Assembly (NCBI GenBank): GCA_002293685.1
Contig: DBDS01000004.1
Location: 34,479 to 98,478, forward strand
From: Patescibacteria group bacterium UBA926
GTDB lineage: Bacteria; Patescibacteriota; Doudnabacteria; UBA920
Direction: 5' to 3'
Length of the DNA stretch: 64,000 nucleotides
Made by a program: the position numbers and the translations under genes. How positions within the stretch are numbered: position 1 is the stretch's first letter; each line of letters opens with the position of its first letter. The notes under the pieces were generated by a model. The model saw only the letters and a list, made by a program, of their open reading frames with translations. It did no database searches and was not told where the DNA came from. This document shows positions 1 to 64,000 of the stretch, in pieces.

Positions 1-189
1 AGAATCCTGTTAAAACGAATTGGTTTTGTAAAGTTGCAAGCAAGCGTGTTTATTTCCCCGTTTCCAATTTCCAAAGAGGTAGTAGAGTATTTACAGATAG
101 GTGGTTTGATTAATCATATAAGGATTTTAAGAGTAGATCAGTTGGATAATGAAACAGAATTGCTAAAAAAGTATTGTTTAAAAAAGTAG
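1..189 (+). CDS. 3' fragment of PaaX-like (PaaX_C/Cas2-fold) regulator paralog
   Basis: Open frame from the window start to TAG at 187-189. The translation ...GFVKLQASVFISPFP... shares the LGF-x-x-Q-S-(W/F)-ISP motif with the C-terminus of the ORF at 284-763. Confidence 0.35.
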   Translation, partial: RILLKRIGFVKLQASVFISPFPISKEVVEYLQIGGLINHIRILRVDQLDNETELLKKYCLKK

Positions 190-191
190 TA

Positions 192-227
192 CTACCCCGA
201 TTTGTGCGGCCGCACAAATCGGGGTAG
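192..227. repeat. 36-bp perfect palindrome CTACCCCGATTTGTGCGG|CCGCACAAATCGGGGTAG with a GCGGCCGC core
   Basis: Read directly from the sequence. An identical copy lies at 21768-21803 (42-bp perfect palindrome 21765-21806). It sits between convergent genes. Confidence 0.9.
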
Positions 228-255
228 GGGCGTGTGAGAAATTTTGAAAAATTAA

Positions 256-286
256 AGCGATGAGGTTTAGCCCATCGCTATTTTTA
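256..286. terminator. intrinsic terminator hairpin (AGCGATG-N10-CATCGCT) plus T-run, between convergent genes
   Basis: GC stem 256-279 followed by a TTTTTATT run. A T-rich run also follows the hairpin on the reverse strand. Confidence 0.55.
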
Positions 287-763
287 TTCTTTAAACATTT
301 TTTCTAAATCTTCTGTAACATTGATATCTGTAGTTTTGATTAGTCTTATAAAATAATGTTTAGCTAGTTCATTTAATTCTTCTTCGATTTCTGGTGCCAT
401 TGTGTATGGAGATATCCAAATACTATTTTGCCATTTCATGAATCCTAAAGAAACTAATTTAGCACGAATTACATTTCTAACTTGACGTTGCTTCTCGGGG
501 ATATCGAAGATCACTAATTTCCAAATTCCATCCCGTTCTTTTGCTAAAGTGTGCATTAAGATATTGGCATCAGAACTGATTTCATAGCGGTCGTTTTTTA
601 ATTTGACTACACCTTGGGTGGTGAGTCGAAACATCGTATCGTAAATTTTCTTCTTATTAGCGCGGTCTTCAAACGCTTCGTAAAGTTGATGGAGCATCTG
701 AGGCCCTTTATTATTTAAAAGAAGAAGAATGTCTTGTGAAAATTTTGCTAATGGTCGAGGCAT
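284..763 (-). CDS. PaaX-like transcriptional regulator (winged-helix N-terminus, PaaX_C/Cas2-like C-terminus)
   Basis: 159-aa ORF. The motif FDIPE...R...R..L...GF...QNSIWISP is typical of the PaaX C-terminal domain. Confidence 0.5.
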   Translation of the reverse strand: MPRPLAKFSQDILLLLNNKGPQMLHQLYEAFEDRANKKKIYDTMFRLTTQGVVKLKNDRYEISSDANILMHTLAKERDGIWKLVIFDIPEKQRQVRNVIRAKLVSLGFMKWQNSIWISPYTMAPEIEEELNELAKHYFIRLIKTTDINVTEDLEKMFKE

Positions 764-975
764 AAGTACAAATTTAAGAACGTAAATTCATCATACATTT
801 TAACTCTCTGTCTCGTCAAGTATAAAAAGTTTATATGGTTCCGAAACAGTCTTGTTAAGTTATGTAAAAAAATGTTGTATTTTGTCGTAGGCCTTGACAG
901 TAAAATGTGTTATAATAATTTCAATGAACTTTTGCAAAAACCGCAGAATTCGCTGGTAGAAATAAAGATAAACGA

Positions 976-1953
976 TTGAATACACAAACTTTAGACAATC
1001 AATTCCCACATCGAATTTCGCTGTCTCAAGCGGCGGAATTAAGTGGTTATCATCAAGATTATCTTGGTCAGCTTTGCCGTCTTGGTAAGATTAAAGCTGC
1101 GAAAATTGGAAGGAATTGGTATACCACACAAAGTGAGTTACAAAACCTTTTAAATTTCACCGATGCTATTGAAGAAGAGCGTGGTCAAACTTCTGATTTT
1201 ATGGATAGCGAAGAAGACAAAGGTCTGTTCGATTTTTCTGAACCACAAGTTTCAGATGAAAGCATTGCTATGCCTTCAATGGACGCTGTTCGTCCAGCAA
1301 CCCATGCTGAATTAGCTGAGGTGTTAATCAAACAAGCTGACGCTAGGCAAGTTGAGCCAACTACAAACTCAGTTTCCATGAACGCTATCTCGCCAACACC
1401 AGTTATTGCTGATAATTATGTAATCAGTGAAGTCTCCGGAATTCCAATCAAACTCAGGGCAGATGTTGCATCAAGACAGCATCATACCATTCAGACCTTA
1501 ATTACAAAAATGAAACTTGATGCATTGCGGGGCGAAGTCCTTCAGTTATCAGATTTTATGCAAGGCGTCTCTAACGAACTTTCTGAGGTAAAGCAAATTG
1601 TTGCTCGTCACGAAGAAATTCTAAAGCATAAAAAAGATTTGGCAACAGCTTATGCAGCAAGCATTGATGTCGCTCCAAAGCTCGAGCAAGAAAAAATGAT
1701 TCTCACTTTATCAGATGACAGAGAAGAGCCAGTTCAATCTGTAATTACTGTATGGTATGCACCTGCAGTAGCATTGGCCATCGTGGTTATTGCAACCGGT
1801 TGGTTGTTATTGAGTAATCTACCAGGTACCGGTCCTCAAACCAATACTTTGGTTTATCCGGTTAATAATAGTGTAGGTCAAGTAGCGGGTGAGCAAGACT
1901 CAAACTTACCAGTTGAACAGCAGATTATTTTAAATTCAGAAATCCAGCCATAA
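976..1953 (+). CDS. hypothetical protein with N-terminal HTH (excisionase/MerR-like) and a C-terminal transmembrane helix
   Basis: TTG start. The N-terminus SLSQAAELSGYHQDYLGQLCRLGKIKAAKIGRNWY looks like a helix-turn-helix. A hydrophobic helix VWYAPAVALAIVVIATGWLLL lies near the C-terminus. Confidence 0.45.
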   Translation: MNTQTLDNQFPHRISLSQAAELSGYHQDYLGQLCRLGKIKAAKIGRNWYTTQSELQNLLNFTDAIEEERGQTSDFMDSEEDKGLFDFSEPQVSDESIAMPSMDAVRPATHAELAEVLIKQADARQVEPTTNSVSMNAISPTPVIADNYVISEVSGIPIKLRADVASRQHHTIQTLITKMKLDALRGEVLQLSDFMQGVSNELSEVKQIVARHEEILKHKKDLATAYAASIDVAPKLEQEKMILTLSDDREEPVQSVITVWYAPAVALAIVVIATGWLLLSNLPGTGPQTNTLVYPVNNSVGQVAGEQDSNLPVEQQIILNSEIQP

Positions 1954-2492
1954 TGAACAAGTTATTAAAAATTATTTTTGTCTTCGCGATTGTTTTTGGA
2001 ACAATAGGAGTTCAAAATGGAACAGTCGAAGATGTTTTCGTAGATACAACTAAACATACACCAACTACTAATCGAACAGAATTGGCTGTTGCAACAGTAG
2101 AATCAACATCTGATATTGTAGTATCAAGCTCTCCTAATAGTTGTATTTTTTCCGATTCATTTTCTCACAGACTAGATTTGTTACTCTGGAAGCCGTGTAA
2201 TTTTGATTTACAAATCGTTCAACTTGAAACACCGGAACTTATAGTAATCGATGATCCAAATCCAGATGTAACGGTTAGTGTAGCTAATCCTGCGGCAGTA
2301 AAGTTTGCTAAGCACTCAGAAATTAGCCCAAGCTATTCTATCAAGCATTTGGCTTACCAGAGCGGTCTAGTAAATGAATTAATTCAATACCAATTTAGCC
2401 ACTCAAGGCAAGAAAACCATTCAGCACTCAGCCCAGATATAATTAAGCAAAGCATGGACAATAGTCAGGCCTCTATAGTACTATTGTGCTAG
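1953..2492 (+). CDS. hypothetical secreted/membrane protein
   Basis: 179-aa ORF with an N-terminal hydrophobic segment. It overlaps the upstream stop codon (translationally coupled). Confidence 0.4.
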   Translation: MNKLLKIIFVFAIVFGTIGVQNGTVEDVFVDTTKHTPTTNRTELAVATVESTSDIVVSSSPNSCIFSDSFSHRLDLLLWKPCNFDLQIVQLETPELIVIDDPNPDVTVSVANPAAVKFAKHSEISPSYSIKHLAYQSGLVNELIQYQFSHSRQENHSALSPDIIKQSMDNSQASIVLLC

Positions 2493-2540
2493 ACTGAAAA
2501 TCAGTCACTCAATGTTTAATTAATTAATAAAAATAATCTT

Positions 2541-3191
2541 ATGTCAGAAGAAATTCGAGTTGGCCGTCCTCCAGAACGCGTCGAAGGTATGGGTATGAAC
2601 ATGTCATCACGAGCTCCACAAGGTGGACGCAACAACATGCCATGGATCATCCTAGCAGTTGTAGTTCTATTATTAGTTGTTGGTGCAGTATTGTTCCGAG
2701 ACAAATTATTTACTGGTCAGAGTGGTGACACAGCACAGCAAGTAGAAGAAAAGTTATCAGGATATCAAGCAGTTTTCCTTTCAAATGGTCAGGTATATTT
2801 TGGTAAACTTTCGGATGTGACCGCAAGCTATTCTACTTTAGTAGATATTTATTATCTTCAGGTAACACAACCTCCTTTGCAAGGATCACAGCAAGAAGAC
2901 CAGGTTTCACAACAACAGCAACCACAACTTTCTTTGGTTAAATTAGGGCAAGAATTGCACGGTCCAGTTGATGAAATGAAAATTAATCGTGAACACATTT
3001 TGTTTTACGAAGATCTTAAAGAAGATGGTCGTGTAGTACAAGCTATTCGTGACTATCAAGCTAATCCAAATGCTGGAACTCAACAGCAACAAGCACCAGC
3101 TGGACAACAGCAGGCACCAGCGGGTCAGCAACAAGCACCAGCGGGTCAGCAACAAGCACCAGCTGGACAACAGCTACAACAGAATCAATAA
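2541..3191 (+). CDS. hypothetical single-pass membrane protein with C-terminal (QQQAPAG)x4 repeat
   Basis: 216-aa ORF with a transmembrane helix WIILAVVVLLLVVGAVLF. The C-terminus is Q/P-rich and is encoded by a 21-bp tandem repeat. Confidence 0.5.
   Translation: MSEEIRVGRPPERVEGMGMNMSSRAPQGGRNNMPWIILAVVVLLLVVGAVLFRDKLFTGQSGDTAQQVEEKLSGYQAVFLSNGQVYFGKLSDVTASYSTLVDIYYLQVTQPPLQGSQQEDQVSQQQQPQLSLVKLGQELHGPVDEMKINREHILFYEDLKEDGRVVQAIRDYQANPNAGTQQQQAPAGQQQAPAGQQQAPAGQQQAPAGQQLQQNQ
3081..3164 (+). repeat. 21-bp tandem repeat (about 4 units) encoding QQQAPAG
   Basis: The unit cagcaacaagcaccagcgggt and its variants are repeated head to tail inside the ORF. Confidence 0.85.
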
Positions 3192-3206
3192 TCCTAAGTT
3201 AAATCA

Positions 3207-3236
3207 AAACTCCCTCACTTCGAGGGAGTTTTTTTG
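3207..3236 (+). terminator. intrinsic terminator AAACTCCCTC-ACTTC-GAGGGAGTTT plus T7
   Basis: Perfect GC-containing stem followed by TTTTTTT, just after the stop of the ORF at 2541-3191. Confidence 0.85.
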
Positions 3237-3244
3237 ATAAATTT

Positions 3245-3268
3245 TAAACCCGCATGATGCGGGTTTAA
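3245..3268 (-). terminator. hairpin AAACCCGCAT-GATGCGGGTTT downstream of rplT
   Basis: Perfect stem. The flanking T-run is weak in both directions. Confidence 0.5.
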
Positions 3269-3269
3269 A

Positions 3270-3617
3270 TTATTTGGAAAGATCTTTTACCATTTTATCG
3301 AAACCGGTTGGGGCTTTGATAGCCATCTCGGACAACATTTTTCGATTAACAGTAATGCCCTCAGTTTTTAGGACAGCTGCGAATTTGCTCCAAGTGGTGC
3401 CGTTTTCGCGAAGAGCTGCTCCCAAGCGCACTAGCCAAAGTGCTCGTTGATCACGCTTTTTGTTGCGTCGATCGCGGTAAGCGTAAGTTTCAGCTTTGAG
3501 TAAAGCTTCTTTAGCTTGGCGAAGGTTGGTAGAACGGCGGTTATCAAAACCTTTCGTTCGCTTTAATACATTTTTACGGCGCTTATTTCCGGAAACGCCT
3601 CGTTTGATTCTTGTCAT
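3270..3617 (-). CDS. rplT: 50S ribosomal protein L20
   Basis: 115-aa protein MTRIKRGVSGNKRRKNVLKRTKGF...RDRRNKKRDQRALWLVRLGAA, the conserved L20 sequence. Confidence 0.95.
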   Translation of the reverse strand: MTRIKRGVSGNKRRKNVLKRTKGFDNRRSTNLRQAKEALLKAETYAYRDRRNKKRDQRALWLVRLGAALRENGTTWSKFAAVLKTEGITVNRKMLSEMAIKAPTGFDKMVKDLSK

Positions 3618-3637
3618 ATATAGATAGTTAGATTAGT

Positions 3638-3673
3638 TGTCATCCTGAGTCCGCCAAAGGCGGACGAAGGATC
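3638..3673. repeat. GC-rich palindromic mini-element copy E1 (TGTCATCCTGAG-TCCGCCAAAGGCGGA-CGAAGGATC)
   Basis: TGTCATCC terminus with an internal perfect palindrome, set in AT-rich intergenic DNA between rplT and rpmI. Confidence 0.8.
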
Positions 3674-3737
3674 TAGGTTAAAGTCATGGGTTTAGAGATC
3701 CCTCGATAAGCTCTGGATAAAATTTGCTTTGCAAATT

Positions 3738-3932
3738 TTACTTGTGAACAATAAGAGCTTTGATACGGTTGTTAGCAGGGCTAAGTTTAGAATCACGGCG
3801 CTTATTTTTAACGACTTTACCGGTTTCTCTTGTGTTGAAATGATCTTGTCCGCTTGTGCGATGCATGATCTTACCAGTTTTGGTCTTGCGGAAGCGCTTG
3901 GCGGTTCCTTGATGAGTTTTTAATTTGGGCAT
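3738..3932 (-). CDS. rpmI: 50S ribosomal protein L35
   Basis: 64-aa protein MPKLKTHQGTAKRFRKTKTGKIMHR..., the conserved L35 sequence. Confidence 0.95.
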   Translation of the reverse strand: MPKLKTHQGTAKRFRKTKTGKIMHRTSGQDHFNTRETGKVVKNKRRDSKLSPANNRIKALIVHK

Positions 3933-3940
3933 AGTATTGT

Positions 3941-4008
3941 TGTCATCCCAATAGAATTAGGATTTGGTTTAATGAAAGATGGATCCCGGGTCGAGCCCGG
4001 GATGACAA
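3941..4008. repeat. GC-rich palindromic mini-element copy E2 with termini TGTCATCCC / GGGATGACA
   Basis: TGTCATCCC at 3941-3949 and GGGATGACAA at 4001-4008. An internal GGATCCCGGGTCGAGCCCGGGAT palindrome is present. Confidence 0.85.
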
Positions 4009-4024
4009 TTTGCTGCGCAAATTA

Positions 4025-4606
4025 TCACTTAGTAGGGGCGATGGTCATGCCGATTGTGTTTCCAGCTTTCTTCGGCGGTACTTCAATCCGATAGGGGGCG
4101 GTTAAAGCTGCTTTGAAAGATTCCAGTTGCTGATGAGCAACATCGAGGAACGCTTGTTCGCGACCACGCATTCTTAGTTCCAGTTTAACCCAATCGCCGT
4201 CCAATAGGAATTCGTCGGCGCGCTTTGCTTTTGTAGCAATATCGTGGGCAGCAATTTTAGCACTTAAGCGAATCGTTTTGACTTCAACTTTCTTTACGCG
4301 CTTCTTTTGTTGCTGTTCCATTTTCTTTTGCTGATACCTGAACTTGTCGAAACTAATGATTTTGACAACAGGAGGCTTAGCCTGCGGAGATACTTCTACG
4401 AGGTCTAGTCCATGCTCTTCAGCTAAAGCAATAGCTTCTTTGATTGGCAAAATGCCCAATTGTTCACCTACATCATTGAGTAGTCGAACTTCTGGTGCAG
4501 TTATTTGCCGATTGATTCGGGTTTTTTGCAAAGTCTTTTCTAATAAATTTACCTGTAACTGAGCTAAATTATAGCTTTTCTTTAAGATTTTGTCAAAGAA
4601 GGTCAA
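4025..4606 (-). CDS. infC: translation initiation factor IF-3 (true start probably internal or non-AUG)
   Basis: Contains ITAPEVRLLNDVGEQLGI...LDLVEVSPQAKPPVVKIISFDKFRYQQKK. infC-rpmI-rplT gene order is conserved. The N-terminal ~30 aa of the called ORF are probably not translated. Confidence 0.9.
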   Translation of the reverse strand: MTFFDKILKKSYNLAQLQVNLLEKTLQKTRINRQITAPEVRLLNDVGEQLGILPIKEAIALAEEHGLDLVEVSPQAKPPVVKIISFDKFRYQQKKMEQQQKKRVKKVEVKTIRLSAKIAAHDIATKAKRADEFLLDGDWVKLELRMRGREQAFLDVAHQQLESFKAALTAPYRIEVPPKKAGNTIGMTIAPTK

Positions 4607-4646
4607 AATGTGAGATAATATAGTAAAGAAATTCTAAAGAAACAAA

Positions 4647-6011
4647 ATGAAACCAAAAGACATAGTGACTCAAGTTGCAGAAGCCCCTGCGAAAGCTTTG
4701 GAGACAGCTGTTTTGGAAAGTCAGCACGCACTTCGGAGTATTAATAAACCTTGGCGTGAAGCAGAGGATTATTGGTATGCTCTGGGCCCAGGATTAACCA
4801 CTGGAGCATCGGATGACGATCCTTCTGGTATTGCCACTTATTCTCAGGCCGGAGCTTTGTACGGTTTTACTTTGCTTTGGATGGCGCCCTTAACTTTTCC
4901 GTTGATGTCGGTTGTTCAAGAGATGTGCGCTCGCATTGGCTTGGCAACCGGCCGTGGTTTGGCGAGTAATATTCGTGAACGATACTCAGTAAAAGTTTTG
5001 TATGCGCTTACTGCAATATTATTTTTCACAAATGTGATTAATATCGGAGCTGATTTAGGTGCGATGGCCGCGGCTGGCCAAATGCTGTTTCCAGCTTTTA
5101 ATTTTTATACTTTCTTAGGAATATTCACCGTGGTCAGTTTGGGTCTGCAAATTTTTATTACGTATTCTCAGTACGCTCGGTTTTTAAAGTATCTTACTTT
5201 AGTTTTGTTTTTGTATATCATCACCGCGCTGACTTTAGATAATTTACCGTGGCGAGAGATTTGGCAGAATACGATTTGGCCAAATATTACTTGGTCTAAG
5301 GGAACGATTATTATGATTTGTGCGATTCTTGGTACAACGATTTCACCGTATCTGTTTTTTTGGCAGACTGCCCAAGAAGTTGAGTCCAGAAGAGAAGAAG
5401 GCCGAATTAATCCAAAACTCAGACATCAACTTGTAACCAAACGAGAAGTTAGGCGAATGCGTTTTGATGTAATCGCAGGAATGTTCATTTCAAATTTAGT
5501 GATGTTTTTTATCATCGTGACATGTGGAGCGGTTTTATTCCCAGCTGGAATTGAAATTGAAACTGCCGAGCAGGCTGCGTTAGCATTGCAACCATTAGCG
5601 GGTGATCAAGCATATATTTTATTCGCCCTGGGAATTATTGGAACTGGTTTACTGGCGATTCCGGTTTTGGCAGGTAGTGCAGCGTATGCGTTAGCCGAAA
5701 CTTTCAAATGGTCTTCTGGTTTAAATAAAGGACTTAGTCACGCGCGTGCTTTCTACGGCGTGATAATTATCGGAATGTTCCTCGGTCTGGGTATCAACTT
5801 CCTCGGAATAAATCCCATTAAGGCATTAATTTATTCAGCTGTTTTAAATGGAATTACAGCACCAATTATTTTGTACTTCATTGTTAAGCTTAGTAGCGAT
5901 AAAGATTTGATGGGCAAATGGGTTAGTGGCAAGTTTGCGAAATCGGTTGGTTATTCGGTGATTGTGTTAATGACTGTGGCCGCAATTGGCGCTATCATCG
6001 CTTTCTTTTAG
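4647..6011 (+). CDS. NRAMP-family divalent metal cation transporter
   Basis: 454-aa polytopic membrane protein. The motif GPGLTTGASDDDPSGIATYSQAGA is typical of NRAMP/MntH-related transporters. Confidence 0.7.
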   Translation: MKPKDIVTQVAEAPAKALETAVLESQHALRSINKPWREAEDYWYALGPGLTTGASDDDPSGIATYSQAGALYGFTLLWMAPLTFPLMSVVQEMCARIGLATGRGLASNIRERYSVKVLYALTAILFFTNVINIGADLGAMAAAGQMLFPAFNFYTFLGIFTVVSLGLQIFITYSQYARFLKYLTLVLFLYIITALTLDNLPWREIWQNTIWPNITWSKGTIIMICAILGTTISPYLFFWQTAQEVESRREEGRINPKLRHQLVTKREVRRMRFDVIAGMFISNLVMFFIIVTCGAVLFPAGIEIETAEQAALALQPLAGDQAYILFALGIIGTGLLAIPVLAGSAAYALAETFKWSSGLNKGLSHARAFYGVIIIGMFLGLGINFLGINPIKALIYSAVLNGITAPIILYFIVKLSSDKDLMGKWVSGKFAKSVGYSVIVLMTVAAIGAIIAFF

Positions 6012-6066
6012 TTTTGACTTTTTTTTAGCTCAGCGGTAATATTTTCTTATCACACAGGAGGTAAAT

Positions 6067-6453
6067 ATGACTATTGCTCAAGAGTTTGAAGCTATGGGGA
6101 ATGCTGCTTCAGTATTTCGAGACATTACAGCACATCTAGAAAGATTTTTTCTTAGGGCTGGGAATAACCAATCGTTTTGGAACTACCCCATCGAAATTGT
6201 TTTTGATGACCCGCTTCAACTGAAGTTAAACCTACTCACTTCAGATGAACAAGACTATCTTGATAACATTTTAGAAGCAGTGGGTGAAAAGAGGGGAAAG
6301 AGTTTGGTGTTACATTTTCGGGGCAACTCCGACTGGTATTTAGAAATAACACCAATCTTTCCAGATAATAATCTCGATGATGGTGATGACGACACTTCCC
6401 CTAAACCATCTTTTGAAAAACCGGCACTTGTAATGGCGGCCGGCGCAAGATAG
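6067..6453 (+). CDS. hypothetical protein
   Basis: 128-aa ORF with a strong RBS AGGAGGTAAATATG. No recognisable motif. Confidence 0.45.
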   Translation: MTIAQEFEAMGNAASVFRDITAHLERFFLRAGNNQSFWNYPIEIVFDDPLQLKLNLLTSDEQDYLDNILEAVGEKRGKSLVLHFRGNSDWYLEITPIFPDNNLDDGDDDTSPKPSFEKPALVMAAGAR

Positions 6454-6458
6454 AAATA

Positions 6459-6489
6459 ACCCAACGCTTCCACGTTGGGTATCTTTTTT
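6459..6489 (+). terminator. intrinsic terminator ACCCAACG-CTTCCA-CGTTGGGT plus TCTTTTTT
   Basis: Perfect 8-bp stem plus T-run immediately after the stop at 6453. Confidence 0.8.
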
Positions 6490-6525
6490 GATGTTTCTCT
6501 TGGCGAGTAGGCGATCTTGAATGTA

Positions 6526-7554
6526 TTAATTTAAATTTGCATTAAAAAAATCAATTGTTCTTTGCATTACTGTGCCCCAATCAGGTCCGAACTCGTGACC
6601 TTCACCGGGGTATTGATGAAATACAACTTCTTTATTTGCGGCGAGGAGTGCGTTGTAGGTATCTTGGCTCCACTCAATCGGCACATCGGCGTCATTTGTT
6701 CCATGATTAATCATAATTGGAGCTGTAACTTTATCCAAAAAATTTATTGGTGACATATTATCCCAAAATTCGGGATTCGATTCTGGACTGCCGTGAGTAG
6801 CGGCGATTTGGGCAACTGCCTCGGGTCGGCTCTTTGTCCATCTATAATAACTCTCGCGAACATCCGTGGAGACCGCGGCATAGAGCATGTACGCTTGTAC
6901 TAAATCAGGCTGCGTGACCATAATTGTTTGCGCTATTCCACCACCCATTGAGTGACCAATCATCGCAATCCGATTGGTGTCAGCGTAGGGGAGGTTGGCG
7001 GCTTTTAGTGCATAAATAGAATTGATAACATCTTCAGCGTAACCTAGGCGAATGTTCTGCTCAACGTTGGGATCATTGTCTGATTGCGCGTGATTGCGGT
7101 AATCAGGGTGAATCACAATGTAACCGCGATTGGCAAAGTAATCTTGTTCGCGGCGAAGCCCGCGACCGTTTGTGTAAATCGCAGGATCAATGTAGCCGTG
7201 GTTCATTATTACAACAGGGAATGGACCGTCGCCCCTAGGCACATTCATGATTCCAGAAATTGTGAGTTCACCACTTTTGTATGTGATGAAATAGCGAGTG
7301 TAGTTAGCTGACTGGGACTGAACATCTCCAAGAACTAAATCTCGGCCGTCAAATTGTTTTTGCGAGAACGCTTGCAGTGAAACTGGGTAGACTTCTTCAG
7401 TGGAAGTTTCCTGCTCTTTGGTGGTTGAAGATGTGCTCGGAGCAGAATCCGTATTTGGATTACAACCAATCATTAGCAGAGTAGTGGTAAAAACTAAGAT
7501 AAATATATTTTTCATACTATAAATATAACATGGAATTGCGCTTATCTGTTTCAA
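6526..7554 (-). CDS. alpha/beta hydrolase (S9 peptidase/esterase-like) lipoprotein
   Basis: 342-aa ORF with a GHSMGGG nucleophile-elbow motif. The signal peptide carries a lipobox (LLMIGC). Confidence 0.75.
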   Translation of the reverse strand: MKQISAIPCYIYSMKNIFILVFTTTLLMIGCNPNTDSAPSTSSTTKEQETSTEEVYPVSLQAFSQKQFDGRDLVLGDVQSQSANYTRYFITYKSGELTISGIMNVPRGDGPFPVVIMNHGYIDPAIYTNGRGLRREQDYFANRGYIVIHPDYRNHAQSDNDPNVEQNIRLGYAEDVINSIYALKAANLPYADTNRIAMIGHSMGGGIAQTIMVTQPDLVQAYMLYAAVSTDVRESYYRWTKSRPEAVAQIAATHGSPESNPEFWDNMSPINFLDKVTAPIMINHGTNDADVPIEWSQDTYNALLAANKEVVFHQYPGEGHEFGPDWGTVMQRTIDFFNANLN

Positions 7555-7570
7555 CGAAAAAATCCCAATA

Positions 7571-7693
7571 TGTCATCCCCGCCGCTAGATATTTCCTATG
7601 TCATCCCCGCGAAGGCGGGGATCCATTAGGGCACTTATAGATTCCGGATTTCCCGCGTTCACCTTCGGTGAACTTGTAGAATCCGGAATGACG
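7571..7693. repeat. composite GC-rich palindromic element E3 (two TGTCATCCCC starts, ATCCCCGCGAAGGCGGGGAT palindrome, GTTCACC-TTC-GGTGAAC palindrome, end CCGGAATGAC)
   Basis: Read directly from the sequence. It lies between the hydrolase start and the csp terminator. Confidence 0.8.
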
Positions 7694-7699
7694 TAGCCA

Positions 7700-7727
7700 A
7701 CAAAAAAACAGCCCGGTTGAGCTGTTT
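7700..7727 (-). terminator. intrinsic terminator for the csp gene (AAACAGC-TCAACCGGG-GCTGTTT plus T7 on the minus strand)
   Basis: The stem at 7707-7727 is followed on the reverse strand by TTTTTTT (CAAAAAAA on the plus strand). Confidence 0.85.
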
Positions 7728-7735
7728 AATTTTGA

Positions 7736-7933
7736 CTAAACGCGTTGGACGTTAGTCGCGTTCTTTCCTTTAGGGGAATCCTCTTCTTCGAAAGTAACGT
7801 TGTCACCTTCTTGAATTTCGTCAAAGGTAACTCCAACGAGAGAATTGCTATGGAAGAACAGGTCTTTGTCAGAACCTTCAGGGGAGATGAATCCAAATCC
7901 CTTGTCGGTCTTTTTCTTTACTACACCGTTCAT
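7736..7933 (-). CDS. cspA: cold-shock protein, CspA family
   Basis: 65-aa protein MNGVVKKKTDKGFGFISPEGSDKDLFFH, carrying the RNP1/RNP2 motifs. Confidence 0.9.
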   Translation of the reverse strand: MNGVVKKKTDKGFGFISPEGSDKDLFFHSNSLVGVTFDEIQEGDNVTFEEEDSPKGKNATNVQRV

Positions 7934-8121
7934 GATTGCAAACTTATTGATAAAGCAAATTTATAGATTTTAGAACTTGCTTTACGCAACTGTTCTAGAT
8001 GGAGCTCGACGATTTTTCCTAAAGATAAACTTGATAACCTAAGTATGGCATGTCTGATGGATTTTGTCCAGTGTGTTAATGGGAAATAGGGTTAGGAGGG
8101 AGAGGAAATAAATAGATTCTA

Positions 8122-9390
8122 TTAGTTTGATTTAGCCGCATTTTCTCCCGCGAGATAGCCGGTAGTCCAGCAGATTTGCAAACTATACCCGCCGGAGGGT
8201 CTATCGAAGTTTAAGATATCGCCGGCGAGGTAAAGATTGCTGTAGAGTTTGGATTGCATAGTTTTGAAATCAATTTCATTTAAAACAACACCGCCAGAAG
8301 TTACCACCGCTTTTTCTTCTCCTAAGAATCCGCTCACAGACATGGGTAGTACTTTTATTAACCTAACTATTTTCATGCGGTCAGTTTTGGTTAAATTGTT
8401 AGTAGTGATTTCAGGGTTGATTCTTGTGAACTGCAAAATGGTTGAAATCATTTTAGGAGGCACGATTGAACCTAAGTTGTTTTTCACTTGTTTGTTTAAA
8501 GCTTTACCGAGGAGCTCTAGAAAATGTTTATCCAAAGTTCCCAAATCCATATCGGGGTAAAGGTCGAGTTCTAGATTTACAGGCGCGTATTTAAATAGCT
8601 CAGAGATTCCTTTGCTCATGTTCAAAACTAACGGGCCACTGATTCCAAAATGGGTAAGCAAAATTTTACCAGTGCGTGATTCTTGTTTTTCTTTGCCTTG
8701 AAAAACTGTCAGTTTGGCATTTTTAAAACTCACTCCAGAAAGTTTCTTTACCCAATCATCATGTAGCCTGATAGGAACTAAAGCCGGATCAGATTCTTCA
8801 ACTGTATGACCAAGCTCTTTCATCCATTCCATGCCTTCACCTGTGGAGCCGGTTTCTGGGCGAGACTTTCCGCCTGTTGCGATTACGTAATGCTTTGCGG
8901 TGTAAGTTTGTTTTGAGGTTTTGATTCCAGTGATTAAATTTGTCTCCTTGTTGAACAAGACTTTCTTAACAGGGGAGTCGGAGATAATTGTAACGCCTGA
9001 ATCTTTTAAGTATTTAACTAATACCTTCCAAACGTCTTCGGCTTTATTACTGACAGGGAAAGCTCGCTTTTCGGCTTCAACTTTTGTTGGCAGATTCTTA
9101 ACGTGAAAGAAGTCGAGTGTATCTTCCACACCGAAACGCGCAAAAGCGCTATACAAGGATTTGCCTTTGACGCCGTACTTTGCGATTAATTTTTTCACAT
9201 CAAATTCCGCGTTGGTGATGTTACATCGACCACCGCCAGTGATAAGTAATTTTTTGCCAAGCTTATTGTTCTTTTCGATTATGGCAACTTTTGCGCCAAG
9301 CTCAGCCGCGCGACCAGCCGCCATCATTCCTGCCGGACCGCCACCTACGACAATTACATCAAAATCGGATTTTGAAACTTTCTGATTCAT
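8122..9390 (-). CDS. HI0933-family NAD(P)/FAD-dependent flavoprotein (BaiN-like)
   Basis: Contains DVIVVGGGPAGMMAA and TGGGRCNITN signatures. Confidence 0.85.
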   Translation of the reverse strand: MNQKVSKSDFDVIVVGGGPAGMMAAGRAAELGAKVAIIEKNNKLGKKLLITGGGRCNITNAEFDVKKLIAKYGVKGKSLYSAFARFGVEDTLDFFHVKNLPTKVEAEKRAFPVSNKAEDVWKVLVKYLKDSGVTIISDSPVKKVLFNKETNLITGIKTSKQTYTAKHYVIATGGKSRPETGSTGEGMEWMKELGHTVEESDPALVPIRLHDDWVKKLSGVSFKNAKLTVFQGKEKQESRTGKILLTHFGISGPLVLNMSKGISELFKYAPVNLELDLYPDMDLGTLDKHFLELLGKALNKQVKNNLGSIVPPKMISTILQFTRINPEITTNNLTKTDRMKIVRLIKVLPMSVSGFLGEEKAVVTSGGVVLNEIDFKTMQSKLYSNLYLAGDILNFDRPSGGYSLQICWTTGYLAGENAAKSN

Positions 9391-9474
9391 GCCTATATTA
9401 TAGCCCGCCTAAGCGGTTAGTGCTAAGTGCTGAAATATCTATGCAAATTAAAAAACACCATAGAGGTGTTTTTC

Positions 9475-9860
9475 TGGTGGAGATGGCGGGAGTTAAACCC
9501 GCGTCCAAAACTAAGCAATCGAATCATTGGTCACAAGATTAGTCCGTTAAAATACCGACAGCCTCACAACGGACAACTAAGCAGTCGGGCGATATACTTA
9601 ATTTCGGTTGAATGATGTATATCAGACCATTCAACTATAGCTCCAAATAAACCAGCTGATCTACGGTCAGAGCGGACAGTAGGGCTGGGCGTTGCCTAAA
9701 GGTTAGGCGAACGCAGGTGCAAGTTGCTTGCTATTGAAAGCAGCAACGACCTTGTTCCATGCGTTTTCACGTATGATTGCTTGTAAGATTTACGAGCTTG
9801 CAAGCTGGCTCGTCTTGTATATAAAACGATTTTAAAGTCCTGTCAAAATCCGGCATCCCC
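9475..9860 (-). ncRNA. ssrA: transfer-messenger RNA (tmRNA, ssrA)
   Basis: The minus strand begins GGGGATGCCGGATTTTGAC and ends GGACGCGGGTTTAACTCCCGCCATCTCCACCA. The acceptor stem has a G3:U70 wobble pair. The candidate tag frame ...AWNKVVAAFNSKQLAPAFA ends with UAA inside a hairpin. smpB lies 2 kb away. Confidence 0.85.
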
Positions 9861-10034
9861 GACTAAATATTCCTATGATATTCACAAACCAATTGGTTCA
9901 TAAATATAACCTTTTGGCTAAGAAAATTTGGACGAACATCCCAGGTTACCCAGAAAAGGGTAGCATAATTGTACTGTATATATTGACTTTTGTCAAGATA
10001 TCGGCTAAGATTAGTATCCAAAAGGAGGAAATTA

Positions 10035-10336
10035 TGCCCAGATTGAATATGCAAGACCAGATTTCGGCAATGCTTTTCGTAGCCGGATTTTTTATTCCTT
10101 ATGATGCTTCTCAGCATCAATTGATGGTAGGAGATTTAGTTGTGGTAGATTCTCCTGAGTATGGAATCTCCTACCAGTTATTTAAGGGATTTACTCAAGA
10201 TGATTTGCTGGAGATTGGAAGCATTCAAGTCCATCCAACTCATTCGAATATACTGAAGGTGCTTGAGCCACAACTTGCACCAATCGTGACAAAGATTTTG
10301 GATGACCCATCAGTGCTGAAAACTTTGAAAGTTTAA
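10035..10336 (+). CDS. hypothetical protein (start chosen at RBS-supported internal Met)
   Basis: RBS AAAAGGAGGAAATTATG at 10021-10037. The longer upstream extension of the ORF lacks an RBS. Confidence 0.4.
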
Positions 10337-10395
10337 CATGGTAAAAATCCCTCGAATTAATTTTCTAGGGATTTTTTTAAATCTTTTGCACTACC

Positions 10396-10857
10396 TTAGC
10401 GGCGCTTGACTGTTTTTTTAACAACTTTCTTAGCTGCTTTCTTTGCAGCCTTCTTTGCCTTTGAGCCATTCACTTTAACTTTCTTAGCAACTGATTTAAC
10501 AGTTTTTGGAACAACCTTGCGGACACTGCTACTTGCAGCAGAAATTTCTTTGTTGATTACATCCCAATGTTGTTTCAGTTCACCAGCTAGGGAAGTTAAA
10601 TCTTTACTACTTACATCTTTGATGCCTTTGTAGTTCTTTGCTACTTGGTCAACAACTTTGTTGTAATGAGCTTTGGTTAACTTACTTGCTTTACCAACTT
10701 CTTTAGCAACGTCTGATTGCATATCCCTAGCCCACTTAGCAATTTTGGTACGATTCTTTGCATTCTTTCCAGTTAGGAAATATGCTGCGGTTGCAGCGGC
10801 TGCGATGGCGGCAACGCCCGCGCCAACTGCTACAGCTTTTTTTGATGATTTTTTCAT
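10396..10857 (-). CDS. hypothetical Lys/Ala-rich protein with N-terminal TM helix (YtxH-like)
   Basis: 153-aa low-complexity protein with a KKAAKK-rich C-terminus. Confidence 0.45.
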   Translation of the reverse strand: MKKSSKKAVAVGAGVAAIAAAATAAYFLTGKNAKNRTKIAKWARDMQSDVAKEVGKASKLTKAHYNKVVDQVAKNYKGIKDVSSKDLTSLAGELKQHWDVINKEISAASSSVRKVVPKTVKSVAKKVKVNGSKAKKAAKKAAKKVVKKTVKRR

Positions 10858-10858
10858 A

Positions 10859-11131
10859 TTATTTTTTCTTTCTTGTTTGCTTCGGTTTCATCCCTAGCAC
10901 AAACTTAATGAACGAACCGATTTTGAAACCCTCTGACTTTATATTTTTACTAAACTCACTAAGGTCTTCGGTAACTAATTTTACCCCACGTGTAGCTTGA
11001 TCGGCAACCATCTTTAATGCTCGCAGGAACATTATAAAATAGATGAGTGCGATAACTAAAAACGCAGTGACAAAAATAATTGCGATGCCTGTGATAATAA
11101 AAAATAAATCGACTAATGATATCATTTCCAT
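10859..11131 (-). CDS. DUF948-like small membrane protein
   Basis: 90-aa protein with an N-terminal TM helix followed by an amphipathic helix. It is adjacent to the YtxH-like gene. Confidence 0.45.
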   Translation of the reverse strand: MEMISLVDLFFIITGIAIIFVTAFLVIALIYFIMFLRALKMVADQATRGVKLVTEDLSEFSKNIKSEGFKIGSFIKFVLGMKPKQTRKKK

Positions 11132-11162
11132 GTGTTAATTATATCACATTTAACTCTCTGGA

Positions 11163-11720
11163 TTATAACGAGTATTTATAAAGGAGTGTTTCAATCACGT
11201 TTTGGTGTTTTAATCGGAGTTCCTCGTCGCGACCAATCTCGATGATTTCATCGTTGCGGTCTGTACCGCTTGCTGTCCAGTTGAAAGAACCAGTGAAATA
11301 AGATTTTTCGGTGACCAAAGTTTTCAAATGCATAATCGAACTATGATCGTTGAAGGCGATTGGGATTCCTGCTTGTTGTAAATCTTTTACAATTGATTCT
11401 TGGATATCTAAGGTGGTTGATTGTTTCTTATCCATGACCCTGCGCACTTCAACACCTCTATATTTAGCACCAATGAGAGCGTCTTTGATGTCTTGTCTGG
11501 TGAAAGTATAAATCGCGAAATACACAAACCGTTCGGCTTCGTTTATTTCGTTGATTAATAACTCGTTGCTAGCCACTTCTTTGTTGTAATACACTTCCAC
11601 TTGGCGTGCTGCACGTTCTTGCCACGCCGGTTCAACATGAAAAGAATAATAGAACTGCGCGCTCACGGCGATAAGCCCTGCTATTATAGTGACGTAGATT
11701 AAGTCTCTGTTGATTTTCAC
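11163..11720 (-). CDS. phospholipase D-family (HKD-motif) protein, Nuc-like
   Basis: HLKTLVTEKSYFTGSFNWT matches HxK(x)4D(x)6GSxN. An N-terminal TM helix is present. The GTG start lies inside the inverted-repeat module. Confidence 0.65.
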   Translation of the reverse strand: MKINRDLIYVTIIAGLIAVSAQFYYSFHVEPAWQERAARQVEVYYNKEVASNELLINEINEAERFVYFAIYTFTRQDIKDALIGAKYRGVEVRRVMDKKQSTTLDIQESIVKDLQQAGIPIAFNDHSSIMHLKTLVTEKSYFTGSFNWTASGTDRNDEIIEIGRDEELRLKHQNVIETLLYKYSL

Positions 11721-11816
11721 CCTGTTAAATTATTAATATTGATTTAGATGCTCAGATTTATGAACAACTATTCAACCTGTTGAATCTGAAAGTTAAAATG
11801 TATTTAACAGGGTGAA
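11716..11816. repeat. ORF-less inverted-repeat module TTCACCCTGTTAAAT ... ATTTAACAGGGTGAA (15-bp perfect inverted repeat, ~70-bp spacer)
   Basis: Read directly from the sequence. The repeats match the terminal repeats of the GIY-YIG cassette at 18104-18382. One repeat overlaps the start codon of the PLD-like gene. Confidence 0.8.
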
Positions 11817-11877
11817 TATTTATATTATAAAACAGGACGTTCAAACCCTGTTTAAGAAAAACTCAATTTTGATGTAA

Positions 11878-12315
11878 TTATTTGTCTGTGTGTTTTGTAG
11901 TTTCGCGTTTGTCGTCTCTGGTTTTGATGTATTCGCGCTTGTCTTGTTTCTTGCGACCACGGCCAACACCGATTTTTAGTTTCACTAAATTTTTTGGACC
12001 AATGAAAATTTCCATTGGCACAATGATAGTTCCTTTTTCTTTGCCGAGCAGTTGGTTCAACTCTTTTTTGTTTAACAAGACTTGTCGGTCTTTGGTTGGG
12101 TTGTAGTCTTCAGTTGGCGCATACTTGTAAGGTCCGATGTGCGCGTTTACAAGGGTTGCTCCTCGGGCGGAGATTTTGACGTAGCTACCCGCTAGCGAGA
12201 CGTTGCCAGTTTTGGCTGATTTAACTTCGCGACCTTCCAATACCAAACCAGCATCAAAGGTGTCTGTGATGTCGTAATCAAATTTCGCTCGTTTGTTGAA
12301 AGCTAAAGATTTCAT
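11878..12315 (-). CDS. smpB: SsrA-binding protein SmpB
   Basis: Contains KFDYDITDTFDAGLVLEGREVKS...LLNKKELNQLLGKEKGTIIVP, the conserved SmpB sequence. Confidence 0.9.
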   Translation of the reverse strand: MKSLAFNKRAKFDYDITDTFDAGLVLEGREVKSAKTGNVSLAGSYVKISARGATLVNAHIGPYKYAPTEDYNPTKDRQVLLNKKELNQLLGKEKGTIIVPMEIFIGPKNLVKLKIGVGRGRKKQDKREYIKTRDDKRETTKHTDK

Positions 12316-12386
12316 ATTGTTGTCCCTTATATTTTACCTGTAATAGACTAATAAAAAAAGCCGGAGTGGGGAGTACTCAGGCTAAG

Positions 12387-12635
12387 TTATTCTTTCCATT
12401 CTTCGAGCCAGGATTTGTCGAATAAATCATCTCCGTCGAGAATGAACAGTGGTTTATCAGTTTGACGATTGCCAAGCATGACCTTAGGGTTTTCATAAAG
12501 ACCCATTTCAGCATGGACAACCTCAAATGGTCCAGGTCCGAACTTTTTTTCCATGAGGTCTATCCAACTGCTCCGATTTTTGGAGCGCCAAGTTACTTTT
12601 GTTCCAATTTGGAAGTTCTCTGGCGTATTCTTCAT
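12387..12635 (-). CDS. hypothetical protein
   Basis: 82-aa ORF. No motif recognised. Confidence 0.35.
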   Translation of the reverse strand: MKNTPENFQIGTKVTWRSKNRSSWIDLMEKKFGPGPFEVVHAEMGLYENPKVMLGNRQTDKPLFILDGDDLFDKSWLEEWKE

Positions 12636-12733
12636 AATTAAATGCCTCCGTTTTGTTGACTTACTATAAAGTAAAACAGTGGAATTGTCAAGATTACTGC
12701 TTTCGATTTTGTGTTATAATTAAACCCATGAAC

Positions 12734-12825
12734 CCTGTTAAATATGCTAATTTCTTGAACAACAGGGAACAATTAGATTGGCTTACCAGTCTATTTTTAC
12801 TCATTAAATATTTAACAGGGTGAAA
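12734..12825. repeat. ORF-less inverted-repeat module CCCTGTTAAATAT ... ATATTTAACAGGGTGAAA overlapping the argS GTG start
   Basis: The repeats are 13/13 complementary with a ~62-bp spacer. GTG at 12820 is inside the right-hand repeat. Confidence 0.8.
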
Positions 12826-14556
12826 GCTTATATTTCCGGCTTAATTAGCGATGCTGTAAGGCAAATTTCTCCTTCCGAAGCGGAGGAGGTTTTAGGTTCG
12901 GGCAATTTCGATATCAGCTATCCAAAGAGCGGCTTTGGTGACTACGCAACCAATGTCGCGATGATGCTGTTTAAGAAGTTCAATGTTGTTCCGGCAGAAA
13001 ACCCAGTTGATTTTGCAAAACAATTAGCAGAAAAATTAGTCGAACTTGATGGTGGTTATACTTTTTCGAATATCGAAGCTCAGAACGGATTTATTAATTT
13101 CACAATTTCACCAAGAGTTTTGTTAAATACTTTGTCGGAGATAATTGAAGCCAAAGAAAATTACGGCAAAGTGGATTTAGGACAAGGTCAAAAAGTTTTG
13201 GTTGAATATTTTCAGCCGAACATCGCTAAGCCTCTTCATCTTGGTCATTTGCGCACTGCTATTATTGGTGATAGCTTATTCAAAATTTTGGGCTTTTCAA
13301 ATTATCAAACCGAGAGCGATACTCACTTAGGTGACTGGGGAACTCAATTTGGTTTGCTCATGCTTGCTTACAAAAAATGGGGCGATGCAGAAACAGTGAA
13401 GCAAGATCCAATTACAGAATTGAATAAACTTTATGTTCGTATCAATACAGAAATGGAAGCCGACCCAGAATTACGCGAACAAGGTAAGGCAGAGTTTGTG
13501 AAACTAGAACAGGGTGATTCCGAAAACGAAGAACTTTGGAAACAGTTTAAAGAATGGAGCTGGCAAGAATTTGGGATCATCTATGATGATTTAGGTGTGC
13601 GCAAAGCCGATAATGATTGGCCGGAAAGTTTTTACATGGATAAAATGCCAGCTGTTATTGAACAACTAAAGGCTAAGAATTTATTAGTTGAATCTCAGGG
13701 CGCGCAGATTGTGAATTTAGAAGATTACGGTTTAGGTGTTGCTGTGGTTGTAAAAAGCGATGGTGGAACAACATATTTGCTTCGTGATTTAGCAACTTAT
13801 ATTTTCCGAAAACAACAAGGCTTTGAAAAACAAATTTATGTTGTCGATAATCGCCAGTCTCACGCATTAGCGCAAACTTTTAAAATCTTAGAATTACTAG
13901 GAGTGATTACTTCGCCAACCGAAGCTGTTCACATTGCTTACGGTGTGTTGAGTTTGCCGGAAGGTCAGATGAGTACCCGAAAAGGCACAATGGTTGGAGC
14001 GAAAGAGTTGATTCAAAAAGCGCAAGAGAAAGCTTTAGAGATTATCAATGAAAAGAATCCTGGATTACAGAATAAAGAAGCTGTTTCCAAACAAGTAATG
14101 CAAGCGGCCTTAAAGTATTTCGATCTTTCCCATAATTACAAAAGCGATATCGTGTTCACTTGGGACAAAGCGCTTTCGTTTGAGGGGAACACCGGTCCTT
14201 ACTTGCAATACACCCATGCTCGAATCAATGGAATTTTACGAAAAACCCAAGGTATCGCAGTCGAACAAATTGATCAGAACATTGCACTCGAAGACATAGA
14301 GCAACTACTACTTCGTAAGTTGCAAAAGTTCCCGGAAATAATTACTCAAACAGCAGAAAACTTTTCACCGAATATTATTAGCAACTATCTTTTCGAACTT
14401 TCTCAGATATTCAATTCGTTCTATGAAGCCGTGCCGATTCTAAAAGAAACAGATAGCGCGAAACAAAATATTCGAATTAAAATTATTATCGGAACCGCAC
14501 AAGTATTAAAAAATGGTCTTAATCTTTTAGGCATCCCAGCACCAGAGGAAATGTGA
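12820..14556 (+). CDS. argS: arginine--tRNA ligase
   Basis: 578-aa protein with a class I HIGH motif (PLHLGHLRTA) and an MSTRKG motif. It matches ArgRS along its full length. Confidence 0.95.
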   Translation: MKAYISGLISDAVRQISPSEAEEVLGSGNFDISYPKSGFGDYATNVAMMLFKKFNVVPAENPVDFAKQLAEKLVELDGGYTFSNIEAQNGFINFTISPRVLLNTLSEIIEAKENYGKVDLGQGQKVLVEYFQPNIAKPLHLGHLRTAIIGDSLFKILGFSNYQTESDTHLGDWGTQFGLLMLAYKKWGDAETVKQDPITELNKLYVRINTEMEADPELREQGKAEFVKLEQGDSENEELWKQFKEWSWQEFGIIYDDLGVRKADNDWPESFYMDKMPAVIEQLKAKNLLVESQGAQIVNLEDYGLGVAVVVKSDGGTTYLLRDLATYIFRKQQGFEKQIYVVDNRQSHALAQTFKILELLGVITSPTEAVHIAYGVLSLPEGQMSTRKGTMVGAKELIQKAQEKALEIINEKNPGLQNKEAVSKQVMQAALKYFDLSHNYKSDIVFTWDKALSFEGNTGPYLQYTHARINGILRKTQGIAVEQIDQNIALEDIEQLLLRKLQKFPEIITQTAENFSPNIISNYLFELSQIFNSFYEAVPILKETDSAKQNIRIKIIIGTAQVLKNGLNLLGIPAPEEM

Positions 14557-14582
14557 CATCATAAACCAGAATTTGTTTATGA

Positions 14583-14740
14583 TGTCATCCCGGCAGCTAC
14601 AAGTGGTCCCCGCTTTCGCGGGGATAAACTCCGCGAGGACGAGGGCTAGCCGGGATCCATACCCTTTAAACTAATGGATTCCCACCTTCGAGCTCGCGAT
14701 GCTCGGGCTCTGCCCGAGCAAGCTCGTGTGGGAATGACAA
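14583..14740. repeat. composite GC-rich palindromic element E4 (TGTCATCCCGGCAGCTACAAG...CTAGCCGGGATCC followed by GGATTCCCAC...GTGGGAATGACAA)
   Basis: The first half is the reverse-complement homolog of elements at 26060-26150 and 57601-57679. It lies between argS and ileS and ends 9 bp before the ileS start. Confidence 0.85.
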
Positions 14741-14749
14741 CGGAAAATT

Positions 14750-17700
14750 ATGACAGAACAAACTAACAAACCACAATCAAATACTCCAAATTTTAACGAA
14801 CAAGAACTAGAAGTTTTAAAGTTTTGGGCCGAGCAAAATATTTTTGAGAAGAGCTTAGAGCAAACTAAAGATGCTAAACCTTTTGTTTTTTATGATGGAC
14901 CACCGTTTGCAACAGGAGTTCCTCACTACGGACACATTTTAATTTCGGCCGTTAAGGATGCATTCGGTCGTTATCAAACCATGAAGGGCAATTCTGTGCG
15001 TCGTGTTTGGGGATGGGATTGTCATGGGTTGCCTATTGAAAATATTGTTGAAGCCAAGCTTGGTATTTCTGGAAAGAAGCAAATTGAAGAAGTCGGTGTC
15101 GAAAAGTTCAACGCAGCTTGTCGTGAAAACGTCCTTACCTATGTAGACGAATGGGGTCGTACCATTGAGCGATTAGCACGCTGGGTTAACTTCAAGGACT
15201 CCTATAAAACTATGGACACCACCTACATGGAAAGTGTCTGGTGGGGTGTAAAGCAAGTGTGGGATAAAGATTTAATTTACCCTGACCATAAAGTTTTGCT
15301 TTACTGCAGTCGCTGTGAAACGCCATTGTCGAATTTTGAAGTGGCGATGGACAACAGTTATAAAGATGTCACAGAAGCTTCTGTTTTCGTCAAGTTCAAG
15401 TTAAATAGTGGTCAGCGAATTTTGGATTTCATGACCGACGATAAAACTTATGCTTTGGCGTGGACCACAACACCGTGGACATTACCTGGTAATACTGCGC
15501 TAAACATTGGCCCAGAAATCACTTACGTTATTGTTGAGCAAAACGGCGATAACTATATTTTAGCTAAGGACAGATTGGAAATTTTAGAAGGGCAATACGA
15601 AGTTAAGACAGAAATCAGTGCACGTTCTTTGGAGGGCTTAGCTTACGAACCATTGTATCCTGGCGTAATTTCCGATGAATCTGGTACTGCTCACAAGATA
15701 TATATAGAGGATTATGTCACAACTACTGATGGAACAGGGATAGTTCATAATGCTGCGATGTATGGGGAAGAAGATTTCGCGGCTGCCAAGGCACGCAATT
15801 TACCTCGTCAACATATGTTGGATGCGAAGGGTGAGTATCTACCATCTGCGCCTGAGAGCTTGCGCGGCGTGTTCTTTAAAGATGCTGATAAAATTGTTCT
15901 CGATGAATTGACTAGCAAAAATTTGGTTTATAAAACTCTTAACTACACTCACAGTTATCCTCACTGTTGGCGTTGTGGTACAGCGTTGTACTACTCAGCG
16001 TTACCAGCTTGGTTTATCAATATTCAAAAAGTGAAAGCGCGAATGCTCGAACTTAACGAAGGAATCAATTGGTATCCTGAACATCTTAAACACGGTCGCT
16101 TCGCGCAAGGAATTGAAAATGCGCCTGATTGGAACATTTCACGTAACCGTTATTGGGCAACGCCTTTGCCATTTTGGTTGTGTGAGAGCGAAGATTGCGA
16201 TAACAAAGTTTGTATAGGCTCAATTGATGAACTAAAAACCAGAGCTTCAAATTTCGATGAAGTTTATCCAAACTACGATCCGAACCCCTCCCTACCCTCC
16301 CCTCAGGAGGGGAGGGATAGGGAGGGGTCAATTGATTTGCATAAACCATTCATTGATAGAATCAAACTGCCTTGTGAAAAATGTAGCGGTGTAATGGCTC
16401 GCGTTCCTGAAGTAATTGATTGCTGGGTTGAATCTGCGAGCATGCCGTTTGCAGAACTCCATGCCCCGTTTGAAAACCAAGATTTGTTAGAACAGCGCTT
16501 ACCAGCAGATTTTGTATCTGAATATATTCCGCAGACCCGGGCTTGGTTCTACGTGTCGCATGTAATGAGCACGATCATTTTCGACAAAGCTCCGTTTAAA
16601 AATGTGATTACAACCGGAACAGTTTTAGCAGAAGACGGTACAAAGATGTCGAAATCAAAAAATAATTTCCCTGACCCAAATCTTGTTATTGATCAATACG
16701 GCGCAGATCCACTTCGTTTTTATCTTTTGACGAGTTCGATTGTAACCGGTGAAGACTTGAATTTCTCTGAAGCTGGCGTTTCTGAAGTAAACCGAAAGTT
16801 AAGTTTAATTCTTTGGAACACATTCCAGTTTTATAGAATGTATAGCCACGACACAATTGGCACCGAAGCGCCTCACGTAACTCACAGCCTAGATGTTTGG
16901 ATGCTGTCTAGATTGTTTGCAACACATGCTGAAGTTACAAAACAATTAGATGGTTTTAACACAGTGAAGGCAGGACGTGCTATTTCTGAATTAGTTACCG
17001 AACTTTCAACTTGGTTTGTTCGTCGCAGCCGCGATAGAATTAAATCCGGTGGGGAAGACGCTCGCACCGCGCTTCAAGTATTAGGTTTCAGTCTTGTTGA
17101 AATCAGCAAGATGCTTGCGCCATTTATGCCGTATCTCAGTGAAAAGATTTACAAAGAACTTACCGGTGAAGAATCAGTGCACTTAGCTTCTTGGAGTGAA
17201 GTTCGTGAGTATCGTCAAAGTAGTTTGGATGAAATGTCGGCTTTACGTTCAATAGTTGAAATCGGTCTAAGTCTTCGTAAAGAACACAACTTAAAAGTTC
17301 GCCAACCACTCGCAGAATTACAGTACCAAATTGCTAACGAAGAATTGAATCTAGACGAATCACTCGAGCAAATCATTGCCGAAGAAATGAATGTGAAGAA
17401 AGTGACAAACACCGAAGTAATCTCTCGCACCAACTGGGTCTCGAAAGCGGATAATGGTTTTATAGTTGCACTAAATACAGAGTTATCACAAGAATTAAAA
17501 GATGAAGGTTTGGCTCGTGATATCGAACGCGCCGTTCAAGATTTGCGAAAGAAGAGTGGTCTAAAAGTCGGACAAATTGTTGATTTGTATTTCACAACTA
17601 AGGACGACAACCTTGCCGAGATTCTTACATCATTAGTTGATCGAAAAAAGACTTTTATCAATCAAATTAAAACTAGCTTAGAGATTGAAGCTGATTACGA

Positions 17701-17755
17701 GACCCAGGCAACGATTAATGGCTCTGTGGTTTGGCTCGGCTTAGTTTTGGTGTAA
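14750..17755 (+). CDS. ileS: isoleucine--tRNA ligase
   Basis: 1001-aa protein with HYGH and KMSKS motifs. It matches IleRS throughout and carries a 45-bp palindromic in-frame insert. Confidence 0.95.
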   Translation: MTEQTNKPQSNTPNFNEQELEVLKFWAEQNIFEKSLEQTKDAKPFVFYDGPPFATGVPHYGHILISAVKDAFGRYQTMKGNSVRRVWGWDCHGLPIENIVEAKLGISGKKQIEEVGVEKFNAACRENVLTYVDEWGRTIERLARWVNFKDSYKTMDTTYMESVWWGVKQVWDKDLIYPDHKVLLYCSRCETPLSNFEVAMDNSYKDVTEASVFVKFKLNSGQRILDFMTDDKTYALAWTTTPWTLPGNTALNIGPEITYVIVEQNGDNYILAKDRLEILEGQYEVKTEISARSLEGLAYEPLYPGVISDESGTAHKIYIEDYVTTTDGTGIVHNAAMYGEEDFAAAKARNLPRQHMLDAKGEYLPSAPESLRGVFFKDADKIVLDELTSKNLVYKTLNYTHSYPHCWRCGTALYYSALPAWFINIQKVKARMLELNEGINWYPEHLKHGRFAQGIENAPDWNISRNRYWATPLPFWLCESEDCDNKVCIGSIDELKTRASNFDEVYPNYDPNPSLPSPQEGRDREGSIDLHKPFIDRIKLPCEKCSGVMARVPEVIDCWVESASMPFAELHAPFENQDLLEQRLPADFVSEYIPQTRAWFYVSHVMSTIIFDKAPFKNVITTGTVLAEDGTKMSKSKNNFPDPNLVIDQYGADPLRFYLLTSSIVTGEDLNFSEAGVSEVNRKLSLILWNTFQFYRMYSHDTIGTEAPHVTHSLDVWMLSRLFATHAEVTKQLDGFNTVKAGRAISELVTELSTWFVRRSRDRIKSGGEDARTALQVLGFSLVEISKMLAPFMPYLSEKIYKELTGEESVHLASWSEVREYRQSSLDEMSALRSIVEIGLSLRKEHNLKVRQPLAELQYQIANEELNLDESLEQIIAEEMNVKKVTNTEVISRTNWVSKADNGFIVALNTELSQELKDEGLARDIERAVQDLRKKSGLKVGQIVDLYFTTKDDNLAEILTSLVDRKKTFINQIKTSLEIEADYETQATINGSVVWLGLVLV
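16284..16328. repeat. in-frame palindromic insert in ileS: ACCCCTCCCTACCCTCCCCT|CAGGAGGGGAGGGATAGGGAGGGGT
   Basis: Near-perfect 45-bp palindrome, GC-rich, encoding PSLPSPQEGRDREGS (15 codons). Confidence 0.85.
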
Positions 17756-17773
17756 TCGTGGTATAATAATTCT

Positions 17774-18028
17774 ATGGATGCAATCTCAGGATTAAAATAC
17801 GCTTTAGTACTTGTTCTAATCGTTAGTGCTGCCTTGCTTGGCTGGACTACTTATTTAGAACGCAAAACTAATAGTCAAATTGAAGCATTTTCATCAGCCA
17901 TTAGCCAAGCTCAAAATGAAGCTCAAGCCAGACAGGTAATTCAAAACTTCCTTATTGATACCGAAAAGTTTAATCCGGCTTTATCAGCTTCAGCCGATAG
18001 CCAGCCCTGTAGTTGGCTCTGTGAGTAA
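17774..18028 (+). CDS. hypothetical small membrane protein
   Basis: 84-aa ORF with one TM helix. Confidence 0.4.
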   Translation: MDAISGLKYALVLVLIVSAALLGWTTYLERKTNSQIEAFSSAISQAQNEAQARQVIQNFLIDTEKFNPALSASADSQPCSWLCE

Positions 18029-18035
18029 ATCTTAA

Positions 18036-18072
18036 ACCTCCGTCTACATAATAGTATGACGGAGGTTTTTTC
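18036..18072 (+). terminator. intrinsic terminator ACCTCCGTC-loop-GACGGAGGT plus TTTTTT
   Basis: Perfect 9-bp stem plus a T6 run. Confidence 0.85.
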
Positions 18073-18103
18073 ATATTAATCACAGCTTGTTTGATATAAT
18101 TAA

Positions 18104-18382
18104 CCCTGTTAAATAATTTCAAATTTAAACATGCACTATGTTTATGTACTGTGTTCAGAGAAGGATAAAAAATGGTATACTGGTTATACTAGAAATTTGA
18201 AATTAAGATTTGAGCAACATAGGTTAGGTAAAGTAGTTTCTACTAAGCATCGCAGGCCTTTGAAGCTAATTTATTATGAAGCCTGTTTGAACCAACAAGA
18301 TGCAACTCACCGAGAAAAGTATTTAAAAACTTTTCATAGTAAAGTATTTATCAAACGTAGGCTCAAATCTTATTTAACAGGG
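18104..18382 (+). mobile_element. minimal GIY-YIG cassette: 84-aa nuclease gene bounded by inverted repeats CCCTGTTAAATAA / TATTTAACAGGG
   Basis: The inverted repeats abut the ORF, whose last codons YLTG* are encoded by the right-hand repeat. ORF-less repeat pairs occur at 11716-11816, 12734-12825 and 57209-57313. Confidence 0.6.
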
Positions 18383-18385
18383 TAA
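18131..18385 (+). CDS. GIY-YIG nuclease family protein (COG2827-like)
   Basis: MHYVYVLCSEKDKKWYTGYTRNLKLRFEQHRLG, carrying the GIY...YIG motif. Confidence 0.8.
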   Translation: MHYVYVLCSEKDKKWYTGYTRNLKLRFEQHRLGKVVSTKHRRPLKLIYYEACLNQQDATHREKYLKTFHSKVFIKRRLKSYLTG

Positions 18386-18387
18386 AC

Positions 18388-19095
18388 ATGCTAGCTAGAG
18401 ATTTAATGACAAAAAAGGTAATCACTGTTACTCCCGAAACACTCGTAAGTGAGGTAGCGGATCTTCTTCATAAGTATCATTTCACTGGCGTCCCTGTTGT
18501 AAATGATGAAGGTCGTGTTTTGGGTACTATTTCGGAACGAGATTTCATTACCGCCGATTCAAACTTGTATTTACCTACATATATTCATATGCTTTCGAAT
18601 CTAGATTATGTGAGAGGTTCGAACAAGCAACTTCCTCATGTGGTTGAGCAAGTGGTGAATGCAAAAGCAAAAGATATTATGAACCAAACCATTCCTTTTG
18701 CCCGACCTGATACTTCGATTGAAGAAATTGCCCGCATGTTCGCAGAGCAACGCGTGAACCCAGTGCCTGTCACCGACAGCACAAATAAATTACTAGGCGT
18801 AATTGCTCGTAGTGATTTAATTAAATTCTTTTCTCCTGGAATGGTTCGCTCTTCATATATTCCCCAGCAGGAAACTGTGCCTCGTGCACGGATGATTGAT
18901 TCTCAAGTTGCATACACACAATCCCATTTCTCTTCGACTTTTGCTTATGTTGCAAAAGCTAGGGCAAATATTTGGATAACCACAGCTGTTGTATTATTTT
19001 TGGTAGGTTTTATCGGGGGAATAATTTATGTTGCTGACCCGAATGTGTTTCGTGGTAAAATGAGCCCACAGTATTTACCAACTCAGGAAGAATAA
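18388..19095 (+). CDS. CBS-domain pair protein with C-terminal TM helix
   Basis: Two CBS-like segments (VITVTPETLVSEVADLL... and GVIARSDLIKF). Confidence 0.75.
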   Translation: MLARDLMTKKVITVTPETLVSEVADLLHKYHFTGVPVVNDEGRVLGTISERDFITADSNLYLPTYIHMLSNLDYVRGSNKQLPHVVEQVVNAKAKDIMNQTIPFARPDTSIEEIARMFAEQRVNPVPVTDSTNKLLGVIARSDLIKFFSPGMVRSSYIPQQETVPRARMIDSQVAYTQSHFSSTFAYVAKARANIWITTAVVLFLVGFIGGIIYVADPNVFRGKMSPQYLPTQEE

Positions 19096-19098
19096 TCA

Positions 19099-19821
19099 AT
19101 GTCTCGAGAATATAAATTAACAGGTTTCGTAATCAAGTCACAAGACTTAGGTGAGGCAGATTTGCTCCTCACTTTTTTTTCATTGTCGGAAGGAAAAATT
19201 CGCGCAGTTGTGAAATCGGCAAAAAAACTCACAAGTAGATTAGCAGGGAGAATTCAACCTGCTGCAGAAATCGAAATTAATTTGGCAGGAAATAATAGTT
19301 TACCAAAGTTGATTGGCGCGCAGGTTATGAATGCTTATTCTTCAGTTTTGGATTTTGAGGATAGCATGGCCACGCTTGTTGCCATGCAGGAATTTGTCAA
19401 TCGATCACTTCCTGATGGACAGCCAAACGAACAATTATTTGAGATCTATAGATCTTCACTCATAGAACTGGCAAAACATTCCGAATTATCCGGGTTGATA
19501 CTGGCAAGATTTTTTGCTCAAGGTTTGTCTGCACTGGGATTCGCGCCAATGGAACTAGATAAAAATTCAGAACTTGAATCCGAAATCTATTTTAGTAAAC
19601 AGGAAGGAAGATTTTCCAAAAATTCAATTAGTACTGATGATGTAAAAATATCTCCGGAGCTCCATAAATTATACATTCATCTACTATCTGGCGATTCTTT
19701 TAATGAAGCAATTGAACTAGGCTTGCAAAAACAAATTCTTTTCTTTTTGAATAATTTTATTAGCTACCAACTAGAAAGACCACTCCATGGTGCACAATAC
19801 TTTTTTAGCCAAAAGCCGTGA
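19099..19821 (+). CDS. recO: DNA repair protein RecO
   Basis: 240-aa protein with the RecO N-terminal OB-fold pattern (LTGFVIKSQDLGEADLLLTFFSLSEGKIRAVVKSAKK). Confidence 0.7.
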   Translation: MSREYKLTGFVIKSQDLGEADLLLTFFSLSEGKIRAVVKSAKKLTSRLAGRIQPAAEIEINLAGNNSLPKLIGAQVMNAYSSVLDFEDSMATLVAMQEFVNRSLPDGQPNEQLFEIYRSSLIELAKHSELSGLILARFFAQGLSALGFAPMELDKNSELESEIYFSKQEGRFSKNSISTDDVKISPELHKLYIHLLSGDSFNEAIELGLQKQILFFLNNFISYQLERPLHGAQYFFSQKP

Positions 19822-19836
19822 TATAATTAAGTTATT

Positions 19837-21663
19837 ATGGAAGATTTTAAACCTCAAGAAGTTAAAGGTCCGGATAAAAATGGACCATTAGAACCGCAAA
19901 GCATTCCTCCCGAAAACGTTTTAGTACCAGAACAACCTCCAGAATCAGGCGGAATTATGAACTTTTTATCAAACAATAAATGGTATGTAATTGCCATTGT
20001 TGCAGGATTGTTCATTATCGGCGCTTTGGCGGCGTTTGCATTCTGGCCACGATCCGAGCCGAGAACTCAAGAGGCGAAAGTACAACTTAGTATTGAAGCT
20101 CCTCAAACCACTCAAGCAGGAGGGGAGGTGATTTACAGAATTCAAGTTTTGAATGAAGACTCAGCTTCACTCACTGGAATGAATTTGGAATTGGTATATG
20201 ATGACGGAATGTCTTATGTTTCTAGCTCTCCTAAGGCAGAAAATATTTCTGGAACAAGTTTTAGCGTTCCAGATTTAGCTCCAGGTCAAAATGCAATACT
20301 TTTAGTAAAAACACTTGCTCAAGGAAATGTCAATGATAATAAGCGATTAGTTGCTAGACTTCGATATAAATTCGACAATTTTAGTTCTACGTTTACTGCT
20401 GAAACTAATCACACGACTAGGTTGATTGCCGCAAATGTTATTTTAGATATTAGTGGTAAGCAGCAAGTTAATAGTGGTGAATCATTGACTTATAACATTT
20501 CTTATAGAAACACCTCAACACGCCCTATTGATAATGGACGTATTCAGGTCAAATATCCAGAAGGATTTGAGTTTTCTAACAGCAGCCCAGCTACTTCATT
20601 AGCGAATAATATTTGGAATCTAAGTAGTTTAACTCCAAATCAATCGGGGCAGATTAGTTTCCAAGGAACTATGGGCTCAGCGAGGGTGGGGCAAAGTCAA
20701 AGTTTTATAGTTGAATTTTTGGTACCAGACGACTCAGGAAATTACTTCACCCAATCCAGTGTAACTTATGATATTGAAATTGCAACTCAGCCGCTGTCCG
20801 TGGATGCTAGGGTGACTTCTGGTGGAGTTGCAGGGGGAATCGTTCGACCAGGAAGTCAAGTTGCTATTGAGATCCGATATCAAAACAACACTCAAGTGGT
20901 GAATACTGGTTTACAACTTTTGGCGGAAATTGATTCTAGTAGTATTGTGAATGGTTCTATTCAGACCGAAGCAGGTTTTGTTCAAGATCAAGTTGTAAAT
21001 TGGAATGCTTCGTCGCGGCCTACACTCGAGCAATTGAACGTAGGGCAGTCAGGCACAGTCACTGTTCGATTCACAATCGCTAATCCTGCAACTACATCTG
21101 AAAACAAAGATTTAACAGTTGTGATTAGGCCGCGAATAAAATCCAATCAAAACGCACAATTTTTGAGCGGTGGTGAAGTGGTTCTAAAAATCGCTAGCCC
21201 TTCCGAATTAACTGGTGGAGTTACTCATGCCGGTGGTTCGCTACCTCCAAAAGTTGGTACTCAGAGTAGTTTCAGAGTACGATTAGCCCTGAAGAACAGC
21301 TCTAATGATTATCGAGAAGGTGTTCTCATCGGCTATGTTCCTGTGGGGGTCAATCTAGATACTAACAGTATTACTCAGTTAGAACGTAGTTCGGTACAGT
21401 TTGATGTATCTACTGGAAAGTTAACTTGGAGTGTTGGTCAACTGGTGGCACACGCGGGAAGATTAAGGCCAGAGCGGGTGCTGGAGTTCACAGTAAGCAC
21501 TACACCAGGAGCTTCTCAGGTCGGACAAGCTATTAGTTTGTTCCGCGATATAGATTTCACAGCAACAGATAGCTTTACTTCAGAAAGCATTCAATTAGAT
21601 ACCTCCGACCTTTCATCTGCTAACCTTCCTGAAGGCAGTAATCAAGGAAGAGTAACGCCATAA
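19837..21663 (+). CDS. membrane-anchored surface protein with DUF11-like repeats
   Basis: 608-aa ORF with an N-terminal TM helix and Ser/Thr/Asn/Gln-rich beta-type repeats. Confidence 0.45.
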   Translation: MEDFKPQEVKGPDKNGPLEPQSIPPENVLVPEQPPESGGIMNFLSNNKWYVIAIVAGLFIIGALAAFAFWPRSEPRTQEAKVQLSIEAPQTTQAGGEVIYRIQVLNEDSASLTGMNLELVYDDGMSYVSSSPKAENISGTSFSVPDLAPGQNAILLVKTLAQGNVNDNKRLVARLRYKFDNFSSTFTAETNHTTRLIAANVILDISGKQQVNSGESLTYNISYRNTSTRPIDNGRIQVKYPEGFEFSNSSPATSLANNIWNLSSLTPNQSGQISFQGTMGSARVGQSQSFIVEFLVPDDSGNYFTQSSVTYDIEIATQPLSVDARVTSGGVAGGIVRPGSQVAIEIRYQNNTQVVNTGLQLLAEIDSSSIVNGSIQTEAGFVQDQVVNWNASSRPTLEQLNVGQSGTVTVRFTIANPATTSENKDLTVVIRPRIKSNQNAQFLSGGEVVLKIASPSELTGGVTHAGGSLPPKVGTQSSFRVRLALKNSSNDYREGVLIGYVPVGVNLDTNSITQLERSSVQFDVSTGKLTWSVGQLVAHAGRLRPERVLEFTVSTTPGASQVGQAISLFRDIDFTATDSFTSESIQLDTSDLSSANLPEGSNQGRVTP

Positions 21664-21764
21664 ATTTTAGTTACTCAAGCTAGTTTAAAAGTAGTAAATA
21701 AATAATTTGAGATGGTTGCCCAAGTTTATCTAGGAAAACCATCTTTTTATTTTTGCATTTAACA

Positions 21765-21806
21765 ACTCTACCCCGATTTGTGCGGCCGCACAAATCGGGG
21801 TAGAGT
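21765..21806. repeat. 42-bp perfect palindrome (second copy of the GCGGCCGC-core hairpin) between convergent genes
   Basis: ACTCTACCCCGATTTGTGCGG|CCGCACAAATCGGGGTAGAGT. Its 36-bp core is identical to 192-227. Confidence 0.9.
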
Positions 21807-21853
21807 AAGTGACAATACAAAAACCACCAGTTTTACACTGGTGGCTAGTTTAC

Positions 21854-22888
21854 TTATGGGTGAATGATTGCTAATACTTTAGGATCACTCATATCTAGAG
21901 TTCGAACTGTACGGACTCCTAGTCCAGCATAATTGTGTTCGCTGAAAGTGACTTTGGTACCTTCAACTTTTTCAATGTAACCAACGTGTCCATAGCGACT
22001 GTTTTCACTAGTTTGGATAATTGATCCAACTTTTGGTGTTTTGTTAACTGTCGCTCCTGCGCTCCTTGCGTTTTTAGCCCACATATTTGCGTTACCTCGC
22101 CAGTAGACTTTTACCTTACTCGCAACGTAGGCTGTACAATGCCCACGAGCAAACTTGTTACTACCAACGAATGCAGCTCTTGGTACAGATGGAGTGATTG
22201 CAGCAACTCTAGTTGAATTAGTCGGTGCTGGTTTAGGTGGTTCAGGAAGCTGACCACCTGGAACGATTAGGTAGCTACCTTTTTCCAGCACTGCATCAGG
22301 ACCATCTAGTCCGTTGTATGCAATCATTTTTTCTAGACTTGCCTGGTACTTACCAGCAACGTCATCAAGGGAAAGATCTGGGTTGCTAACATGGATTACA
22401 ATACCATCTACTGGTGGAATAATTAGATCCCAACCTGCTAGTAGAGCATTGTTTGGTAAACTATTTGTTTCGCGAATCGTTTTTGTTGAAACACCAAATT
22501 TTTCGGAAACAGTGTAAACTGTATCAAATGGCTGGGTCTTATAGATAGTAACTTGTCGCTCTACTAAACTTTTAACACTGTCCGGATTAGATTTGGTGAT
22601 ACCTGTATCATCAATTTGAATTTCTTCAGAATTAGGCAGATCTGTCTGGTCCCCAAGAACGCGAGGAGTCAATTGATCGAAGCTATTGGCATTAGCTTGA
22701 GAGAAAATACTATTATTAGCCACTTTAGTGCTAATGGTATTTTGTCGATCAGCTAACTGTGGGTTTAGATTGCTGTGATTGCGAAGTAATTGACTAGCTA
22801 AGCTACCGTCTTTGTGCTTGTAATCTGCTGATAAGGGATTAAAGATTATTACATTAATCGCTGCCGCTGTAATTACCACAATTCCCAC
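21854..22888 (-). CDS. CHAP-domain peptidoglycan hydrolase with LysM-like region and N-terminal TM helix
   Basis: The C-terminus ...ARGHCTAYVASKV...GHVGYIEKV shows a CHAP Cys/His arrangement. Confidence 0.65.
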   Translation of the reverse strand: MGIVVITAAAINVIIFNPLSADYKHKDGSLASQLLRNHSNLNPQLADRQNTISTKVANNSIFSQANANSFDQLTPRVLGDQTDLPNSEEIQIDDTGITKSNPDSVKSLVERQVTIYKTQPFDTVYTVSEKFGVSTKTIRETNSLPNNALLAGWDLIIPPVDGIVIHVSNPDLSLDDVAGKYQASLEKMIAYNGLDGPDAVLEKGSYLIVPGGQLPEPPKPAPTNSTRVAAITPSVPRAAFVGSNKFARGHCTAYVASKVKVYWRGNANMWAKNARSAGATVNKTPKVGSIIQTSENSRYGHVGYIEKVEGTKVTFSEHNYAGLGVRTVRTLDMSDPKVLAIIHP

Positions 22889-23476
22889 TAAAATTTCACT
22901 TGAGAAATTAACACTATATTGCCAACCATTCAGTTTCTGGTTTAGTTGAACTGAAGGGTGGTGGTCAGTGTAGTGCTTGGATAGGTGAGGGTATTGAGCC
23001 TTTAAGCTGTGAAGTAATTTTTTAAAGAAGTATTGGCTAATGAACCAATATCTTTTTAGTTTTTTAAGTAAATATTGCGTTAAATGCGAAGCGGGTATAT
23101 GAGTGCCTTTGGCAGAATGCCAACACCAAATTTCCGATCAGCCCCAGTTCAGACGTTTGTATTCCAAACTTCCCTCCAGAAGCCACCAAAAACTTGGGTT
23201 AATTGTTTTTAAATAGTGTAATTTATTGGGATTTTTCTCCAAAATCGACTGATTGGAGTGATTACTTAGCAAGTTTAACAAGGGTCTGAACTGAATACAA
23301 GTCAGGTTGGGGATTAGTGATAAATTGACCACAATTTAAGCCATTTTTTTTCCACAACCCGCATAAATAAAAGGAAAATCACGACTAAATCACAATATTT
23401 TTAGGGCCTCTATTTTTGGGTTGTATTCAACACAAATCAGATTGGAAATTATAATAATGCTATAATTTCTGTAGAT

Positions 23477-25606
23477 ATGGAACTTAATCATCTCAATCAA
23501 GCACAACGTACAGCCGTGACCGCTCCGCTCGGTCCGGTTTTGGTTTTGGCCGGTGCAGGAAGCGGGAAGACTCGCGTTTTAACTTACCGAATCGCTCATA
23601 TTATAGAGCAGGGGCTTTACCGCCCTGATCAAATATTGGCAGTGACTTTTACAAATAAAGCGGCTAAGGAAATGCAAAGTCGTATTGCGAAATTACTTGC
23701 CGAAGGTGGCAACCAGAAGTTGGTGAGTCAGCCAGTTCTTGGAACTTTCCATTCCATTGGTGTTCGAATTCTCAGAAAATATATTTCTAAGCTCGGTTAT
23801 AACCCAAGTTTCTCGATTGCCGACAGCGACGATCAGTTAAAAATTATTAAGGATATTTTAAAAGATTTAGCTGTGCCGAAGCAGTTCGGAGCACCGTTAT
23901 TTAGAGCTTACATCTCTTCGGCGAAGAACTTGTTGCAAACCCCTGCCCAAATGGACTTAGGTTTGGATGGTCATATCCGTGATTTAGCGGCTCAGGTCTA
24001 CGGGCGTTATCAAGACTTTCTATTTAAGCAGAACAATGTTGATTTTGATGATTTGTTAATGCTACCAATCATTTTGTTTCAGAATTTCCCTGAAGTACTA
24101 AGATCTTTCCAAGAGCGATGGCAGTATATATTAGTAGACGAGTATCAGGACACCAACCAAGCTCAGTATATGTTCCTTCATTTATTGGCAAAATCAGGAA
24201 ATATTTTTGTGGTTGGTGACGACGCTCAAAGTATTTATGGTTTTCGTGGTAGTAATATTGCTAATATCTTAAATTTTGAAAAGGACTTTCCAAACGCCCA
24301 AGTGATTAAACTTGAACAAAATTATCGTTCTACTAAGAATATTTTAGCGGCTGCACAAAAAGTTATTGAGTTGAATAGTGAGCAAAAACCAAAAACGTTA
24401 TGGACCGATAATGATGATGGCGATAAGGTTATGATTAAAGAGGTTTATGATGGTCACACTGAAGCTGTGTTTGTCGCCAAAAAGATTGTTAGTCTTTCCT
24501 CAGGGGTAGAAGACGAATGGGAATATGAACTAGATGATGATGAACAACCTCAAACCTTCTCTATATTAGATACTTTTTTAGCACAGCAAAAGCGACGAGG
24601 CGGTTCTGGTAAATCATGGTCTGGAGCAATTGGCATTCCGCAGCTGCCAAAAAACCATGGACCATTAAATGAGTTTGCTGTTTTGTATCGCACTCATGCG
24701 CAGAGTCGTCAGATTGAAGAAGTTTTCATAACAGCAGGAATCCCATATCACATTGTTGGCGGTGTGAAGTTCTATGAACGAAAAGAAATCAAAGATGTTT
24801 TAGCATATCTTAGATTGTTGATTAATCCGCTCGATATCTTAGCTTTAGATAGAGTTATTAATTTGCCACCACGAGGAATTGGTGAAAAATCATTCGAGCA
24901 AATCCGAAAGTATGTACTTGCTTTGCCAAAAGGTTTGTCGGTTGAGGAAGTCGCTACAAAATTAGGACAATTAGCATTACCCCCAAAGCAGCGAGCTGGT
25001 TTAAATCAGTTCTGGGGAATTTTGAAAAAAGCTGCTTTGGTTCCGGAAGAAGTGACTCTTTCGGAATTACTTAAAGTTGTTGTCAAGCTTTCGGGAATCG
25101 ATGATTTGTTAAATGATGGTACTGACATAGGTGAAGTTCGTCGCGAAAACGTTCGTGAATTGTTTAACGTGACTGCAAAATTTGATAACACGGCTTGGCA
25201 TGAAGGCCTTCAGTTGTTTTTAGAGGAAGTCGCCTTAATCACTGATTTAGACAACTTAACTGATGAACGCAACTCTGTAACATTGATGACACTTCATGCT
25301 GCAAAAGGTTTGGAGTTCGATACTGTGTTTTTTGTAGGCTTAGAAGAAGGGATTTTGCCTCATACTAATAGTTTGTTTGATCCAAAAGAATTGGCAGAAG
25401 AGGTTAGATTGGCCTACGTTGGCTTGACTCGTGCCCGTAAGAGATTATTTTTATTATATGCGCAAGGCCGTCAGATGTACGGCAGTTTTCAGAATAATGC
25501 TCCTTCACGTATTTTACACGCGCTACCTAAAGAAGTTATTAATGCAGCAGCGGGTACTAAGCTCGCAGCTCAGGATGGCGATTATTCCTACGAACCATTT
25601 GAGTAA
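23477..25606 (+). CDS. pcrA: ATP-dependent DNA helicase, UvrD/PcrA family
   Basis: 709-aa protein with Walker A VLAGAGSGKTRVLTYR and helicase motifs (DEYQDTN, VGDDAQSIYGFRG). Confidence 0.9.
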   Translation: MELNHLNQAQRTAVTAPLGPVLVLAGAGSGKTRVLTYRIAHIIEQGLYRPDQILAVTFTNKAAKEMQSRIAKLLAEGGNQKLVSQPVLGTFHSIGVRILRKYISKLGYNPSFSIADSDDQLKIIKDILKDLAVPKQFGAPLFRAYISSAKNLLQTPAQMDLGLDGHIRDLAAQVYGRYQDFLFKQNNVDFDDLLMLPIILFQNFPEVLRSFQERWQYILVDEYQDTNQAQYMFLHLLAKSGNIFVVGDDAQSIYGFRGSNIANILNFEKDFPNAQVIKLEQNYRSTKNILAAAQKVIELNSEQKPKTLWTDNDDGDKVMIKEVYDGHTEAVFVAKKIVSLSSGVEDEWEYELDDDEQPQTFSILDTFLAQQKRRGGSGKSWSGAIGIPQLPKNHGPLNEFAVLYRTHAQSRQIEEVFITAGIPYHIVGGVKFYERKEIKDVLAYLRLLINPLDILALDRVINLPPRGIGEKSFEQIRKYVLALPKGLSVEEVATKLGQLALPPKQRAGLNQFWGILKKAALVPEEVTLSELLKVVVKLSGIDDLLNDGTDIGEVRRENVRELFNVTAKFDNTAWHEGLQLFLEEVALITDLDNLTDERNSVTLMTLHAAKGLEFDTVFFVGLEEGILPHTNSLFDPKELAEEVRLAYVGLTRARKRLFLLYAQGRQMYGSFQNNAPSRILHALPKEVINAAAGTKLAAQDGDYSYEPFE

Positions 25607-25614
25607 GGAATAAA

Positions 25615-25693
25615 CAGTAATCAGTAAGAAGTAAATAGTAGTAAGTAAGAAGGGTAAATACATTTTACTTATTACTCTTTACTTTCTACTTAA
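25615..25693. repeat. AT-rich GTAAG/CTTAC imperfect long hairpin just upstream of rsmA
   Basis: AGTAAGAAGTAAATAGTAGTAAGTAAGAAGG...CATTTTACTTATTACTCTTTACTTTCTACTT. A similar element lies at 35795-35888. Confidence 0.6.
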
Positions 25694-25700
25694 TAATAAA

Positions 25701-26654
25701 ATGACAATAGATACTCTTAAAAGTTTATTAAAACACTATGGTCTAAATCCTAACAAGACATACGGTCAGCATTTTTTAATGGACGAAACAATTCTTGAAG
25801 ACATGGCTGATGTTGCTGATGTTAAAGCGGGGGATATGGTTGTAGAAATCGGACCAGGGATTGGTAACTTGACTGAAATTTTGTTAAAGCGAGAAGCAAC
25901 TGTTTTATCAATTGAAAAAGATGAACAGTTTATAAGAGTTCTTCGCACGCTTTCAAAGCAATACAAAAATTTTGAGTATGAGTTAATTGATGCATTGAAA
26001 TTTAATTTCTCCTCTTTCCTGTCATCCCCGGGCGAGCGTAGTGAGAACCGGGGATCCACTAGTGGGTCCCGGCTAGCCCGCGCGACTTCGTCCGCCAAAA
26101 TCTCTACGAGATTTAGGCGGACTTCGTCGCTTGTAGCTGCCGGGAAGACACCACAGTATAAAGTTGTCGCCAACATTCCTTACTACATCACTGGGAAAAT
26201 TGTTCAATTGTTTTTGAAGCAGGAGCATAAACCAAAAAGCATGACATTGCTTATGCAGAAAGAAGTTGCTAACAATATTGTTGCGAAAGTTGGACAACTA
26301 AACTTGTTAGCAATTTCTGTACAACTATATGGCGACGCAAAATTAGTTACAAAAGTTCCTGCTTTTAAATTTCATCCGGCTCCAAAAGTTGAGAGCGCAG
26401 TTATTCATATCGAATTATTTTCCAAACCAAAATATAAATTGAAAGACGAGCAAAAGTTTTTTCGAGTGTTGCGCGCTTGCTTTGCAGGGAAGCGAAAGCA
26501 AATCCATAACACACTGACAAATAATTTAGGACTAGAAAAAACTGTTGCATTGCAAAGTTTGGAAAATATAAATGTTGACCCAACGGCAAGACCACAGCAA
26601 CTAACAATCGAACAATGGATTAAGTTAGTAGACTCAATTGAATTGCCAAATTAA
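25701..26654 (+). CDS. rsmA: 16S rRNA (adenine1518/1519-N6)-dimethyltransferase RsmA/KsgA with ~44-codon in-frame GC-rich insert
   Basis: Contains GQHFLMDE, VVEIGPGIGNLT and YKVVANIPYYITG motifs. It is 317 aa versus ~270 for typical KsgA. The insert lies between FNF and YKVVANIPY. Confidence 0.9.
   Translation: MTIDTLKSLLKHYGLNPNKTYGQHFLMDETILEDMADVADVKAGDMVVEIGPGIGNLTEILLKREATVLSIEKDEQFIRVLRTLSKQYKNFEYELIDALKFNFSSFLSSPGERSENRGSTSGSRLARATSSAKISTRFRRTSSLVAAGKTPQYKVVANIPYYITGKIVQLFLKQEHKPKSMTLLMQKEVANNIVAKVGQLNLLAISVQLYGDAKLVTKVPAFKFHPAPKVESAVIHIELFSKPKYKLKDEQKFFRVLRACFAGKRKQIHNTLTNNLGLEKTVALQSLENINVDPTARPQQLTIEQWIKLVDSIELPN
26019..26150. repeat. GC-rich palindromic element E6 inserted in frame in rsmA
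   Basis: TGTCATCCCCGGGCGAGCGTAGTGAGAACCGGGGATCCACTAGTGGGTCCCGGCTAGCCCGCGCGACTTCGTCCGCCAAAATCTCTACGAGATTTAGGCGGACTTCGTCGCTTGTAGCTGCCGGGAAGACA. It is homologous to 53002-53039, 57601-57679 and 14583-14657. Confidence 0.9.
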
Positions 26655-26667
26655 AATTTATTCCTGT

Positions 26668-26782
26668 TGTCATCCTGAGCGTAGCGAATGATCTAGTTCC
26701 GAGATTCTTCGGCTTTGCCTCAGAATGACATTTGGCACTCCGCATTTGAGTTAAAAATGATCCCGGGTCTCAGCCCGGGATT
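26668..26782. repeat. GC-rich palindromic element E7 (12-bp termini TGTCATCCTGAG / CTCAGAATGACA) plus GATCCCGGGTCTCAGCCCGGGATTT hairpin
   Basis: The element sits in the convergent intergenic region and probably doubles as a bidirectional terminator. Its reverse complement is homologous to the gatB insert at 60733-60822. Confidence 0.85.
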
Positions 26783-26797
26783 TCTTTATGTTTTGTT

Positions 26798-27286
26798 TTA
26801 GAACTGAATCGTGTCACCAACTTTAATTTGATTTCTTTGCGACCAACCAGCAATAACTTCTAGAACGTGAGTGATATCACCTGGCGGAGGATAAGATGGA
26901 AGGCTCTCGTTAGAAGTCGGTGCTGGAACATTCGGTGTAATCCCAATTATTTTATTGTCAGCGATCCAAATTATGTCGATATTGAATTTCATATCCTTCA
27001 TCCAAAAACTTGGTTGTCTGATAGTTGTGTTTGTAAAATCAAAAAGCATTCCTTGTTGTTCTGTTAATGGATCTCGTCCAGATAATCCCTGGGCACGAGT
27101 TTCATCAGTCGCTACAACTTCAACTAATAAACTTGCGTCGCCAACAGTAATCGGAATATCGTATGCAGTTGAAATTGTGGATTCACTTTGAACATTTGGA
27201 CGCTGTGGTTCTGCGAAAGTTGGCTCATTACAACCTGCAAATAGGAACAGGGGAGAGAGTAATAAAATATAAATCTGAATCCGTTT
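26798..27286 (-). CDS. DUF192-family lipoprotein
   Basis: Start taken at MKRIQIY with lipobox LFAGC. The called ORF extends further upstream without support. Confidence 0.55.
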   Translation of the reverse strand, partial: KRIQIYILLLSPLFLFAGCNEPTFAEPQRPNVQSESTISTAYDIPITVGDASLLVEVVATDETRAQGLSGRDPLTEQQGMLFDFTNTTIRQPSFWMKDMKFNIDIIWIADNKIIGITPNVPAPTSNESLPSYPPPGDITHVLEVIAGWSQRNQIKVGDTIQF

Positions 27287-27373
27287 CATAGCTATTGCCA
27301 AAATGGTTAATTTCTGATATAATAATAACAAAGTTACTGAATTTCCGAAACAAAAATCAAAATAAAACTTAAT

Positions 27374-27739
27374 ATGTCTAATCAATTTGTACAAAAAATC
27401 GCTTCGGTGGTTTTAATTCTTGGGATATTTGTGAGCCTTTTTATGGCAGCGCAAACCGCGCGTGCACAAACCCAATCGCTGCCAATCACTCAACCATTTG
27501 GTGGAGCAATTTTATTTTCTGTTCCTCCATCACCTACTTGTGGAACAGCGCATACAATTATCTTTGATTTTAGATCAATGTCAGTTAGAGCAGTGGCACC
27601 TGTACCTTCTAGTAGAATTTATGAAAATCGGAATTTAACCACTCCTGGGACTTTTGTTTTGGGAAATTATACGAACACCCCGATACCTTGCTTGCTTCCA
27701 TATCCAATTTTTCCAATTTCTCAAGTAGGTACATCATAA
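27374..27739 (+). CDS. hypothetical secreted protein (signal peptide), first gene of the T4SS-like region
   Basis: 121-aa ORF with an N-terminal hydrophobic segment and AQTARA cleavage-like site. Confidence 0.4.
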   Translation: MSNQFVQKIASVVLILGIFVSLFMAAQTARAQTQSLPITQPFGGAILFSVPPSPTCGTAHTIIFDFRSMSVRAVAPVPSSRIYENRNLTTPGTFVLGNYTNTPIPCLLPYPIFPISQVGTS

Positions 27740-27740
27740 A

Positions 27741-28442
27741 ATGAAATTCGTTAAAACAAAAATACAACAGTACGGATTTACTGTTAACCACATCGCGTTA
27801 TTGGCTGTGGCTGTTTTGATTTTTGGAGCATTAGTCATTCCAAAGACAGGGCTTTCAATCACATCTGTATTCGGGAATGATGAACAACAACCGATGCTTA
27901 CTTACGATCAGATTCGTGGCGAGGTCTATGCTCAGATGGGCGTTGGTTCAGAAGATGCTTATATCCAAGAACTAGAAAACCAATTTGCATTATTAGATCG
28001 TGGTAGTACTGATGGTGCGGTGCTTGGAGAGATTATTGGTGTTGGTGAATTACCTGATCCCAACTCGTTGCATTTACCTGAGGTTGATGCCAAGTATCCA
28101 GCTCGTGTAATCAACGACAACTCTCCAACTTCCATCAGTGATTACCAAGATGCTGTAGCAGCTATCGAAACTCGAAATGGAGGAGCTCGTTTGTTCGCAC
28201 AACTTAGCACAGCAGATACAAACTTGCTAAATCAAAGCGTAGCTGGATTCAGCACAATCCTAAGTGAGATTTCACAATTGAACGTCCCAAGTAGCCAGCT
28301 TGAGATGCACAAGGTTCACTTATCTTATTATTACTCAATCATGAAGATGGCAGAAATTTACGCAGGTAGTGGAGATGAATCACAGCTACAGTTTTTCCTA
28401 ACTGTGATGATGAGCACTGGTAATAAGTTAAATTCATTTTAA
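27741..28442 (+). CDS. hypothetical membrane-anchored protein
   Basis: 233-aa ORF with an N-terminal TM helix, translationally coupled to the upstream gene. Confidence 0.4.
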   Translation: MKFVKTKIQQYGFTVNHIALLAVAVLIFGALVIPKTGLSITSVFGNDEQQPMLTYDQIRGEVYAQMGVGSEDAYIQELENQFALLDRGSTDGAVLGEIIGVGELPDPNSLHLPEVDAKYPARVINDNSPTSISDYQDAVAAIETRNGGARLFAQLSTADTNLLNQSVAGFSTILSEISQLNVPSSQLEMHKVHLSYYYSIMKMAEIYAGSGDESQLQFFLTVMMSTGNKLNSF

Positions 28443-28445
28443 AGT

Positions 28446-30422
28446 ATGAAATCTTTTTTTCTAAAAATTTCATCAGGAATTACTTTAACGGCGTTAATCG
28501 CTGCTTCTTTAATTTCTCCACAAACAGCTATTGCACAATTCTCTGGCACGGGACCAACCGTTCCTGTGAATGATTCACAGGTACTTGATTCTCTGGGATA
28601 CAACACTTCTTTATCGATCACAGGGGTGGTTTCGGAAGTGCAAACTGCGATCGCAGAAATCGCATCCTTGTGTAATGACATACTAGATACAGTTGAAGAC
28701 ACAGAAAATATTGCAAATTCCGTGAGTCGTTTTGAACAAGTGCTCAATGTAGCTATGAGCGTTATCGGCGGTAGTCCGGTAGAAGCAACAAAAGCATCTG
28801 TTCAGGCAGAACTCACACAAAGAAAGATCGATTGTGGTTATGCCTACCTCGAGGCATTAAATGAAATTGAACCAACCAGTTTAAATGATGCCAACCAATT
28901 GCAAAAAGCTGTGACTGAGGTTGCTACAGAATTAAATGCTCTTGAAACAAATTTAAAAAATCTGCAAGCACAGGCTAATGCAGGATGGAAAGATGTTGCA
29001 AAAGCGGTGATGGTAAGAACTTTACTTACAGTAAATAAGAACATCACCACAAAATTAGCCAATGAGTTAATCAATCGATATAAAATTGATGATTACTTGG
29101 CTTATGGCGATGCCGTGGCAACGCAAATTTATGCGATGAAGTATATCGATCAGAATTATCAGGGTGATGCTCGTACGCAAATGATGATGCGCTCGTTAAT
29201 TCAAAGCCCAAAAGCTCCAGAAAAAGCTCGGATAGCAGCGAACTTTGCAAATCAGCAAGCTAGAGAGTATATCGCTAATAGTTGTGGTAGTGCTGGGTCT
29301 TTAGATTCATCAAACAGAACTTCGCTAAATTGTTTAGCTGCTTATGGCGATGTTCAAGCTAGTCCAATGTTCAAGTATATGAACGCTTTGGACACAGCTA
29401 GTCAGATTAAGCTGCAAGCAGATAAAACAGCTCAAGCTGAGATAGCACAAAGCGCTGGTTATGCTCCGCCTCGTGACTGTAGTGGTTCTTTGTCTCAGCA
29501 ACAACAATTAGATTCGAGAATTCAAGCTGTATCGGCAGAGCGCGATGCTGCCGAAGCAGTACTAGTGAGATTACAACAAGCCTTGAAGCAAGGTCAGACA
29601 ACTCAAGCTGAAGTCGATAAAGCAGAAGCAGCTTTCTTTGCGGCAGACACAAAGTTAGTAGAATTACCGCAAGAGGTAAACTCCCCGGTAATTGATATTT
29701 GTAAAGCTATTGATTCACCGGCGTCATATTTGGGAAATCAGGTGAATGAATGGGTAAGTAATTTAACCAAACAATCTACAGACTTAAAGCAGGACAACTT
29801 ACCTTTCTACGCGAACTTTATCAGTGACATAGCAAGTAACTTCTTAACAAATTTATTGACTGGTGGTAAAAGTACTTCCCAAGTGTTTAAAGAAGCAGGG
29901 CTTCAAGCGATGGGTGCGGGGGTTGTCAGCTTGGGAAGTTTAACAAATAATAATAGCTCAGGCGGTGGACCTCTTACTTCACAAAGTTTAAGTGAGGGCG
30001 ATGTTCAAATTTATGCTCGTAGTGCAAACAGCACAGAGCGCATTAACGTGTTAATGAGCGGACAGTCTTATGTGTTAGTGATAGACTTCGCTGGGTTGAT
30101 AGCACGACCTGGTACAAATGAAGATCCTGTGTTCAATCCAGTGCGAGCAGTGGTTTCGGGTGGTAACTTTGAGGGAAGTAATAACTTCCAATTATCTCCA
30201 GCCGAATTAGCAGCTGGTCGCATTGAGTTAGATCTCACGAATGTAACGCAGTCATTTTCTATCAATGCTCAATTCTATGCTCGCGTGCAAGGTTCTGACA
30301 CCCCGTTGCGTGGTGGTGGGTGGACTCAATCGTTTGTAGTTGGAACGGTAGGTGGTGCAAAGACAGTGTTCTTCAATCCTCGAGGGGAAATGCCGAACAC
30401 AAGCACGTTCCGCATCCGATAA
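28446..30422 (+). CDS. hypothetical large secreted protein
   Basis: 658-aa ORF with a signal peptide and Ala/Gln-rich coiled-coil-like segments. Confidence 0.45.
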   Translation: MKSFFLKISSGITLTALIAASLISPQTAIAQFSGTGPTVPVNDSQVLDSLGYNTSLSITGVVSEVQTAIAEIASLCNDILDTVEDTENIANSVSRFEQVLNVAMSVIGGSPVEATKASVQAELTQRKIDCGYAYLEALNEIEPTSLNDANQLQKAVTEVATELNALETNLKNLQAQANAGWKDVAKAVMVRTLLTVNKNITTKLANELINRYKIDDYLAYGDAVATQIYAMKYIDQNYQGDARTQMMMRSLIQSPKAPEKARIAANFANQQAREYIANSCGSAGSLDSSNRTSLNCLAAYGDVQASPMFKYMNALDTASQIKLQADKTAQAEIAQSAGYAPPRDCSGSLSQQQQLDSRIQAVSAERDAAEAVLVRLQQALKQGQTTQAEVDKAEAAFFAADTKLVELPQEVNSPVIDICKAIDSPASYLGNQVNEWVSNLTKQSTDLKQDNLPFYANFISDIASNFLTNLLTGGKSTSQVFKEAGLQAMGAGVVSLGSLTNNNSSGGGPLTSQSLSEGDVQIYARSANSTERINVLMSGQSYVLVIDFAGLIARPGTNEDPVFNPVRAVVSGGNFEGSNNFQLSPAELAAGRIELDLTNVTQSFSINAQFYARVQGSDTPLRGGGWTQSFVVGTVGGAKTVFFNPRGEMPNTSTFRIR

Positions 30423-30546
30423 AAATTTAAAAATACCGTCGTTCGAAGCAATTCGGGCGGCGGTTTTTTGTTCACAGATTTAGCTTGGAGTTTGAGATGT
30501 GTATGTGGTATAATATTTACAAGATTTAGCGGTTAAAACACATTCT

Positions 30547-33500
30547 GTGACCACGAAACAAACATCAAATTTCCTCAATTTTTTGCTTAAATTTTTGAAA
30601 CAAAACCTACATAAAAGAAGCAAGCGGATTGTTCTCGCTTTCGACAAGTTGAGGCGGATTGTTCTAGCATCCCTCGTTGCTTTTTTGTTTGTTCCGGTCG
30701 TTGGTTATGCTCAAGGACCCTTACCACCATCACAAACACCTCCAATCAATCCAACTCCAACCAATAGTTCTACTTGTGATTTGACCAGATTATCTGATGC
30801 GAATGCCAAGGCTGATTATGTGTTTGCGCCATCTGAAAACACTCCAATCAATCCAGAACAGGTTTTTCAAATTGGTGTGAAAATTAGCAATATTACAGAC
30901 CAACAACTAGCAGCAGCTTGTTACCAGAGCCAAAATTTAAAAATTTCAGCTAAATTTTATTTGTATCAATGTCTTCCTCTTCTTGATTATATAGCCTGCA
31001 GTCAAGCTACTGGTCCTGCTCTATCTGAAGGGATTTTAGAAGGAACTGGAAAGGTGATCAAAGACTCGAGCGGTACAGCTATTGGAATCGGTGGTGTTTT
31101 TGCTCCCATGAAGCTTACGGACATAATGAAAACCAGAATTACTGGCGCTCCTTTTGATTTTTCTATCACCAATACCATTCTGAATAATTATTATGTATAT
31201 GTATATCCAGAAGTTTTAATTTCGGATATGAATAAGGTTGAAGTTCCGTTCAATGATACTTATGCATTTTGGAGACAAGTGACTGTGAGTGCACCAGTTG
31301 GTTCACCGGGCGCAGTTCCCCCGGAGTTTGCACCTGAGACTGAGAATACAGCAAATCCTGGAGCAGCTGGCACACTTTTCAACTTCATCCGAAGTGTAAT
31401 CGCTTACATTGTTTTATTATTGACCAGCTTTATTTATTACATATTTTCAATTATTTTAGTTCCGGTTTTGGTCGCACTGTTGCAGATTCAGGCGTACAAA
31501 GATAACTTTGTAAACTTTATTTACCCAGGTTGGGTTATCATCAGAAACATCTCGAATATCTTGTTCATAATCGCGCTGTTATGGATTGGGCTTCGTACTC
31601 TTTTCCAAGTTGATGACGCAAGCAAGAGTCGTAGCTTTATAGTTCGATTAATTTTAATGGCGTTGCTCGTTAACTTCAGTTTGGTAATTGGTCAAGCCAT
31701 TGTTGGTATAGCTGATACTGTTCAAGCCCAGTTTTTACCGAAAGATAGTAGGGTTGTTGAAGCTTTGGGTCATAAGTTGATGGTTGACCCGATTATCACT
31801 TTCCGTGGTGGTGCAGATCTTGATGCAAGCGGCAACTTCACCAGCAACTCGTTCGCAAGTGATTTACCAAAAGCAATTATCTTACTTGTTCTTGCGGTTG
31901 CAGCATTTTTTGCTTTCGTTGCACTAATAGCATTTATTTTTGTGCGACTAGGAATGTTATGGCTTTTATATATGTTGTCGCCGCTGGCGTATGTGGCGCA
32001 AATATTACCTGAAACTAAAGAGTATGGTAAAAAATGGTTTACCGAGTTTCTTCGCTATGCATTTGTTGTACCTATTTTAGCGTTTTTCTTAAATATGACC
32101 GCTCTAATAGCAGTTACTTTTTCTAGAACAAGTGGTGATCAGGTTCAAGTTGAAGGCTCTGGTACGACTGCGCTGGGAGGGTTAGTTCCTACGGGCGATG
32201 CGGCAGCGGGAATAGTAGAGTTTGCAGTCACTGTAATGTCTCACTTCATCGTTCTAGTTTTCTTGTTTGGCGGAATGGCCTTCGCTCAAAAATTTGGTGG
32301 TGTTGGTTCAAAACAAATTGTTTCATTCGCGAAGAAGGGCTTTGATGCTGTTACTAAGAGACCAGCAATGTGGGCAGCGCGAGGCGCTGGGAATTTGGCT
32401 AAAAGTTATGGAAAAGAACAGTATGAACGAAAAATTGCTGGTGGATTGTTAGATCCAAAAGCATGGAAAGAGGGTTGGAAAGGTAGAATTAGTACAGAGA
32501 CTAACACTCAGAAATCTAATCGTTTACTTAAGAAAGATGGTAAACTGAATCCCGGTATTGCGACCCAGTATATGGGAACTTCCTTAAAATATTTGTTTCA
32601 TAAAATGACCTTCGGTGCACCTCATCGATTACTCTCAGAAGCTGATAGACTAAAAGAGCAGGCAAGTATTTTTACTGAGAACGAGAGATTAGCCAAGGAA
32701 GTCAAGTTGGGAGAAAATCAATCTGTTAAGCAAATTTATGATGCATTTAAAACTGGAATACCGGAAACAGGGCCAATCAATGTTGCTGGATTATTGGGTA
32801 GTTTAGGAACCCAAATAACTGATTTTGAAAATCAAGGCAATTTAAAAGCAGATAATCTAGAGATAGAAGCCAATACCTTGGAGGCGAATGGAAATATGTC
32901 TGGAGCTGCAGCAAAAAGAGCAGAAGCAGCTTCAGTTTTACAAGAATATGAGGATAAAGTAAAAGAGTTAAATAAAGTTAAAGATAAACTTGATCCTGCG
33001 ACTAATGGTGGGGTAGATGTAAACTCTGATCCAGGTTTGCGTAAACAAATTTCCAATGACTTGGAAAAAAGTATTGAGGAGCTTGCAAAAAATATTGAGG
33101 ATTCTCAGAAACAAATTAAGGACAATAATGTTCTTAAGCAAAAGTACGGCGTAACGGGTGATTTACCTGAGTCAGAAAGAGAGAGATTAAGGAAACAGGC
33201 CGAGTCGTTAGAACAAAAAGCCAGTGAACGAAAACTTCCAGAATCTCTGGCAATAAGGGCTTTATTGAGAGAAGGGCAAAAGAAGGAAATGGAAAAATAT
33301 GATGGTGTTGATGACCCAGATGAACTAATTGCTATTCATAAAAAGGCTATGAAAGATAATAATCTTTTGTTAGCAACGGCAATTCAAAAAAAGTTAGCTA
33401 AGGAAGGCTTCTTTAAAGATCTTCTACAAAGTGAAGGTGGGCGAAATAATATTGAATCGATGCAGGCATTCTTTGCGAAGAATTTAAAGGGAATGGCTCC

Positions 33501-33930
33501 TAATGTTCGCATGCAGGTTATGTCAGAGGTAAGTTATCTTAATAAACAAAGCAATAACTTGGCGTTATCCAATGCCACCAAAATGGATGCTGAAACAGGT
33601 AGTCTGAGATTAGCCACCTTAGAAGAACAAGCCAAAAAGGTAAATGGATTCTTAGAGTCAAGAAATCCTAATGATTTATCAAATCTTAAAGCTGATCAGG
33701 TAGTTAGGGAAAGAGAAGATGGTAAGAATGAAATTTTTGGTGGTTATGTAAATGCAATGAAAAAGCATATGGAAAGTTTGTCTGCCATAGAATTCGATAA
33801 ATATGTTCCTAAAATTCCTACCAATGTAGCAAAAAAGGTGGCTAATGCTACTAACTTTGGAGATTTTAATCCACAAGGCACTGCGATAGGAAATAAGATT
33901 CAACAAGCTTTTAAGGATCGTGGGAAATAA
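30547..33930 (+). CDS. giant polytopic membrane protein, VirB6/TrbL-like candidate with long charged C-terminal tail
   Basis: 1127-aa ORF with about 7 TM helices in residues 280-560 and a K/E-rich coiled-coil C-terminus. It lies next to the VirB3/VirB4-like genes. Confidence 0.4.
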   Translation: MTTKQTSNFLNFLLKFLKQNLHKRSKRIVLAFDKLRRIVLASLVAFLFVPVVGYAQGPLPPSQTPPINPTPTNSSTCDLTRLSDANAKADYVFAPSENTPINPEQVFQIGVKISNITDQQLAAACYQSQNLKISAKFYLYQCLPLLDYIACSQATGPALSEGILEGTGKVIKDSSGTAIGIGGVFAPMKLTDIMKTRITGAPFDFSITNTILNNYYVYVYPEVLISDMNKVEVPFNDTYAFWRQVTVSAPVGSPGAVPPEFAPETENTANPGAAGTLFNFIRSVIAYIVLLLTSFIYYIFSIILVPVLVALLQIQAYKDNFVNFIYPGWVIIRNISNILFIIALLWIGLRTLFQVDDASKSRSFIVRLILMALLVNFSLVIGQAIVGIADTVQAQFLPKDSRVVEALGHKLMVDPIITFRGGADLDASGNFTSNSFASDLPKAIILLVLAVAAFFAFVALIAFIFVRLGMLWLLYMLSPLAYVAQILPETKEYGKKWFTEFLRYAFVVPILAFFLNMTALIAVTFSRTSGDQVQVEGSGTTALGGLVPTGDAAAGIVEFAVTVMSHFIVLVFLFGGMAFAQKFGGVGSKQIVSFAKKGFDAVTKRPAMWAARGAGNLAKSYGKEQYERKIAGGLLDPKAWKEGWKGRISTETNTQKSNRLLKKDGKLNPGIATQYMGTSLKYLFHKMTFGAPHRLLSEADRLKEQASIFTENERLAKEVKLGENQSVKQIYDAFKTGIPETGPINVAGLLGSLGTQITDFENQGNLKADNLEIEANTLEANGNMSGAAAKRAEAASVLQEYEDKVKELNKVKDKLDPATNGGVDVNSDPGLRKQISNDLEKSIEELAKNIEDSQKQIKDNNVLKQKYGVTGDLPESERERLRKQAESLEQKASERKLPESLAIRALLREGQKKEMEKYDGVDDPDELIAIHKKAMKDNNLLLATAIQKKLAKEGFFKDLLQSEGGRNNIESMQAFFAKNLKGMAPNVRMQVMSEVSYLNKQSNNLALSNATKMDAETGSLRLATLEEQAKKVNGFLESRNPNDLSNLKADQVVREREDGKNEIFGGYVNAMKKHMESLSAIEFDKYVPKIPTNVAKKVANATNFGDFNPQGTAIGNKIQQAFKDRGK

Positions 33931-34972
33931 AAACCTTATGCAATCAATAGATATGAGCACAATCAAAGATATTATCGCAACAAATGATGTCAGGGAGGCT
34001 GTCAGATTGTTGGTATTTTTAAAAAAATCTCCAAAGATTGAAATTGATCAAAATTTATTGATGCAACTTCAGTATGTACGAATGAATAGCTTAACCCCAT
34101 CTCGCCTATTAGATTTATTAAGAGCATCTGTATTAGCTTGTTATTCAATCCCAAATTCATTGCTTAGTGAGAAATTGAAGGAATACTTAATTCAACTTGA
34201 TAGTGTTCCAGAAGAAATTGATTTTTTTGAAAAATTTATAAAGTTATTGGAAACTGACGAAGAGTTGATTGCTAATTCAAAACTGGTTGTAAAAGGTCAG
34301 CCATTTATACCGTCAATTAAGAATTTTATTGCGGACTTTAATTCTTCTACAAATGATTTTTCAAATAAAGATGCTTTGGTGGAAATTCGATACTTCTCTA
34401 ATTCTCCTTATATCAATTCTTTGCCTGAGGAAAGAAAGTTCATAGCAAGGGATATTATAAAAAGTTATAATTATGCTAAATCATCATTGCAAGAGTGGAA
34501 TAGTATTCCTGAAATAAAATCTCCCGAAGAGAAAGCCAATATATTAAAGAACTTTGATTTATACAAGGCAATTCCGTGGTTAGAAGAATATTTAGAGGAA
34601 GAGATAGAAAATGAATCACAGACAGTCGCTCCGAAAACAATTTTTCAAACATCTCAGCCTACACAATCAACTCAAGTTACTCAACCTGTACAATCACAGC
34701 GGGTTATCCGAAATAACACACCACCTGTGGGGACAGACACTCAACAAGCAAAAATCGACCGTAATTTACAAGTGGGTTCAGATGAGAATGAATTTAAAAT
34801 CCCGCAACAACGAGATTTAGACTTGTCCCGTCAAGCAAAACGAGGATTAGTGTTTGATGAGCCAACTAATGTCGATTTAACGGAAGTCGCGAAACGTCGA
34901 GAAGAGGAACTAAAAAAACAAAGAGCTATCGATGAAAAATTAAACGCTCTTAAACAGCGTAAGCAGAAATAA
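33920..34972 (+). CDS. hypothetical protein
   Basis: 350-aa ORF overlapping the upstream stop. No motif recognised. Confidence 0.4.
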   Translation: MGNKNLMQSIDMSTIKDIIATNDVREAVRLLVFLKKSPKIEIDQNLLMQLQYVRMNSLTPSRLLDLLRASVLACYSIPNSLLSEKLKEYLIQLDSVPEEIDFFEKFIKLLETDEELIANSKLVVKGQPFIPSIKNFIADFNSSTNDFSNKDALVEIRYFSNSPYINSLPEERKFIARDIIKSYNYAKSSLQEWNSIPEIKSPEEKANILKNFDLYKAIPWLEEYLEEEIENESQTVAPKTIFQTSQPTQSTQVTQPVQSQRVIRNNTPPVGTDTQQAKIDRNLQVGSDENEFKIPQQRDLDLSRQAKRGLVFDEPTNVDLTEVAKRREEELKKQRAIDEKLNALKQRKQK

Positions 34973-34973
34973 T

Positions 34974-35780
34974 ATGTCAGATCCAGTAAAAATTCAAAAG
35001 CTTACAAACTTGGTGGAAACCTCTACTATACTAAATGCTCAGGAAAAATCCGAGTGGCTTGCTTTGATGCAACTGATGAACGATAAGCAACTCTCAGAGC
35101 TTGAAGAAATTTTGAAGCCTGCCGCACCGAGCGTTACACCTGTTAGTAACAATAATCAAACTCAAGGTGTGAGCACACCTCCTTTGTCGCACATTAGCAA
35201 TCTACCTAGTCAGATGGTCGACCCGAGAATTAAGGCACGGCCTTTGGAGATGTTTCATTCCTCACAACCGGCTAAGCCAGCTGTGAAAACTCCAGTTCAA
35301 TCACCTCGCGTTCCTGAGCCACGACCACAGCCTAGAGTTCAAGCACCATCTCCTGTTATCTCTAAAGCTCAACCAATTACTCAACCAGTGCCTGTTGTTA
35401 GCTCACCTCAGAAACCACTTCAGACAGTTGCACCAAAGCCTGCATTTAACCCGGAGCCTGTAACCCCACCTACTCATGGACAAGTCAAAGTGGCACCGAC
35501 AATTCAATTAAGCTCGCTGGATGAAGCAAGTACATTAACATCCGCCGCGCTTCACGAGCAAACCAGGGAAGGTTTTTATAAGGCCATTATTGGTCTGGCA
35601 GAACAATTCGGTTATTTTCAAGTTTTATCCCAATTAGAACTAAGTCCTCTATATAAAGATTATTTGGTTTATGGAAAAGTAAGATTAAATGGTGGTCCGG
35701 ATGATAATTTACCTCTTTCACAAGAGGAGTTTGAGTTTGTTGCAGATTTGTTGACGGCGTTAAAAATTAACCGCGTTTAG
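34974..35780 (+). CDS. hypothetical proline-rich protein
   Basis: 268-aa ORF with a P/Q/V-rich central region. Confidence 0.4.
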   Translation: MSDPVKIQKLTNLVETSTILNAQEKSEWLALMQLMNDKQLSELEEILKPAAPSVTPVSNNNQTQGVSTPPLSHISNLPSQMVDPRIKARPLEMFHSSQPAKPAVKTPVQSPRVPEPRPQPRVQAPSPVISKAQPITQPVPVVSSPQKPLQTVAPKPAFNPEPVTPPTHGQVKVAPTIQLSSLDEASTLTSAALHEQTREGFYKAIIGLAEQFGYFQVLSQLELSPLYKDYLVYGKVRLNGGPDDNLPLSQEEFEFVADLLTALKINRV

Positions 35781-35794
35781 TTTGGTATAATTTG

Positions 35795-35888
35795 AGTTAG
35801 GAAGTAAGCAGTAGAAAGTAGTGAGTAAGACTCTACTGATCCGAACCTGGCTAAAATTACTTCTTACTTCTTACTATTTATTTCTTAG
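35795..35888. repeat. AT-rich GTAAG/CTTAC imperfect hairpin upstream of the VirB3-like gene
   Basis: GGAAGTAAGCAGTAGAAAGTAGTGAGTAAG...TTACTTCTTACTTCTTACTATTT. An extended -10 TGGTATAAT at 35782-35790 precedes it. Confidence 0.55.
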
Positions 35889-35893
35889 TTTCA

Positions 35894-36349
35894 ATGCAAT
35901 TTCCTGTCCCACAATTTACCGACGTCGAAGATAAAATTATCGCAGGTCTAACCTTTAAACAATTCGCGATAGTTTTTGGGGCAGCTGTTTTCACTTTCAT
36001 AATTTATACAATCAGCAAAAACTTACCAATTACTATCGGAGTAGCAGTTTTTACAGGCATACCAGCACTCGCATTAGTGTTTGGAAAGTTGAATGGCCGC
36101 CCTTTATACTCTAGTGCTGGAAATTTTGTTCAATATCTTTTTGGCCCCAAAGTTTATATTTACCATAAAGAGGGAAAAGATTTTGGCTCAGAGTATACTC
36201 CAATTATAGTTGAGGAAAAAGTTGCACCTAAAGACTTGAAACAAACTGCTGTGAAAATCAAAGAACTAAATTATGTTTTGCAACAACAACAATCTGAGCA
36301 ATCAAAGTTAATAGATATGATTAAGCAAAACCGCGAACAATCTAAATAA
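35894..36349 (+). CDS. small two-TM membrane protein, PrgI/VirB3-like candidate
   Basis: 151-aa ORF with two adjacent TM helices, immediately upstream of the VirB4 N-domain gene. Confidence 0.4.
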   Translation: MQFPVPQFTDVEDKIIAGLTFKQFAIVFGAAVFTFIIYTISKNLPITIGVAVFTGIPALALVFGKLNGRPLYSSAGNFVQYLFGPKVYIYHKEGKDFGSEYTPIIVEEKVAPKDLKQTAVKIKELNYVLQQQQSEQSKLIDMIKQNREQSK

Positions 36350-36357
36350 ATAGTTCC

Positions 36358-37041
36358 ATGGAAACCAAAAGCAAAAAAACAGTCGGCTCACCAACTCAGC
36401 AATTTCTAAAGCTCTCAGAGATTAGAGATGATTTAATCGTGATGAACGATGGAACATTGCGCGCGGTACTCGCTGTTTCTTCAACGAACTTTGACTTGAA
36501 GAGCGAAGAAGAACAGAACGCTCTAATCTATAGTTATCAAAGATTTTTGAATTCTTTAGAGTTTCATATTCAAATTGTTGTTCAATCTAGAAAAATGGAT
36601 ATTGCCGAGTACATGAGCAAGCTAAAAGTTTTAGCCGAAAAGCAAACCAATGAGTTACTTCGAATGCAAACCCAGGAGTACATCGAGTTCATTGATCGTT
36701 TGGTTGAATCGGCCAACGTAATGAACAAAGATTTCTACGTAATCGTTCCTTATACTACCAGCATTACCCCAGCGTCCACTGGAATATTTGGAAAGTTATT
36801 TGGTACAGGCCAATCTAAGCAAGTAGCCGATAGGGAAGCTAATCTAGCAAACGGTCGCAAGCAACTTGATGAGCGAGCAAATACTGTAGCCGCATCCTTA
36901 TCTAGTAGCGGTTTGCGCGTGGTTAGACTGGGAACTGATCAATTAATCGAACTTGTTTATAATTCTTATAATTTTGCAGCTGGCCCAAGCATAGATGCTA
37001 GTCAATTAGAAAAAGTTACTATTAAAGACTTACGAAATTAA
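36358..37041 (+). CDS. VirB4/TrbE/CagE N-terminal domain protein (first part of a split VirB4)
   Basis: The pattern LSEIRDDLIVMNDGTLRAVLAVSSTNFDLKSEEEQ resembles the VirB4 N-terminal domain. The stop at 37041 is followed 2 nt later by the ATG of the ATPase ORF. Confidence 0.5.
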   Translation: METKSKKTVGSPTQQFLKLSEIRDDLIVMNDGTLRAVLAVSSTNFDLKSEEEQNALIYSYQRFLNSLEFHIQIVVQSRKMDIAEYMSKLKVLAEKQTNELLRMQTQEYIEFIDRLVESANVMNKDFYVIVPYTTSITPASTGIFGKLFGTGQSKQVADREANLANGRKQLDERANTVAASLSSSGLRVVRLGTDQLIELVYNSYNFAAGPSIDASQLEKVTIKDLRN

Positions 37042-37043
37042 TT

Positions 37044-38891
37044 ATGTCTTTATTTTCAATCAATAAATCAGAATTAGATAAGAAAAAGTCCGAACTCGAG
37101 CATCTTAAAGGTCAAATTTCTGCTGACAGTAAGCTAGTTGAAGTTGAAAAGCAGTACCGTGAAGGTGTTACAACTCTGCGTGATTTACTCGCACCTGCTT
37201 CACTAAAATTTACTAATTCTTATTTCGAACTTAACGGCAAATTTGGTCGTAGCTTTTTTGTACTCGCATATCCACGATTCCTATCCTCAAACTGGCTTTC
37301 ATTTATTATCAATTCCGAGAGTGCTTTAGACGTTTCGATGTACATTTATCCAATTGATTCTGGGATGGTACTAAAAAAGCTTAAGAGTAAGATTGGAGAA
37401 ATTGGTTCACAGATTACGATTGAGCAAGAAAAAGGCCTTGCTCGAAATCCACTTTTAGAAACTGCTTATCACGACGTAGAAGAACTTCGAGATGAACTTC
37501 AGCAAGGCACAGAGCACTTCTTCCGTTTTGCATTGTACTTCACTTTGTATTCAGATTCTTTGGATGAGTTAGATAAAAACTCGAAAATTTTAGAAAGCGC
37601 ATTGGGTGCAAAGTTAGTTGTGACTAAACGCGCATTGTTAGCTGTTGAAGCAGGATTTAATTCTACTTTACCTTTAGGTGTAGACGAATTAGATGTGGCG
37701 AGTAATTTAAACACCAGTCCGTTGTCGAGCACTTTTCCATTCGTGTCTTCAGATTTAACTGGAAACGACGGAATCCTTTATGGAATCAATCGTCATAACA
37801 ACAGTTTGATTTTGTTTGATAGATTCCAAATGGAGAATGCTAATTTTGTGATTTTTGCAAAATCTGGAGCAGGAAAATCTTATGCTGTTAAATTAGAAAT
37901 CCTTCGTTCGTTGATGGTCGGCATTGATGTAATAGTCATTGATCCAGAAAATGAGTATCAGCATTTGGCAGAAGCTGTTGGGGGTACTTATATTAATATT
38001 TCTCTTAACTCAGATTTCCGAATTAATCCTTTTGATTTACCGATTGGCATGGAAGATGAAGACAAAGCAGATATTTTACGCAGCGCCGTTATTAATTTAG
38101 TGGGTTTGATGGGATTGGTTTTAGGTAAACTCGATCCAACCGAAGAAGCGATACTAGACAAAGCTCTCTGGGCAACATATGCCAAAAAAGATATCACTGA
38201 AAATTCTGATTACGCCACCGTTGAAATGCCAATTATGAGTGATCTAATCGAAGTTTTAGCAGGAATGGTTGGGGGTGAGAGCTTGGCGCAACGCTTAGGT
38301 AAATTTACCGAAGGAACTTTTGCAGGATTGCTTAACAATCAAACCAACGTAGTTTTAAAAAATCAATTGTTAGTATTTTCGATTCGAGATTTAGAAGATT
38401 CGCTTCGCCCAATCGCGATGTATATTATCCTTGGTCATATATGGAATGTGGTTCGTAGTGAACTTAAAAAACGAATTATGGTTTTGGACGAAGCTTGGAT
38501 CATGATGCAACATGAAGACTCAGCTCGTTTCGTATTTGGTATCGCTAAGCGTGCGCGTAAGTATTACTTGGGTCTTACCACAATCACTCAGGACGTCGCT
38601 GATTTTATGGCCAGTCCATATGGAAAACCAATTGTGACTAATTCTTCAATTCAATTGCTTCTTAAACAAAGCCCTGCCGCAATTGAAATTGTGCAAGAAA
38701 CTTTTTTCCTTACTGAAGGAGAAAAATATTTGTTGCTCGAAAGTGATGTGGGAGAAGGAATTTTCTTCGCTGGATTAAAGCACGCTGCAATAAAAATTTA
38801 TGCATCGTATGTTGAAGACCAAATTATTACAACCGACCCGAAACAATTATTAGAAATCGAACAAAGTAAGGAAGAATTATCTGAGCAGTAA
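37044..38891 (+). CDS. virB4: VirB4-family type IV secretion ATPase (C-terminal/ATPase part)
   Basis: Walker A FAKSGAGKSY, Walker B VLDEAW, and VirB4-specific regions. Confidence 0.8.
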   Translation: MSLFSINKSELDKKKSELEHLKGQISADSKLVEVEKQYREGVTTLRDLLAPASLKFTNSYFELNGKFGRSFFVLAYPRFLSSNWLSFIINSESALDVSMYIYPIDSGMVLKKLKSKIGEIGSQITIEQEKGLARNPLLETAYHDVEELRDELQQGTEHFFRFALYFTLYSDSLDELDKNSKILESALGAKLVVTKRALLAVEAGFNSTLPLGVDELDVASNLNTSPLSSTFPFVSSDLTGNDGILYGINRHNNSLILFDRFQMENANFVIFAKSGAGKSYAVKLEILRSLMVGIDVIVIDPENEYQHLAEAVGGTYINISLNSDFRINPFDLPIGMEDEDKADILRSAVINLVGLMGLVLGKLDPTEEAILDKALWATYAKKDITENSDYATVEMPIMSDLIEVLAGMVGGESLAQRLGKFTEGTFAGLLNNQTNVVLKNQLLVFSIRDLEDSLRPIAMYIILGHIWNVVRSELKKRIMVLDEAWIMMQHEDSARFVFGIAKRARKYYLGLTTITQDVADFMASPYGKPIVTNSSIQLLLKQSPAAIEIVQETFFLTEGEKYLLLESDVGEGIFFAGLKHAAIKIYASYVEDQIITTDPKQLLEIEQSKEELSEQ

Positions 38892-38898
38892 AACCTTA

Positions 38899-39055
38899 GT
38901 CATTCTGAACAAAGCAACTTCATCATTCTGAGCTCTTCGAAGAATCTACCTCTGTCATTCTGAAGCCGTAGGCTGAAGAATCCAATAATTAGAGATCCTT
39001 CGCTTCGCCCGCCAAAATCCCTTTGAGATTTAGGCGGATTACGCTCAGGATGGCA
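38899..39055. repeat. GC-rich element E8: three tandem GTCATTCTGA(A/G) sub-units plus a CGCCAAAATCCCTTTGAGATTTAGGCGGA module
   Basis: Read directly from the sequence. The CGCCAAAATC...GAGATTTAGGCGGA module also occurs inside the rsmA insert at 26085-26125. Confidence 0.85.
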
Positions 39056-40015
39056 TCTCCTAACATGTTACTTCTAGACTCCACAAACTTTAATGCATCC
39101 GATTCAAACGAATCTCTCTCAGACGAGAGAGATTCTTTTGTTGGTAATGATCAAGAACAAGACGGGGATCGTGAAGAGTTAAAAGCAAAAGCTAAGCAAA
39201 ATGCACTGTCCCGGTTGAGCGCACCTAAACCATTAAATTTGAATCAGCGTGTGCCAGGTTCGCAAGGTTCAAGTAGTTCGATGGGTGGCGTTGGTAAACC
39301 AGGAATTGCTAAACAAAAACTTGGCCGTGACCCACAGAAACTTTCTGGATATGGTGGAGCTGGAGGCCCTTCTGCAATGAAATCTTCAGGAGTAGGTAAT
39401 ACCAAGTCTTCGATGGGAAAAGCAAAGACTTCATCTGTGAAAAAGGGTGGTAAGGGTGATGCAGTCAATGCTGTTAAAGATGTGGCAAATCAGGTGCCTG
39501 TTATTGGTCAAAAAGTTTCTGCAAAAATTGCAAGCTTGCAAGAAGACGAGGGACGCTTGATAGGATTTTTGCTCTGGGTTATTTGGGGATTGCTATCAAT
39601 TGCTGGATTGATTGTTTCCATTAGTATAGTTGGGATAGTTATTGCGGCCCCAGTCATTTTAATCTTTAATTTATTATTGATTTCACCTCGGCTAGTTTAT
39701 AGACTCACGGTCTGGATATTAGATTTATTTGGGATTGGTGAATTCCTGCAAGGAGCTGAAAAGTCAGGAATTATTGATAAACATACAATTAGAATCGGTG
39801 GTTTCGAAAAAACCACTATAATTTTATTTGATATCTTGCTCTTCATCGGAATTGTCCTGATGTTGGTGATGTTTGTTTACTTCTCATGTTGGTTAGGTGA
39901 GCAGACAGGAGTATTGGGTACAGGTTTTGCAAAGGTGGTATTAACCGGTTATGACTGGTGGAATGGAACTGAATACGCATCTATAGTAGATCAAGTCTGC
40001 GGGCTTGTAAATTAA
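39023..40015 (+). CDS. hypothetical membrane protein (G/S/K-rich N-terminus, 4-5 TM helices at C-terminus); start uncertain
   Basis: The called TTG start lies inside element E8. Alternative ATG starts are at 39048 and 39066. Confidence 0.4.
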   Translation: MRFRRITLRMASPNMLLLDSTNFNASDSNESLSDERDSFVGNDQEQDGDREELKAKAKQNALSRLSAPKPLNLNQRVPGSQGSSSSMGGVGKPGIAKQKLGRDPQKLSGYGGAGGPSAMKSSGVGNTKSSMGKAKTSSVKKGGKGDAVNAVKDVANQVPVIGQKVSAKIASLQEDEGRLIGFLLWVIWGLLSIAGLIVSISIVGIVIAAPVILIFNLLLISPRLVYRLTVWILDLFGIGEFLQGAEKSGIIDKHTIRIGGFEKTTIILFDILLFIGIVLMLVMFVYFSCWLGEQTGVLGTGFAKVVLTGYDWWNGTEYASIVDQVCGLVN

Positions 40016-40074
40016 CGCAAAATATGATATTATTAAATTAATAAAAGTCTTCTTAGATACAAAAATATAAATTA

Positions 40075-41238
40075 ATGAATAAAAAAGCAATTGCGATATT
40101 AGGTGGGATATTTATCCTTATTGTCGGTACTTTAGGGGTAATTATTTATTTACGCTCAACAGGTGATGATGAGCCAACTACTCCAGTGGAAACTCCACCT
40201 GTGGTTATTCAAGAACCTGTGATAGATTTTCCGGATTTTGAAGAACCGGAGCCAACTCCAGTTACAGGTTCTGGGGCTACTCGATTAACAGATGAAGCAG
40301 TGATTACGCCTGCCTTGTTTTTCCAAGGAAATGGCATCGCTTATTTTAACAGACAGGGTCAGTTATTCAGAACTGATATGGCCATTTCAGGTTCCACTGT
40401 CTTACTAAGTAATAAAACTGAGATCACCATTCCTCCTAAAAGTGGTATTTCAAAAATATTATGGCCTCTAGTTGGACAAAGTTTTATAGCTGAATCTGGA
40501 GTCGGTTTGGCACGTCAGTGGAGTTACTATAACCCAGAAACTGGGGTGTACGTTGAATTGCCAAGACAGGTGAAAAGTCTAAGCTGGATGCCTGATGGTA
40601 CAAAAATTGTGTTCGTGTGGGTAGACGATAATGGAAATGCTACTTTAAATCTGGCTAACCCAGACACGACTGGGTACCAATTACTGTCTGAGCTATATGA
40701 TAGTGATATTGAAATTATGGTTTCCCCTGATGGGCGGACCATTGCTTATTACAGAAATCAAAACACCAATTTAAGTGAGAATGGTTTGTTTACAGTATCA
40801 GCAGATGGCCAGACATGGGGGACAATCACTCGTGAAGGTTATAACCGCGGAGTATTATGGAGTCCAGATAGCCGTAAGTTGTTATTCAGTAAGCGGGATA
40901 GTTCAGGTTCATCAACTCTTTGGATGGCCGATCTTACAACTTCGCAAGTGAAAAGTCTGGGCGTGAGCTCAAGTGAAACCAAAGCTGTGTGGAGTCGCGA
41001 CAGTCAAAGCGTTGTTGTTGCGGTGCCAAGTTCGGGTGGTGTCGGCAGTGGTTTAACATCTGATTCAATTGCTAAAATAGATGTGATGTCTGGTTCTAAA
41101 ACCGATTTCAGCTTAGGAAGCGGTGTGGATGCGCAAGAATTATTCTTGAACCTTGAAGAAAATATATTATTCTTCCGTAACGCTCAAGACGGATCTCTTT
41201 ACTATTTGTTCCTATCCTCACCTAGTTCTTCGTTTTAA
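40075..41238 (+). CDS. membrane-anchored beta-propeller protein (TolB/PD40-like repeats)
   Basis: N-terminal TM helix plus repeated WxPDG / SPDGR motifs. Confidence 0.5.
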   Translation: MNKKAIAILGGIFILIVGTLGVIIYLRSTGDDEPTTPVETPPVVIQEPVIDFPDFEEPEPTPVTGSGATRLTDEAVITPALFFQGNGIAYFNRQGQLFRTDMAISGSTVLLSNKTEITIPPKSGISKILWPLVGQSFIAESGVGLARQWSYYNPETGVYVELPRQVKSLSWMPDGTKIVFVWVDDNGNATLNLANPDTTGYQLLSELYDSDIEIMVSPDGRTIAYYRNQNTNLSENGLFTVSADGQTWGTITREGYNRGVLWSPDSRKLLFSKRDSSGSSTLWMADLTTSQVKSLGVSSSETKAVWSRDSQSVVVAVPSSGGVGSGLTSDSIAKIDVMSGSKTDFSLGSGVDAQELFLNLEENILFFRNAQDGSLYYLFLSSPSSSF

Positions 41239-41283
41239 AAATACTATACACAAAATTTTATATTATCCTTGGCTTAACTAAGT

Positions 41284-41376
41284 ATCCCCGGCGAAGGCCG
41301 GGGCCTACATCACAGATCCCGGATCGCCTTTGGCGTCCGGGAATACTTTTTTTGTCATCTCAGCGTCTGGGAATAC
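41284..41376. repeat. GC-rich palindromic element E9 (ATCCCCGGCGAAGGCCGGGG ... ATCCCGGATCGCCTTTGGCGTCCGGGAAT ... TGTCATCTCAGCGTCTGGGAAT)
   Basis: Homologous to the segment at 62717-62790 inside miaA. Confidence 0.85.
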
Positions 41377-41491
41377 TTCTCATATCAACCCGCAAATAAT
41401 TTAATCTGCCGGGTTTTTAATTTTCAAAATCTTATTGCAACTTTGAGATTTTCTTAATCTGGATTTTAAAGCAATAAGGTATAATATCTTT

Positions 41492-42787
41492 ATGGCCATA
41501 AAAACAGTTTATACATGTGAAAATTGTGCTTTTCAAAGCCCTCGCTGGCAAGGAAAATGTCCATCCTGCGGGGAATGGAATTCATTTCAGGAGCAAACTA
41601 TTCAAACTACCAAAAAGAGCGTTGGTTCTATTTCTTTCGGATCAGCGGTTAAGCCTGTTCAATTATCAGAGGTAAGGCAGAACAAGGTACCGCGAATTCT
41701 TACTGGAATAGGTGAGTTGGACTTGGTATTAGGCGGAGGTATAGTACCGGGTTCTGTAATTCTTCTTGGTGGCGATCCAGGGATTGGTAAATCGACTTTA
41801 GCACTACAGTTAGCCAATCTTCTGGAAAAGGCCAATCAGAGCGTTTTATACGTGTCTGGTGAGGAATCTGCCCAGCAAATCGCGATGCGAAACCAACGCC
41901 TGACCTTAAAAGAGGATATTTTAGTTTTAGCAGAAACAGATTTGGAATTAGCTATCGCAACAATCGAGCAATTTAAACCTACAGCTGTAATTATCGACTC
42001 CATCCAGACGATGAGTTCGTCAGAAGCAGGTGGTGTTACCGGTGGTGTAGCTCAGTTATCTTATGTTACGAATCAACTTATTCGTTTAGCTAAACGACTT
42101 CATGTAGCAATTATTTTAATTGGTCACGTTACTAAAGAAGGAATGTTGGCTGGTCCAAAAACTATTGAACATATGGTGGATTGTGTTTTATATTTAGAAG
42201 GTGAGCGTCTTGGTAATTTGCGAATTTTACGTAGTTCCAAGAATCGTTTCGGAAGCATCGGCGAAGTTGGAGTTTTCGAAATGCACGACACAGGTTTAGT
42301 AGAGGTTGCGAACGCTTCCAGTATGTTTTTGGAAAATACCGAAACCCCGATGTCGGGGAGTTGTGTGACAGCGTTAATGGAAGGTAATAAAACTTTACTT
42401 ATAGAAATTCAAGCCTTAACAAACACTTCCAGCGCAAGTTACCCAAGGCGCGTTGCTTCTGGGTTTGATGCAAACCGACTTCAGTTACTATTAGCTATTA
42501 TGCAAAAGACTTTAGGAATCAATCTTGGTAATCAAGATGTGTACGTAAACGTAGCAGGTGGTTTTAAAGTTAGCGAACGGGCCGCTGATTTACCAGTCGT
42601 GATGGCGATTTTATCTTCTTACTATGGAAAGGCTTGGCCAAAAGGAACTATTGCGTATGGTGAAGTTGGTTTGCTAGGCGAAGTTAGGCTAGTTTCTCAG
42701 GCACAGAAACGGGACAAAGAGGCCAAGAAATTAGGTTTCAATAATTTAGTCAAAGTGAAATCGATTAAGAATTTGAATTTAAAATAA
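41492..42787 (+). CDS. radA: DNA repair protein RadA/Sms
   Basis: Zn-finger CENCAFQSPRWQGKCPSCGEW, Walker A GGDPGIGKST, and KNRFG motif. Confidence 0.9.
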   Translation: MAIKTVYTCENCAFQSPRWQGKCPSCGEWNSFQEQTIQTTKKSVGSISFGSAVKPVQLSEVRQNKVPRILTGIGELDLVLGGGIVPGSVILLGGDPGIGKSTLALQLANLLEKANQSVLYVSGEESAQQIAMRNQRLTLKEDILVLAETDLELAIATIEQFKPTAVIIDSIQTMSSSEAGGVTGGVAQLSYVTNQLIRLAKRLHVAIILIGHVTKEGMLAGPKTIEHMVDCVLYLEGERLGNLRILRSSKNRFGSIGEVGVFEMHDTGLVEVANASSMFLENTETPMSGSCVTALMEGNKTLLIEIQALTNTSSASYPRRVASGFDANRLQLLLAIMQKTLGINLGNQDVYVNVAGGFKVSERAADLPVVMAILSSYYGKAWPKGTIAYGEVGLLGEVRLVSQAQKRDKEAKKLGFNNLVKVKSIKNLNLK

Positions 42788-42827
42788 AAAACCATGGTTA
42801 GTATGTTGGTTTTTAGCGAAATGAAAA

Positions 42828-42859
42828 CCTGCAAGTGGGAGACTTGCAGGGTGTTTTTT
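42828..42859 (+). terminator. intrinsic terminator CCTGCAAGT-GGGAG-ACTTGCAGG plus GTGTTTTTT
   Basis: Perfect 9-bp stem plus T-run after radA. Confidence 0.8.
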
Positions 42860-43070
42860 AATGCTTGCGACTTCTTCGGGAGACCCGTTCGTGTCGATGG
42901 CGAATGACCTCCCCGTAAGGAAACCATTTTTTTCCGTCTTGACTTACTTCGGTGATGGTTACATTGTAACCATTAATGACTTCTCTCCGAATTCTCCGCA
43001 CATGATTGACTTCTATGTCTGTCATTTCTCTCTCCTCTAGATTTTTGTATTTGTACCACTGGACGTTCAT
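42858..43070 (-). CDS. hypothetical small basic protein
   Basis: 70-aa ORF. No motif recognised. Confidence 0.3.
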   Translation of the reverse strand: MNVQWYKYKNLEEREMTDIEVNHVRRIRREVINGYNVTITEVSQDGKKWFPYGEVIRHRHERVSRRSRKH

Positions 43071-43123
43071 CTCATCGAGTGAATACTAAGTCTTTATACC
43101 AAATTTAAGGTAATTTGTCAATT

Positions 43124-45178
43124 TTACTCAATATGGAGAGTTTCTAGGTAGCTAGTTGATAGTGATTTTAAGTGTTGGTGATTCGCTAGGTTTTCATCGT
43201 TGCTCAAAATCTCTCCTGCAATTTGGTTAGCAGTTTTCAAAGCTTCGAGAGTTATGAATTTTGGGAATTTAAAATTGAAACCTGATTGATTTTCACCAAA
43301 CAAATCTCCATAACCACGTTGTTCTAAATCGTGCTCTGCAAGAATAAATCCGTCAGAAATTTTCTCAAACACTTTTAGTCGCTCAGACTCGGTATGGTTA
43401 TCATTGGTTGTGAATAGGTAACAGTAGCTTGGATGTTCACCACGACCGACTCGGCCTCGAAGTTGATGCAACTGGGCTAATCCAAAGTTTTCCGCCCCTT
43501 CGATTAAAATTACGGTTGCGTTTGGGATGTCTATACCGATTTCAATGACAGTGGTCGCTACTAAAATATCAAATTTATGAGCGGCGAAGTCATTCATGAC
43601 TTGTTCTTTTTCAGCGCTTTTCAACCCACCATAAATTAGTCCAATTCGAAAATTTGGAAACAGTTTTTTTAATCTATCGAACTCTGCCTTTACAGATTTT
43701 GTTTCAGACTCACTTTCTTCAACTTTTGGTGTGATAATGAAAACTTGTCTGCCTGCCGTAATTTCGGATGAGATTTTTTGATAAGCAATTTTTCTTTCTG
43801 ATTCGGAACAGAGTTTAGTTGTAATCGGGAGACGATTCTTTGGCATTGATTTGAGTTGAGAAATTTTCAAACTCCCGAATAAAGACAAAGCTAAGGTTCT
43901 AGGAATCGGTGTGGCAGACATCGATAAGAAGTGTGGAACTAGATCTTGTTGGTGAGCTTTTGATAGGAACGCCCTTTGTCCTACACCAAACCTATGTTGT
44001 TCATCGATTATGATCAATCCTAAATCTCCTAGTTCAACTGAACCGGAAAGAACGGCATGAGTGCCGATAAGGATTTTAATTTTATTATTTGCGACTTGGG
44101 TCAAAAACTTTGCTTTAGATACCTGTTCTCCTTCTATTGTCGAGAAACTTTTAGTAAGTAATCCGATTTCTGAATCATGGTCCTTAGCAAACTTTCGAAA
44201 AGATTCATAATGTTGCTGCGCAAGAATTTCTGTTGGGGCAAGCACAACCGTTTGATAATTAGATTTGGCAGTCATCAATGATGCGAGAATCGCCACAATA
44301 GTTTTACCACTACCCACATCTCCTTCAAGTAAACGATTCATCGGTTTTCCTGTTTCTAAGTCTTGTAGAATATCCCAAGTTGCCCGTTTCTGGCTGTTAG
44401 TTAAATCAAATGGAAGTAGGGAGAGTTGTTTCTTAACATATTCAATGTCGGTTGCGATTTTCGGAGACGAACTATTTTCTAGCTGTTTTTGCTTAATTTG
44501 TGCAGCTAATTGTTGCGGCAATACATCATCAATTGCAACTCTAAATCGAGCTGAGTTTATTGCCTGAGTATTTTCAGGAAAATGCAAAGTCGTAATTGCC
44601 TTTTCGATTGGGAGTAATTTGAACTTGGATAGAACCTCCTTACTTAAAAACTCAGTGAACTTTTTTTCGGTTCCTTCCCATGCAATTTTTATCAACTTAG
44701 CTAAACGCAGATTGGTGATTCCCGAAGTAAGGGGATAGACTGGCAAGATTTTCCCAGAAGCAACTGCGTCATCACTTAGGATTTCAAAGTAAGGATTAGT
44801 AAGTTGGTTTTGCCGGTAAAATTCTACTTTACCTGCTACTATTATTCTTGAGCCTTCGGTTAGCTGTTTTGCGATGTATGGCTGGTTAAACCACATCAGA
44901 CGAATTTCTCCCGAACTATCTTCTAAAGTAGCCTCAGTGAAAGCCAAGCGACTGCGGAAAGATCGTCGCGCTTTGATATCGATGATCTGACCTTCTAGTG
45001 TAACTAGTTGTCCAACTTCAGTTTCTCCAATTGGAATCTTCTGAGAAAAATCTATGTATCTAAACGGAAGATGATAGAACAAATCGAGAATATAAAAAAT
45101 CCCCAATTTGTTTAGGGTTTTTTTTAAAGCAGGCCCAACACTAGATAGCCTTTCAATTTTGGTGTTAAGTGTCAGCAT
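43124..45178 (-). CDS. recG: ATP-dependent DNA helicase RecG
   Basis: Wedge domain, Walker A GDVGSGKT, and DEQHRFGV motif. Confidence 0.9.
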   Translation of the reverse strand: MLTLNTKIERLSSVGPALKKTLNKLGIFYILDLFYHLPFRYIDFSQKIPIGETEVGQLVTLEGQIIDIKARRSFRSRLAFTEATLEDSSGEIRLMWFNQPYIAKQLTEGSRIIVAGKVEFYRQNQLTNPYFEILSDDAVASGKILPVYPLTSGITNLRLAKLIKIAWEGTEKKFTEFLSKEVLSKFKLLPIEKAITTLHFPENTQAINSARFRVAIDDVLPQQLAAQIKQKQLENSSSPKIATDIEYVKKQLSLLPFDLTNSQKRATWDILQDLETGKPMNRLLEGDVGSGKTIVAILASLMTAKSNYQTVVLAPTEILAQQHYESFRKFAKDHDSEIGLLTKSFSTIEGEQVSKAKFLTQVANNKIKILIGTHAVLSGSVELGDLGLIIIDEQHRFGVGQRAFLSKAHQQDLVPHFLSMSATPIPRTLALSLFGSLKISQLKSMPKNRLPITTKLCSESERKIAYQKISSEITAGRQVFIITPKVEESESETKSVKAEFDRLKKLFPNFRIGLIYGGLKSAEKEQVMNDFAAHKFDILVATTVIEIGIDIPNATVILIEGAENFGLAQLHQLRGRVGRGEHPSYCYLFTTNDNHTESERLKVFEKISDGFILAEHDLEQRGYGDLFGENQSGFNFKFPKFITLEALKTANQIAGEILSNDENLANHQHLKSLSTSYLETLHIE

Positions 45179-45204
45179 GAGCGGGTGATTCTGGAAAAGT
45201 GACT

Positions 45205-45678
45205 CTAAAACTTAAACCGGTGAGCGATTTTTTGCGCACTGGTTGGTTCGATTTCTGAGTGCTCAGGTAGAATGTCGATTAAGAATTCACGAATTTCATC
45301 TGCATCTTCATCTTCTAATTCAATTGCAAGTTGATGATTAAGATATGCAGTTGTTTCAATATTTAAAACTTTATGTTCATGATCATCGATAATCCAAAAA
45401 TGTTTGATTCTATTGTAAGGAATTAAATCGCCACTAATATGAATTCCTTGATCAGAAATTTCCATTTCGACATGCTTGGGGGTTTGTCGGGCAAAGAAAG
45501 AAATAATAATACCAAGTATGATTAACGAAACAGCTCCAAACCAGTCACCTAAAATAATTTGATAGGCGATTAGCAATCCAACAACAATGAACATAGTGAT
45601 GTACCAAGCTGGGTTTTTTGGGTAGTGACGGAATTCCGGCGCTTCCCATTTAAAAACTGATAGAGGTGCTTTTGCCAT
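45205..45678 (-). CDS. hypothetical two-TM membrane protein
   Basis: 157-aa ORF. Confidence 0.4.
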   Translation of the reverse strand: MAKAPLSVFKWEAPEFRHYPKNPAWYITMFIVVGLLIAYQIILGDWFGAVSLIILGIIISFFARQTPKHVEMEISDQGIHISGDLIPYNRIKHFWIIDDHEHKVLNIETTAYLNHQLAIELEDEDADEIREFLIDILPEHSEIEPTSAQKIAHRFKF

Positions 45679-45915
45679 TTAAATTAGATGTCTGTTTCTA
45701 AACCCTTGTCCAGAACCAGACTTTAAGTATTTTTCAAAATTAAGAGCATCTTGCCTCTTAGAGAATGCACAGTACCATATTAATTTAACTGGTAGAAAAT
45801 TTTTAGTAGCATTCACTGACCCTTCGGTGTGTCGGTTCAATCTTTCTTTTACGTCTTTACTACTACCTGTATAGATTTTACCATTTATTAGTTTTAGTAG
45901 ATACACGTAATGCAT
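45679..45915 (-). CDS. GIY-YIG nuclease family protein (second copy), adjacent to tRNA-Ser
   Basis: MHYVYLLKLINGKIYTGSSKDVKERLNRH. The start is taken at the internal Met. The upstream extension of the called ORF overlaps a hairpin. Confidence 0.7.
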   Translation of the reverse strand: MHYVYLLKLINGKIYTGSSKDVKERLNRHTEGSVNATKNFLPVKLIWYCAFSKRQDALNFEKYLKSGSGQGFRNRHLI

Positions 45916-46023
45916 GTTTATTTTGCAACCCTTCGCTAAAGCTATGGGTTGCACACTTCGCTATTGTGATTTATTGGCTTGCCACACGAAGCCTTCTTGC
46001 CATCCGAAGGATGGGGCGAAGTG

Positions 46024-46111
<88 letters not shown>

Positions 46112-46550
46112 ACGTCGTACTTGTCTCCGAGCTTTCGGTACAGGCTAAAGCCTGTCCCTTACGCTCTCCATCAAGTACTCCTCTCACATTCACGCTTAAC
46201 CTCGCTATCGCTCGGCCCAAGTGTGAATGTGGTAAACTCACTTTCTTGGTCGCGGATACGGCAAGCCGTCCCGCTCCTTGTTCGCACTGGCGAAGCCAGA
46301 CGCTCACATGCTAAAGAATATTGTTGCCCTACGGGCATCTAAGATAAATCTAAATTGTGGATACTGTAAGTAGGACCTCCCTAACTACACTGTCTAAATG
46401 ACTCTACTATTATAACATTTTACCAAACTAAATCAAAAACGAGCCGTACTCTAGAATTGGCTCGTTTTTTGTTGGGTTTCGATTTCTGGTAGTACTATCA
46501 TTTCTGGATGGACGCCCACTTGGACTCAACTGGGCGTAGACCAAAAAGGA

Positions 46551-47708
46551 TTATTGAGGATATTGGCTTTCGGCTGGTTCAACTATGAAACCAGTAGTAG
46601 CTTGGCTTGGTTTTTGAACTGATGTATCTTCAGGTTCTGGGGTTACTGGTTCGGTTGGGGTGGTTGGTTGAGCTGGTGTTGTAGTTGTGGAAGTGGTAGC
46701 TCCTTGAACGCTCGCAGTTGTAGGTGCGATTGGGGTAGGCAATACCGCCAATGGGTCAAGTACAATTATCTTTTTCGCAATAAGGGAATTGTTTTCACGA
46801 GTTCCGATTACAGCAATTTTTCCGTTTAGACTATCCAGCTCGGTGATAGGCTCACCGTCCTGACTCATCATAATGGTCTCAGGATTGATTATAAAGGCAT
46901 TTTTTTCTACAGTGACTGTGGTTCTACTGCGATTACTAATAATTCCTGTGACAGAAATTTTGTTTGGAAGATCGAGCAAACTTTGTTCATTTACCGCGGC
47001 AATAAGTCTGGCTAAGTTCTTGTCAGTTTCTTTGATTGTGTCGAGAGCTTTAGCAAGTTTTTCACCATCTGGTAATTTCGCAGCACTCTCTATAACAGTT
47101 TTCTTTTCTTTATTTAAAGCAACTAAGTTATTTAATAAACTGGAATCATTTTGTGAAGCTTTCGTTGCAGCTAACTGAGAAGTTACTTCAAAAGTTTTTT
47201 CAGTTTGCTTTGCGAGAGCATCCAAAGCGATTGCTTCCTGGTCCGGGTTACTTAGTGCGATAACTAACTTAGTTTCCGAGAGTCGCTTCTTTGCTAATTC
47301 TAAGTGAATTTCTGCCTTCTTTTCGTTATCTAAAGCAAGTTTTAAGCGAAGTTGTTCCTTAGAGATTTTCACTCCGTATAGACGATCGCCAGGAAGGCTG
47401 TCTTCGGAAGCTTGAATTGTTCCGTACCCACCAACTAATAACATCGCTAGTGCCAAAGGGATAGTTGCAAGTTTGTAAGTTTGAAAAGTATTAACCAGCT
47501 TTTGCCAAACTCCGACTTTCTGAGCATATGCGTGACGCATGGTAGGGGAAGGAGCTTTACTAACCGGGATTGAGTTTAAAGTTTGTGCCAACTTTAACAT
47601 CTCCACCAATTCTTCAGATTGGAAGTGCTGAGCGATTGATTCAATACTTTCGCCTTGATTTAGTCTGGCAAGAGCTTGATCTAAGATGTCGTCTGAACTT
47701 AATTTCAT
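46551..47708 (-). CDS. putative anti-sigma factor (membrane-anchored)
   Basis: Its start lies 4 nt after the ECF sigma stop. One TM helix is followed by an extracytoplasmic Thr/Pro-rich tail. Confidence 0.5.
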   Translation of the reverse strand: MKLSSDDILDQALARLNQGESIESIAQHFQSEELVEMLKLAQTLNSIPVSKAPSPTMRHAYAQKVGVWQKLVNTFQTYKLATIPLALAMLLVGGYGTIQASEDSLPGDRLYGVKISKEQLRLKLALDNEKKAEIHLELAKKRLSETKLVIALSNPDQEAIALDALAKQTEKTFEVTSQLAATKASQNDSSLLNNLVALNKEKKTVIESAAKLPDGEKLAKALDTIKETDKNLARLIAAVNEQSLLDLPNKISVTGIISNRSRTTVTVEKNAFIINPETIMMSQDGEPITELDSLNGKIAVIGTRENNSLIAKKIIVLDPLAVLPTPIAPTTASVQGATTSTTTTPAQPTTPTEPVTPEPEDTSVQKPSQATTGFIVEPAESQYPQ

Positions 47709-47712
47709 TGAT

Positions 47713-48297
47713 TTATAATTTTCTGATGTTGTTGTCGAACAGTTCTTTAAGTTTACTGATAGCACGGTGTTGGATAACTCTGATCGCGCCTTCGGTCTTG
47801 TTTAAGATTTGAGCAATAGTTGAGTTGTCGAGTTCTTCGAGGAACTTCATTTTGATTACCGTTTGCTGTTCATCATTTAACTCTTTGAGAAGTTTAATTA
47901 AGATACTTTGTTCAATTTGTAGATTTATGATTTCTACAACATTAGTTTCGTATTCAAGGGTATTCTCTATTGCATCCAACGGAACCAATTGCTTTTTTTT
48001 GCGGTAATAATCAATTACTAGGTTTCTGGCTATTTGGAATAACCAACCTTCGAAAGCTTCAATCTTTTCTAAGTTTTTTAAACTATTGAAAGCTTTTATG
48101 AAAGTGTCTTCCGTGATGTCTTCAGCGGTTTCTCTATGAGAAACACGATAGTAAACAAAGCGATAAACTCTCATAAAGTAAGCCTCGTAAATATCCGAAA
48201 GAGCTTCTTGCTTACCAGCCTGGGCTTGTGTGATGAGTCTTGTGAGACTGCCAGCTGGCAAATCCGTCATATTACTGATGTTGGTTTGAGAGTTCAT
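47713..48297 (-). CDS. ECF-type RNA polymerase sigma-70 family factor
   Basis: Region 2 (YRFVYYRVSHRETAEDITEDTFIKAF) and region 4 HTH (LNDEQQTVIKMKFLEELDNSTIAQIL). Confidence 0.85.
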   Translation of the reverse strand: MNSQTNISNMTDLPAGSLTRLITQAQAGKQEALSDIYEAYFMRVYRFVYYRVSHRETAEDITEDTFIKAFNSLKNLEKIEAFEGWLFQIARNLVIDYYRKKKQLVPLDAIENTLEYETNVVEIINLQIEQSILIKLLKELNDEQQTVIKMKFLEELDNSTIAQILNKTEGAIRVIQHRAISKLKELFDNNIRKL

Positions 48298-48505
48298 GAT
48301 TATAGACGTGGGTTTAGTTGTTTTGTTACAGAAGGTCCTGAAACACTGCTGATTATGTATATTTTATCACAAAGCAGTAGTATTTAGGCAAAATAAAAAC
48401 CCTTTTGGGATTGTTTTAGATTTCTGGATTTAAAGCGAAGGATTCTTTGAATCCCTCTACAAAACCGAAAGAGGTTTTTCATCCACAAAGTGAATAAAAA
48501 ACCTC

Positions 48506-48598
<93 letters not shown>

Positions 48599-48810
48599 TC
48601 GTCGCAACAACCTCCATCCGTTCAAATTTGGCTAAAGCCAAATTTTCACTAGTTCCGGTGTTGCTCCTCTCACATTCACGCTTAACCTCACTACGCTCGG
48701 CCCAAGTGTGAATGTGTCAAATTATTAATACAGTCGCGGATGCTGCAAGCGGCCCCGCAGATATGTATCAATAACTCACTCATTTTACTGCAAAAGTGGT
48801 CATTGGTCAA

Positions 48811-49497
48811 TTAGTCTTGAGCAATAGCGATACACCAAACAGATTTTACGCCTGCGCGCTTTAAAACAATAGTTGCTTCTAAAAAAGTTGAGCCTGTGGT
48901 TGTGATGTCATCAACCAAAATCACTTGCTTTGGGATTGGTCCCAAACTGACACTGAAAGCACTTCTCAAATTGGAAGCCCTTTGTTCTTTATTTAATTCT
49001 TTTTGTTGGCGAGTGGCTTTGGGTTTTACCAGAATATTATCTACAGCTAAACTGAAATGTTTGGATAACACTCTGGCGATTAACTCAGCTTGATTGAAAC
49101 CTCGCCATCTAGCTTTACTTTTAGTTTGGGGAATAGGGCATAGTATGTATTTCCAAATCTGCTCATCACGTATTTTTATTTTACGAGCTGCTATAAAAGC
49201 CAAATCAGAAAAAATTTCAGGAACCAAACCAGACTTCCCGGTGTTGATTAAGCTACTTACCACTTTGGAGTGGTAATCAAAAATTGAAATTAAGCGTTCA
49301 GGTGCATACCTCTTTTTGCATTTTGGATGAGTCCATCCACTTAAACTAGGTTTTTGGCACACAATACATCTTTGAAAAGTTTGAACTTTCAAACCACTTT
49401 CACACTCACTACAGATAAAATTCCCCCAAGTTCTGCAACTGAAGCATTGTTTTGGGAATATTAAATCCTTAATCATGATTTCAATTTCATCAAACAT
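48811..49497 (-). CDS. comFC: ComF-family protein (double zinc-ribbon plus phosphoribosyltransferase domain)
   Basis: N-terminal Cys clusters, and VILVDDITTTGSTFLEA PRT motif. Confidence 0.75.
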   Translation of the reverse strand: MFDEIEIMIKDLIFPKQCFSCRTWGNFICSECESGLKVQTFQRCIVCQKPSLSGWTHPKCKKRYAPERLISIFDYHSKVVSSLINTGKSGLVPEIFSDLAFIAARKIKIRDEQIWKYILCPIPQTKSKARWRGFNQAELIARVLSKHFSLAVDNILVKPKATRQQKELNKEQRASNLRSAFSVSLGPIPKQVILVDDITTTGSTFLEATIVLKRAGVKSVWCIAIAQD

Positions 49498-49565
49498 GAT
49501 TAATTATAATCTAACCTTGATAAAATCACGTTTAAGTTTTTTTCAAAGTTGAACTAAGTTTTGGA

Positions 49566-49673
49566 TGTCATTCCTGGGCGCGAGCGGAGTGGGCGAACCG
49601 GGAATCTATTAAAGTGACAAGCTGATTTAGTGGATCCCCGGTTCTCACCCTACGGGTGAGCCCAGGGATGACA
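49566..49673. repeat. GC-rich palindromic element E10 with 13-bp termini TGTCATTCCTGGG / CCCAGGGATGACA
   Basis: 108-bp unit in AT-rich intergenic DNA, with internal palindromes CCGGTTCTCACCCTACGGGTGAGCCCAGG. Confidence 0.9.
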
Positions 49674-49723
49674 AAAAGTAAAACCCTCCTACGTCAACCT
49701 AGCGGTGGACTTCGCAGGGCAAG

Positions 49724-49750
49724 TAAAACCCCGCCTTTAAGCGGGGTTTG
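49724..49750 (-). terminator. terminator hairpin AAACCCCGC-TTAAAG-GCGGGGTTT plus T-run, downstream of clpC
   Basis: Perfect 9-bp stem followed by TTTT on the minus strand. Confidence 0.7.
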
Positions 49751-49760
49751 AACTTATAGA

Positions 49761-52301
49761 TTATGCAGGAACAGGAGCAGGTTTTTTATTATCGGATTTG
49801 AATGTAACCTTGTCTGCTTCAAGACCTATAGTTATAGTCGTACCTTCTTTTAAGCCGTCACTGATAATCTGTTCAGCCAAAGGGTCGCTGATGTAATCCT
49901 GAATGTTCTTACGAATATAGCGAGCTCCTTGCAGAGGATCGTAACTCTTTTCGGTTATAAATTTAATAACCGCTGGAGTAATCTTTAAGGTGGTTTTTTG
50001 TGGTTCTAGTCGTGATTGAAGATCTGCGAATTGAAGTTGCGTGATCTTTTTTAGTTCCGCAGCTGCAAGCGGTCGGAAGATAATTACTTTGTCGATACGG
50101 TTTAAGAATTCCGGTCGCAAATCCTTTTTTAGTTTTTCTACCAAACCTTCTTTGATGCGGTCGTATTCTTTATCGAGCTTAACTTTTTCCGAATCGTTTT
50201 CGTCTCTATCGGTGAATCCCATTTTCACGCTTGCCGCATTAAGTTCTTGCATACCTAAGTTGGAAGTCATGATGATTACCGTGTTGGCAAAGTTTACTTT
50301 TTTACCTTGCGCGTCTGTTAGTTGACCATCTTCTAAAATCTGCAGAAGAATGTTGAATACTTCAGGATGAGCTTTTTCGATCTCATCGAACAGAACAACT
50401 GAATACGGTTTGCGGCGAACAGCTTCGGTAAGACGACCACCTTCTTCGTAGCCAACATATCCTGCAGGAGCACCGATTAATCTAGCAACATTATGACGTT
50501 CCATAAACTCCGACATATCTACGCGAATTAAAGCATCGATGTCTTCGAATACTTCTTGAGCAATCATTTTAGCTGTTTCTGTTTTACCAACTCCTGTTGG
50601 TCCAAGGAACATGAAAGAACCGATTGGACGCTTTGGATCTGCTAAGCCTGCGCGAGAACGGCGAATAGTCTTTGCGATTTCTGAAAGTGCTTCGTCTTGA
50701 CCGACGATTCTGGTCTTCAGAGTTTTTTCTAGATTGGTAAGTTTGCCAATTTCGCTTTGTGCTAATTTTTTGAGAGGGATTTTGGTCATTAAAGAAACAG
50801 TGTGTGCGATATCTTCAGCTGTTAGGGAATAAACAGGACCAGTATCTTCCTTCGCCATGGATTCTAATTCTTTTTTCTGAGCGAGCAACCTTTCTTCTTG
50901 GCTGCGCAAATGCAAAGCAGTGGTGAAATCCTGAGACATCACAGCTTTAGTTTTTTCTTCTTCTAATTGTTCGAGCTCTAATTCGACTTTGCGCTTTGTT
51001 TTCGCAAGTTTAGAGTTGCTGTGAATACTTCGAAGAAAAGCAGCAGTTTCATCTACTAAATCGACAGCTTTGTCGGGAAGGAAGTGGTCTTGAATATAAC
51101 GGTCGGATAGATCTACAGCAGCTTGAATGGCCTCATCAGTAATCTGAACGTTGTGATGTTTTTCGTAATTAGGGCGAATACCTTTAAGAATGGCAACGGA
51201 TTCTTCTTTGCTTGGTTCTTCAACTAAAATTGGTTGAAAACGTCGTTCGAGGGCCGCGTCGTGTTCGATGTGCTTTTTGTATTCTGCTAAAGTTGTCGCG
51301 CCGATTGTGCTTAACTCACCGCGCGCTAACGCTGGTTTGAAAATATTTGCAGCATCAAGACTTCCAGTGGTTGCTCCCGCACCCATCATGGTGTGAAGTT
51401 CATCGATGAACAAGATAATATTTGGATTAGCTTTCACTTCGTCGATGATTTGCTTTAAGCGGTTTTCAAATTCACCTCGGAACATCGAACCTGCTACTAC
51501 CAAAGCTAAATCTAAAGATAAAATCTTTTTATCTAATAGAGTGTCTGGTACTTCGCGGTTAGCGATAGCAAGAGCGAGACCTTCAACGATAGCAGTTTTA
51601 CCGACACCTGCTTCGCCAATTAACACAGGATTATTTTTGGTACGACGGCCTAGAATGCTGACTAGCCGTTCAATTTCTTTTTTACGGCCAATAACAGGAT
51701 CGATGCCGCCTTGCGCAGCTTTCTTAGTTAAGTCAGTTGTAAAGTATTCCAATGGATTTCCTTTTTGGGCGTTTGGGTTAGGGGATTGATGAGAGTGATT
51801 TTCTGGTCCCATGTTTCCTGGTTGATCTTGAGGCATGTCTGGGAATTTAGAAATGTTTTCGAATACGGTAACAAGATTATGTTCAAGTTCACCGATGTCG
51901 ACCCCAATCTTAGAAAGAATGACGCGAGCTTTATTGTGTTCGGTTGTAATTAGTCCGTATAGAAAATGTTCGGTGCCGATAAACTGATAACCGTACTGGC
52001 TGGCAATAATGGCAGATTTTTCGATAGCGGTTTTTAAGTTTGCGGATAGAATTGGTTTCCAAACAGCGACTTCGTTGTTTTGATTAACCATGGTTAATTC
52101 AGCTTTCACGAGTTCGGAGGAAATTTTTGCTTTATTTAATATTTCGCCTGCAAAGCTGGATTTCTCGGCAACAACGCCAAACAATAAATGCTCCGTCCCG
52201 ATGTGATCGTGGTGGAGTTCTTCAGAAACCATTTGTGCTGCGATGAGAGCGTTTTTTGCTCTACTCGACAGGCGTTCTAATATAAAGGCGAAGTTGTTCA
52301 T
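49761..52301 (-). CDS. clpC: Clp/Hsp100 ATPase, ClpC-like (two Clp-N repeats, two AAA+ modules, short M-domain)
   Basis: 846-aa protein with GEAGVGKTAIVEGLA, GPTGVGKTETAK and sensor motifs. Confidence 0.85.
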   Translation of the reverse strand: MNNFAFILERLSSRAKNALIAAQMVSEELHHDHIGTEHLLFGVVAEKSSFAGEILNKAKISSELVKAELTMVNQNNEVAVWKPILSANLKTAIEKSAIIASQYGYQFIGTEHFLYGLITTEHNKARVILSKIGVDIGELEHNLVTVFENISKFPDMPQDQPGNMGPENHSHQSPNPNAQKGNPLEYFTTDLTKKAAQGGIDPVIGRKKEIERLVSILGRRTKNNPVLIGEAGVGKTAIVEGLALAIANREVPDTLLDKKILSLDLALVVAGSMFRGEFENRLKQIIDEVKANPNIILFIDELHTMMGAGATTGSLDAANIFKPALARGELSTIGATTLAEYKKHIEHDAALERRFQPILVEEPSKEESVAILKGIRPNYEKHHNVQITDEAIQAAVDLSDRYIQDHFLPDKAVDLVDETAAFLRSIHSNSKLAKTKRKVELELEQLEEEKTKAVMSQDFTTALHLRSQEERLLAQKKELESMAKEDTGPVYSLTAEDIAHTVSLMTKIPLKKLAQSEIGKLTNLEKTLKTRIVGQDEALSEIAKTIRRSRAGLADPKRPIGSFMFLGPTGVGKTETAKMIAQEVFEDIDALIRVDMSEFMERHNVARLIGAPAGYVGYEEGGRLTEAVRRKPYSVVLFDEIEKAHPEVFNILLQILEDGQLTDAQGKKVNFANTVIIMTSNLGMQELNAASVKMGFTDRDENDSEKVKLDKEYDRIKEGLVEKLKKDLRPEFLNRIDKVIIFRPLAAAELKKITQLQFADLQSRLEPQKTTLKITPAVIKFITEKSYDPLQGARYIRKNIQDYISDPLAEQIISDGLKEGTTITIGLEADKVTFKSDNKKPAPVPA

Positions 52302-52495
52302 TTAGTGACTTTCTAGACCGCCATCTGGCAGTCTGGAGCAAGTCCAGACTTGAGATGGCTTAGACCAATTTCTTTGTCGCCAGCTCCACTCCTTGCTCAG
52401 CGTACCTTTAGTACGCTTCGCTCGGTGCTCGCTGGCTTCTCGAACTTGGTCAATCTAGGAAGCCACTCAATTGGATTGCTATTGCTGTGTATTAT

Positions 52496-52522
52496 TTAGC
52501 ACTCTCAAAGTTAGACTGCTAA
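52496..52522. promoter_or_regulatory. CIRCE-like inverted repeat TTAGCACTC-N9-GACTGCTAA (HrcA operator candidate)
   Basis: Matches the consensus TTAGCACTC-N9-GAGTGCTAA with one mismatch. It lies ~195 bp upstream of clpC and ~110 bp upstream of the divergent recX-like gene. Confidence 0.55.
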
Positions 52523-52631
52523 TTATTTTATATCGGATTTATGAGTGAATGTCAACTCTATATATAACTACCGATATCTATTATAATTGTAACACGCATC
52601 GAAATTTTGTTATCTATTATTTCTCAAAGTT

Positions 52632-53144
52632 ATGTTTAAGAAAGCTCGACCACTGAAAGATCCTTCCGATTACGACCACGGCTATCAATATGCCTTATTC
52701 TTGCTCAATTTAAGCATGCGGACTGTTGGCGAAGTAAGAGACAAAATGACTAGTCGCGGATACACTTCTACTGTAATAAACGAAGTTATAAACAATCTGT
52801 TACAAGAAAAATACTTGAACGACTCAAATTATGCCGAAGTTTTTATAAATAGTATGAAAAACTATAAAACTTGGGGTCGGTTCATGATGAAAAAGAAGAT
52901 GTATGAGAAAAAATTACCGAAAGAATTAATTGACGAAAGCTTAAATGAATTTTTAAGTACCAAAGAAGAGAAGGAAATTGCTATGAGGTATCTATCTTCC
53001 ATGTCATCCTCGGTCGAGCGAAGCGAGAACCGGGGATCCATTGAATGGATTAAATCCCTGCCTTACGACGAAAAACAAAAACTAATGAGAAAGTTATTAT
53101 CACGCGGGTTTGGGATGGACATAGTAACAAAACTAATAAAATAA
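52632..53144 (+). CDS. recX: RecX-family regulatory protein with short in-frame GC-rich insert
   Basis: 170-aa ORF with a three-helical-repeat pattern (YALFLLNLSMRTVGEVRDKM...). Confidence 0.6.
   Translation: MFKKARPLKDPSDYDHGYQYALFLLNLSMRTVGEVRDKMTSRGYTSTVINEVINNLLQEKYLNDSNYAEVFINSMKNYKTWGRFMMKKKMYEKKLPKELIDESLNEFLSTKEEKEIAMRYLSSMSSSVERSENRGSIEWIKSLPYDEKQKLMRKLLSRGFGMDIVTKLIK
53002..53039. repeat. truncated copy of the rsmA-type GC-rich element inside recX (TGTCATCCTCGGTCGAGCGAAGCGAGAACCGGGGATCC)
   Basis: ~85% identical to 26021-26055. It is translated in the same frame (ERSENRGS). Confidence 0.85.
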
Positions 53145-53188
53145 AAAACTGCAGGACGGGGAGCCCTGCAGGTGATCTCGGATAGAGA

Positions 53189-53737
53189 TCATTTTTTGGT
53201 GTTTGCGTTTGCCGCCGCTTTGGGTGCGGTCGGTGGTGACGCAACTGTTTCATTGGTTGGTGAGATCGGCGGCGAAGTTTCCGCTGGGGGCATAGCCTTA
53301 CCGTCAATCTGATTTTTCATTAAAATCGCCATCTTGTCAGCTGCCTTGGGCAGCAAGCCGATCCCTACTGTATCTGGGACGCCAGTTTCCGTGCTAGACA
53401 CAGACACACACCCTCCGGGGAGTAGACTGTCTGATTTGTCCAATGACCTGTAGTCCTCAGCCGTGACACAGAGCGTTACGGATCGTTTGTCCTCCGACCA
53501 TTTTGCTTTGGCTTCGTACCTGATCCAGCTTTCGGAGCTGTTGGTGAAGCCATTAGCTGCCATCGCTTGCTGCAGGGTGGCTTGAACCTGGTGGCTCAAG
53601 TTTTCTGCGTTTATATGACCACTACCAGAAAGGCTCCGGTAGTTTAGCGCTGCTTTACCAGTAGCGCTTGCGTCATTGCATGCCATCGAAGCAAAGCCTA
53701 AACCGATAACTACCATCAAAACTAGTAACTTTTTCAT
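53189..53737 (-). CDS. hypothetical lipoprotein
   Basis: Start taken at MKKLLVLMVVIGLGFASMAC (lipobox). Confidence 0.4.
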   Translation of the reverse strand: MKKLLVLMVVIGLGFASMACNDASATGKAALNYRSLSGSGHINAENLSHQVQATLQQAMAANGFTNSSESWIRYEAKAKWSEDKRSVTLCVTAEDYRSLDKSDSLLPGGCVSVSSTETGVPDTVGIGLLPKAADKMAILMKNQIDGKAMPPAETSPPISPTNETVASPPTAPKAAANANTKK

Positions 53738-53825
53738 AATATATTGTCCCTCACTATCAGATTTTCGAACTTGCCCAGTATACCAAAAACAGGCACTTTT
53801 GTCAATACCTGTTTTATGAATTATA

Positions 53826-54146
53826 TTAGTGTATTCTTTCACCAGTATTGATGACACCATCATCATCTGGCAAACCTTCTTTACTAGTTCTGATGTATCT
53901 ATTCAACTCTCTTGCTATGTTGTTCAAAGTTTGGATTTCTTCTAATTGCTTGCCTGTCGGTGCTGGGTGCTCATCTAATTTAGTCGAGAGCTCTTCTTGA
54001 ATTGTTCGGTAAAGAGACTCAACTTCTGTTGCTGATAATTCTTTTTCTGATATTTTTTGATAAATTTTCGAAACTATTTCATCGTTAAAATACCATTCTT
54101 GAGGAAGTGAAGATTCAAAATTGAAATTTGGTTTATATTTTTCCAT
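53826..54146 (-). CDS. hypothetical protein
   Basis: 106-aa acidic ORF. Confidence 0.35.
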   Translation of the reverse strand: MEKYKPNFNFESSLPQEWYFNDEIVSKIYQKISEKELSATEVESLYRTIQEELSTKLDEHPAPTGKQLEEIQTLNNIARELNRYIRTSKEGLPDDDGVINTGERIH

Positions 54147-54147
54147 T

Positions 54148-55053
54148 TTATTTATCCATCCCTCTAAGGCGCTTGATACGTTCTTCTATTGGTGGGTGAG
54201 TGTTGAATAATCCTGCAAACCAACTTTGTCCGTCGCCTTCGTGATCTTTGAGCGGATTGGAAATATATAAGTGAGCAGTTGCTTTATTGGCAGTTTCCAG
54301 TGGTTCATGATCGGCTGCAATTTTTTCTAAAGCAGAAGCTAAACCTTCAGGGTAACGAGTCATCAATGCGCCGGTTGCATCGGCAAGATACTCGCGTTGT
54401 CTGGAGACAGCTAACTGAATTAACATTCCAACTATTGGTGAAAGAATTGCTAAGCCAATTCCAATAAGCAGGAATACTCCGTTATTCCCACCGCCTTCAC
54501 TATTCTTTCTATTGCCACCAAAAAATGACATTCTTAACATCCAATCGGCGAGAAGTGTAATGATTCCAACTAAGACAACCACTAAAGCCATGAAGCGGAT
54601 ATCGTAGTTGCCGATATGTGAAAGTTCGTGAGCGAGAACACCTTCGAGTTCGGTTTTATCTAGTTTTTGAAGTAAACCTGTAGTTACAGCAATGACGGCA
54701 TTGTCGGGATTACGACCGGTTGCGAAAGCATTTAAGGCTGAGTCTTCTATTATATAGACACGTGGCATCGGGAGACCTGCAGCAATTGAAAGATTTTCAA
54801 CAATTCTATAGAGTTCAGGATTAGCATTCAAATCAATTTGGGTTGCTCCAGACATTGAAAGTGCAATTTGATCGGAGAAAAAATATGAAATAATAGCTGA
54901 TACAGAACTAAACACAACTGCTAGCAGTAAAATTTCTGGTGCTCCGTACGCTTGCGAGAATACAAAACCAAGCCCGATGATTACGAGAAGGAATACCATT
55001 ATGAGCAAAACCGAATAGGTTTTATTTTTACTAATTTGGGTGTATGTAAGCAT
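54148..55053 (-). CDS. htpX: M48-family zinc metalloprotease HtpX
   Basis: HELSH motif inside HAHELSHIGN, with TM helices flanking. Confidence 0.85.
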   Translation of the reverse strand: MLTYTQISKNKTYSVLLIMVFLLVIIGLGFVFSQAYGAPEILLLAVVFSSVSAIISYFFSDQIALSMSGATQIDLNANPELYRIVENLSIAAGLPMPRVYIIEDSALNAFATGRNPDNAVIAVTTGLLQKLDKTELEGVLAHELSHIGNYDIRFMALVVVLVGIITLLADWMLRMSFFGGNRKNSEGGGNNGVFLLIGIGLAILSPIVGMLIQLAVSRQREYLADATGALMTRYPEGLASALEKIAADHEPLETANKATAHLYISNPLKDHEGDGQSWFAGLFNTHPPIEERIKRLRGMDK

Positions 55054-55055
55054 GA

Positions 55056-55571
55056 TTAACTAACAGGTCCACATTTAGCTGGTTCAATAATTCTATCCAC
55101 TTTTTCCAACCGAACTGAACCGCCGCCAGTGTTGTAATAACCTTCTTTGAAGCTTGAGTAAACTATAGAAGCTTTTCCTGAAATTTGTTCGCACTTATCT
55201 CCATCTAATTTGCCAGCACTGTTAGTGTTGAGCATTAGTTTAGCCTCAGCTTGGTTTTCAAAACAGTAGGTTGGATTTCCTGCATCAGGGGTAAAGCATA
55301 ATGTGTCTGGTGCGATTCCAATAGCATACATACTAAATGTTCCAGAAATTCGAGTGTGTCCTGTAGGTAGTACTGCTTCTGTGTTATCGGGTTTTGCTTG
55401 CTCTGGTTCAGGTGTGGTGCTCTCATTTTCGTTGTCCGGAGTTTTGTCTTGCACTGTTTCGTTAGACGAGTTGATTTCGCTTTGGTTTTTATCTTTTAAA
55501 ACTAGTGACCACACCAGTAATATTGAAAGAGCGACAACTGCAATTATTGCAACAATGATTTTTGTATTCAT
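55056..55571 (-). CDS. hypothetical secreted protein
   Basis: 171-aa ORF with an N-terminal TM/signal segment. Confidence 0.4.
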   Translation of the reverse strand: MNTKIIVAIIAVVALSILLVWSLVLKDKNQSEINSSNETVQDKTPDNENESTTPEPEQAKPDNTEAVLPTGHTRISGTFSMYAIGIAPDTLCFTPDAGNPTYCFENQAEAKLMLNTNSAGKLDGDKCEQISGKASIVYSSFKEGYYNTGGGSVRLEKVDRIIEPAKCGPVS

Positions 55572-55575
55572 ATTA

Positions 55576-56124
55576 TTAGAACTTTACTTCAACTGGTTGC
55601 TGCTCTGGCCCATTATCATCAATATCGAAGAATGCCCGCTTAGTGAAACCGAGCATCTGAGCAAATAAGTTAGTCGGGAACACTTCAATTTTAGTGTTGA
55701 AGTCACGAACATTACCATTATAGAAACGACGTGCGGCCTGAATCTTGTTTTCTGTATCCGTTAAATCATTTTGCAATTGCAAAAAGTTTTGGTTGGACTT
55801 TAAGTCTGGGTAGTTTTCAGCAACAGCAAACAAACTTTTCAAAGTTCCTGAAAGCATGTTTTCATCTTGCTGATGTTCTTGCACAGTCTGTGCGCCCATG
55901 GCTCGAGTACGAGCCTCAGTGACGCGTTCCAAAACACCAGATTCTTGTGCCGCGAAACCTTTAACAGTGTTTACAAGGTTTGGGATTAAGTCATAGCGAC
56001 GTTTAAGTTGAACCTCAATGTCTGCCCATGCTTCTTCCACACGATTGCGAGAACGAATTAAAGAGTTGTATACACCAACACCTATAATAAGTACCGCTAC
56101 GATAATTATTACAAAAATTAACAT
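55576..56124 (-). CDS. lemA: LemA family protein
   Basis: N-terminal TM helix and the conserved LemA core (YNSLIRSRNRVEEAWADIEVQLKRRYDLIPNLV). Confidence 0.85.
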   Translation of the reverse strand: MLIFVIIIVAVLIIGVGVYNSLIRSRNRVEEAWADIEVQLKRRYDLIPNLVNTVKGFAAQESGVLERVTEARTRAMGAQTVQEHQQDENMLSGTLKSLFAVAENYPDLKSNQNFLQLQNDLTDTENKIQAARRFYNGNVRDFNTKIEVFPTNLFAQMLGFTKRAFFDIDDNGPEQQPVEVKF

Positions 56125-56296
56125 AATTTCCTTTCTATTATTTATTACCGAAATTGGTTTGATAGTAACATTAGTATAGCAAAACCACTAGCTCAATTCT
56201 AGTTAAAATAGCACCTACTTTAATATGCTTTCGTCTGATAAGGTGCCTGCACTGCGAAGTCCACCAGTGGCGGACGTAGGGGTGTGGATAGCTGGA

Positions 56297-56325
56297 TTGA
56301 CACAGAGCGAGAAATTCAATATAAT
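56297..56325 (+). promoter_or_regulatory. consensus sigma70-type promoter TTGACA-N17-TATAAT
   Basis: Exact -35 and -10 hexamers with a 17-bp spacer. Confidence 0.55.
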
Positions 56326-56445
56326 TGCTCATATGAATTTATATCTGCACACAACCTGCGCAAACATTACTAAGGCGATTCGTTTTGCCTTTTTGCCTTT
56401 TGCGTTTTCAGGCGTCAGATATAGAGCATAATTTTTCTAGGAATT

Positions 56446-56482
56446 AACTCGCTATCTGGTCCGCCGGGTAGCGAGTTTTAAT
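56446..56482 (+). terminator. leader hairpin AACTCGCTA-loop-TAGCGAGTT plus TTTAATTTT (attenuator-like), 25 nt upstream of a strong RBS
   Basis: Read directly from the sequence. It sits ~120 nt downstream of the consensus promoter. Confidence 0.45.
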
Positions 56483-56505
56483 TTTAATTAGCAACGGAGG
56501 AAAAA

Positions 56506-56709
56506 ATGAAAAAGGATGAAGTTGAAAATTCTGACCCAAAAGTAGGTTTGGTTCAAACGATCAATTCCCACGGGTTTTTGGATAAAGGTGACGACTGTGA
56601 TCGCGCCATGATACTACAAGGCATCAGAGAACGCACATCCCAGCGTTTAGTGAGGAGATTCGCGGGCAAAGGGTTAAGACGAAGAATTCACACTCAGGAG
56701 GGTCAGTAA
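56506..56709 (+). CDS. hypothetical small protein 1 of a GC-rich three-gene cluster
   Basis: RBS AACGGAGGAAAAAATG. Local GC is ~50% versus ~38% in the flanks. Confidence 0.4.
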   Translation: MKKDEVENSDPKVGLVQTINSHGFLDKGDDCDRAMILQGIRERTSQRLVRRFAGKGLRRRIHTQEGQ

Positions 56710-56921
56710 TGGAAGGTAATTCTTGCGGCAAGGGCCATGTTGGCAATTCACGCTTACGCTTTACTAAGGAGCAGGCGGAGTCGGAAGCTGTTAAGCATCC
56801 AGCGGTCAATGATCATGGATTGTTAACAAAGCGATATCGGTTACAGAGTCGCTATGGGTTAGAGGTTGGAAAGAACAGCAAACAGGAGGTTGAAAATGAG
56901 CATTCGTCGAGAGAGTGGTAG
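56709..56921 (+). CDS. hypothetical small protein 2
   Basis: RBS AGGAGGGTCAGTAATG overlapping the upstream stop. Confidence 0.4.
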   Translation: MEGNSCGKGHVGNSRLRFTKEQAESEAVKHPAVNDHGLLTKRYRLQSRYGLEVGKNSKQEVENEHSSREW

Positions 56922-57135
56922 GCCGGGATTTGTTCGAAGTTCTGGCATGGAAGACTTGGTTGCCAAACCTGCCCAAGGTGTGGTCGGTATTGGTATCGAA
57001 GGATTAAGTCCGAGCGAAGTACAGGACATAGTAAATAGTCCAAATCGGATCGGACCGGATGAAGTGCGTCGTTACACCGATGAAGAAATACACCAATCAT
57101 GGGGTGCGGAGCGCAACTTCGGGGCATTGAAGTGA
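56896..57135 (+). CDS. hypothetical small protein 3
   Basis: RBS ACAGGAGGTTGAAAATG. It overlaps the 3' end of protein 2 in another frame. Confidence 0.4.
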   Translation: MSIRRESGRPGFVRSSGMEDLVAKPAQGVVGIGIEGLSPSEVQDIVNSPNRIGPDEVRRYTDEEIHQSWGAERNFGALK

Positions 57136-57155
57136 ACTTATGTTCATTGCATTAT

Positions 57156-57186
57156 AGCGCAGACTTTGTTCTGCGCTTTTCTATTT
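57156..57186 (+). terminator. intrinsic terminator AGCGCAG-ACTTTGTT-CTGCGCT plus TTTCTATTTT
   Basis: Perfect 7-bp stem plus T-run after the small-ORF cluster. Confidence 0.8.
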
Positions 57187-57208
57187 TATTTATTCCCTCT
57201 ATAATTTA

Positions 57209-57313
57209 CCCTGTTAAATATAGCTGAAATTAGCTAGTTTAGAAGACGTGTTTTGGTTTCGTAAAAGTGTTATAATTAACACATAAATCATAAATAATTT
57301 AACAAGGTAAATG
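57209..57313. repeat. ORF-less inverted-repeat module CCCTGTTAAATA ... ATTTAACAAGGTAAATG abutting the gatC start, with internal extended -10 TGTTATAAT
   Basis: Same half-sites as the GIY-YIG cassette. The right-hand half-site is degenerate by one base. TATAAT at 57271-57276. Confidence 0.7.
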
Positions 57314-57592
57314 TTAACCCCTGAAGAAGTAAGAAAAATCGCTCAATTAGCCCGAATTGAACTCCGTGAAGGAGAAGTTGAAAAGTTTCAGAAGGACTTG
57401 TCGTCAATTTTGGATTATGTTGAAGAGTTGAAAGCGGTTGATACCGACGGTTTGGATATTGTTTCCTCGGTGACAGGTTTAGAAAACGTTCAGCGACCAG
57501 ATAAAGCAGTGTTAATCGATTATCAAGAAGGCATTATGACAAATGCCCCTGAGCGAAAAGATCGTTATTATAAAGTGAAATCAATTTTGTAA
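57311..57592 (+). CDS. gatC: Asp/Glu-tRNA amidotransferase subunit C
   Basis: MLTPEEVRKIAQLARIELREGEVEKFQKDLSSILDYVEEL. Confidence 0.9.
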   Translation: MLTPEEVRKIAQLARIELREGEVEKFQKDLSSILDYVEELKAVDTDGLDIVSSVTGLENVQRPDKAVLIDYQEGIMTNAPERKDRYYKVKSIL

Positions 57593-57600
57593 TCTTAAGT

Positions 57601-57679
57601 ATCCTCGGGCAAAGACCCGGGGTCTGGATCCCGGCTAGCTCGCGCCCCGCTTCACGGGACTTGTAGCTGCCGGGATGAC
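57601..57679. repeat. GC-rich element E12 ending CCGGGATGAC, which overlaps the gatA ATG
   Basis: GGATCCCGGCTAGCTCGCGCCCCGCTTCACGGGACTTGTAGCTGCCGGGATGAC. It is homologous to 26060-26150 and to the reverse complement of 14583-14657. Confidence 0.85.
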
Positions 57680-59195
57680 TTATAGCATGAACTACGAAGA
57701 ATTATCTCTCGCTGAGTTGCGGGAAAAATTGGATAACAAAGAAGTTTCGTCAGTCGAACTGACGAACTATTTTTTGGCGCGAATCAAAGAGCAGAATCCG
57801 GAGCTCAATGCGTTCATTACAATTACTGAACAAGAAGCGTTAGAACAAGCAAAAGAAGCTGATGAATTTATAAACTCACCAGGCGACAACTTTCCACTAA
57901 CAGGAATTCCTTTTGCAGCGAAAGATTTATTTTTAACTAAGGGTATTCGTACAACAGCAGCTTCAAAAATTTTAGATAACTATATCCCGCCGTACGACGC
58001 AACTGTAATTGCAAAACTGAAAGAGCAGAAAGCAGTGTTGCTTGGTAAAGCGAACATGGATCAGTTTGCGCATGGCTCATCGGGTGAAACATCTGCTTAT
58101 GGCGCAACCAAAAATCCGTGGGACAAAACTCGTATGCCTGGCGGTTCTTCTTCGGGTAGTGCTGCTGCAGTGGCTGCGGGGCTTGCTCCTTGGGCTTTAG
58201 CTACAGAAACAGGCGGCAGTATTCGCCAACCTGCTTCGTTAACCGGCGTAAGTGGTTGGAAACCAACTTATGGCCGTGTTTCGCGATATGGAGTAGCGGC
58301 GATGGCTTCAAGTTTGGACAGCATGGGCGCTATGGCTACAAGCGTAAAAGATTTGGCAATGATTGCCGAAAGTATTTCTGGTCATGATCCAAAAGATGGC
58401 ACAACTGGAGAGCGTGAAGTTCCTGCTTACTCAAAATTACTGGACGCAAATATCAAAGGAATGAAAATCGGTGTGCCTAAAGAATATTTTGTTGATGGAA
58501 TGGAAGCAGGGGTGCGGGAAGCTGTCGAGAAGGCAATTGAAGAAATAAAAAACTTAGGTGCAGAAATTGTTGAGGTTAGTTTACCAAACACAAAGTACGG
58601 TTCGCTTGTTTACGCAATCGTATGTCCAAGCGAAGTATCTTCAAACCTAGCTCGTTACGATGGAATTCGTTACGGCCATTCCACATCTGAAGGCGGCAGT
58701 TTATTAGATGTGTACCAGAAAAGCCGCGCGGAGGGCTTTGGTGACGAAGCCAAACGCAGAATTATGACAGGTACTTACGTTCTTAGCGCGGGCTATTACG
58801 ATGCTTATTACAAAAAAGCGCAGCGCGTGCGTCGTAAGATTTTAAATGAATTCGAAGAAGTTTTTAAGCGGGTAGATATTTTACTTGCACCATCAAGTCC
58901 GAATGTTGCTCAGCCTTTGGGGAACGCCGCGAGTGATCCATTGTTTGGATATATCGCCGATCAATTAAACATCCCAGCTTCATTGGCAGGTTTGCCTGCA
59001 TTGTCGTTGCCGTGTGGTTTTGCTTCCCCTCCTTTCCAAGGAGGGGTGGCCGAGTCCGCGACAGCGGGCGAGGACGGGGTGCTACTTCCAGTTGGACTTC
59101 AAATCATCGGTCCGCAATGGGGCGAACAAAAAGTTTTTAATGTTGGATACGCTTATCAGCAAGCAACTGATTGGCATACTAAGAAAGCAAAATAA
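57675..59195 (+). CDS. gatA: Glu-tRNA(Gln) amidotransferase subunit A with ~18-codon in-frame hairpin insert
   Basis: Amidase signature GGSSSGSAAAVAAGL, with catalytic Ser/Lys context. The true start may be Met at 57687. Confidence 0.95.
   Translation: MTYSMNYEELSLAELREKLDNKEVSSVELTNYFLARIKEQNPELNAFITITEQEALEQAKEADEFINSPGDNFPLTGIPFAAKDLFLTKGIRTTAASKILDNYIPPYDATVIAKLKEQKAVLLGKANMDQFAHGSSGETSAYGATKNPWDKTRMPGGSSSGSAAAVAAGLAPWALATETGGSIRQPASLTGVSGWKPTYGRVSRYGVAAMASSLDSMGAMATSVKDLAMIAESISGHDPKDGTTGEREVPAYSKLLDANIKGMKIGVPKEYFVDGMEAGVREAVEKAIEEIKNLGAEIVEVSLPNTKYGSLVYAIVCPSEVSSNLARYDGIRYGHSTSEGGSLLDVYQKSRAEGFGDEAKRRIMTGTYVLSAGYYDAYYKKAQRVRRKILNEFEEVFKRVDILLAPSSPNVAQPLGNAASDPLFGYIADQLNIPASLAGLPALSLPCGFASPPFQGGVAESATAGEDGVLLPVGLQIIGPQWGEQKVFNVGYAYQQATDWHTKKAK
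59037..59090. repeat. in-frame CCCCTCCTTTCCAAGGAGGGG hairpin element in gatA
   Basis: Perfect 8-bp stem. The insert encodes ASPPFQGGVAESATAGEDG between the conserved CGF and LPVGLQIIG. It is homologous to 62155-62215 in miaA. Confidence 0.85.
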
Positions 59196-59669
59196 ATGAA
59201 CAAGCCTTCAGCGATTACTAAAGGTATATTTATAATCTTAATGCTACTAATTGCAGCGTTTGCTTTATTGCCTTTATACTTGATTAAGCAAAACGTAACT
59301 GCTTTGGTTGATGGTCGTCAAATAGTAGGCGAAGTCATGAATGTTCAGACCCAGATTACTGGCAGTTGTTTTTCAGAAGTTGACTGCCGTTCAGATGTGA
59401 TTAAGCAGATAAAGTATTTTGATGATAATGGGAATGAACAGTTTTTTACAACTTCAGCTTATAGTAGTGTTTCTTTTCTGGGATTGTTTGATGAGGGTGA
59501 TAAAGTGAATTTAGTGGTGATTAATGAGGATTTTAGTAGTATTCAAGTGTATCTACCTTTTGTAACATGGGCTTACATTTTTCTACTTCTTGTGATTGTT
59601 GCTCTGGCTGTTAAAGGAGCAATTGCATTTTTACATCACAACAAGAACATACAAGGTAATCAAATATGA
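59196..59669 (+). CDS. hypothetical two-TM membrane protein inserted between gatA and gatB
   Basis: Overlapping stop/start codons on both sides (translationally coupled). Confidence 0.45.
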   Translation: MNKPSAITKGIFIILMLLIAAFALLPLYLIKQNVTALVDGRQIVGEVMNVQTQITGSCFSEVDCRSDVIKQIKYFDDNGNEQFFTTSAYSSVSFLGLFDEGDKVNLVVINEDFSSIQVYLPFVTWAYIFLLLVIVALAVKGAIAFLHHNKNIQGNQI

Positions 59670-61252
59670 ACTTAAACGGATACAAACCAGTTATCGGACT
59701 CGAAATCCACGTACAGCTTGCAACCAAAAGCAAGATGTTTTCTAGCGCGCCTAATAATCCTGACGAAAAACAGCCAAATACTAATATAGACGAAGTCGTT
59801 ACGGCGGAACCGGGAACTTTGCCGGTGCTTAATAAAGAAGCGGTTCGTCTTGGGGTGATGGTGGGTTTGGCTTTAAATTGCGAAATTCCTGAATACTCAA
59901 AATTTGATCGGAAACATTATTTCTATCCAGATTTACCGAAAGGTTATCAGATTTCTCAGTACGATGAACCAATTGCCTTAAACGGTTGGGTAGAAATTTT
60001 GGTACCAACAAATGGGGAACGCGATGCTTACACTAAACGCATCCGCATCACCCGCGCACACTTGGAAGAAGATGCTGGTAAAAACATGCACCCAGAAGGT
60101 TTGCCATATTCGCTCGTTGATTACAATCGAGCCGGTAGTCCGCTTTTAGAAATTGTCACCGAACCAGATATAGAAACTGCCGAAGAGGCGCGCATCTTCT
60201 TGCAGGAATTACAAAGAATTGTTCGCTATGTCGGAGCGAGCTCTGCTGATATGGAAAAAGGCACAATGCGTTGTGAGCCAAACATTTCAGTTCGCAAACC
60301 CGGAGAAGAAAGCTTGCCAAAATACAAGGTTGAAGTGAAAAACATCAACAGTTTTAAATTTGCGGAAGCAGCAATCAATTACGAAATTCCTCGTCACATC
60401 GAAATGCTTGAAGCAGGTGGCATGCCAAAGCAAGTCACGATGGGTTGGAATGAGAAAACTAACAAGACTGTTGAACAACGCAGTAAGGAAGAAGCAAATG
60501 ATTATCGCTATTTCCCCGAACCAGATTTAGCGCCAATGCGTTTTACAAAAGAATTTCTTGATGAACTGCGGGGAGATTTACCTGAATTGCCATCACAAAA
60601 GCGCGTGCGTTTCAAACAAGAGTTTGCTCTTGATGAATCTGTAATCGAAACTTTACTAAATTGGAAAGACCTCAATGAATATTTTGAGGATGTTGTTAGT
60701 GAGATTGACGCTTGGATAATTACTGACTCCAGTGTCATTCTGAGTGATAGCGAAGAATCTCAATCATCAGATCCTTCGGCTTCGCCTCAGGATGACGGGA
60801 AAGAGATCTCTCAGGATGACGGAAAAAGAGCGAGATTAATCAAAGCGGCGGCGAATTGGTGCATTCAAGAATTTTCAGCTTTACTAAATGCCGACTTGGC
60901 AAACCCAAGTGACTCAAAAGTTTCAGCAGAAAATATGGCTGAACTTGTAAAGCTAATTGACGCTGGAAAAATTTCTGGTTCAGCAGCGAAGCAAGTATTT
61001 AAAAAGATGTATGAAACTGGCGGTGAGCCAGACCATATAGTAGAAGAACTTGGCTTGTCACAGGTTAGTGATGAAGGAGCAATTGAAACTGCAGTAGACG
61101 AAATCATCGCTGCAAATCCGAAAGCCGTAGAGGATTACAAAGCTGGTCAACAAAAATCGTTCGGCTTCTTGGTAGGGCAAGTGATGGCGGCCATGAAAGG
61201 AAAAGCTAATCCACAAGTGGTTAACGAAATTTTAAAAGAGAAATTATCATAA
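59666..61252 (+). CDS. gatB: Asp/Glu-tRNA amidotransferase subunit B with ~30-codon in-frame insert before the C-terminal YqeY-like domain
   Basis: Conserved N-terminus MNLNGYKPVIGLEIHVQL and the GatB/GatE catalytic core. Confidence 0.95.
   Translation: MNLNGYKPVIGLEIHVQLATKSKMFSSAPNNPDEKQPNTNIDEVVTAEPGTLPVLNKEAVRLGVMVGLALNCEIPEYSKFDRKHYFYPDLPKGYQISQYDEPIALNGWVEILVPTNGERDAYTKRIRITRAHLEEDAGKNMHPEGLPYSLVDYNRAGSPLLEIVTEPDIETAEEARIFLQELQRIVRYVGASSADMEKGTMRCEPNISVRKPGEESLPKYKVEVKNINSFKFAEAAINYEIPRHIEMLEAGGMPKQVTMGWNEKTNKTVEQRSKEEANDYRYFPEPDLAPMRFTKEFLDELRGDLPELPSQKRVRFKQEFALDESVIETLLNWKDLNEYFEDVVSEIDAWIITDSSVILSDSEESQSSDPSASPQDDGKEISQDDGKRARLIKAAANWCIQEFSALLNADLANPSDSKVSAENMAELVKLIDAGKISGSAAKQVFKKMYETGGEPDHIVEELGLSQVSDEGAIETAVDEIIAANPKAVEDYKAGQQKSFGFLVGQVMAAMKGKANPQVVNEILKEKLS
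60733..60822. repeat. GC-rich element E14 inside gatB (TGTCATTCTGAG...CCTCAGGATGACGG...CTCAGGATGACGG)
   Basis: Homologous to the reverse complement of the intergenic element at 26668-26730. It encodes SVILSDSEESQSSDPSASPQDDGKEISQDDG. Confidence 0.85.
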
Positions 61253-61258
61253 AATAAA

Positions 61259-61295
61259 GACGCGACAGCTAGGAGGGCTGTCGCGTTTTTTTTTG
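61259..61295. terminator. bidirectional intrinsic terminator GACGCGACAGC-TAGGAGG-GCTGTCGCGT plus T9
   Basis: Perfect 11-bp stem plus TTTTTTTTT. It lies between convergent gatB and the minus-strand ORF. Confidence 0.9.
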
Positions 61296-61307
61296 TCTTG
61301 AACTTAG

Positions 61308-61760
61308 CTAAGCAGATTTCACTACTGATCGTGCCAAGCTGAACTTGTAAGTCAGTTCATAGGGTTTCCCCCAAAACTCGGTCGTCTGATAATCAGTCAC
61401 AGGCTTTGTTTCTTCTTTCATCCTTTCAAATTTTTGTGGGCCGCACATTACGGCTTTATCAAAGATCTTCGCCTGGAGTTCTTCATTAATACGCTTAGGG
61501 TACTCACTAAGCTTCATTCCGCTTGAAATGATTGGCGACGCTTCGCAGGAAAATTGGACGGTTTCACCTTGGTGAGGGAAGCTACCTTCGCTGTAAAGCG
61601 GAGTGACGATGTGTAACTGGTAACCTTCACCCTTGTTCGGTGGGTCGAGTTTCATGAACTGGCCACTGCCAAGTTCCAGTAGTATCAAGGCGCTGCTTGG
61701 AATGGAAGTGGAAAAACTTGTTCCTCCAATTCCGTTTTGGGGTGTAGAAAGTTCTGACAT
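61308..61760 (-). CDS. hypothetical protein
   Basis: 150-aa ORF. No motif recognised. Confidence 0.4.
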   Translation of the reverse strand: MSELSTPQNGIGGTSFSTSIPSSALILLELGSGQFMKLDPPNKGEGYQLHIVTPLYSEGSFPHQGETVQFSCEASPIISSGMKLSEYPKRINEELQAKIFDKAVMCGPQKFERMKEETKPVTDYQTTEFWGKPYELTYKFSLARSVVKSA

Positions 61761-61814
61761 TAATTATTTTCTCCTTCAAGTTGTATTTTCGTTTTTCAAC
61801 GAAAAATTATTCTA

Positions 61815-62975
61815 TCACCTTAGGAGCTTTTTGGCAAGGGTGATTAACTCGTCTGGTGAATCGGACCAATGAATATCTTTATTCCGTTTCCACCAAGTTA
61901 GTTGACGTTTGGCGTATTGTCTAATGGATATCACTGACAGTTCCTGCATTTGTTTGGCAGTAATTTTATTCTGCAAAAACTGAGCTGTATATTTATATTC
62001 TAATCCGAAGCTTTCAAATCTTTTCCAAGATACACCATTTTTGTGAAGCGAACTTACTTCATCGATCATACCGCGCTTTAACCAAGACTTCATTCGTTTA
62101 CTGATTTTACCTTCTAATACTTCCATGGATGGGTTTATTCCTAACCAAAGTGTCGACCACCCCGTCTTCGCCTTCGGCGAATCCACCCCTCCTTGAAAAG
62201 GAGGGGAGAGCAAAGGCACAGGTTTGCCAGTTGATTTAACAATTTCAATTGCTCGTATCAGACGGTGAGGATTTTTTTCATCAATAGTTTTTGCACGTTC
62301 CGGGTCTAGCTTCATAAGCATCTTAAACATCTCAGTAGTGCTGAGTTTAGATAATTTTGCTCGGAGTTTCAAATCAGGTTTGACTTTTGGAAATTGTTGA
62401 TTGAATGCAACTGAATCAATCCAGTGCATAGTGCCGCCGCAGAGGATTGGTAGCTTACCGCGTTTTAAAATATCCGAAATTATTTTATGTGCCTTTCGCT
62501 GAAATTTCTCTGCGGAATATTGTAGCTTTGGATTAGCTTCATCAATTAAGTAGTGGGGAATTGATTTGTAAATAAAGACTTTTTTGGAAATAGATCCTTC
62601 GACTCGCTTCGCTCGCTCAGGATGACGTGGAGTAGATCCTTCGACTCGCTTCGCTCGCTCAGGATGACGTGGAGTAGATCCTTCGACTCGCTTCGCTCGT
62701 CCGTGAATACTAGATGGGATAGCAGTATCCCCGGCGAATGCCGGGGTCTGTAATGTAGATCCCGGATAGCCCTGCGGGCTTCCGGGATGACTGGAAAATG
62801 GAACTGTCATCCATTTTCCAGTCACTTTCCCGCTTCCAATATCTAGCCCACGATAAATTTGTCGGCTGTCTGCCGAAATAATTTCACCATTAAATTTCTT
62901 GGCTAATTTAACAGCCAATTCACTTTTTCCACTAGCTGTTGGACCGACAACAATTACGAGCTTTGGTTTGTTCAT
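61815..62975 (-). CDS. miaA: tRNA dimethylallyltransferase MiaA carrying two in-frame GC-rich inserts (~85 extra codons)
   Basis: P-loop VIVVGPTASGKSELAVKLA and ISADSRQIYRGLDIGSGK, then a long insert before the conserved SIPHYLID. It is 386 aa versus ~300 aa for typical MiaA. Confidence 0.9.
   Translation of the reverse strand: MNKPKLVIVVGPTASGKSELAVKLAKKFNGEIISADSRQIYRGLDIGSGKVTGKWMTVPFSSHPGSPQGYPGSTLQTPAFAGDTAIPSSIHGRAKRVEGSTPRHPERAKRVEGSTPRHPERAKRVEGSISKKVFIYKSIPHYLIDEANPKLQYSAEKFQRKAHKIISDILKRGKLPILCGGTMHWIDSVAFNQQFPKVKPDLKLRAKLSKLSTTEMFKMLMKLDPERAKTIDEKNPHRLIRAIEIVKSTGKPVPLLSPPFQGGVDSPKAKTGWSTLWLGINPSMEVLEGKISKRMKSWLKRGMIDEVSSLHKNGVSWKRFESFGLEYKYTAQFLQNKITAKQMQELSVISIRQYAKRQLTWWKRNKDIHWSDSPDELITLAKKLLR
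62155..62215. repeat. in-frame CCCCTCCTTGAAAAGGAGGGG hairpin element in miaA (homolog of the gatA insert)
   Basis: Its reverse complement CCCCTCCTTTTCAAGGAGGGGTGG...GACGGGGTGG aligns with 59037-59090. It encodes LSPPFQGGVDSPKAKTG. Confidence 0.85.
62591..62823. repeat. complex GC-rich insert in miaA: 42-bp tandem repeat x2.4, a homolog of intergenic E9, and a GACTGGAAAATGG...CCATTTTCCAGTC hairpin
   Basis: TAGATCCTTCGACTCGCTTCGCTCGCTCAGGATGACGTGGAG is repeated head to tail (62591-62700). The next segment, 62717-62790, is ~80% identical to 41284-41344. Confidence 0.9.
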
Positions 62976-62996
62976 ATATTCATATGATACAATAGA

Positions 62997-63554
62997 ATGA
63001 AGAAAATTAAACTATATATTATGAGTAAACAAGCAATGTACGGCATTATTGCCTTAGTAGTTCTGCTAATTGTTGGTGGAATTATCTACGCACAGTCAAA
63101 CAACTCTACGACAGACGAAGCTAACACAACCGAATCACAGCTTCAACAAGACACAGAATCTGATACTAATAATGGATCAGATTTACTCCCAGTTGATGGA
63201 GAGCCATCAACTCCTGCCACCCCGGGTGCTCAAATGGAAGGTCGATTTAGCGGTGAAGGAGATATTATGGCTCCTGACGTGACCGTTCATGAGATTAACT
63301 TCAGTGGTTCTGCTTTTTCACCATCAAATCTTACAATTAAGAACGGTGATATCGTTGTATTCAAAAATAACAGTAATAAAGATTTCTGGCCAGCATCGGC
63401 TCCTCATCCACAGCATACAGATTATCCCGAGTTTGATTCAAAGCAAGGCTTAGCACCAGGTGAAACTTTTCAGTTCAAGTTCACAAAAACAGGTTCCTGG
63501 GGTTTTCATGACCACATCACACCAAGTGCGTTCGGTCGAATTATTGTAGAATAA
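62997..63554 (+). CDS. hypothetical membrane-anchored protein, possible cupredoxin-like fold
   Basis: N-terminal TM helix, a Ser/Thr/Asp-rich linker, and a C-terminal beta-rich domain with several His residues. Confidence 0.35.
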   Translation: MKKIKLYIMSKQAMYGIIALVVLLIVGGIIYAQSNNSTTDEANTTESQLQQDTESDTNNGSDLLPVDGEPSTPATPGAQMEGRFSGEGDIMAPDVTVHEINFSGSAFSPSNLTIKNGDIVVFKNNSNKDFWPASAPHPQHTDYPEFDSKQGLAPGETFQFKFTKTGSWGFHDHITPSAFGRIIVE

Positions 63555-63639
63555 GTGCTAATTGAACATATATCTGAAGATTTTTAAAGAACCTCCAAGA
63601 GAGGTTCTTTTCATCTATAATATGATATAATTTATCTGT

Positions 63640-64000
63640 GAAAGCCACTGAAAAAACGGCAAATTTGGATATTTGGAACACTTCTGGACAGTTTGGTGCG
63701 AAACGCCTGTTGTCTAGCTTTTTGACTTTCCCAGATGCATCTACATTGCCTCATGCGTTCATTTTTTTAGGACCGAGTGGTGTTGGAAAATTTAAACTAG
63801 CTCAAGAGTTCGCTGTTAAGATAGCCGAAACATGGAATAATCAATCCGAGAAATATGTGTTCGACTTTTTGGAAGACAATGGCTTAGATGAACTTCGAGA
63901 GTTAATAAAATTATCTAGCTTAACTTCAGTGGGAGATGGGAGAAAAATTTTCATACTTAAGAATTTTGAACTCGCTCCAAATAGTAGTTTAAATGCTTTG
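63640..64000 (+). CDS. holB: DNA polymerase III delta-prime subunit (5' partial; runs off the window end)
   Basis: GTG start. AAA+ Walker A PHAFIFLGPSGVGKFKLA. No stop before the window end. Confidence 0.55.

What the first reader, a model, noticed from the sequence alone, without database searches (positions are those of the whole stretch)
16284..62823. GC-rich palindromic mini-elements inserted in frame inside six intact housekeeping genes (Rickettsia-RPE-like 'selfish DNA in proteins')
Seen in sequence:
- ileS (16284-16328), rsmA (26019-26150), recX (53002-53039), gatA (59037-59090), gatB (60733-60822) and miaA (62155-62215 and 62591-62823) each contain a GC-rich palindromic segment. The segments belong to the same repeat families found in intergenic DNA.
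- The ORFs stay open through every insert.
- In rsmA the insert falls between the conserved FNF and YKVVANIPY motifs. In gatA it falls between CGF and LPVGLQIIG. In miaA it falls between IGSGK and SIPHYLID.

Established knowledge: the only well-known precedent is the Rickettsia palindromic element (RPE), which inserts in frame into protein-coding genes.

Inference: an analogous element family is proliferating in this AT-rich, small-genome organism and is tolerated as surface-loop insertions.
Basis: partly seen in the sequence, partly recalled or inferred. Interest (0 to 1): 0.9.

Follow-up and report, generated by a model that had tools for sequence, protein, structure and literature searches.

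The report
REP-type hairpin repeats inside housekeeping genes
Short GC-rich hairpin repeats of a widespread bacterial family (the one that includes two Rickettsia "palindromic elements" and the Neisseria NTS repeat) sit in frame inside six intact essential genes of an ultra-small Patescibacteria genome, which extends a known phenomenon to a new phylum.

Summary
All seven segments exist, all six ORFs stay open, and the closest relatives (80-98% DNA identity) lack them. Solved-structure homologues of GatA, GatB and IleRS also lack them. The RsmA and MiaA inserts model as disordered loops.

The organism is a Candidatus Doudnabacteria (Patescibacteria/CPR) MAG. A close relative has an 851-kb contig.

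Most segments are built from units with the signature TGTC/CGTC tag, a stem starting A-T, and a CCA/CTA tail. This is the published "CGTC-tagged REP" superfamily (Di Nocera 2013), which already includes Rickettsia RPE-4/RPE-6 and Neisseria dRS3/NTS. NTS is the ssDNA target of the GIY-YIG nuclease Ssn (Chenal 2025). The same unit occurs in Alphaproteobacteria, Gammaproteobacteria, Cloacimonadota, Omnitrophota and several CPR lineages.

In-frame intragenic REPs are documented in many species, so RPE is not the only precedent.

New points:
- A CPR host with a high intragenic share (7 of about 16 clusters).
- Recurrent hits at the same loop in MiaA and RsmA orthologues.
- A 42-nt array that varies in copy number between strains.
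- An ileS copy that arrived as a 19-nt to 52-nt replacement inside a locally diverged tract, which suggests spread by recombination.

The mobilising enzyme is unknown. Verdict: new member of a known kind.

The parts
16281..16332 (+). ileS insert. A 52-nt segment, containing a near-perfect 45-nt palindrome (16284-16328, CCCCTCCCTACCCTCCCCT..AGGGGAGGGATAGGGAGGGG), replaces 19 nt of host sequence. It encodes NPSLPSPQEGRDREG.
   Evidence: It is absent from L136 (97.65% nt identical over 23 kb) and from L010. DNA fold is -23.4 kcal/mol, z = -5.7. The inner 22-mer occurs in 31 metagenome stretches; of the 15 plus-strand matches examined, 8 lie in frame within ORFs longer than 300 aa.
26009..26154 (+). 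rsmA composite insert (net +126 nt, 42 aa). It consists of a TGTC unit (26020-26058), a GGGTCCCGGCTAGCC module, the hairpin 26086-26126, and an inverted terminal module CTTGTAGCTGCCGGGAAGACA (26130-26150).
   Evidence: (D7, D10, D14, I20). Fold z = -5.2. AF2 shows a disordered loop at residues 112-148. All 34 nt differences in rsmA against L136 are synonymous.
53002..53040 (+). recX insert: a single TGTC unit, TGTC-ATCCTCGGT..ACCGGGGAT-CCA (net +27 nt).
   Evidence: (D7).
59025..59087 (+). gatA insert (net +54 nt). A CCCCTCC-TTTCCAA-GGAGGGG hairpin is followed by a degenerate hairpin that, on the opposite strand, reads CGTC-stem-loop-CCA. It encodes SPPFQGGVAESATAGEDGV.
   Evidence: (I9). It is absent from solved GatA structures 4wj3 and 2df4. 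The reverse-strand CGTC reading is from direct inspection of the sequence.
60733..60822 (+). gatB insert (87 nt, 29 aa). It is an inverted dimer, TGTCATTCTGAG..CTCAGGATGAC, plus an extra CTCAGGATGAC end. It lies in the linker before the YqeY-like tail domain.
   Evidence: The same insert is present in the distant L133, and absent in L006, L009 and L134.
62154..62217 (-). miaA second insert (net +33 nt). It is the same family as the gatA insert and encodes SPPFQGGVDSPKAKTGW. On the + strand it reads CGTC-TTCGCC-TTC-GGCGAA-TCCA followed by CCCCTCC..GGAGGGG.
   Evidence: (I9). Fold z = -3.6. AF2 gives residues 257-269 below pLDDT 50.
62577..62835 (-). miaA first insert (net +222 nt, 74 aa). It has three parts:
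- 2.6 tandem 42-nt units (62591-62716, RHPERAKRVEGSTP).
- Two hairpin modules (62724-62792), homologous to intergenic 41281-41345.
- A 15-bp inverted copy of the host flank, TGACTGGAAAATGGA/TCCATTTTCCAGTCA (62793-62835).
   Evidence: (D2, D6). Fold of the 5' part gives z = -7.8; the array does not fold. AF2 gives residues 62-128 below pLDDT 50. The 851-kb relative has one more 42-nt unit (P0269, 400 aa).
3638..3675 (+). Intergenic unit TGTCATCCTGAGTCCGCCAAAGGCGGACGAAGGATCTA, in the rplT-infC spacer.
3941..4010 (.). Intergenic element bounded by TGTCATCC and GGGATGACA. The right-hand unit (3979-4007) matches the published SRM search pattern.
7571..7693 (.). Intergenic cluster of three units. 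It includes TGTC-ATCCCCGC-GAAG-GCGGGGAT-CCA (7599-7625), which is nearly the Neisseria NTS consensus, and an inverted CGTC unit (7638-7693).
   Evidence: The NTS consensus is from PMC11893778.
14583..14745 (.). Intergenic composite element, TGTCATCCCGGCAGCTACAAG ... GGGAATGACA, between argS and ileS.
   Evidence: (I7, I20). It is shared with L136 with 2 differences in 163 nt.
26668..26790 (.). Intergenic inverted dimer, TGTCATCCTGAG..CTCAGAATGACA, plus a GATCCCGGG hairpin, downstream of rsmA.
   Evidence: L010 has 32 nt at this place.
38898..39054 (.). Intergenic cluster of GTCATTCTGA units plus the hairpin homologous to the rsmA module. The element end CTCAGGATGGC supplies an ATG for the downstream ORF.
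   Evidence: (D10).
41281..41345 (.). Intergenic double hairpin, homologous (81%) to the module inside miaA.
   Evidence: (D6).
49565..49674 (.). Intergenic full inverted dimer: two TGTC units with the tags facing outward and a 22-nt spacer.
57599..57681 (.). Intergenic composite between gatC and gatA. Its end, CCGGGATGAC, overlaps a spurious upstream ATG of gatA.
   Evidence: (I7, D14).

Best explanation
**What the segments are.**
They are copies of short, GC-rich, hairpin-forming REP-type repeats. They occur as single units, inverted dimers, a tandem array and composites. Most carry the signature [C/T]GTC tag, a stem beginning A-T (ATCCCSGG or ATCCTGAG), a loop, the complementary arm, and a CCA/CTA tail. 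This is the CGTC-tagged REP / NTS / 'Ssn-related motif' superfamily.

**Where they sit, and why the intragenic copies survive.**
The repeats populate intergenic DNA of this Doudnabacteria genome. Copies inside genes survive only where three conditions hold:
- the net length is a multiple of three;
- the GC-rich sequence carries no stop codon;
- the site is a surface loop or inter-domain linker.

Such copies are then translated as disordered loop extensions of otherwise strongly constrained enzymes. The translation step is inferred.

**What happens after arrival.**
- Replication slippage changes copy number (shown: the 42-nt array varies between strains).
- Template switching extends palindromes into flanks (inferred from the inverted copy of the miaA flank and from the extended ileS palindrome).
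- Copies appear to move between related lineages as alleles by homologous recombination. This is inferred from the diverged tract around the ileS copy and from the patchy gatB distribution.

**The enzyme.**
The enzyme that makes new copies is not identified. No transposase lies in the window. By analogy with Neisseria and Wolbachia NTS/SRM repeats, the leading candidate is a small single-domain GIY-YIG ssDNA nuclease acting on the hairpin in single-stranded DNA.
For: **Insertion polarity and timing.**
- All seven segments are absent from sister species L006, L009, L010 and L012.
- GatA, GatB and IleRS homologues in the PDB have gaps at these sites.
- L136 is 97.65% identical. It keeps rsmA, gatA, gatB and miaA inserts but lacks the ileS one.

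**Family signature.**
- Units at 3980, 7599, 26020, 49566, 49631, 53002 and 62756 have the tag, the A-T stem and the CCA/CTA tail.
- Two units match the published SRM pattern, against 0.11 expected.
- The definitions come from PMC3733652 and PMC11893778.

**Taxonomic spread.**
- The hosts are Alphaproteobacteria, Gammaproteobacteria, Rickettsiales, Cloacimonadota, Omnitrophota, Bacteroidales and CPR. Loops are nearly identical, for example GCGAAGC.

**Selection on the host genes.**
- All 34 rsmA differences against L136 are synonymous.
- The inserts model as disordered loops.
- The gatB insert is 67% identical between the window and L133, against 87% for the rest of GatB.

**Remodelling after arrival.**
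- MiaA is 386 aa here and 400 aa in the 851-kb relative, a difference of one 14-aa unit.
- A 15-bp inverted copy of the host flank lies at the edge of the miaA insert.

**Recombination.**
- The 200 nt upstream of the ileS copy carry 14-16 mismatches per 100 nt against L136. Most of the rest of the gene has 0-4; a further stretch downstream (about nt 1710-2210) has 4-12.
- That tract is about as far from L136 as from L010.

**GIY-YIG link.**
- In Cloacimonadota locus L040, a 98-aa GIY-YIG gene is flanked on both sides by TGTCATCCCGGG units of this type, in inverted orientation.
- It is 30-32% identical to the two small GIY-YIG ORFs in the window.
Against: - Most intragenic units have loops of 14-30 nt, not the 4-5 nt of canonical CGTC REPs.
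- The ileS palindrome has no CGTC tag. The CCCCTCC hairpins of gatA and miaA fit the family only through an adjacent degenerate reverse-strand unit.
- No target-site duplication or clean insertion junction was seen. The only high-resolution junction (ileS) is a replacement.
- The two GIY-YIG genes in the window are not flanked by TGTC units. One is flanked by a different inverted repeat (CCCTGTTAAAT). Their closest solved relatives are UPF0213 proteins, and assignment to the Ssn clade (cd10448) could not be tested.
- Only 3 of 120 TGTC-containing loci have a GIY-YIG ORF within 8 kb.
- At the MiaA site, many orthologues carry a unit in the same orientation and frame (HPER..EGS). This could mean one old insertion with repeated loss, not recurrent insertion.
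- Translation of the inserts is not demonstrated.
Confidence: 0.8

Rival explanations
1. Old insertions with repeated loss. At least the gatB insert and the first miaA insert entered once in a distant ancestor of these Doudnabacteria. They were then deleted, precisely or nearly so, in many descendants, so the window retains an ancestral state at those sites.
For: - The gatB insert is clearly the same event in the window and in L133, whose MiaA is only 65% identical. L006, L009 and L134 lack it.
- At the MiaA site, more than 20 of 120 orthologue clusters carry a unit in the same orientation and frame. One basal clade carries it almost throughout.
- Palindromes are known to be deletion-prone (established knowledge).
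Against: - Empty sites share a conserved sequence (GatB DGTGDR; MiaA GKW-xxKxFV) across scattered lineages. Independent deletions would not restore such a sequence exactly.
- Within clades that are otherwise empty, the filled MiaA alleles are singletons with different unit subtypes and lengths.
- The ileS, rsmA, gatA and recX inserts have no counterpart in any sampled relative beyond the 98% strain.
Confidence: 0.25
2. Domesticated functional loops. The inserted peptides were recruited for a function, for example a partner interaction specific to these ultra-small episymbionts, and are kept by selection instead of being merely tolerated.
For: - The gatB insert persists in frame across lineages with about 77% DNA identity.
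- The rsmA insert shows 1 synonymous change and 0 non-synonymous changes against L136.
- The same loop is used repeatedly in MiaA and RsmA orthologues.
Against: - The inserted peptides are low-complexity, are predicted disordered, and differ in sequence and length between lineages.
- The gatB insert evolves faster than the rest of the protein (67% against 87%).
- The closest relatives function without the inserts.
- The array copy number varies between near-identical strains.
Confidence: 0.1
3. Locally generated palindromes. The segments arose in situ through replication template switching or break repair, without any mobile or dispersed source.
For: - An inverted copy of the host flank lies at the miaA insert edge.
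- The ileS event is a replacement with no target duplication.
Against: - The modules are shared between genes and intergenic sites in the window.
- They are shared with unrelated phyla at near-identical sequence and with metagenomic ORFs.
- Local events cannot produce that sharing. Template switching explains only the secondary extension of palindromes.
Confidence: 0.04
4. Intervening sequences removed after transcription or translation (mini-introns or intein-like segments), so that the mature proteins lack them.
For: None was found. Insertions in rRNA genes are common in CPR bacteria (PMC11270868, seen only by its title and abstract).
Against: - There are no Rfam intron hits in the window.
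- The sizes are 27-247 nt.
- No intein splice-junction residues were seen on inspecting the insert peptides.
- The reading frame is maintained through every insert and across strains, including a 42-nt (14-codon) copy-number change. Frame maintenance is expected only if the inserts are translated.
Confidence: 0.02

Closest known systems
CGTC-tagged REPs (Di Nocera, De Gregorio & Rocco 2013, BMC Genomics 14:522). The family includes Neisseria dRS3 and Rickettsia conorii RPE-4 and RPE-6.
   Same: - Terminal CGTC/TGTC tag.
- Stem of 8-9 bp starting with A then T.
- Short CCA-like tail.
- Frequent inverted dimers with structured spacers.
- Mostly intergenic, with in-frame intragenic copies that encode 10-80 aa.
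- tRNA synthetase genes and DNA-repair genes among the hosts.
- No dedicated transposase nearby.
   Different: - The host phylum is Patescibacteria/CPR, which is not among the five phyla listed for CGTC repeats.
- Many units have long loops of 14-30 nt with an inner mini-hairpin, against the canonical 4-5 nt.
- A high share of clusters is intragenic (7 of about 16 in 64 kb).
- The genome also has CCCCTCC-type hairpins that lack the tag.
NTS / Ssn-related motifs and the Ssn GIY-YIG ssDNA nuclease family (Chenal et al. 2025, Nat Commun 16:2388).
   Same: - The unit at 7599-7625, TGTCATCCCCGCGAAGGCGGGGATCCA, is almost the NTS consensus CGTCATTCCCGCGMAVGCGGGAATCYRG.
- Two units match the published SRM pattern.
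- The window encodes two small single-domain GIY-YIG proteins.
- A Cloacimonadota locus shows the unit-GIY-YIG-unit arrangement with this exact unit type.
   Different: - No Ssn gene flanked by TGTC units was seen in the window.
- cd10448 membership of the local GIY-YIG proteins is untested.
- No cleavage data exist.
- The paper does not discuss in-frame coding copies or Patescibacteria.
Rickettsia palindromic elements (Ogata et al. 2000 Science; 2002 Genome Res), as cited in PMC10969869.
   Same: - Palindromic repeats inserted in frame into unrelated housekeeping genes of a small genome.
- Copies are compatible with the protein fold.
- Roughly half of the copies are intragenic.
   Different: - RPE-1 is a longer element of about 150 bp that encodes a conserved peptide. 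Here the units are 27-45 nt and are combined modularly.
- The host is a free-living or episymbiotic CPR bacterium, not an intracellular alphaproteobacterium.
REPIN/RAYT systems (GTAG-tagged REP doublets mobilised by Y1 transposases).
   Same: - Inverted doublets of hairpin units.
- Presumed ssDNA hairpin recognition.
- Lineage-specific expansion.
   Different: - The tag is CGTC/TGTC, not GTAG.
- No RAYT or other Y1 transposase lies in the window.
- REPINs are almost exclusively extragenic.
Mobile GC clusters and double-hairpin elements of fungal mitochondria. This comparison is from memory and was not checked here.
   Same: GC-rich hairpins in AT-richer genomes that sometimes lie in frame inside protein genes.
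   Different: They occur in organelle genomes, have unrelated sequences, and probably move by a different mechanism.

Membership tests
CGTC-tagged REP superfamily (PMC3733652) | Unpaired terminal tag CGTC (variants TGTC, CCTC) at one end of the unit. | tested here: met
   The tag is TGTC, CGTC or AGTC in the nine GC-rich units found by the hairpin scan. GTCATYCYSRG occurs 11 times against 0.23 expected.
CGTC-tagged REP superfamily (PMC3733652) | Stem of 8-9 bp whose first two residues are A and T. | tested here: met
   The stems are ATCCCCGG, ATCCCGGG, ATCCCCGC and ATTCCGGA, each of 8-10 bp.
CGTC-tagged REP superfamily (PMC3733652) | Loop of 4-5 nt. | tested here: inconclusive
   Met by the units at 7599 (GAAG) and 3980 (5 nt). 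The rsmA, recX, miaA and 49.6-kb units have loops of 14-20 nt. Units with loops that long are also common among the cross-phylum hits.
CGTC-tagged REP superfamily (PMC3733652) | Short unpaired tail close to CCA. | tested here: met
   The tail is CCA or CTA after the 3' arm in all nine units, and CCA or CTA in the 136 units from other genomes.
CGTC-tagged REP superfamily (PMC3733652) | Many dispersed copies, mostly intergenic, often as inverted dimers. | tested here: met
   There are nine intergenic clusters and seven intragenic ones in 64 kb. Inverted dimers lie at 49565-49674, 26668-26732 and 60733-60800. The whole-genome count was not obtainable.
Ssn-related motif / Ssn nuclease system (PMC11893778) | Match to the SRM pattern HGTCWYN(0-2)YYVSBRHN(0-5)WNVSBRGN(0-2)RNCYNB, enriched over shuffles. 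| tested here: met
   Two matches (3979-4007 and 7599-7626) against 0.11 expected. The long-loop units fall outside the pattern.
Ssn-related motif / Ssn nuclease system (PMC11893778) | A single-domain GIY-YIG gene of the cd10448 clade in the genome, typically flanked by the motifs. | not testable with these tools
   Two single-domain GIY-YIG ORFs are present. They are not flanked by TGTC units, CDD assignment is unavailable, and the nearest PDB relatives are UPF0213 proteins.
Ssn-related motif / Ssn nuclease system (PMC11893778) | Site-specific cleavage of the hairpin in single-stranded DNA. | not testable with these tools
   This is a biochemical assay.
Rickettsia palindromic elements | In-frame insertion into functional ORFs at positions compatible with the fold. 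| tested here: met
Rickettsia palindromic elements | Sequence homology to an RPE family. | not tested
   No R. conorii sequence was compared. The link rests on the statement in PMC3733652 that RPE-4 and RPE-6 are CGTC-4 and CGTC-1 repeats. A Rickettsiales MAG (L033) does carry a matching unit.
REPIN/RAYT | GTAG tag and an associated Y1 (RAYT) transposase. | tested here: not met
   The tag is CGTC/TGTC. No Y1_Tnp or any other transposase domain was found in the window ORFs scanned here. The gene tables of the syntenic loci covering the remaining stretches also show none.
Classical MITE (derived from an IS, with TIRs and target-site duplication) | Target-site duplication and a parent IS with matching TIRs. 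| tested here: not met
   At the only junction resolved at 97.65% identity (ileS), 19 nt were replaced and nothing was duplicated. No parent IS was found in the window.

The most novel reading that the evidence does not exclude
In Patescibacteria, CGTC/TGTC-tagged hairpin repeats are a general, ongoing source of loop insertions in core enzymes. They would be created at preferred sites by an Ssn-like GIY-YIG ssDNA nuclease. They would then be passed between lineages as in-frame alleles through natural transformation and homologous recombination. On this reading, the repeated hits at one loop (52 of 120 MiaA orthologue clusters enlarged, more than 20 with the same unit, orientation and frame) reflect site-specific targeting, not selection alone. 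This would also give the first candidate answer to how the 'transposase-less' CGTC repeats spread.
Probability: 0.2. Interest if true: 0.7.

Novelty: new member of a known kind. Interest (0 to 1): 0.5.

Why it matters
**What it changes.**
- It places a pan-bacterial repeat family (CGTC REP / NTS / RPE-4 and RPE-6) in the Candidate Phyla Radiation.
- No paper in the searched library mentions REPs or palindromic elements in that group.
- Genomes of about 0.85 Mb, usually described as streamlined, tolerate selfish hairpins inside ileS, rsmA, gatA, gatB, miaA and recX.

**What it makes testable.**
- The strain series gives a natural time course for studying how such inserts arise and spread. The ileS copy is absent at 97.65% identity, the array length is variable, and the gatB allele is old.
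- The co-occurring GIY-YIG cassettes make the proposed nuclease-repeat relationship testable in a second, very distant phylum.

**Practical consequence.**
These inserts inflate protein lengths, create spurious start codons (gatA, ORF 39023), and can mislead annotation and alignment of CPR proteins.

Tried and rejected
- **Self-BLAST.** A self-BLAST of the window at E below 1e-3 missed most short diverged units. It was replaced by motif and tagged-hairpin scans.
- **Rfam.** The gathering-threshold search found only a tmRNA and two tRNAs. No known RNA family covers the repeats.
- **GIY-YIG near TGTC units.** Testing for GIY-YIG genes near TGTC units in 120 loci from other genomes gave 3 of 120. 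That is too weak to argue an association, because most copies of a high-copy repeat are far from any single gene. One locus (L040) shows the flanked arrangement.
- **gatB recombination tract.** A sliding-window comparison of gatB DNA, meant to detect a recombination tract shared by the window and L133, was uninformative. All pairs are about 76-79% identical.
- **Target motif or duplication.** A search for a target motif or duplication at insertion boundaries failed at 80% identity. At 97.65% identity the ileS site showed a replacement.
- **Ancestral linkers.** Rejected, because relatives and PDB homologues lack the segments.
- **Assembly artefact.** Rejected, because the exact proteins recur in multiple independent assemblies.
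- **REPIN/RAYT membership.** Rejected, because the tag is wrong and there is no Y1 transposase.

Full report
**1. Organism and genes**

- The window has about 40% G+C.
- Its MiaA protein is identical to a protein of GCA_003446815.1 ("Patescibacteria group bacterium"). The same protein occurs in JGI and ENA metagenome contigs.
- The nearest named relatives are Candidatus Doudnabacteria.
- Pfam confirms the six host genes as IleRS, RsmA/KsgA, RecX, GatA, GatB and MiaA.
- A very close relative, GCA_022842405.1, has an 851,616-nt contig. This fits a genome below 1 Mb.

**2.

Their G+C is 0.50-0.68, against 0.417 for the host genes.

Syntenic loci were fetched from two sister species: L006/L010 on one 171-kb contig, and L009. 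L012 was fetched as well. Protein identity to the window is 83-96% and DNA identity about 80-86%.

| Gene | What the relatives show |
|---|---|
| gatA | relatives lack 54 nt |
| gatB | relatives lack 87 nt |
| recX | relatives lack 27 nt |
| miaA | relatives lack 222 nt and 33 nt |
| rsmA | relatives lack 126 nt |
| ileS | relatives lack 33 nt (net) |

- Every ORF is open and every net length is a multiple of three.
- The exact proteins recur on 7-11 contigs each, in several data sources, so these are not assembly artefacts.
- Core motifs are far above chance:
  - GTCATYCYSRG occurs 11 times against 0.23 expected.
  - GATCCCSGG occurs 5 times against 0.18 expected.
  - Tagged hairpins number 13 against 3.9 expected.
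- Modules inside genes recur in intergenic DNA (D6, D7, D10, D14, I7, I20).

- The gatA insert begins near 59025.
- The CCCCTCC type has only two copies here, both intragenic.
- The 42-nt array in miaA is a tandem direct repeat that does not fold.
- Three segments (recX, gatA, gatB) fold no better than shuffles. ileS, rsmA and the other miaA parts fold strongly.

**3. Where the inserts sit in the proteins**

AlphaFold2 models:

| Protein | Insert residues | Confidence | Flanking elements |
|---|---|---|---|
| RsmA | 112-148 | pLDDT below 50, coil | helix 103-108 and strand 153-158 |
| MiaA, first insert | 62-128 | pLDDT below 50, coil | two strands of a beta-hairpin |
| MiaA, second insert | 257-269 | pLDDT below 50, coil | helix 236-249 and strand 274-280 |

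Solved structures:
- GatA structures (4wj3, 2df4) have a gap exactly between PCGF and LPVGLQ.
- GatB structures (3al0, 3h0l) join the helical domain to the tail domain where the insert lies.
- IleRS (8c9d) lacks the segment in its zinc-knuckle region.

The host genes are under strong constraint. rsmA differs from the 97.65%-identical strain at 34 nucleotides, and all 34 changes are synonymous.

**4. What the repeats are**

Intergenic copies show the unit plainly. It is a TGTC or CGTC tag, an 8-10-bp stem starting A-T, a loop, the complementary arm, and a CCA or CTA tail. An example is TGTC-ATCCCCGC-GAAG-GCGGGGAT-CCA at 7599-7625.

- Units pair as inverted dimers with the tags outward (49565-49674, 26668-26732, and the gatB insert).
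- Units also combine with other small hairpins into composites (rsmA, 14583-14745, 57599-57681).

This is the published definition of CGTC-tagged REPs (PMC3733652). That paper states that:
- the tag is often TGTC;
- stems are 8-9 bp and start with A-T;
- tails are close to CCA;
- dimers are common;
- R. conorii RPE-4 and RPE-6 and Neisseria dRS3 belong to the family;
- intragenic in-frame copies encoding 20-82 aa occur in several species, including in tRNA synthetase and repair genes;
- no dedicated transposase is known.

The unit at 7599 is also almost the Neisseria NTS consensus CGTCATTCCCGCGMAVGCGGGAATCYRG. That consensus is cleaved as single-stranded DNA by the small GIY-YIG nuclease SsnA (PMC11893778). 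The degenerate "SRM" pattern from that paper matches two window units, against 0.11 expected.

The hosts were:
- Bradyrhizobium, Bosea, Methylobacterium and Microvirga;
- Gammaproteobacteria MAGs and a Rickettsiales MAG;
- Cloacimonadota, Omnitrophota and Bacteroidales;
- the CPR lineages Saccharibacteria, Doudnabacteria, Falkowbacteria and Berkelbacteria.

The inner loop sequences were often the same as in the window's recX unit, for example CGAGCGAAGCGAGA.

The ileS palindrome belongs to a second family:
- Its inner 22-mer has 31 exact metagenome hits.
- I examined the 15 plus-strand hits. Eight lie in frame inside ORFs longer than 300 aa. One of those hosts looks like PurH, judged from a sequence motif.

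The gatA insert and the second miaA insert share a CCCCTCC hairpin. On the opposite strand they also share a degenerate CGTC-stem-CCA unit. That reading is from the sequence and is less certain.

**5. Dynamics**

- **Lineage-specific enrichment.** Sister-species loci hold 0-1 motif hits, against 11 in the window.
- **A very close strain.** L136 is 97.65% identical over 23 kb. It shares every repeat cluster in that stretch except the ileS one.
- **ileS is a replacement.** The host sequence TGCTAACTTAAACGGAATG (19 nt) is replaced by 52 nt. There is no target duplication.
- **A diverged tract lies next to it.**
  - The 200 nt upstream carry 14-16 mismatches per 100 nt. Most of the rest of the gene has 0-4, and a further stretch downstream has 4-12.
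  - In that tract the window is as far from L136 as from the sister species.
  - I read this as import of a foreign ileS patch that already carried the palindrome. This is an inference.
- **Array copy number varies.** The same close strain has rsmA, gatA and gatB inserts. Its MiaA has one additional 42-nt unit (400 aa against 386 aa).
- **gatB is old and patchy.**
  - The same 87-nt dimer sits at the same codon in L133, whose MiaA is only 65% identical.
  - L006, L009 and L134 have a conserved empty site.
  - The insert is 67% identical between the two carriers, against 87% for the rest of GatB.
- **Palindrome extension.** The 5' edge of the first miaA insert contains a 15-bp inverted copy of the host flank. 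It forms a perfect hairpin. Template switching at a quasi-palindrome would produce this (inference from established knowledge).

**6. Hot spots**

- **MiaA.**
  - Among the 120 closest MiaA clusters, 52 have at least 8 extra residues at the same loop.
  - More than 20 of these read ..HPER...EGS... This is the unit translated in one orientation and frame.
  - On a neighbour-joining tree these are partly clustered. Others are singletons among empty relatives.
- **DNA confirmation.** Canonical units lie at these sites in L133 and L134 (MiaA) and in L135 (RsmA).
- **RsmA.** Eight of 120 clusters have at least 8 extra residues at the same site.
- **Interpretation.** Target preference, allele transfer, or old insertion with loss could each give this pattern. 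I could not separate them.

**7. Mechanism**

Shown:
- These are REP-type repeats.
- They are lineage-enriched.
- They are in frame and located in loops.
- They are retained under purifying selection of the host gene.
- They are remodelled by slippage.

Inferred:
- They are translated.
- They spread partly by recombination.
- Palindromes are extended by template switching.

Unknown: the enzyme.
- No transposase domain was found in the window ORFs scanned here. The gene tables of the syntenic loci covering the rest also show none.
- Two small single-domain GIY-YIG ORFs are present at about 18131-18385 (+) and about 45679-45915 (-).
- They are not flanked by TGTC units. Their closest solved relatives are UPF0213 proteins.
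- In Cloacimonadota locus L040, a 98-aa GIY-YIG gene is flanked by TGTCATCCCGGG units in inverted orientation. It is 30-32% identical to the window proteins.
- An Ssn-like nuclease is therefore my leading candidate, with low confidence.

**8. Comparison with known systems, and novelty**

- The elements work like RPEs and other intragenic REPs. They pass four of the five sequence criteria of the CGTC-REP superfamily. Loop length is the exception.
- They are not REPINs: the tag is wrong and there is no RAYT.
- They are not classical MITEs: there is no target duplication and no parent IS.
- Two reviews and primary papers show that in-frame REP or MITE fusions are not rare (PMC10969869; PMC3733652).
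- I found no paper linking CPR/Patescibacteria with REPs or palindromic elements.
- I therefore rate this a new member of a known kind, with moderate interest. It gives a new phylum, a dense set of in-frame copies, clear hot spots, and a strain series suited to working out how the "transposase-less" CGTC repeats spread.

Noticed in passing
window 18092-18387; also 11709-11817, 12722-12822, 57200-57312: There is a second mobile-looking family. The motif CCCTGTTAAAT occurs 8 times (1.6 expected) as four inverted pairs. Three pairs bound short elements (starts 77-88 nt apart). One pair bounds an approximately 290-nt element that carries an 84-aa single-domain GIY-YIG ORF. The GIY-YIG element is absent from sister species L010 (287 nt against 6 nt). 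The 57.2-kb element is absent from L006. This looks like a GIY-YIG cassette with MITE-like derivatives.
   Followed up: partly
window about 45679-45915 (-): A second small GIY-YIG ORF (78 aa) lies next to tRNA-Ser(TGA). Its flanks contain hairpins (TGCAACCC..GGGTTGCA and CCATCCGAAGGATGG) that are not TGTC-tagged.
   Followed up: partly
window 25607-25690 and 35808-35889: Two AT-rich palindromic intergenic elements of about 83 nt (GTAAGAAGTAA-type arms, 87% complementary to each other). Both are absent from the sister species L010 and L012.
   Followed up: no
window 192-227 and 21768-21803: Two identical copies of a perfect 36-nt palindrome, CTACCCCGATTTGTGCGGCCGCACAAATCGGGGTAG, in intergenic DNA 21.5 kb apart.
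   Followed up: no
window 46178-46236 and 48664-48721: A conserved block of about 55 nt (93-97% identical) lies at the same offset beside each of the two tRNA-Ser genes (46024-46111 and 48506-48598, both on the minus strand). Its function is unknown.
   Followed up: no
window 59196-59669: The slot between gatA and gatB is variable. The window has a 157-aa predicted membrane ORF with no Pfam match. L009 has nothing (12 nt). L006 has a 534-aa ORF with no Pfam match. L133 has a 74-aa ORF.
   Followed up: partly
window 53189-53866 and 55056-55571: Two ORFs (225 and 171 aa, with hydrophobic N-termini and no significant Pfam match) are absent from the syntenic positions of L006 and L009 (753 nt against 95 nt; 522 nt against 33-74 nt).
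   Followed up: no
window 57675 and 39023-39057: Repeat ends of the form GGGATGAC or CAGGATGGC supply ATG codons just upstream of genes. For gatA this gives a spurious 4-codon extension (relatives and the NCBI annotation start at MNYEEL, 57687). For ORF 39023 the likely start is the ATG at about 39055, inside the repeat end.
   Followed up: partly
window 16160-17000 (ileS nt 1410-2300): Divergence from the 97.65% strain L136 is mosaic. It reaches 8-16 mismatches per 100 nt here, against 0-4 elsewhere in ileS. rsmA also shows clumped synonymous differences (nt 537-843). This suggests frequent homologous recombination among these lineages.
   Followed up: partly
window 27700-38900: There is a conjugation or type IV secretion-like cluster (PrgI-like, TraC-like, TrbL-like and TraG P-loop ATPase). 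It is conserved in the sister species.
   Followed up: no
window 3063-3188: A 21-nt tandem repeat encodes QQQAPAG units at the C-terminus of ORF 2541-3191.
   Followed up: no
L140 and L163 (metagenome contigs Ga0182027_10081622 and Ga0182027_10000964): The ileS-type palindrome (..CCCTCCCCTCAGGAGGGGAGGG..) lies in frame in an ORF longer than 500 aa. The ORF carries a PurH-like motif (KHGNPCGA), and the palindrome encodes NPSLALPSGGEGK. The same repeat lies inside several other long ORFs in these peat or soil-type metagenomes.
   Followed up: partly

What the first reader, a model, noticed from the sequence alone, without database searches (positions are those of the whole stretch)
18104..18382. 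Minimal GIY-YIG cassette: an 84-aa nuclease ORF fitting exactly between 12-13-bp terminal inverted repeats
Seen in sequence:
- CCCTGTTAAATAA (18104-18116) and TATTTAACAGGG (18371-18382) flank the GIY-YIG ORF (18131-18385).
- The ORF's last codons (Y-L-T-G-stop) are encoded by the right-hand repeat.
- A TTGATATAAT promoter-like motif lies just upstream of the left-hand repeat.
- A second, unflanked GIY-YIG paralog lies at 45679-45915 next to tRNA-Ser.

Inference: this is a very small selfish element, only 279 bp, whose ends are recognised either by its own nuclease or by a trans factor.
Basis: partly seen in the sequence, partly recalled or inferred. Interest (0 to 1): 0.75.

Follow-up and report, generated by a model that had tools for sequence, protein, structure and literature searches.

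The report
Tiny mobile GIY-YIG nuclease element
The 84-codon nuclease gene and its flanking inverted repeats are a real mobile DNA element of about 285 bp, widespread in ultra-small (Patescibacteria) bacteria, whose whole sequence folds into a conserved three-armed DNA structure that its gene-less miniature copies also keep.

Summary
The 13-bp repeat (17 nt with one mismatch) brackets an intact GIY-YIG ORF. The same repeat brackets about 80%-identical ORFs in most of 80 metagenomic loci whose flanks are unrelated.

Relatives from more than a dozen assemblies keep the IleRS–small ORF–CBS–RecO gene order but lack the ORF. There, the conserved promoter TGATATAAT sits 6 nt from the CBS start codon, so these are empty sites.

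Three further repeat pairs in the window (88–99 bp, no ORF) are also lineage-specific insertions. They lie between a −10 box and the start codon of a PLD-like gene, ArgRS and GatC. In two of them the start codon became GTG.

New finding: the arms (P1), the left subterminal sequence paired with codons 21–25 (P2), and codons 25–29 paired with the right subterminal sequence (P3) form a perfect three-way junction. Many compensatory changes support it, and ORF-less derivatives keep the shape with different helix sequences.

The closest known system is the Ssn family of single-domain GIY-YIG ssDNA nucleases with hairpin repeats. This element does not carry their motif, and here insertion is directly evident.

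Inferred mechanism: the nuclease recognises the folded junction in single-stranded DNA. This is a new variant of a known kind, and possibly a new transposon class.

The parts
18100..18386 (+). Full-length element (copy D): TTAA-CCCTG...CAGGG-TAAA. The core CCCTG..CAGGG is 18104-18382, 279 bp.
   Evidence: An nhmmer profile built from 68 elements matches 18100-18386 end to end at E=8e-74. The site is empty in L008-L019 and L101-L103.
18131..18385 (+). GIY-YIG nuclease ORF, 84 aa. Y5, Y16, G18, R26, H30 and E62 are invariant.
   Evidence: Pfam PF01541 at E=3.7e-15. The alignment shows the invariant residues. The AF2 model has pLDDT 86.6. Foldseek hits UPF0213, Slx1 and I-TevI. dN/dS is about 0.10.
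18100..18114 (+). P1, 5' strand (left arm). It pairs with 18372-18386.
   Evidence: The helix is 92% paired over 68 elements. Compensatory changes occur at alignment column pairs 7/296, 10/293 and 13/290.
18372..18386 (+). P1, 3' strand (right arm). It encodes Y-L-T-G plus the stop codon.
18115..18126 (+). P2, 5' strand: the non-coding left subterminal sequence AATTTCAAATTT. It pairs with 18193-18204.
   Evidence: Nine of 13 pairs show changes on both sides. The window copy itself carries a T>C / A>G compensated pair.
18193..18204 (+). P2, 3' strand: codons 21-25 (R-N-L-K-L) of the ORF.
   Evidence: Synonymous codon entropy is low here.
18205..18215 (+). P3, 5' strand: codons 25-29, including the catalytic R26. 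It pairs with 18361-18371.
   Evidence: (repeat I2).
18361..18371 (+). P3, 3' strand: the right subterminal sequence GCTCAAATCTT (codons 77-81).
   Evidence: The sequence is invariant even at synonymous sites.
18092..18100 (+). Host promoter, an extended -10 box TGATATAAT. It is not part of the element.
   Evidence: It is present in all the empty-site relatives examined, with the CBS ATG 6 nt downstream in 14 of the 15 sites printed.
11720..11816 (-). ORF-less copy A (97 bp: TTCA + CCCTG..CAGGG). It is inserted between the A and the TG of the start codon of the PLD-like gene 11163-11720. The start codon is now GTG.
   Evidence: The empty site in L101/L102 reads TATAATATAAATA^TGAAAATC. As ssDNA it folds with the arms closing the structure, z=-4.85.
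12733..12820 (+). ORF-less copy B (88 bp core). TGAA is duplicated at 12729-12732 and 12821-12824. It is inserted in the first codons of ArgRS, and the start codon is now GTG at 12820.
   Evidence: The empty sites in L101, L102 and L103 read TTATAAT-N7-ATGAAAGCTTAT. Fold.
57209..57307 (+). ORF-less copy C (99 bp core; one arm has a mismatch, CAAGG). It lies between the -10 box TATAAT and the gatC ATG at 57311.
   Evidence: The empty sites in L106/L107 read TCCCTCTATAAT-ATGAGC-ATGTTAAC. Fold.

Best explanation
This is one copy of a family of very small mobile elements of Patescibacteria.

Anatomy. The unit is about 285 bp: (R)TTYA-CCCTGTTAAAT...ATTTAACAGGG-TRAA. It carries a single 84-85-codon gene for a single-domain GIY-YIG nuclease of the UPF0213/Slx1/Ssn type. 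A single strand of the element folds into a perfect three-way junction:
- P1 is the two terminal arms.
- P2 is the left subterminal sequence paired with codons 21-25.
- P3 is codons 25-29 paired with the right subterminal sequence.
The two halves of the gene sit in the loops of P2 and P3.

Gene-less derivatives. Derivatives of about 145, 90 and 35-60 bp keep the junction but not the gene. They are presumably mobilised in trans.

What is shown.
- The element's boundaries.
- Empty sites in relatives.
- Four independent lineage-specific insertions in this window, all between a -10 box and the first codons of a gene with a leaderless-type promoter.
- Compensatory covariation in all three helices.
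- Purifying selection on the protein.

What is inferred.
- By analogy with Ssn nucleases, which cut only single-stranded DNA next to a hairpin repeat, and with the structure-specific nuclease Slx1, the encoded nuclease recognises the folded junction in single-stranded DNA and cuts at the base of P1.
- Rejoining and insertion need host functions, because a GIY-YIG enzyme is a hydrolytic nuclease.
- New copies tend to land just 5' of a TRAA tetranucleotide in transiently single-stranded DNA, for example a promoter open complex.
- The element is transcribed from the host promoter. Its stop codon abuts the next gene's start, which limits the harm to the host.
For: Boundaries and spread.
- More than 7000 homologues exist, about 80% identical, in several Patescibacteria lineages.
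- In 80 metagenomic loci the ORF is bracketed by the same arms. Conservation ends at TTYA and TRAA, and the flanks are unrelated.

Empty sites.
- 12 Saccharibacteria loci and the sister-species loci L101-L103, L106 and L107 keep the gene order without the element. None of them contains the CCCTGTTAAAT motif at all.

ORF-less copies.
- Copies A, B and C are absent at the orthologous sites of the sister species.
- Other genomes hold mini and mid-size derivatives, tandem arrays and second full copies.

Structure.
- The ssDNA fold of the window copy has z=-5.1.
- Of 43 tested pairs, 85.5% of cells are paired, against 28-52% when the partners are slid.
- 17 pairs and 88 cells have changes on both sides, against 6-9 pairs and 14-18 cells when slid. 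0 of 500 shuffles reach the observed values.
- RNAalifold independently predicts the same junction, with 14 of 33 pairs compensatory.
- Derivatives L031, L037, L051, L098 and L073 fold as perfect three-way junctions built from different helix sequences.
- Synonymous-codon entropy is 0.50 in the paired codons against 1.20 elsewhere, p=4.6e-6.

Protein.
- The catalytic Y5, Y16, R26, H30 and E62 are invariant.
- dN/dS is about 0.10, and 65 of 68 ORFs are intact.
- The fold matches UPF0213 and Slx1.

Precedent. Ssn nucleases are single-domain GIY-YIG enzymes specific for ssDNA and are associated with flanking hairpin repeats (PMC11893778).
Against: - No cleavage or transposition has been observed.
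- A GIY-YIG nuclease cannot by itself rejoin DNA, so the movement mechanism is open.
- There is no consistent target-site duplication. The junction details differ between the four window copies: 0-4 nt of ambiguity or microhomology, and in copies C and D the 6-nt promoter-ATG spacer differs from the sister species.
- Copies in different genomes are old (dS about 1.6). The data therefore show ancient spread plus lineage-specific insertion, not ongoing activity.
- The structure could also form in the mRNA. The wobble test argues against a sense-strand RNA only weakly.
- Only one coding copy is seen in this window. The second GIY-YIG paralog has no arms.
Confidence: 0.6

Rival explanations
1. The conserved three-way junction acts in RNA rather than DNA. 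It would be a structured leader or mRNA element that controls translation of the nuclease, couples expression to the downstream host gene, or directs processing (for example by RNase III) that restores a short 5' end for the host gene. Movement would be due to some other factor.
For: Both arms, P2 and P3 lie on one transcript that starts at the host promoter. P2 lies 5-12 nt from the ATG. The stop codon lies 0-5 nt from the next gene's start in about half of the loci. RNAalifold predicts the structure.
Against: G.U-compatible departures on the sense strand are not in excess: 40 G.T against 64 A.C. ORF-less mini copies keep the junction although they have nothing to regulate, and they have multiplied and form tandem arrays. 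No Rfam family matches.
Confidence: 0.15
2. It is a domesticated nuclease-repeat system like NTS/SsnA of Neisseria. The repeats mark genes, and the nuclease cuts incoming or replicating single-stranded DNA at them to modulate transformation and recombination. The copies are maintained for the host's benefit and not as selfish DNA.
For: The protein type and the nuclease-plus-dispersed-hairpin logic are the same as in Ssn. The protein is under strong purifying selection over long times. The copies sit next to essential genes (ArgRS, GatC).
Against: The gene itself is part of the inserted unit. It is missing from all close relatives at this site, and those relatives have no repeats either. The family is scattered across phyla at about 80% identity with unrelated neighbours. 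Some copies are decayed. This explanation can coexist with mobility.
Confidence: 0.15
3. The repeats are a host regulatory motif (an operator pair, attenuator or leader hairpin) shared by several promoters, and they happen to bracket this gene.
For: In the window all four pairs lie between a -10 box and a start codon.
Against: The sister species has the same promoters and genes but none of the motifs. The same motif brackets the homologous ORF in unrelated genomes, next to unrelated genes.
Confidence: 0.03
4. It is a free-standing homing endonuclease gene. It would spread by cutting an allele that lacks it and being copied in by repair, with the repeats being remnants of the homing site.
For: GIY-YIG is a classic homing-endonuclease fold. 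The paralog gives a weak hit to TIGR01453, group I intron endonuclease. The gene shows presence/absence at a conserved locus.
Against: The protein is the catalytic domain only, with no DNA-binding domain. The neighbours differ in every genome. ORF-less copies have inserted at other loci.
Confidence: 0.05

Closest known systems
Ssn family (SsnA of Neisseria meningitidis and homologues) with NTS/SRM hairpin repeats; Chenal et al. 2025, PMC11893778
   Same: Both have a single-domain GIY-YIG protein of about 90 aa. In both, the gene is bracketed by inverted or hairpin-forming repeats that also occur elsewhere in the genome. That paper notes the architecture looks like an insertion sequence.
   Different: The repeat here is AT-rich (CCCTGTTAAAT) and does not fit the published SRM pattern: 0 of 76 loci match. 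The gene lies INSIDE one large hairpin/three-way junction rather than between two local hairpins, and part of the coding sequence is itself a strand of the structure. Insertion is directly evident here from empty sites, which that paper did not show for Ssn. CDD family membership (cd10448) could not be tested.
REP/BIME repeats with RAYT (REP-associated Y1 transposases), and IS200/IS605
   Same: All are small palindromic repeats spread through intergenic DNA together with one gene for the enzyme thought to act on them as folded single strands. None shows a regular target duplication. The gene is flanked by the repeats.
   Different: The enzyme here is a hydrolytic GIY-YIG nuclease, not an HUH tyrosine transposase. 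The cis structure is a three-way junction rather than simple hairpins.
UPF0213 proteins (BH0048, PDB 1ZG2; EF2693, PDB 1YWL) and the Slx1 nuclease domain
   Same: These are the closest solved sequences and folds: E=3.3e-7 for BH0048, and Slx1 at rmsd 1.8 over 71 residues. Slx1 cuts branched DNA.
   Different: The UPF0213 proteins have no known function or associated repeats. Slx1 has extra domains and a partner protein.
MITEs (miniature inverted-repeat transposable elements)
   Same: Copies A, B and C and the mini copies are short, non-coding and bounded by the same inverted repeats as a coding element. They are inserted at new sites.
   Different: There is no regular target duplication. What is conserved is a folded shape, with freely varying inner helices, rather than internal sequence.

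Membership tests
GIY-YIG nuclease superfamily (Pfam PF01541) | Profile match above the curated threshold | tested here: met
   56.4 bits against a cut-off of 22.6, E=3.7e-15.
GIY-YIG nuclease superfamily (Pfam PF01541) | Catalytic residues present: the Tyr of the GIY motif, the Tyr of the YIG motif, Arg, His/Tyr and Glu | tested here: met
   Y5, Y16, G18, R26, H30 and E62 are invariant in 32 sequences. Their assignment to catalytic roles rests on the known spacing in I-TevI, from my own knowledge.
GIY-YIG nuclease superfamily (Pfam PF01541) | Beta-beta-alpha-beta-alpha core fold | tested here: met
   AF2 model with pLDDT 86.6 and elements E2-9, E15-20, H23-32, E44-52, H55-65, H68-83. Foldseek hits UPF0213, Slx1, I-TevI and UvrC.
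Ssn family (cd10448; PMC11893778) | Single-domain GIY-YIG protein of about 90-100 aa | tested here: met
   84 aa, one Pfam domain covering residues 1-70.
Ssn family (cd10448; PMC11893778) | Placement in the cd10448 clade together with SsnA | not testable with these tools
   No CDD library and no SsnA sequence were available. NCBIfam gave no hit. The nearest solved proteins are UPF0213 proteins.
Ssn family (cd10448; PMC11893778) | Gene flanked by Ssn-related motifs matching HGTCWYN(0-2)YYVSBRHN(0-5)WNVSBRGN(0-2)RNCYNB | tested here: not met
   0 of 76 loci have a match within 500 nt of the element. The two matches in the window (at 3979 and 7599) are far from either GIY-YIG gene.
Ssn family (cd10448; PMC11893778) | Site-specific cleavage of single-stranded DNA only | not testable with these tools
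   This needs a biochemical assay.
Insertion sequence / autonomous transposon | Defined ends and precise presence/absence at orthologous sites | tested here: met
Insertion sequence / autonomous transposon | Copies at many unrelated loci | tested here: met
   68 non-redundant loci with unrelated flanks, and two copies on one contig (L045/L082).
Insertion sequence / autonomous transposon | Regular target-site duplication | tested here: not met
   No boundary and length combination gives a convincing excess of direct repeats. Only copy B and a few loci show a 4-nt duplication.
Insertion sequence / autonomous transposon | Encodes a transposase of a known class (DDE, HUH, serine or tyrosine recombinase) | tested here: not met
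   The only ORF is a GIY-YIG nuclease.
IS200/IS605 and REP-RAYT | Y1 HUH transposase | tested here: not met
   No such ORF is present. The only domain is GIY-YIG.
Free-standing GIY-YIG homing endonuclease (Seg-like, I-TevI-like) | A C-terminal DNA-binding domain and one conserved target locus | tested here: not met
   The 84-aa protein is the catalytic domain only. The neighbours differ at every locus.
Described RNA families (Rfam 15) | Covariance-model match | tested here: not met
   Only sub-threshold chance hits were found in 11000-19500.

The most novel reading that the evidence does not exclude
This is a new class of prokaryotic transposable element, and the smallest autonomous one known at about 285 bp. 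Its single 84-aa GIY-YIG nuclease would recognise a DNA three-way junction formed by a single strand of the element itself, partly by its own codons. The same protein would also mobilise gene-less three-way-junction miniatures. Insertion would favour DNA that is transiently single-stranded at promoter-start junctions.
Probability: 0.4. Interest if true: 0.9.

Novelty: new variant of a known kind. Interest (0 to 1): 0.8.

Why it matters
No insertion-sequence family that I know of uses a GIY-YIG nuclease, and full-text searches found none described. If this protein drives movement, it adds an enzyme class to prokaryotic transposition and sets a new lower size limit for a self-contained mobile element.

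It also shows an unusually tight overlap of codes. Codons for the catalytic region and for the C-terminus double as strands of the element's cis-acting structure.

It gives the recently found Ssn-type ssDNA nucleases a clear mobile-element context, and it offers a different, structure-defined substrate that could be useful as an ssDNA tool.

For Patescibacteria biology, it shows that streamlined genomes tolerate insertions right at the start codons of essential genes. Here the ArgRS start codon changed from ATG to GTG and a leader was added. This bears on how these organisms start transcription and translation.

Tried and rejected
- Target-site duplication. I tested all boundary offsets from 0 to 6 and lengths from 2 to 5 over 68 loci. 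There was no convincing signal.
- Published Ssn-related motif. It is absent around the elements.
- Integron attC reading. I considered this because GTTAAAT fits GTTRRRY. I dropped it because the order of the core sites is inverted relative to attC, and I saw no integrase-like ORF near the copies.
- Rfam scan of 11000-19500. It gave only sub-threshold hits.
- Sigma-70 consensus scan. It is uninformative, because these promoters have an extended -10 box and no -35 box.
- Sense-strand RNA test. I counted G.T against A.C departures and found no excess of G.T.
- Viral contigs. There is no protein homologue, and the mini hairpin occurs in only 2 contigs, so phages are not an obvious vector.
- NCBIfam. 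No family matches the protein.
- Interiors of window copies A, B and C. They are not detectably homologous to the ORF; only the arms match the element profile.
- Second paralog. I found no repeat bracketing it and no element arms.
- Literature searches. None describes this element.

Full report
**1. The observation**

- CCCTGTTAAATAA lies at 18104-18116, and its exact reverse complement lies at 18370-18382.
- With flanking bases the arms are 17 nt at 94% complementarity, 18100-18116 with 18370-18386.
- Between them lies an 84-codon ORF (18131-18385) that matches Pfam GIY-YIG at E=3.7e-15. Its last four codons and its stop codon lie in the right arm.
- A Rho-independent-looking hairpin (18034-18068 plus a run of T) ends the IleRS/small-ORF unit. 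TGATATAAT follows at 18092-18100, directly before the left arm.
- The second GIY-YIG gene at 45679-45915 exists, but on the minus strand. It is 43% identical. It abuts tRNA-Ser and has no such arms.

**2. The motif is not unique to this gene**

The 13-mer with up to 2 mismatches occurs 10 times in the window against 2.7 expected. Eight of these hits form four inverted pairs:
- the GIY-YIG copy, which I call D;
- three pairs of 88-99 bp without any ORF, at 11720-11816 (A, minus strand), 12733-12820 (B) and 57209-57307 (C).

All four lie between a -10-like box and the start of a gene. The genes are a PLD-like gene (A), ArgRS (B), gatC (C) and the CBS-domain gene (D).

The comparative data below show it does not refute the finding.

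**3. The element elsewhere**

- The protein has more than 7000 homologues. The best 120 are 74-98% identical and 84-86 aa long in nearly all cases. Where a source names them, they come from Moranbacteria, Komeilibacteria and other Patescibacteria.
- A scan of metagenome contigs gave 80 loci.
- In 47 of the 77 loci that could be tested, the ORF is bracketed by an exact inverted repeat of at least 12 nt. The repeat lies at the same place as in the window, about 25-40 nt before the ATG and in the last codons.
- When the loci are lined up on the arms, the sequences are unrelated up to (R)TTYA-CCCTG on the left and after CAGGG-TRAA on the right.
- Core lengths are 276-290 bp.
- One contig holds two copies that are 84% identical (L045 and L082).
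- 65 of 68 non-redundant ORFs are intact. The median dN/dS is 0.10 at a dS of about 1.6. The protein is therefore under selection and the copies are old.

**4. Empty sites**

- A genome-contig scan with the CBS protein found 12 Saccharibacteria loci that keep the order IleRS, small ORF, CBS, RecO. None encodes the GIY-YIG protein.
- In 11 of these 12 loci the intergenic region is a terminator hairpin, an extended -10 box (TGATATAAT or close to it), exactly 6 nt, and then the ATG of the CBS gene. In L019 the ATG lies further downstream. This is the layout of a leaderless gene.
- The sister species (ArgRS 89% identical; L101 and L102) and L103 show the same layout.
- In the window, the 287-bp unit sits between that -10 box and that ATG.
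- The same sister-species loci show that copies A and B are also insertions, with almost identical flanks:
  - A: TATAATATAAATA^TGAAAATC became ...ATA[TTCACCCTG...CAGGG]TGAAAATC.
  - B...A^TGAAAGCTTAT became ...ATGAA[CCCTG...CAGGG]TGAAAGCTTAT.
- In both A and B the host start codon changed from ATG to GTG. The G is the last base of the element.
- Copy C is absent in L106 and L107. There the -10 box is followed by ATGAGC and then the gatC ATG.
- None of the relatives' loci, more than 150 kb in all, contains CCCTGTTAAAT.
- All four copies are therefore lineage-specific insertions.

**5. A conserved three-way junction**

Folding the window copy as a single strand closes the arms and also pairs two further segments:
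- 18114-18126 with 18193-18205;
- 18201-18215 with 18361-18375.

Across the 68 elements these pairings are kept through many independent double changes. Examples:
- TAATTCCAGGTTTTG with CAAAACCTGGAATTA in L086;
- TACCTTGAGA with TCTCAAGGTA in L050;
- GAGG/CCTC, GAC/GTC and ACGAT/ATCGT in P3.

Formal counts on the alignment:
- 85.5% of cells are paired, against 28-52% when the partners are slid by 1-3 columns.
- 17 pairs and 88 cells have changes on both sides, against 6-9 pairs and 14-18 cells when slid.
- 0 of 500 shuffles reach the observed values.
- In P2, 9 of 13 pairs are compensatory.

RNAalifold, run without my structure, returns the same junction with no unpaired junction bases. In window coordinates:
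- P1: 18100-18114 with 18372-18386;
- P2: 18115-18126 with 18193-18204;
- P3: 18205-18215 with 18361-18371.

The paired codons have much less synonymous variation than the rest of the ORF (entropy 0.50 against 1.20 bits, p=4.6e-6). This explains why the right end is invariant even at third codon positions.

**6. Gene-less relatives keep the shape**

The metagenomic loci hold several kinds of extra copies:
- mini copies of 35-60 nt;
- derivatives of about 145 nt;
- tandem arrays;
- second full copies.

Five of these were folded as ssDNA. Each gives P1 plus two adjacent helices with no unpaired junction bases. In L051 and in the minis L073 and L098 both inner helices have sequences different from the full element, and L037 has a different P3. 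The z-scores are -3.8 to -8.3.

L031 and L037 retain the P2 sequence as a local hairpin after losing the first 20 codons.

Window copies A, B and C also close with the arms and have inner hairpins. Their interiors are not detectably related to the ORF.

**7. RNA or DNA**

Departures from Watson-Crick pairing are not biased towards G.T on the sense strand. The count is 40 G.T against 64 A.C, leaving out one special position. A sense-strand RNA structure would be expected to show an excess of G.U.

Together with the multiplication of non-coding copies, this favours a DNA-level role. The counts are not phylogenetically independent, so an RNA role is not excluded.

**8. The protein**

- Y5, Y16, G18, R26, H30 and E62 are invariant.
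- The AF2 model (pLDDT 86.6) has the GIY-YIG core plus a long C-terminal helix.
- The nearest solved proteins are UPF0213 BH0048 and EF2693, then Slx1 (rmsd 1.8 over 71 residues), I-TevI and UvrC.
- There is no extra DNA-binding domain.

**9. Comparison with what is known**

The closest described system is the Ssn family (PMC11893778).
- These are single-domain GIY-YIG proteins that cut only single-stranded DNA next to a hairpin repeat (NTS/SRM).
- The repeat flanks the gene and is dispersed in the genome. That paper remarks that the layout resembles an insertion sequence, and compares it with REP/RAYT and IS200/IS605.

The element here works like that in outline. It fails the one sequence-level criterion I could test, because the SRM pattern is absent around all 76 loci. 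Its clade assignment (cd10448) could not be tested.

It also differs in three further ways:
- the gene lies inside the structure;
- the structure is a three-way junction that uses coding sequence;
- insertion is shown directly by empty sites.

Full-text searches found no description of a bacterial GIY-YIG element with terminal repeats.

**10. Mechanism, marked by status**

Shown:
- a bounded unit;
- lineage-specific insertions;
- conserved folding potential with covariation;
- a selected, apparently active nuclease;
- gene-less derivatives.

Inferred:
- the nuclease recognises the folded junction in single-stranded DNA and cuts at the base of P1;
- host functions complete the movement;
- mini copies are mobilised in trans.

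Junction details:
- Junction A shows that TTCA arrived with the element, while the TGAA on its right was already in the target.
- Most copies have TRAA on the right, and this tetranucleotide supplies the ORF's stop codon.
- There is no regular duplication.

All four window insertions lie between the -10 box and about +5 of leaderless-type genes. RNA polymerase melts much of this stretch, which would fit a single-strand target. This last point is speculation.

**11. Unexplained**

The position 3 bp from the outer end of P1 is usually not a Watson-Crick pair. This is the left Y of TTYA against the right R of TRAA.
- Counts are C/A 34, T/G 13, T/A 8 and C/G 3. Fisher's exact test gives p=2e-5.
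- The classes are interspersed on the tree of elements.
- The two main classes are reverse complements of each other at the termini. So in most copies one strand carries a T.G and the other a C.A at this spot.

How ArgRS, gatC and the CBS gene are expressed behind their new leaders is also unknown.

**12. Verdict**

I file the finding as a new variant of a known kind (a nuclease-plus-repeat element of the Ssn or REP/RAYT type). There is a substantial chance that it is a new class of transposable element.

Noticed in passing
window 3942-4007, 7572-7626, 14584-14700, 26021, 49665, 57672, 62784: A second, GC-rich hairpin repeat family is present, of the form (T)GTCATCCCsgg...ccsGGGATCCA. GTCATCCC occurs 9 times against 1.0 expected. 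Two copies match the published Ssn-related motif pattern exactly, at 3979 (minus strand) and 7599 (plus strand), against 0.13 expected. The copy in the ArgRS-IleRS spacer (14557-14749) is absent in the sister species, where the two genes abut (L101 9737/9739). Which nuclease, if any, is its partner is unknown. The second GIY-YIG paralog is a candidate.
   Followed up: partly
window 16276-16323 (inside IleRS): A GC-rich near-palindrome, CCCCTCCCTACCCTCCCCT CAGG AGGGGAGGGATAGGGAGGGG, sits in frame inside the IleRS gene. It adds 11 codons, giving 1001 aa against 990 aa. It is present in the window and in L007. In L001, whose IleRS C-terminal 300 aa are 99% identical, and in the sister species it is replaced by CCTGCTAACTTAAACGGAATG. 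This is a strain-level in-frame palindrome insertion in an essential gene.
   Followed up: partly
window 18092-18100, 12714-12720, 57200-57205, 11823-11828(-); loci L008-L019, L101-L107: Several genes in this lineage have a -10 box (for the CBS gene an extended one, TGnTATAAT) 5-7 nt from the start codon, with no Shine-Dalgarno sequence. This is the layout of leaderless transcripts. For the CBS gene the spacer length is conserved while its sequence varies freely between species.
   Followed up: partly
window 45679-45954 (minus strand): The second GIY-YIG paralog (78 aa from the ATG at 45915) shares the start context TAAACATGCAYTA with the element's ORF. Its stop codon directly abuts the next gene's start (TAAATG). 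It is preceded by the hairpin 45924-45953. It lacks the CCCTGTTAAAT arms. Only its ORF matches the element profile, at positions 34-287, E=3e-18. It could be an immobilised relative or the member of another element family.
   Followed up: partly
alignment A3 columns 5 and 298 (window 18102 and 18384): The terminal-stem position is held as T.G or C.A rather than as a Watson-Crick pair (47 of 68 copies). The two dominant end types, TTCA...TAAA and TTTA...TGAA, are reverse complements of each other, and they are interspersed on the tree of elements.
   Followed up: partly
window 12774-12800 (inside copy B) and 57262-57277 (inside copy C): Copy B carries a terminator-like hairpin plus a run of T just upstream of the ArgRS start. 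Copy C carries an internal TGTTATAAT extended -10 box inside a small hairpin (GTGTTATAATTAACAC), 35-40 nt upstream of gatC. The insertions may therefore have rewired the expression of their host genes.
   Followed up: no
L037 2270-2450, L041 2098-2190, L098 777-1118, L051 1827-2252, L076 1953-1985: Copies often lie head to tail. Some share a single TRAA tetranucleotide, and in others the next copy's TTCA follows directly after CAGGG. Solo left arms also occur. This suggests that the CAGGG^TRAA junction of a resident copy is itself a preferred insertion point.
   Followed up: no

What the first reader, a model, noticed from the sequence alone, without database searches (positions are those of the whole stretch)
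26019..26150. The same element is translated in the same frame in two unrelated genes (rsmA and recX), giving a shared ERSENRGS peptide
Seen in sequence:
- The rsmA insert begins TGTCATCCCCGGGCGAGCGTAGTGAGAACCGGGGATCC.
- recX at 53002-53039 carries TGTCATCCTCGGTCGAGCGAAGCGAGAACCGGGGATCC.
- Both are read as ...S(P/V)(G/V)ERSENRGS...

Inference: either only one frame of this element is stop-free and compatible with protein insertion, or insertion is phase-specific. In Rickettsia, RPE inserts are likewise phase-constrained.
Basis: partly seen in the sequence, partly recalled or inferred. Interest (0 to 1): 0.6.

Follow-up and report, generated by a model that had tools for sequence, protein, structure and literature searches.

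The report
Palindromic repeats inserted in housekeeping genes
Two unrelated genes of a tiny uncultured bacterium share an eight-residue peptide because the same short DNA hairpin repeat (a CGTC-type REP, the class that includes Rickettsia RPE-4 and RPE-6) sits in a surface loop of each; the shared reading frame reflects a limited set of stop-free frames plus chance, and no frame-sensing insertion mechanism is needed.

Summary
A 39-nt hairpin unit (TGTC | ATCCCCGG | 16-nt loop | CCGGGGAT | CCA) lies in rsmA (26020-26058) and in recX (53002-53040). The two copies are 35/39 identical and both are read as ...ERSENRGS.... Each is an insertion in a variable loop: the closest relative's orthologs lack it, and identical inserts occur in 18 or more independent assemblies. 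The unit fits the published CGTC-tagged REP superfamily (Di Nocera 2013), which includes Rickettsia RPE-4 and RPE-6 and has known intragenic in-frame copies. The genome (Ca. Doudnabacteria-like, CPR) is full of such units: 9 in 41 kb, against 0 in the syntenic 41 kb of its relative. They also sit inside MiaA, GatB, GatA, IleRS and an M50 peptidase. The claim that only one frame is stop-free fails for the shared unit, where 4-5 of 6 frames are open (3-4 with the tail). It holds only for the whole 131-nt rsmA dimer. Phase-specific insertion is not supported: sister units in this genome are read in all three tag phases and antisense, and published R. conorii copies use 5 of 6 frames. Verdict: a new member of a known kind. 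Its moderate interest comes from the CPR host, the high intragenic load and a REP-free sister genome.

The parts
25701..26654 (+). rsmA/ksgA host gene, 317 aa (homologs are about 275 aa)
   Evidence: Pfam RrnaAD E=1.7e-53; homolog lengths and alignment.
26020..26058 (+). CGTC-type REP unit A in rsmA: tag TGTC (26020-23), stem ATCCCCGG (26024-31), 16-nt loop (26032-47), stem CCGGGGAT (26048-55), tail CCA (26056-58). Read as SSPGERSENRGS.
   Evidence: Sequence; DNA fold shows the hairpin; the anatomy matches the CGTC REP description in PMC3733652.
26059..26062 (.). 4-nt spacer CTAG between the two inverted REP units
   Evidence: Sequence.
26063..26150 (-). Inverted REP unit B on the minus strand (TGTC TTCCCGGCAGCTACAAG ... 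GCTAGCCGGGAC CCA). Relatives at 14583-14659(+) and 57628-57683(-). Read antisense as GSRLARA...VAAGKT.
   Evidence: (I10, I25); the composite folds at -38 kcal/mol, z=-5.7.
26086..26126 (.). Nested hairpin in the loop of unit B (CTTCGTCCGCCAAAATCTCTACGAGATTTAGGCGGACTTCG); second copy at 39003-39043
   Evidence: the repeat finder family D10, 85% identity; fold.
52632..53144 (+). recX host gene, 170 aa (homologs are 160-161 aa)
   Evidence: Pfam RecX_HTH1/2/3.
53002..53040 (+). CGTC-type REP unit A in recX, a singlet 35/39 identical to the rsmA unit. Read as SSSVERSENRGS.
   Evidence: (D9).
49566..49675 (.). Intergenic inverted dimer of the same long-loop family: 49566-49609(+) and 49634-49675(-)
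7599..7696 (.). Intergenic dimer that includes a canonical short-loop CGTC unit (TGTC ATCCCCGC GAAG GCGGGGAT CCA) and an inverted partner
14583..14738 (.). Intergenic heterodimer, with a unit B-type partner, upstream of ileS
26668..26729 (.). Intergenic dimer just downstream of the rsmA stop codon
60733..60820 (.). REP dimer plus a partial unit inside gatB, read as VILSDSEESQSSDPSASPQDDGKEISQDDG (sense VI phase, then antisense). Absent from the relative's GatB.
62591..62798 (-). REP cluster inside miaA: three tandem 42-nt units (TPRHPERAKRVEGS x3) plus a dimer (SSHPGSPQGYPGS...TPAFAGDT). Absent from the relative's MiaA.
   Evidence: (D2, D8).

Best explanation
The shared peptide comes from a short, non-autonomous palindromic repeat of the CGTC-tagged REP class. 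Its anatomy is an unpaired tag C/TGTC, an 8-bp stem beginning A-T/T-A, a loop, the return stem and an unpaired CCA tail; here the loop is 16 nt. This class has recently multiplied in one Candidatus Doudnabacteria-like (CPR) genome. Copies lie in intergenic DNA as singlets and inverted dimers. Because this compact genome has little spacer DNA, copies also lie inside essential genes. Steps shown: (i) the inserts are lineage-specific additions in variable, disordered surface loops; (ii) they keep the ORF open; (iii) the same DNA is read in different phases and orientations in different genes. Steps inferred: the units move as single-strand hairpins through a trans-acting enzyme that is not yet known for CGTC REPs. 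Insertion is blind to reading phase. Purifying selection then removes copies that introduce a stop or frameshift or hit structured parts of the protein. A single unit is 27 or 39 nt long, a multiple of three, so it cannot shift the frame by itself. Only 3-4 of the 6 phases of this unit plus its tail are stop-free. Two survivors sharing a phase, and hence the ERSENRGS peptide, is therefore unremarkable.
For: Insertion and recency: RsmA homologs are about 275 aa against 317, and the gap lies just before YKVVANIPYY. The closest ortholog, 92% identical outside the gap, lacks the insert. Against B. subtilis KsgA 6ifs, query residues 108-151 replace an 8-residue loop. AlphaFold2 gives pLDDT above 90 for most of the core and 40-61 with no secondary structure for the insert. 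RecX is 170 aa against 160-161, again in a loop. The relative's MiaA, GatB and GatA also lack their inserts. The same detector finds 0 units in 41.3 kb of the relative and 9 in the syntenic 41.3 kb of the window. Repeat family: there are about 17 tagged hairpins in 83 kb, many as inverted dimers. More than 116 metagenome loci carry the same hairpin, nearly all outside genes in high-GC contigs. Tag, stem, tail and dimer organisation match the description of CGTC REPs (PMC3733652), which equates R. conorii CGTC-1 and CGTC-4 with RPE-6 and RPE-4 and lists intragenic copies. Frames: stop analysis; all tag phases and antisense used in this genome; 5 of 6 frames used in R. conorii, my hand count. 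Not an artefact.
Against: No mobilising enzyme was found. The 83 kb examined contain no transposase or RAYT, and the literature knows none for CGTC REPs. No target-site duplication or clean empty-site junction could be defined, because the host loops have diverged. All sampled strains are clonal, so there is no presence/absence polymorphism to demonstrate current mobility. All three verified intragenic copies of this exact subfamily share one phase. All six sense-oriented intragenic units in this genome read the 3' arm as GGA|TCN. This hints at a frame preference that stop codons alone do not fully explain. The 16-nt loop is outside the canonical 4-5 nt range for CGTC REPs.
Confidence: 0.8

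Rival explanations
1. Frame-constrained element: either only one phase of the element is translatable, or the insertion machinery places it in a fixed phase relative to codons.
For: The three verified intragenic copies of this subfamily (RsmA, RecX, MnmG in L116) share a phase. The SS...ENxGS phase is the one most often stop-free: 8/10 copies with tails and 0.89 against 0.66 and 0.44 over 89 copies.
Against: The shared unit is open in 4-5 of 6 frames. Other CGTC units in the same genome are read in all three tag phases and antisense. R. conorii intragenic CGTC REPs use five frames. No known DNA transposition mechanism senses codon phase (established knowledge). The single open frame of the dimer is expected after the fact, since the unused frames are free to accumulate stops.
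Confidence: 0.1
2. The ERSENRGS-containing peptide is a selected functional module, such as a shared interaction or localisation motif recruited by both proteins.
For: An identical 8-residue peptide occurs in two nucleic-acid-related proteins. The inserts are stably maintained and identical across many samples.
Against: The closest relative's orthologs lack it. It is predicted to be disordered and outside the fold. The same DNA occurs intergenically in both orientations. Other lineages carry different REP-derived peptides at the same loops. The identity across samples reflects clonality, not conservation.
Confidence: 0.04
3. The inserts are not part of the mature product: an assembly artefact, or an intervening sequence removed at the RNA or protein level.
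For: The segments are GC-rich and strongly folding inside AT-rich genes. One JGI scaffold (L128) has an N-gap in the repeat.
Against: Identical in-frame sequence occurs in 18-23 independent contigs, including an 851-kb contig. There is no Rfam intron or ribozyme match. The insert is 39-131 nt, with no intein motifs and no intein-sized ORF. The ORFs are uninterrupted.
Confidence: 0.02

Closest known systems
CGTC-tagged REPs (Di Nocera, De Gregorio & Rocco 2013, BMC Genomics 14:522; PMC3733652), families CGTC-1 to CGTC-4
   Same: Unpaired 5' tag CGTC, often TGTC. An 8-9 bp GC-rich stem that starts with A-T/T-A pairs. An unpaired CCA tail. Singlets plus inverted dimers, including heterodimers. 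Mostly intergenic, with some in-frame intragenic copies in DNA repair, tRNA and rRNA enzymes. No associated transposase.
   Different: The flagged unit has a 16-nt loop instead of 4-5 nt, although canonical short-loop units co-occur in the window (for example 7599-7625). The host is a 40%-GC CPR bacterium, which is not among the species named in the parts of that paper I read; the paper states 5 phyla, mostly Alphaproteobacteria. The intragenic fraction is unusually high.
Rickettsia palindromic elements RPE-4 and RPE-6 (equated with CGTC-4 and CGTC-1 in R. conorii) and RPE-1 (Ogata et al. 2000 Science 290:347, as cited in PMC10969869 and PMC3733652)
   Same: Palindromic repeats inserted in-frame in unrelated housekeeping genes of a small, AT-rich, host-dependent bacterium. 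The insertions are lineage-specific proliferations, sit at surface loops, and give the same peptide in different proteins. A KsgA/dimethyladenosine transferase is also a listed host (RC1022).
   Different: RPE-1 is a 100-150-bp element with a conserved encoded peptide. The unit here is 39 nt and open in most frames; only the 131-nt rsmA dimer resembles RPE-1 in having a single open sense frame. The phylum and the unit sequences differ.
Bradyrhizobium long-loop CGTC-1 REPs
   Same: The recX copy translated in the VI phase, VIPGRAKREPGIH, matches exactly the REP-dimer-derived 'hypothetical proteins' of several Bradyrhizobium strains. The consensus of the high-GC metagenome copies is GTCATCCCGGGGCTCGCGAAGCGAGAACCCGGGATCCA.
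   Different: In high-GC hosts the units are almost entirely extragenic. Here they are embedded in essential genes of a 40%-GC genome.
REPIN/RAYT systems (GTAG-tagged REPs; Bertels & Rainey 2011, PMC3116915)
   Same: Two inverted REP hairpins separated by a short spacer behave as one non-autonomous unit. The presumed mobilisation substrate is a single-strand hairpin.
   Different: The tag is CGTC/TGTC, not GTAG. No RAYT gene was found in the 83 kb examined. REPINs are typically extragenic.
Bacterial MITEs that form in-frame fusions (intragenic ERIC, Coxiella QMITE1, Anabaena MITEs; review PMC10969869)
   Same: Small non-autonomous repeats that can extend host ORFs.
   Different: MITEs have 15-30-bp terminal inverted repeats and target-site duplications derived from a parent IS. 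Neither was identifiable here.

Membership tests
CGTC-tagged REP superfamily | Unpaired 5' tetranucleotide tag CGTC (variants TGTC and CCTC allowed) | tested here: met
   TGTC at 26020-26023 and 53002-53005. Tags across about 17 units in 83 kb are TGTC, CGTC or AGTC. High-GC metagenome copies mostly carry CGTC.
CGTC-tagged REP superfamily | Stem of 8-9 bp whose first two pairs are A-T and T-A | tested here: met
   ATCCCCGG/CCGGGGAT (8 bp) in rsmA. ATCCTCGG/CCGGGGAT (7 Watson-Crick pairs plus one T·G) in recX.
CGTC-tagged REP superfamily | Loop of 4-5 nt | tested here: not met
   The flagged unit has a 16-nt loop. The paper notes longer loops in Bradyrhizobium CGTC-1 and some CGTC-3 units. Canonical 4-5-nt loops occur in sister units at 7599-7625 and 3983-4010. 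I therefore place it at superfamily level as a long-loop variant and not in a numbered family.
CGTC-tagged REP superfamily | Short unpaired 3' tail, consensus CCA | tested here: met
   CCA follows the stem in both flagged units and in most in-window units. The downstream consensus over 89 copies begins CAt.
CGTC-tagged REP superfamily | Multi-copy and dispersed, frequently as inverted dimers (homo- or heterodimers), and predominantly intergenic | tested here: met
   Dimers at 7599-7696, 14583-14738, 26020-26150, 26668-26729, 49566-49675 and 60733-60799. Copies in high-GC contigs are almost all extragenic. In this genome roughly half are intragenic, which is atypical.
REPIN/RAYT system | GTAG tag and a cognate single-copy RAYT (IS200/IS605-type Y1 transposase) flanked by the REPs | tested here: not met
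   The tag is not GTAG. No Y1_Tnp or any other transposase appears among the annotated or Pfam-scanned ORFs of the 83 kb. The rest of the roughly 850-kb genome could not be scanned.
Rickettsia RPE-1-type coding palindrome | An element of about 100-150 bp with one conserved reading frame, giving a conserved peptide of about 30-50 aa in many proteins | tested here: inconclusive
   The flagged rsmA span (132 nt) has one open sense frame and encodes 44 aa. However, it is a heterodimer of modules that occur separately elsewhere, and no second copy of the whole composite was found in the window.
MITE | Terminal inverted repeats of 15-30 bp related to a parent IS, plus target-site duplications | tested here: inconclusive
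   The dimer ends are inverted (TGTCATCCC.../...GGGAAGACA), but they are only the REP tag plus stem. No parent IS is present. A TSD cannot be called because the host loops have diverged from the relative.

The most novel reading that the evidence does not exclude
CGTC-type REPs are, or very recently were, actively transposing in this roughly 0.85-Mb CPR genome, while a sister genome about 90% identical at protein level appears REP-free in the 41 kb compared. The enzyme that mobilises CGTC REPs is unknown since their description. It would then be one of the few genes that differ between the two genomes; untested leads are the small GIY-YIG and PLD-like nucleases seen in the window. In addition, the uniform G-S reading of the 3' arm in all six sense intragenic units may reflect real selection on the encoded linker peptide.
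Probability: 0.15. Interest if true: 0.7.

Novelty: new member of a known kind. Interest (0 to 1): 0.35.

Why it matters
In-frame 'selfish' palindromes in essential genes are best known from Rickettsia. The same REP superfamily does this in a CPR/Patescibacteria genome, with a unit whose VI-phase translation exactly matches Bradyrhizobium REP-derived ORFs. This extends the phenomenon to another reduced, host-dependent lineage and suggests either cross-phylum spread or a shared trans-acting factor. There are two practical consequences. REP-derived loops inflate and fragment gene calls and break assemblies in CPR MAGs. Also, the pair of a REP-rich and a REP-free sister genome gives a small, tractable search space for the unknown CGTC-REP mobilising activity.

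Tried and rejected
(1) The genome-contig scan with GAGCGNAGNGAGAACCNGGGAT gave 7 hits in unrelated phyla, which is about the chance level. (2) ORF-spanning tests on the metagenome hits first suggested intragenic copies in L020, L050 and L051. On inspection those ORFs are low-complexity or high-GC junk with no Pfam hit, and in L120 the unit lies just upstream of a start codon. Only L116 (MnmG) was kept. (3) L128 seemed to show a split rsmA, but it is a scaffold with an N-gap inside the repeat. (4) The strain comparison for presence/absence polymorphism failed because all contigs are 99.9-100% identical. The only difference is a likely assembly collapse in the MiaA tandem repeat in L134. (5) A concatenated six-frame peptide query against the protein database, intended to count frames in real proteins, returned only 17 small REP-derived 'hypothetical proteters'—that is, small hypothetical proteins—mostly from Bradyrhizobium. 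It was useful for affinity but not for frame statistics. (6) Rfam gave no family, only a sub-threshold miRNA chance hit. (7) Target-site duplication could not be determined. (8) Intein, intron, riboswitch and CRISPR-repeat readings were considered and dropped on grounds of size, anatomy and the absence of matches.

Full report
OBSERVATION. The two quoted strings are present as described. The rsmA ORF (25701-26654, +; Pfam RrnaAD, E=1.7e-53) reads ...FNFSSFLSSPGERSENRGSTSGSRLARATSSAKISTRFRRTSSLVAAGKTPQYKVV.... The recX ORF (52632-53144, +; RecX_HTH1/2/3) reads ...RYLSSMSSSVERSENRGSIEWIKSL.... The shared DNA is a 39-nt unit at 26020-26058 and 53002-53040, 35/39 identical, in the same orientation and the same codon phase. 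Shuffled controls never reproduce it.

THE SEGMENTS ARE INSERTIONS. RsmA homologs cluster at about 275 aa against 317 aa here. The extra segment lies in a variable loop immediately before the conserved YKVVANIPYY motif. The closest full-length ortholog (P0001, 92% identical outside the gap) has the 7-residue loop GARDLGE where the window has 49 residues, a net gain of 126 nt. Against B. subtilis KsgA (6ifs), query residues 108-151 replace chain residues 113-120. An AlphaFold2 model built on a 50-sequence alignment has mean pLDDT 86. Most of the methyltransferase core is above 90, while the inserted block scores 40-61 and has no secondary structure. RecX homologs are 160-161 aa against 170 aa here. 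The relative's loop TRLHSDLSE is replaced by SSMSSSVERSENRGSIEW, a net gain of 27 nt. The inserts are not assembly artefacts: the identical RsmA is encoded on 18 contigs, including an 851,616-bp contig (GCA_022842405.1), and the identical RecX on 23 contigs. The window itself belongs to DBDX01000007.1 / Ga0119928_1000004 (155.7 kb). The nearest named relatives are annotated Candidatus Doudnabacteria.

ANATOMY. The unit is TGTC | ATCCCCGG | GCGAGCGTAGTGAGAA | CCGGGGAT | CCA, that is tag, 8-bp stem, 16-nt loop, stem and tail. In rsmA it is followed by a 4-nt spacer (CTAG) and a second, different unit in inverted orientation at 26063-26150. On the minus strand that unit reads TGTC TTCCCGGCAGCTACAAG ... 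GCTAGCCGGGAC CCA, and its long loop contains a nested hairpin (26086-26126) that recurs at 39003-39043. The flagged 26019-26150 span is therefore an inverted heterodimer whose outer ends are TGTCATCC... and ...GGAAGACA. It folds at -38 kcal/mol, z=-5.7. recX carries a singlet.

A GENOME-WIDE REPEAT CLASS. The 64-kb window plus 19 kb of flanks from the same contig contains about 17 tagged hairpins. Many are inverted dimers in intergenic DNA: 3638, 3983, 7599/7641, 14583/14678, 26668/26729, 41281/41316, 49566/49634 and 57598/57628. Others lie inside genes: GatB 60733-60820, MiaA 62591-62798 (including three tandem 42-nt units) and an M50-family peptidase about 2.5 kb beyond the window. The closest relative shares synteny and about 87-92% protein identity. 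In its 41.3 kb the same detector finds 0 units, against 9 in the syntenic 41.3 kb of the window. Its MiaA (301 against 386 aa), GatB (499 against 528), GatA (485 against 502), RecX and RsmA all lack the inserts cleanly. The elements therefore expanded recently in this lineage.

WHAT IT IS. Most come from 60-75%-GC contigs and share the consensus (C)GTCATCCCGGGGCTCGCGAAGCGAGAACCCGGGATCCA. By GC3 periodicity nearly all of these lie outside genes. The anatomy corresponds to the CGTC-tagged REP superfamily of Di Nocera et al. [quoted passage not shown] That paper equates R. conorii CGTC-1 and CGTC-4 with RPE-6 and RPE-4. The one feature not met is loop length, 16 nt against 4-5 nt. The paper notes longer loops in Bradyrhizobium CGTC-1, and the VI-phase translation of the recX copy, VIPGRAKREPGIH, matches exactly REP-dimer-derived 'hypothetical proteins' of Bradyrhizobium. 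Canonical short-loop units also occur in the window, for example TGTC ATCCCCGC GAAG GCGGGGAT CCA at 7599. Rfam has no matching family. No transposase or RAYT is encoded in the 83 kb examined; only a small GIY-YIG and a PLD-like nuclease are present.

THE FRAME QUESTION. (i) Stop codons. The 38-nt unit is open in 4/6 frames (rsmA copy) and 5/6 (recX copy). The always-closed frame is the antisense one that reads GGA|TGA from the tag. Adding the tail (CCAYTAG/A in this genome) closes the VI sense phase (GG|ATC|CAY|TAG) and often one antisense phase, leaving 3-4 frames. Over 89 distinct copies with 12-nt flanks, the stop-free fractions are 0.89 (the phase used), 0.66 and 0.44 for the sense frames, and 0.78, 0.45 and 0.51 for the antisense frames. 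The whole flagged rsmA span is open in only one sense frame. That is expected after the fact, since unused frames are free to accumulate stops. (ii) Usage in this genome. Sense-oriented units are read with the tag as SS (RsmA, RecX), VI (GatB) and HP (MiaA tandem units, MiaA 62759-62791, M50 peptidase). Units are read antisense in RsmA (unit B), GatB and MiaA. (iii) Usage elsewhere. At the same RsmA loop, other CPR lineages carry other REP peptides in SS or VI phase (P0004, P0005, P0042). A distant RecX (P0179) has LMSSSGLRSKTRGSS at the same loop. (iv) Published catalogue. I classified by hand the 28 intragenic R. conorii CGTC entries in Additional file 3 of PMC3733652. This gives about 10 VI-type (VIPAKAGI), 5 SF-type (SFPRKRES), 4 CH-type (CHSRESGNP), 6 antisense -ND (DSRFRGND), 3 antisense -GMT, and none in the TGA-containing frame. 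So insertion is not phase-specific, and the shared unit has several translatable frames. Single units are 27 nt (canonical) or 39 nt (this variant), both multiples of three, so a unit cannot shift the host frame whatever the insertion phase; this point is an inference from the anatomy. Two survivors sharing one of 3-4 permissive frames is a roughly 1-in-3 to 1-in-4 event.

RESIDUAL SIGNAL. Only three verified intragenic copies of this exact subfamily were found: RsmA, RecX, and a metagenomic MnmG/GidA (L116; Pfam GIDA E=1.9e-141...VSSRGAPSGENPGS...). All three are in the same phase. All six sense-oriented intragenic units in this genome read the 3' arm as GGA|TCN (G-S). A second hairpin family gives SPPFQGGV in both GatA and MiaA. 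With n this small the pattern may be chance, or it may reflect selection for Gly/Ser/Pro/charged linker peptides. It cannot be settled without the whole genome.

MECHANISM. Shown: lineage-specific hairpin repeats occupy disordered loops of essential proteins without breaking the ORFs, and the same DNA is translated in whatever phase it landed. Inferred: trans-mobilisation as single-strand hairpins, by analogy with REP/RAYT and IS200/IS605 (the agent for CGTC REPs is unknown), followed by purifying selection against copies that carry stops or disrupt structured regions.

VERDICT. The two proposed causes, a single open frame or phase-specific insertion, are not supported for the shared unit. This is a new member of a known kind, CGTC-type REPs in a CPR bacterium. 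Its moderate interest comes from the host range, the high intragenic load, the near-identity to Bradyrhizobium units and the availability of a REP-free sister genome.

Noticed in passing
window 59025-59049 (gatA, +) and 62183-62207 (miaA, gene on -); related unit at 16272-16331 (ileS): A second, unrelated hairpin family (CCCCTCCTT..AAGGAGGGG) is also translated in the same frame in two unrelated genes, giving SPPFQGGV in both GatA and MiaA. IleRS carries a related unit (..PSPQEGR..). The MiaA copy is absent from the relative's ortholog.
   Followed up: partly
window 62591-62716 (miaA): Three tandem 42-nt CGTC units encode TPRHPERAKRVEGS three times. One assembly (L134) is about 57 nt shorter here, which is either copy-number variation or an assembly collapse.
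   Followed up: partly
window 192-227 and 21768-21803; a diverged copy about 400 nt left of the window: A perfect 36-nt palindrome CTACCCCGATTTGTGCGGCCGCACAAATCGGGGTAG occurs twice and ends in CTAC/GTAG. It may be a spacer-less GTAG-type REP dimer or a bidirectional terminator, so both REP superfamilies may coexist in this genome.
   Followed up: no
upstream of tags at 7599, 14678(-), 26020, 26668, 53002, 60737(-), 62759(-): About 7 of 16 units are preceded by a T-rich ...TTTCC stretch. This could be a target-site preference or an unrecognised 5' extension of the element.
   Followed up: no
all sense-oriented intragenic units: 26020, 53002, 60733, 62591-62716, 62759-62791, and about 66535 in contig-extended coordinates: The 3' arm plus tail is read as GGA|TCN (Gly-Ser) in all six units, although the 5' tag is read in three different phases. 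The CCAYTAG tail closes only one of the two alternatives.
   Followed up: partly
RsmA loop (P0004, P0005, P0042, P0120) and RecX loop (P0179, P0195) in other CPR genomes: The same two protein loops carry different REP-derived peptides in other lineages, for example SSPRRRGSIPRFPIKSGMT, VIPDATSAKREGDPGS and LMSSSGLRSKTRGSS. These loops are recurrent landing or tolerance sites.
   Followed up: partly
P0203, P0205, P0206, P0208 (Bradyrhizobium 'hypothetical proteins'): These 70-100-aa database proteins are translated REP dimers (VIPGRAKREPGIH...WIPGSR..ARPGMT). They are likely spurious gene calls, and they exactly match one frame of the recX copy despite the difference in phylum and GC content.
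   Followed up: partly
window 45679-45954 (-), next to tRNA-Ser 46024-46111; window 11163-11720 (-): A small stand-alone GIY-YIG nuclease (Pfam E=1.8e-16) and a PLD-like nuclease are the only nuclease-like ORFs seen. No GIY-YIG is called in the 41 kb examined from the REP-free relative, where synteny breaks at a serine recombinase and an R-M methylase.
   Followed up: no
window 46024-46236 and 48506-48721: Two tRNA-Ser genes (anticodons TGA and GCT) are followed by about 120 nt of near-identical downstream sequence (repeat families D4, D5, D16, D20), suggesting a local duplication.
   Followed up: no
window about 35.9-38.9 kb: There is a cluster of type IV secretion or conjugation-like genes (PrgI, TraC-like, TraG P-loop ATPase) that is conserved in the relative.
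   Followed up: no
contig ends of L132, L133, L135, L136: Independent assemblies of this clonal genome tend to break at or near REP clusters (about window 53.3 kb, 56.8 kb and 62.6 kb). These repeats therefore fragment CPR MAG assemblies.
   Followed up: no
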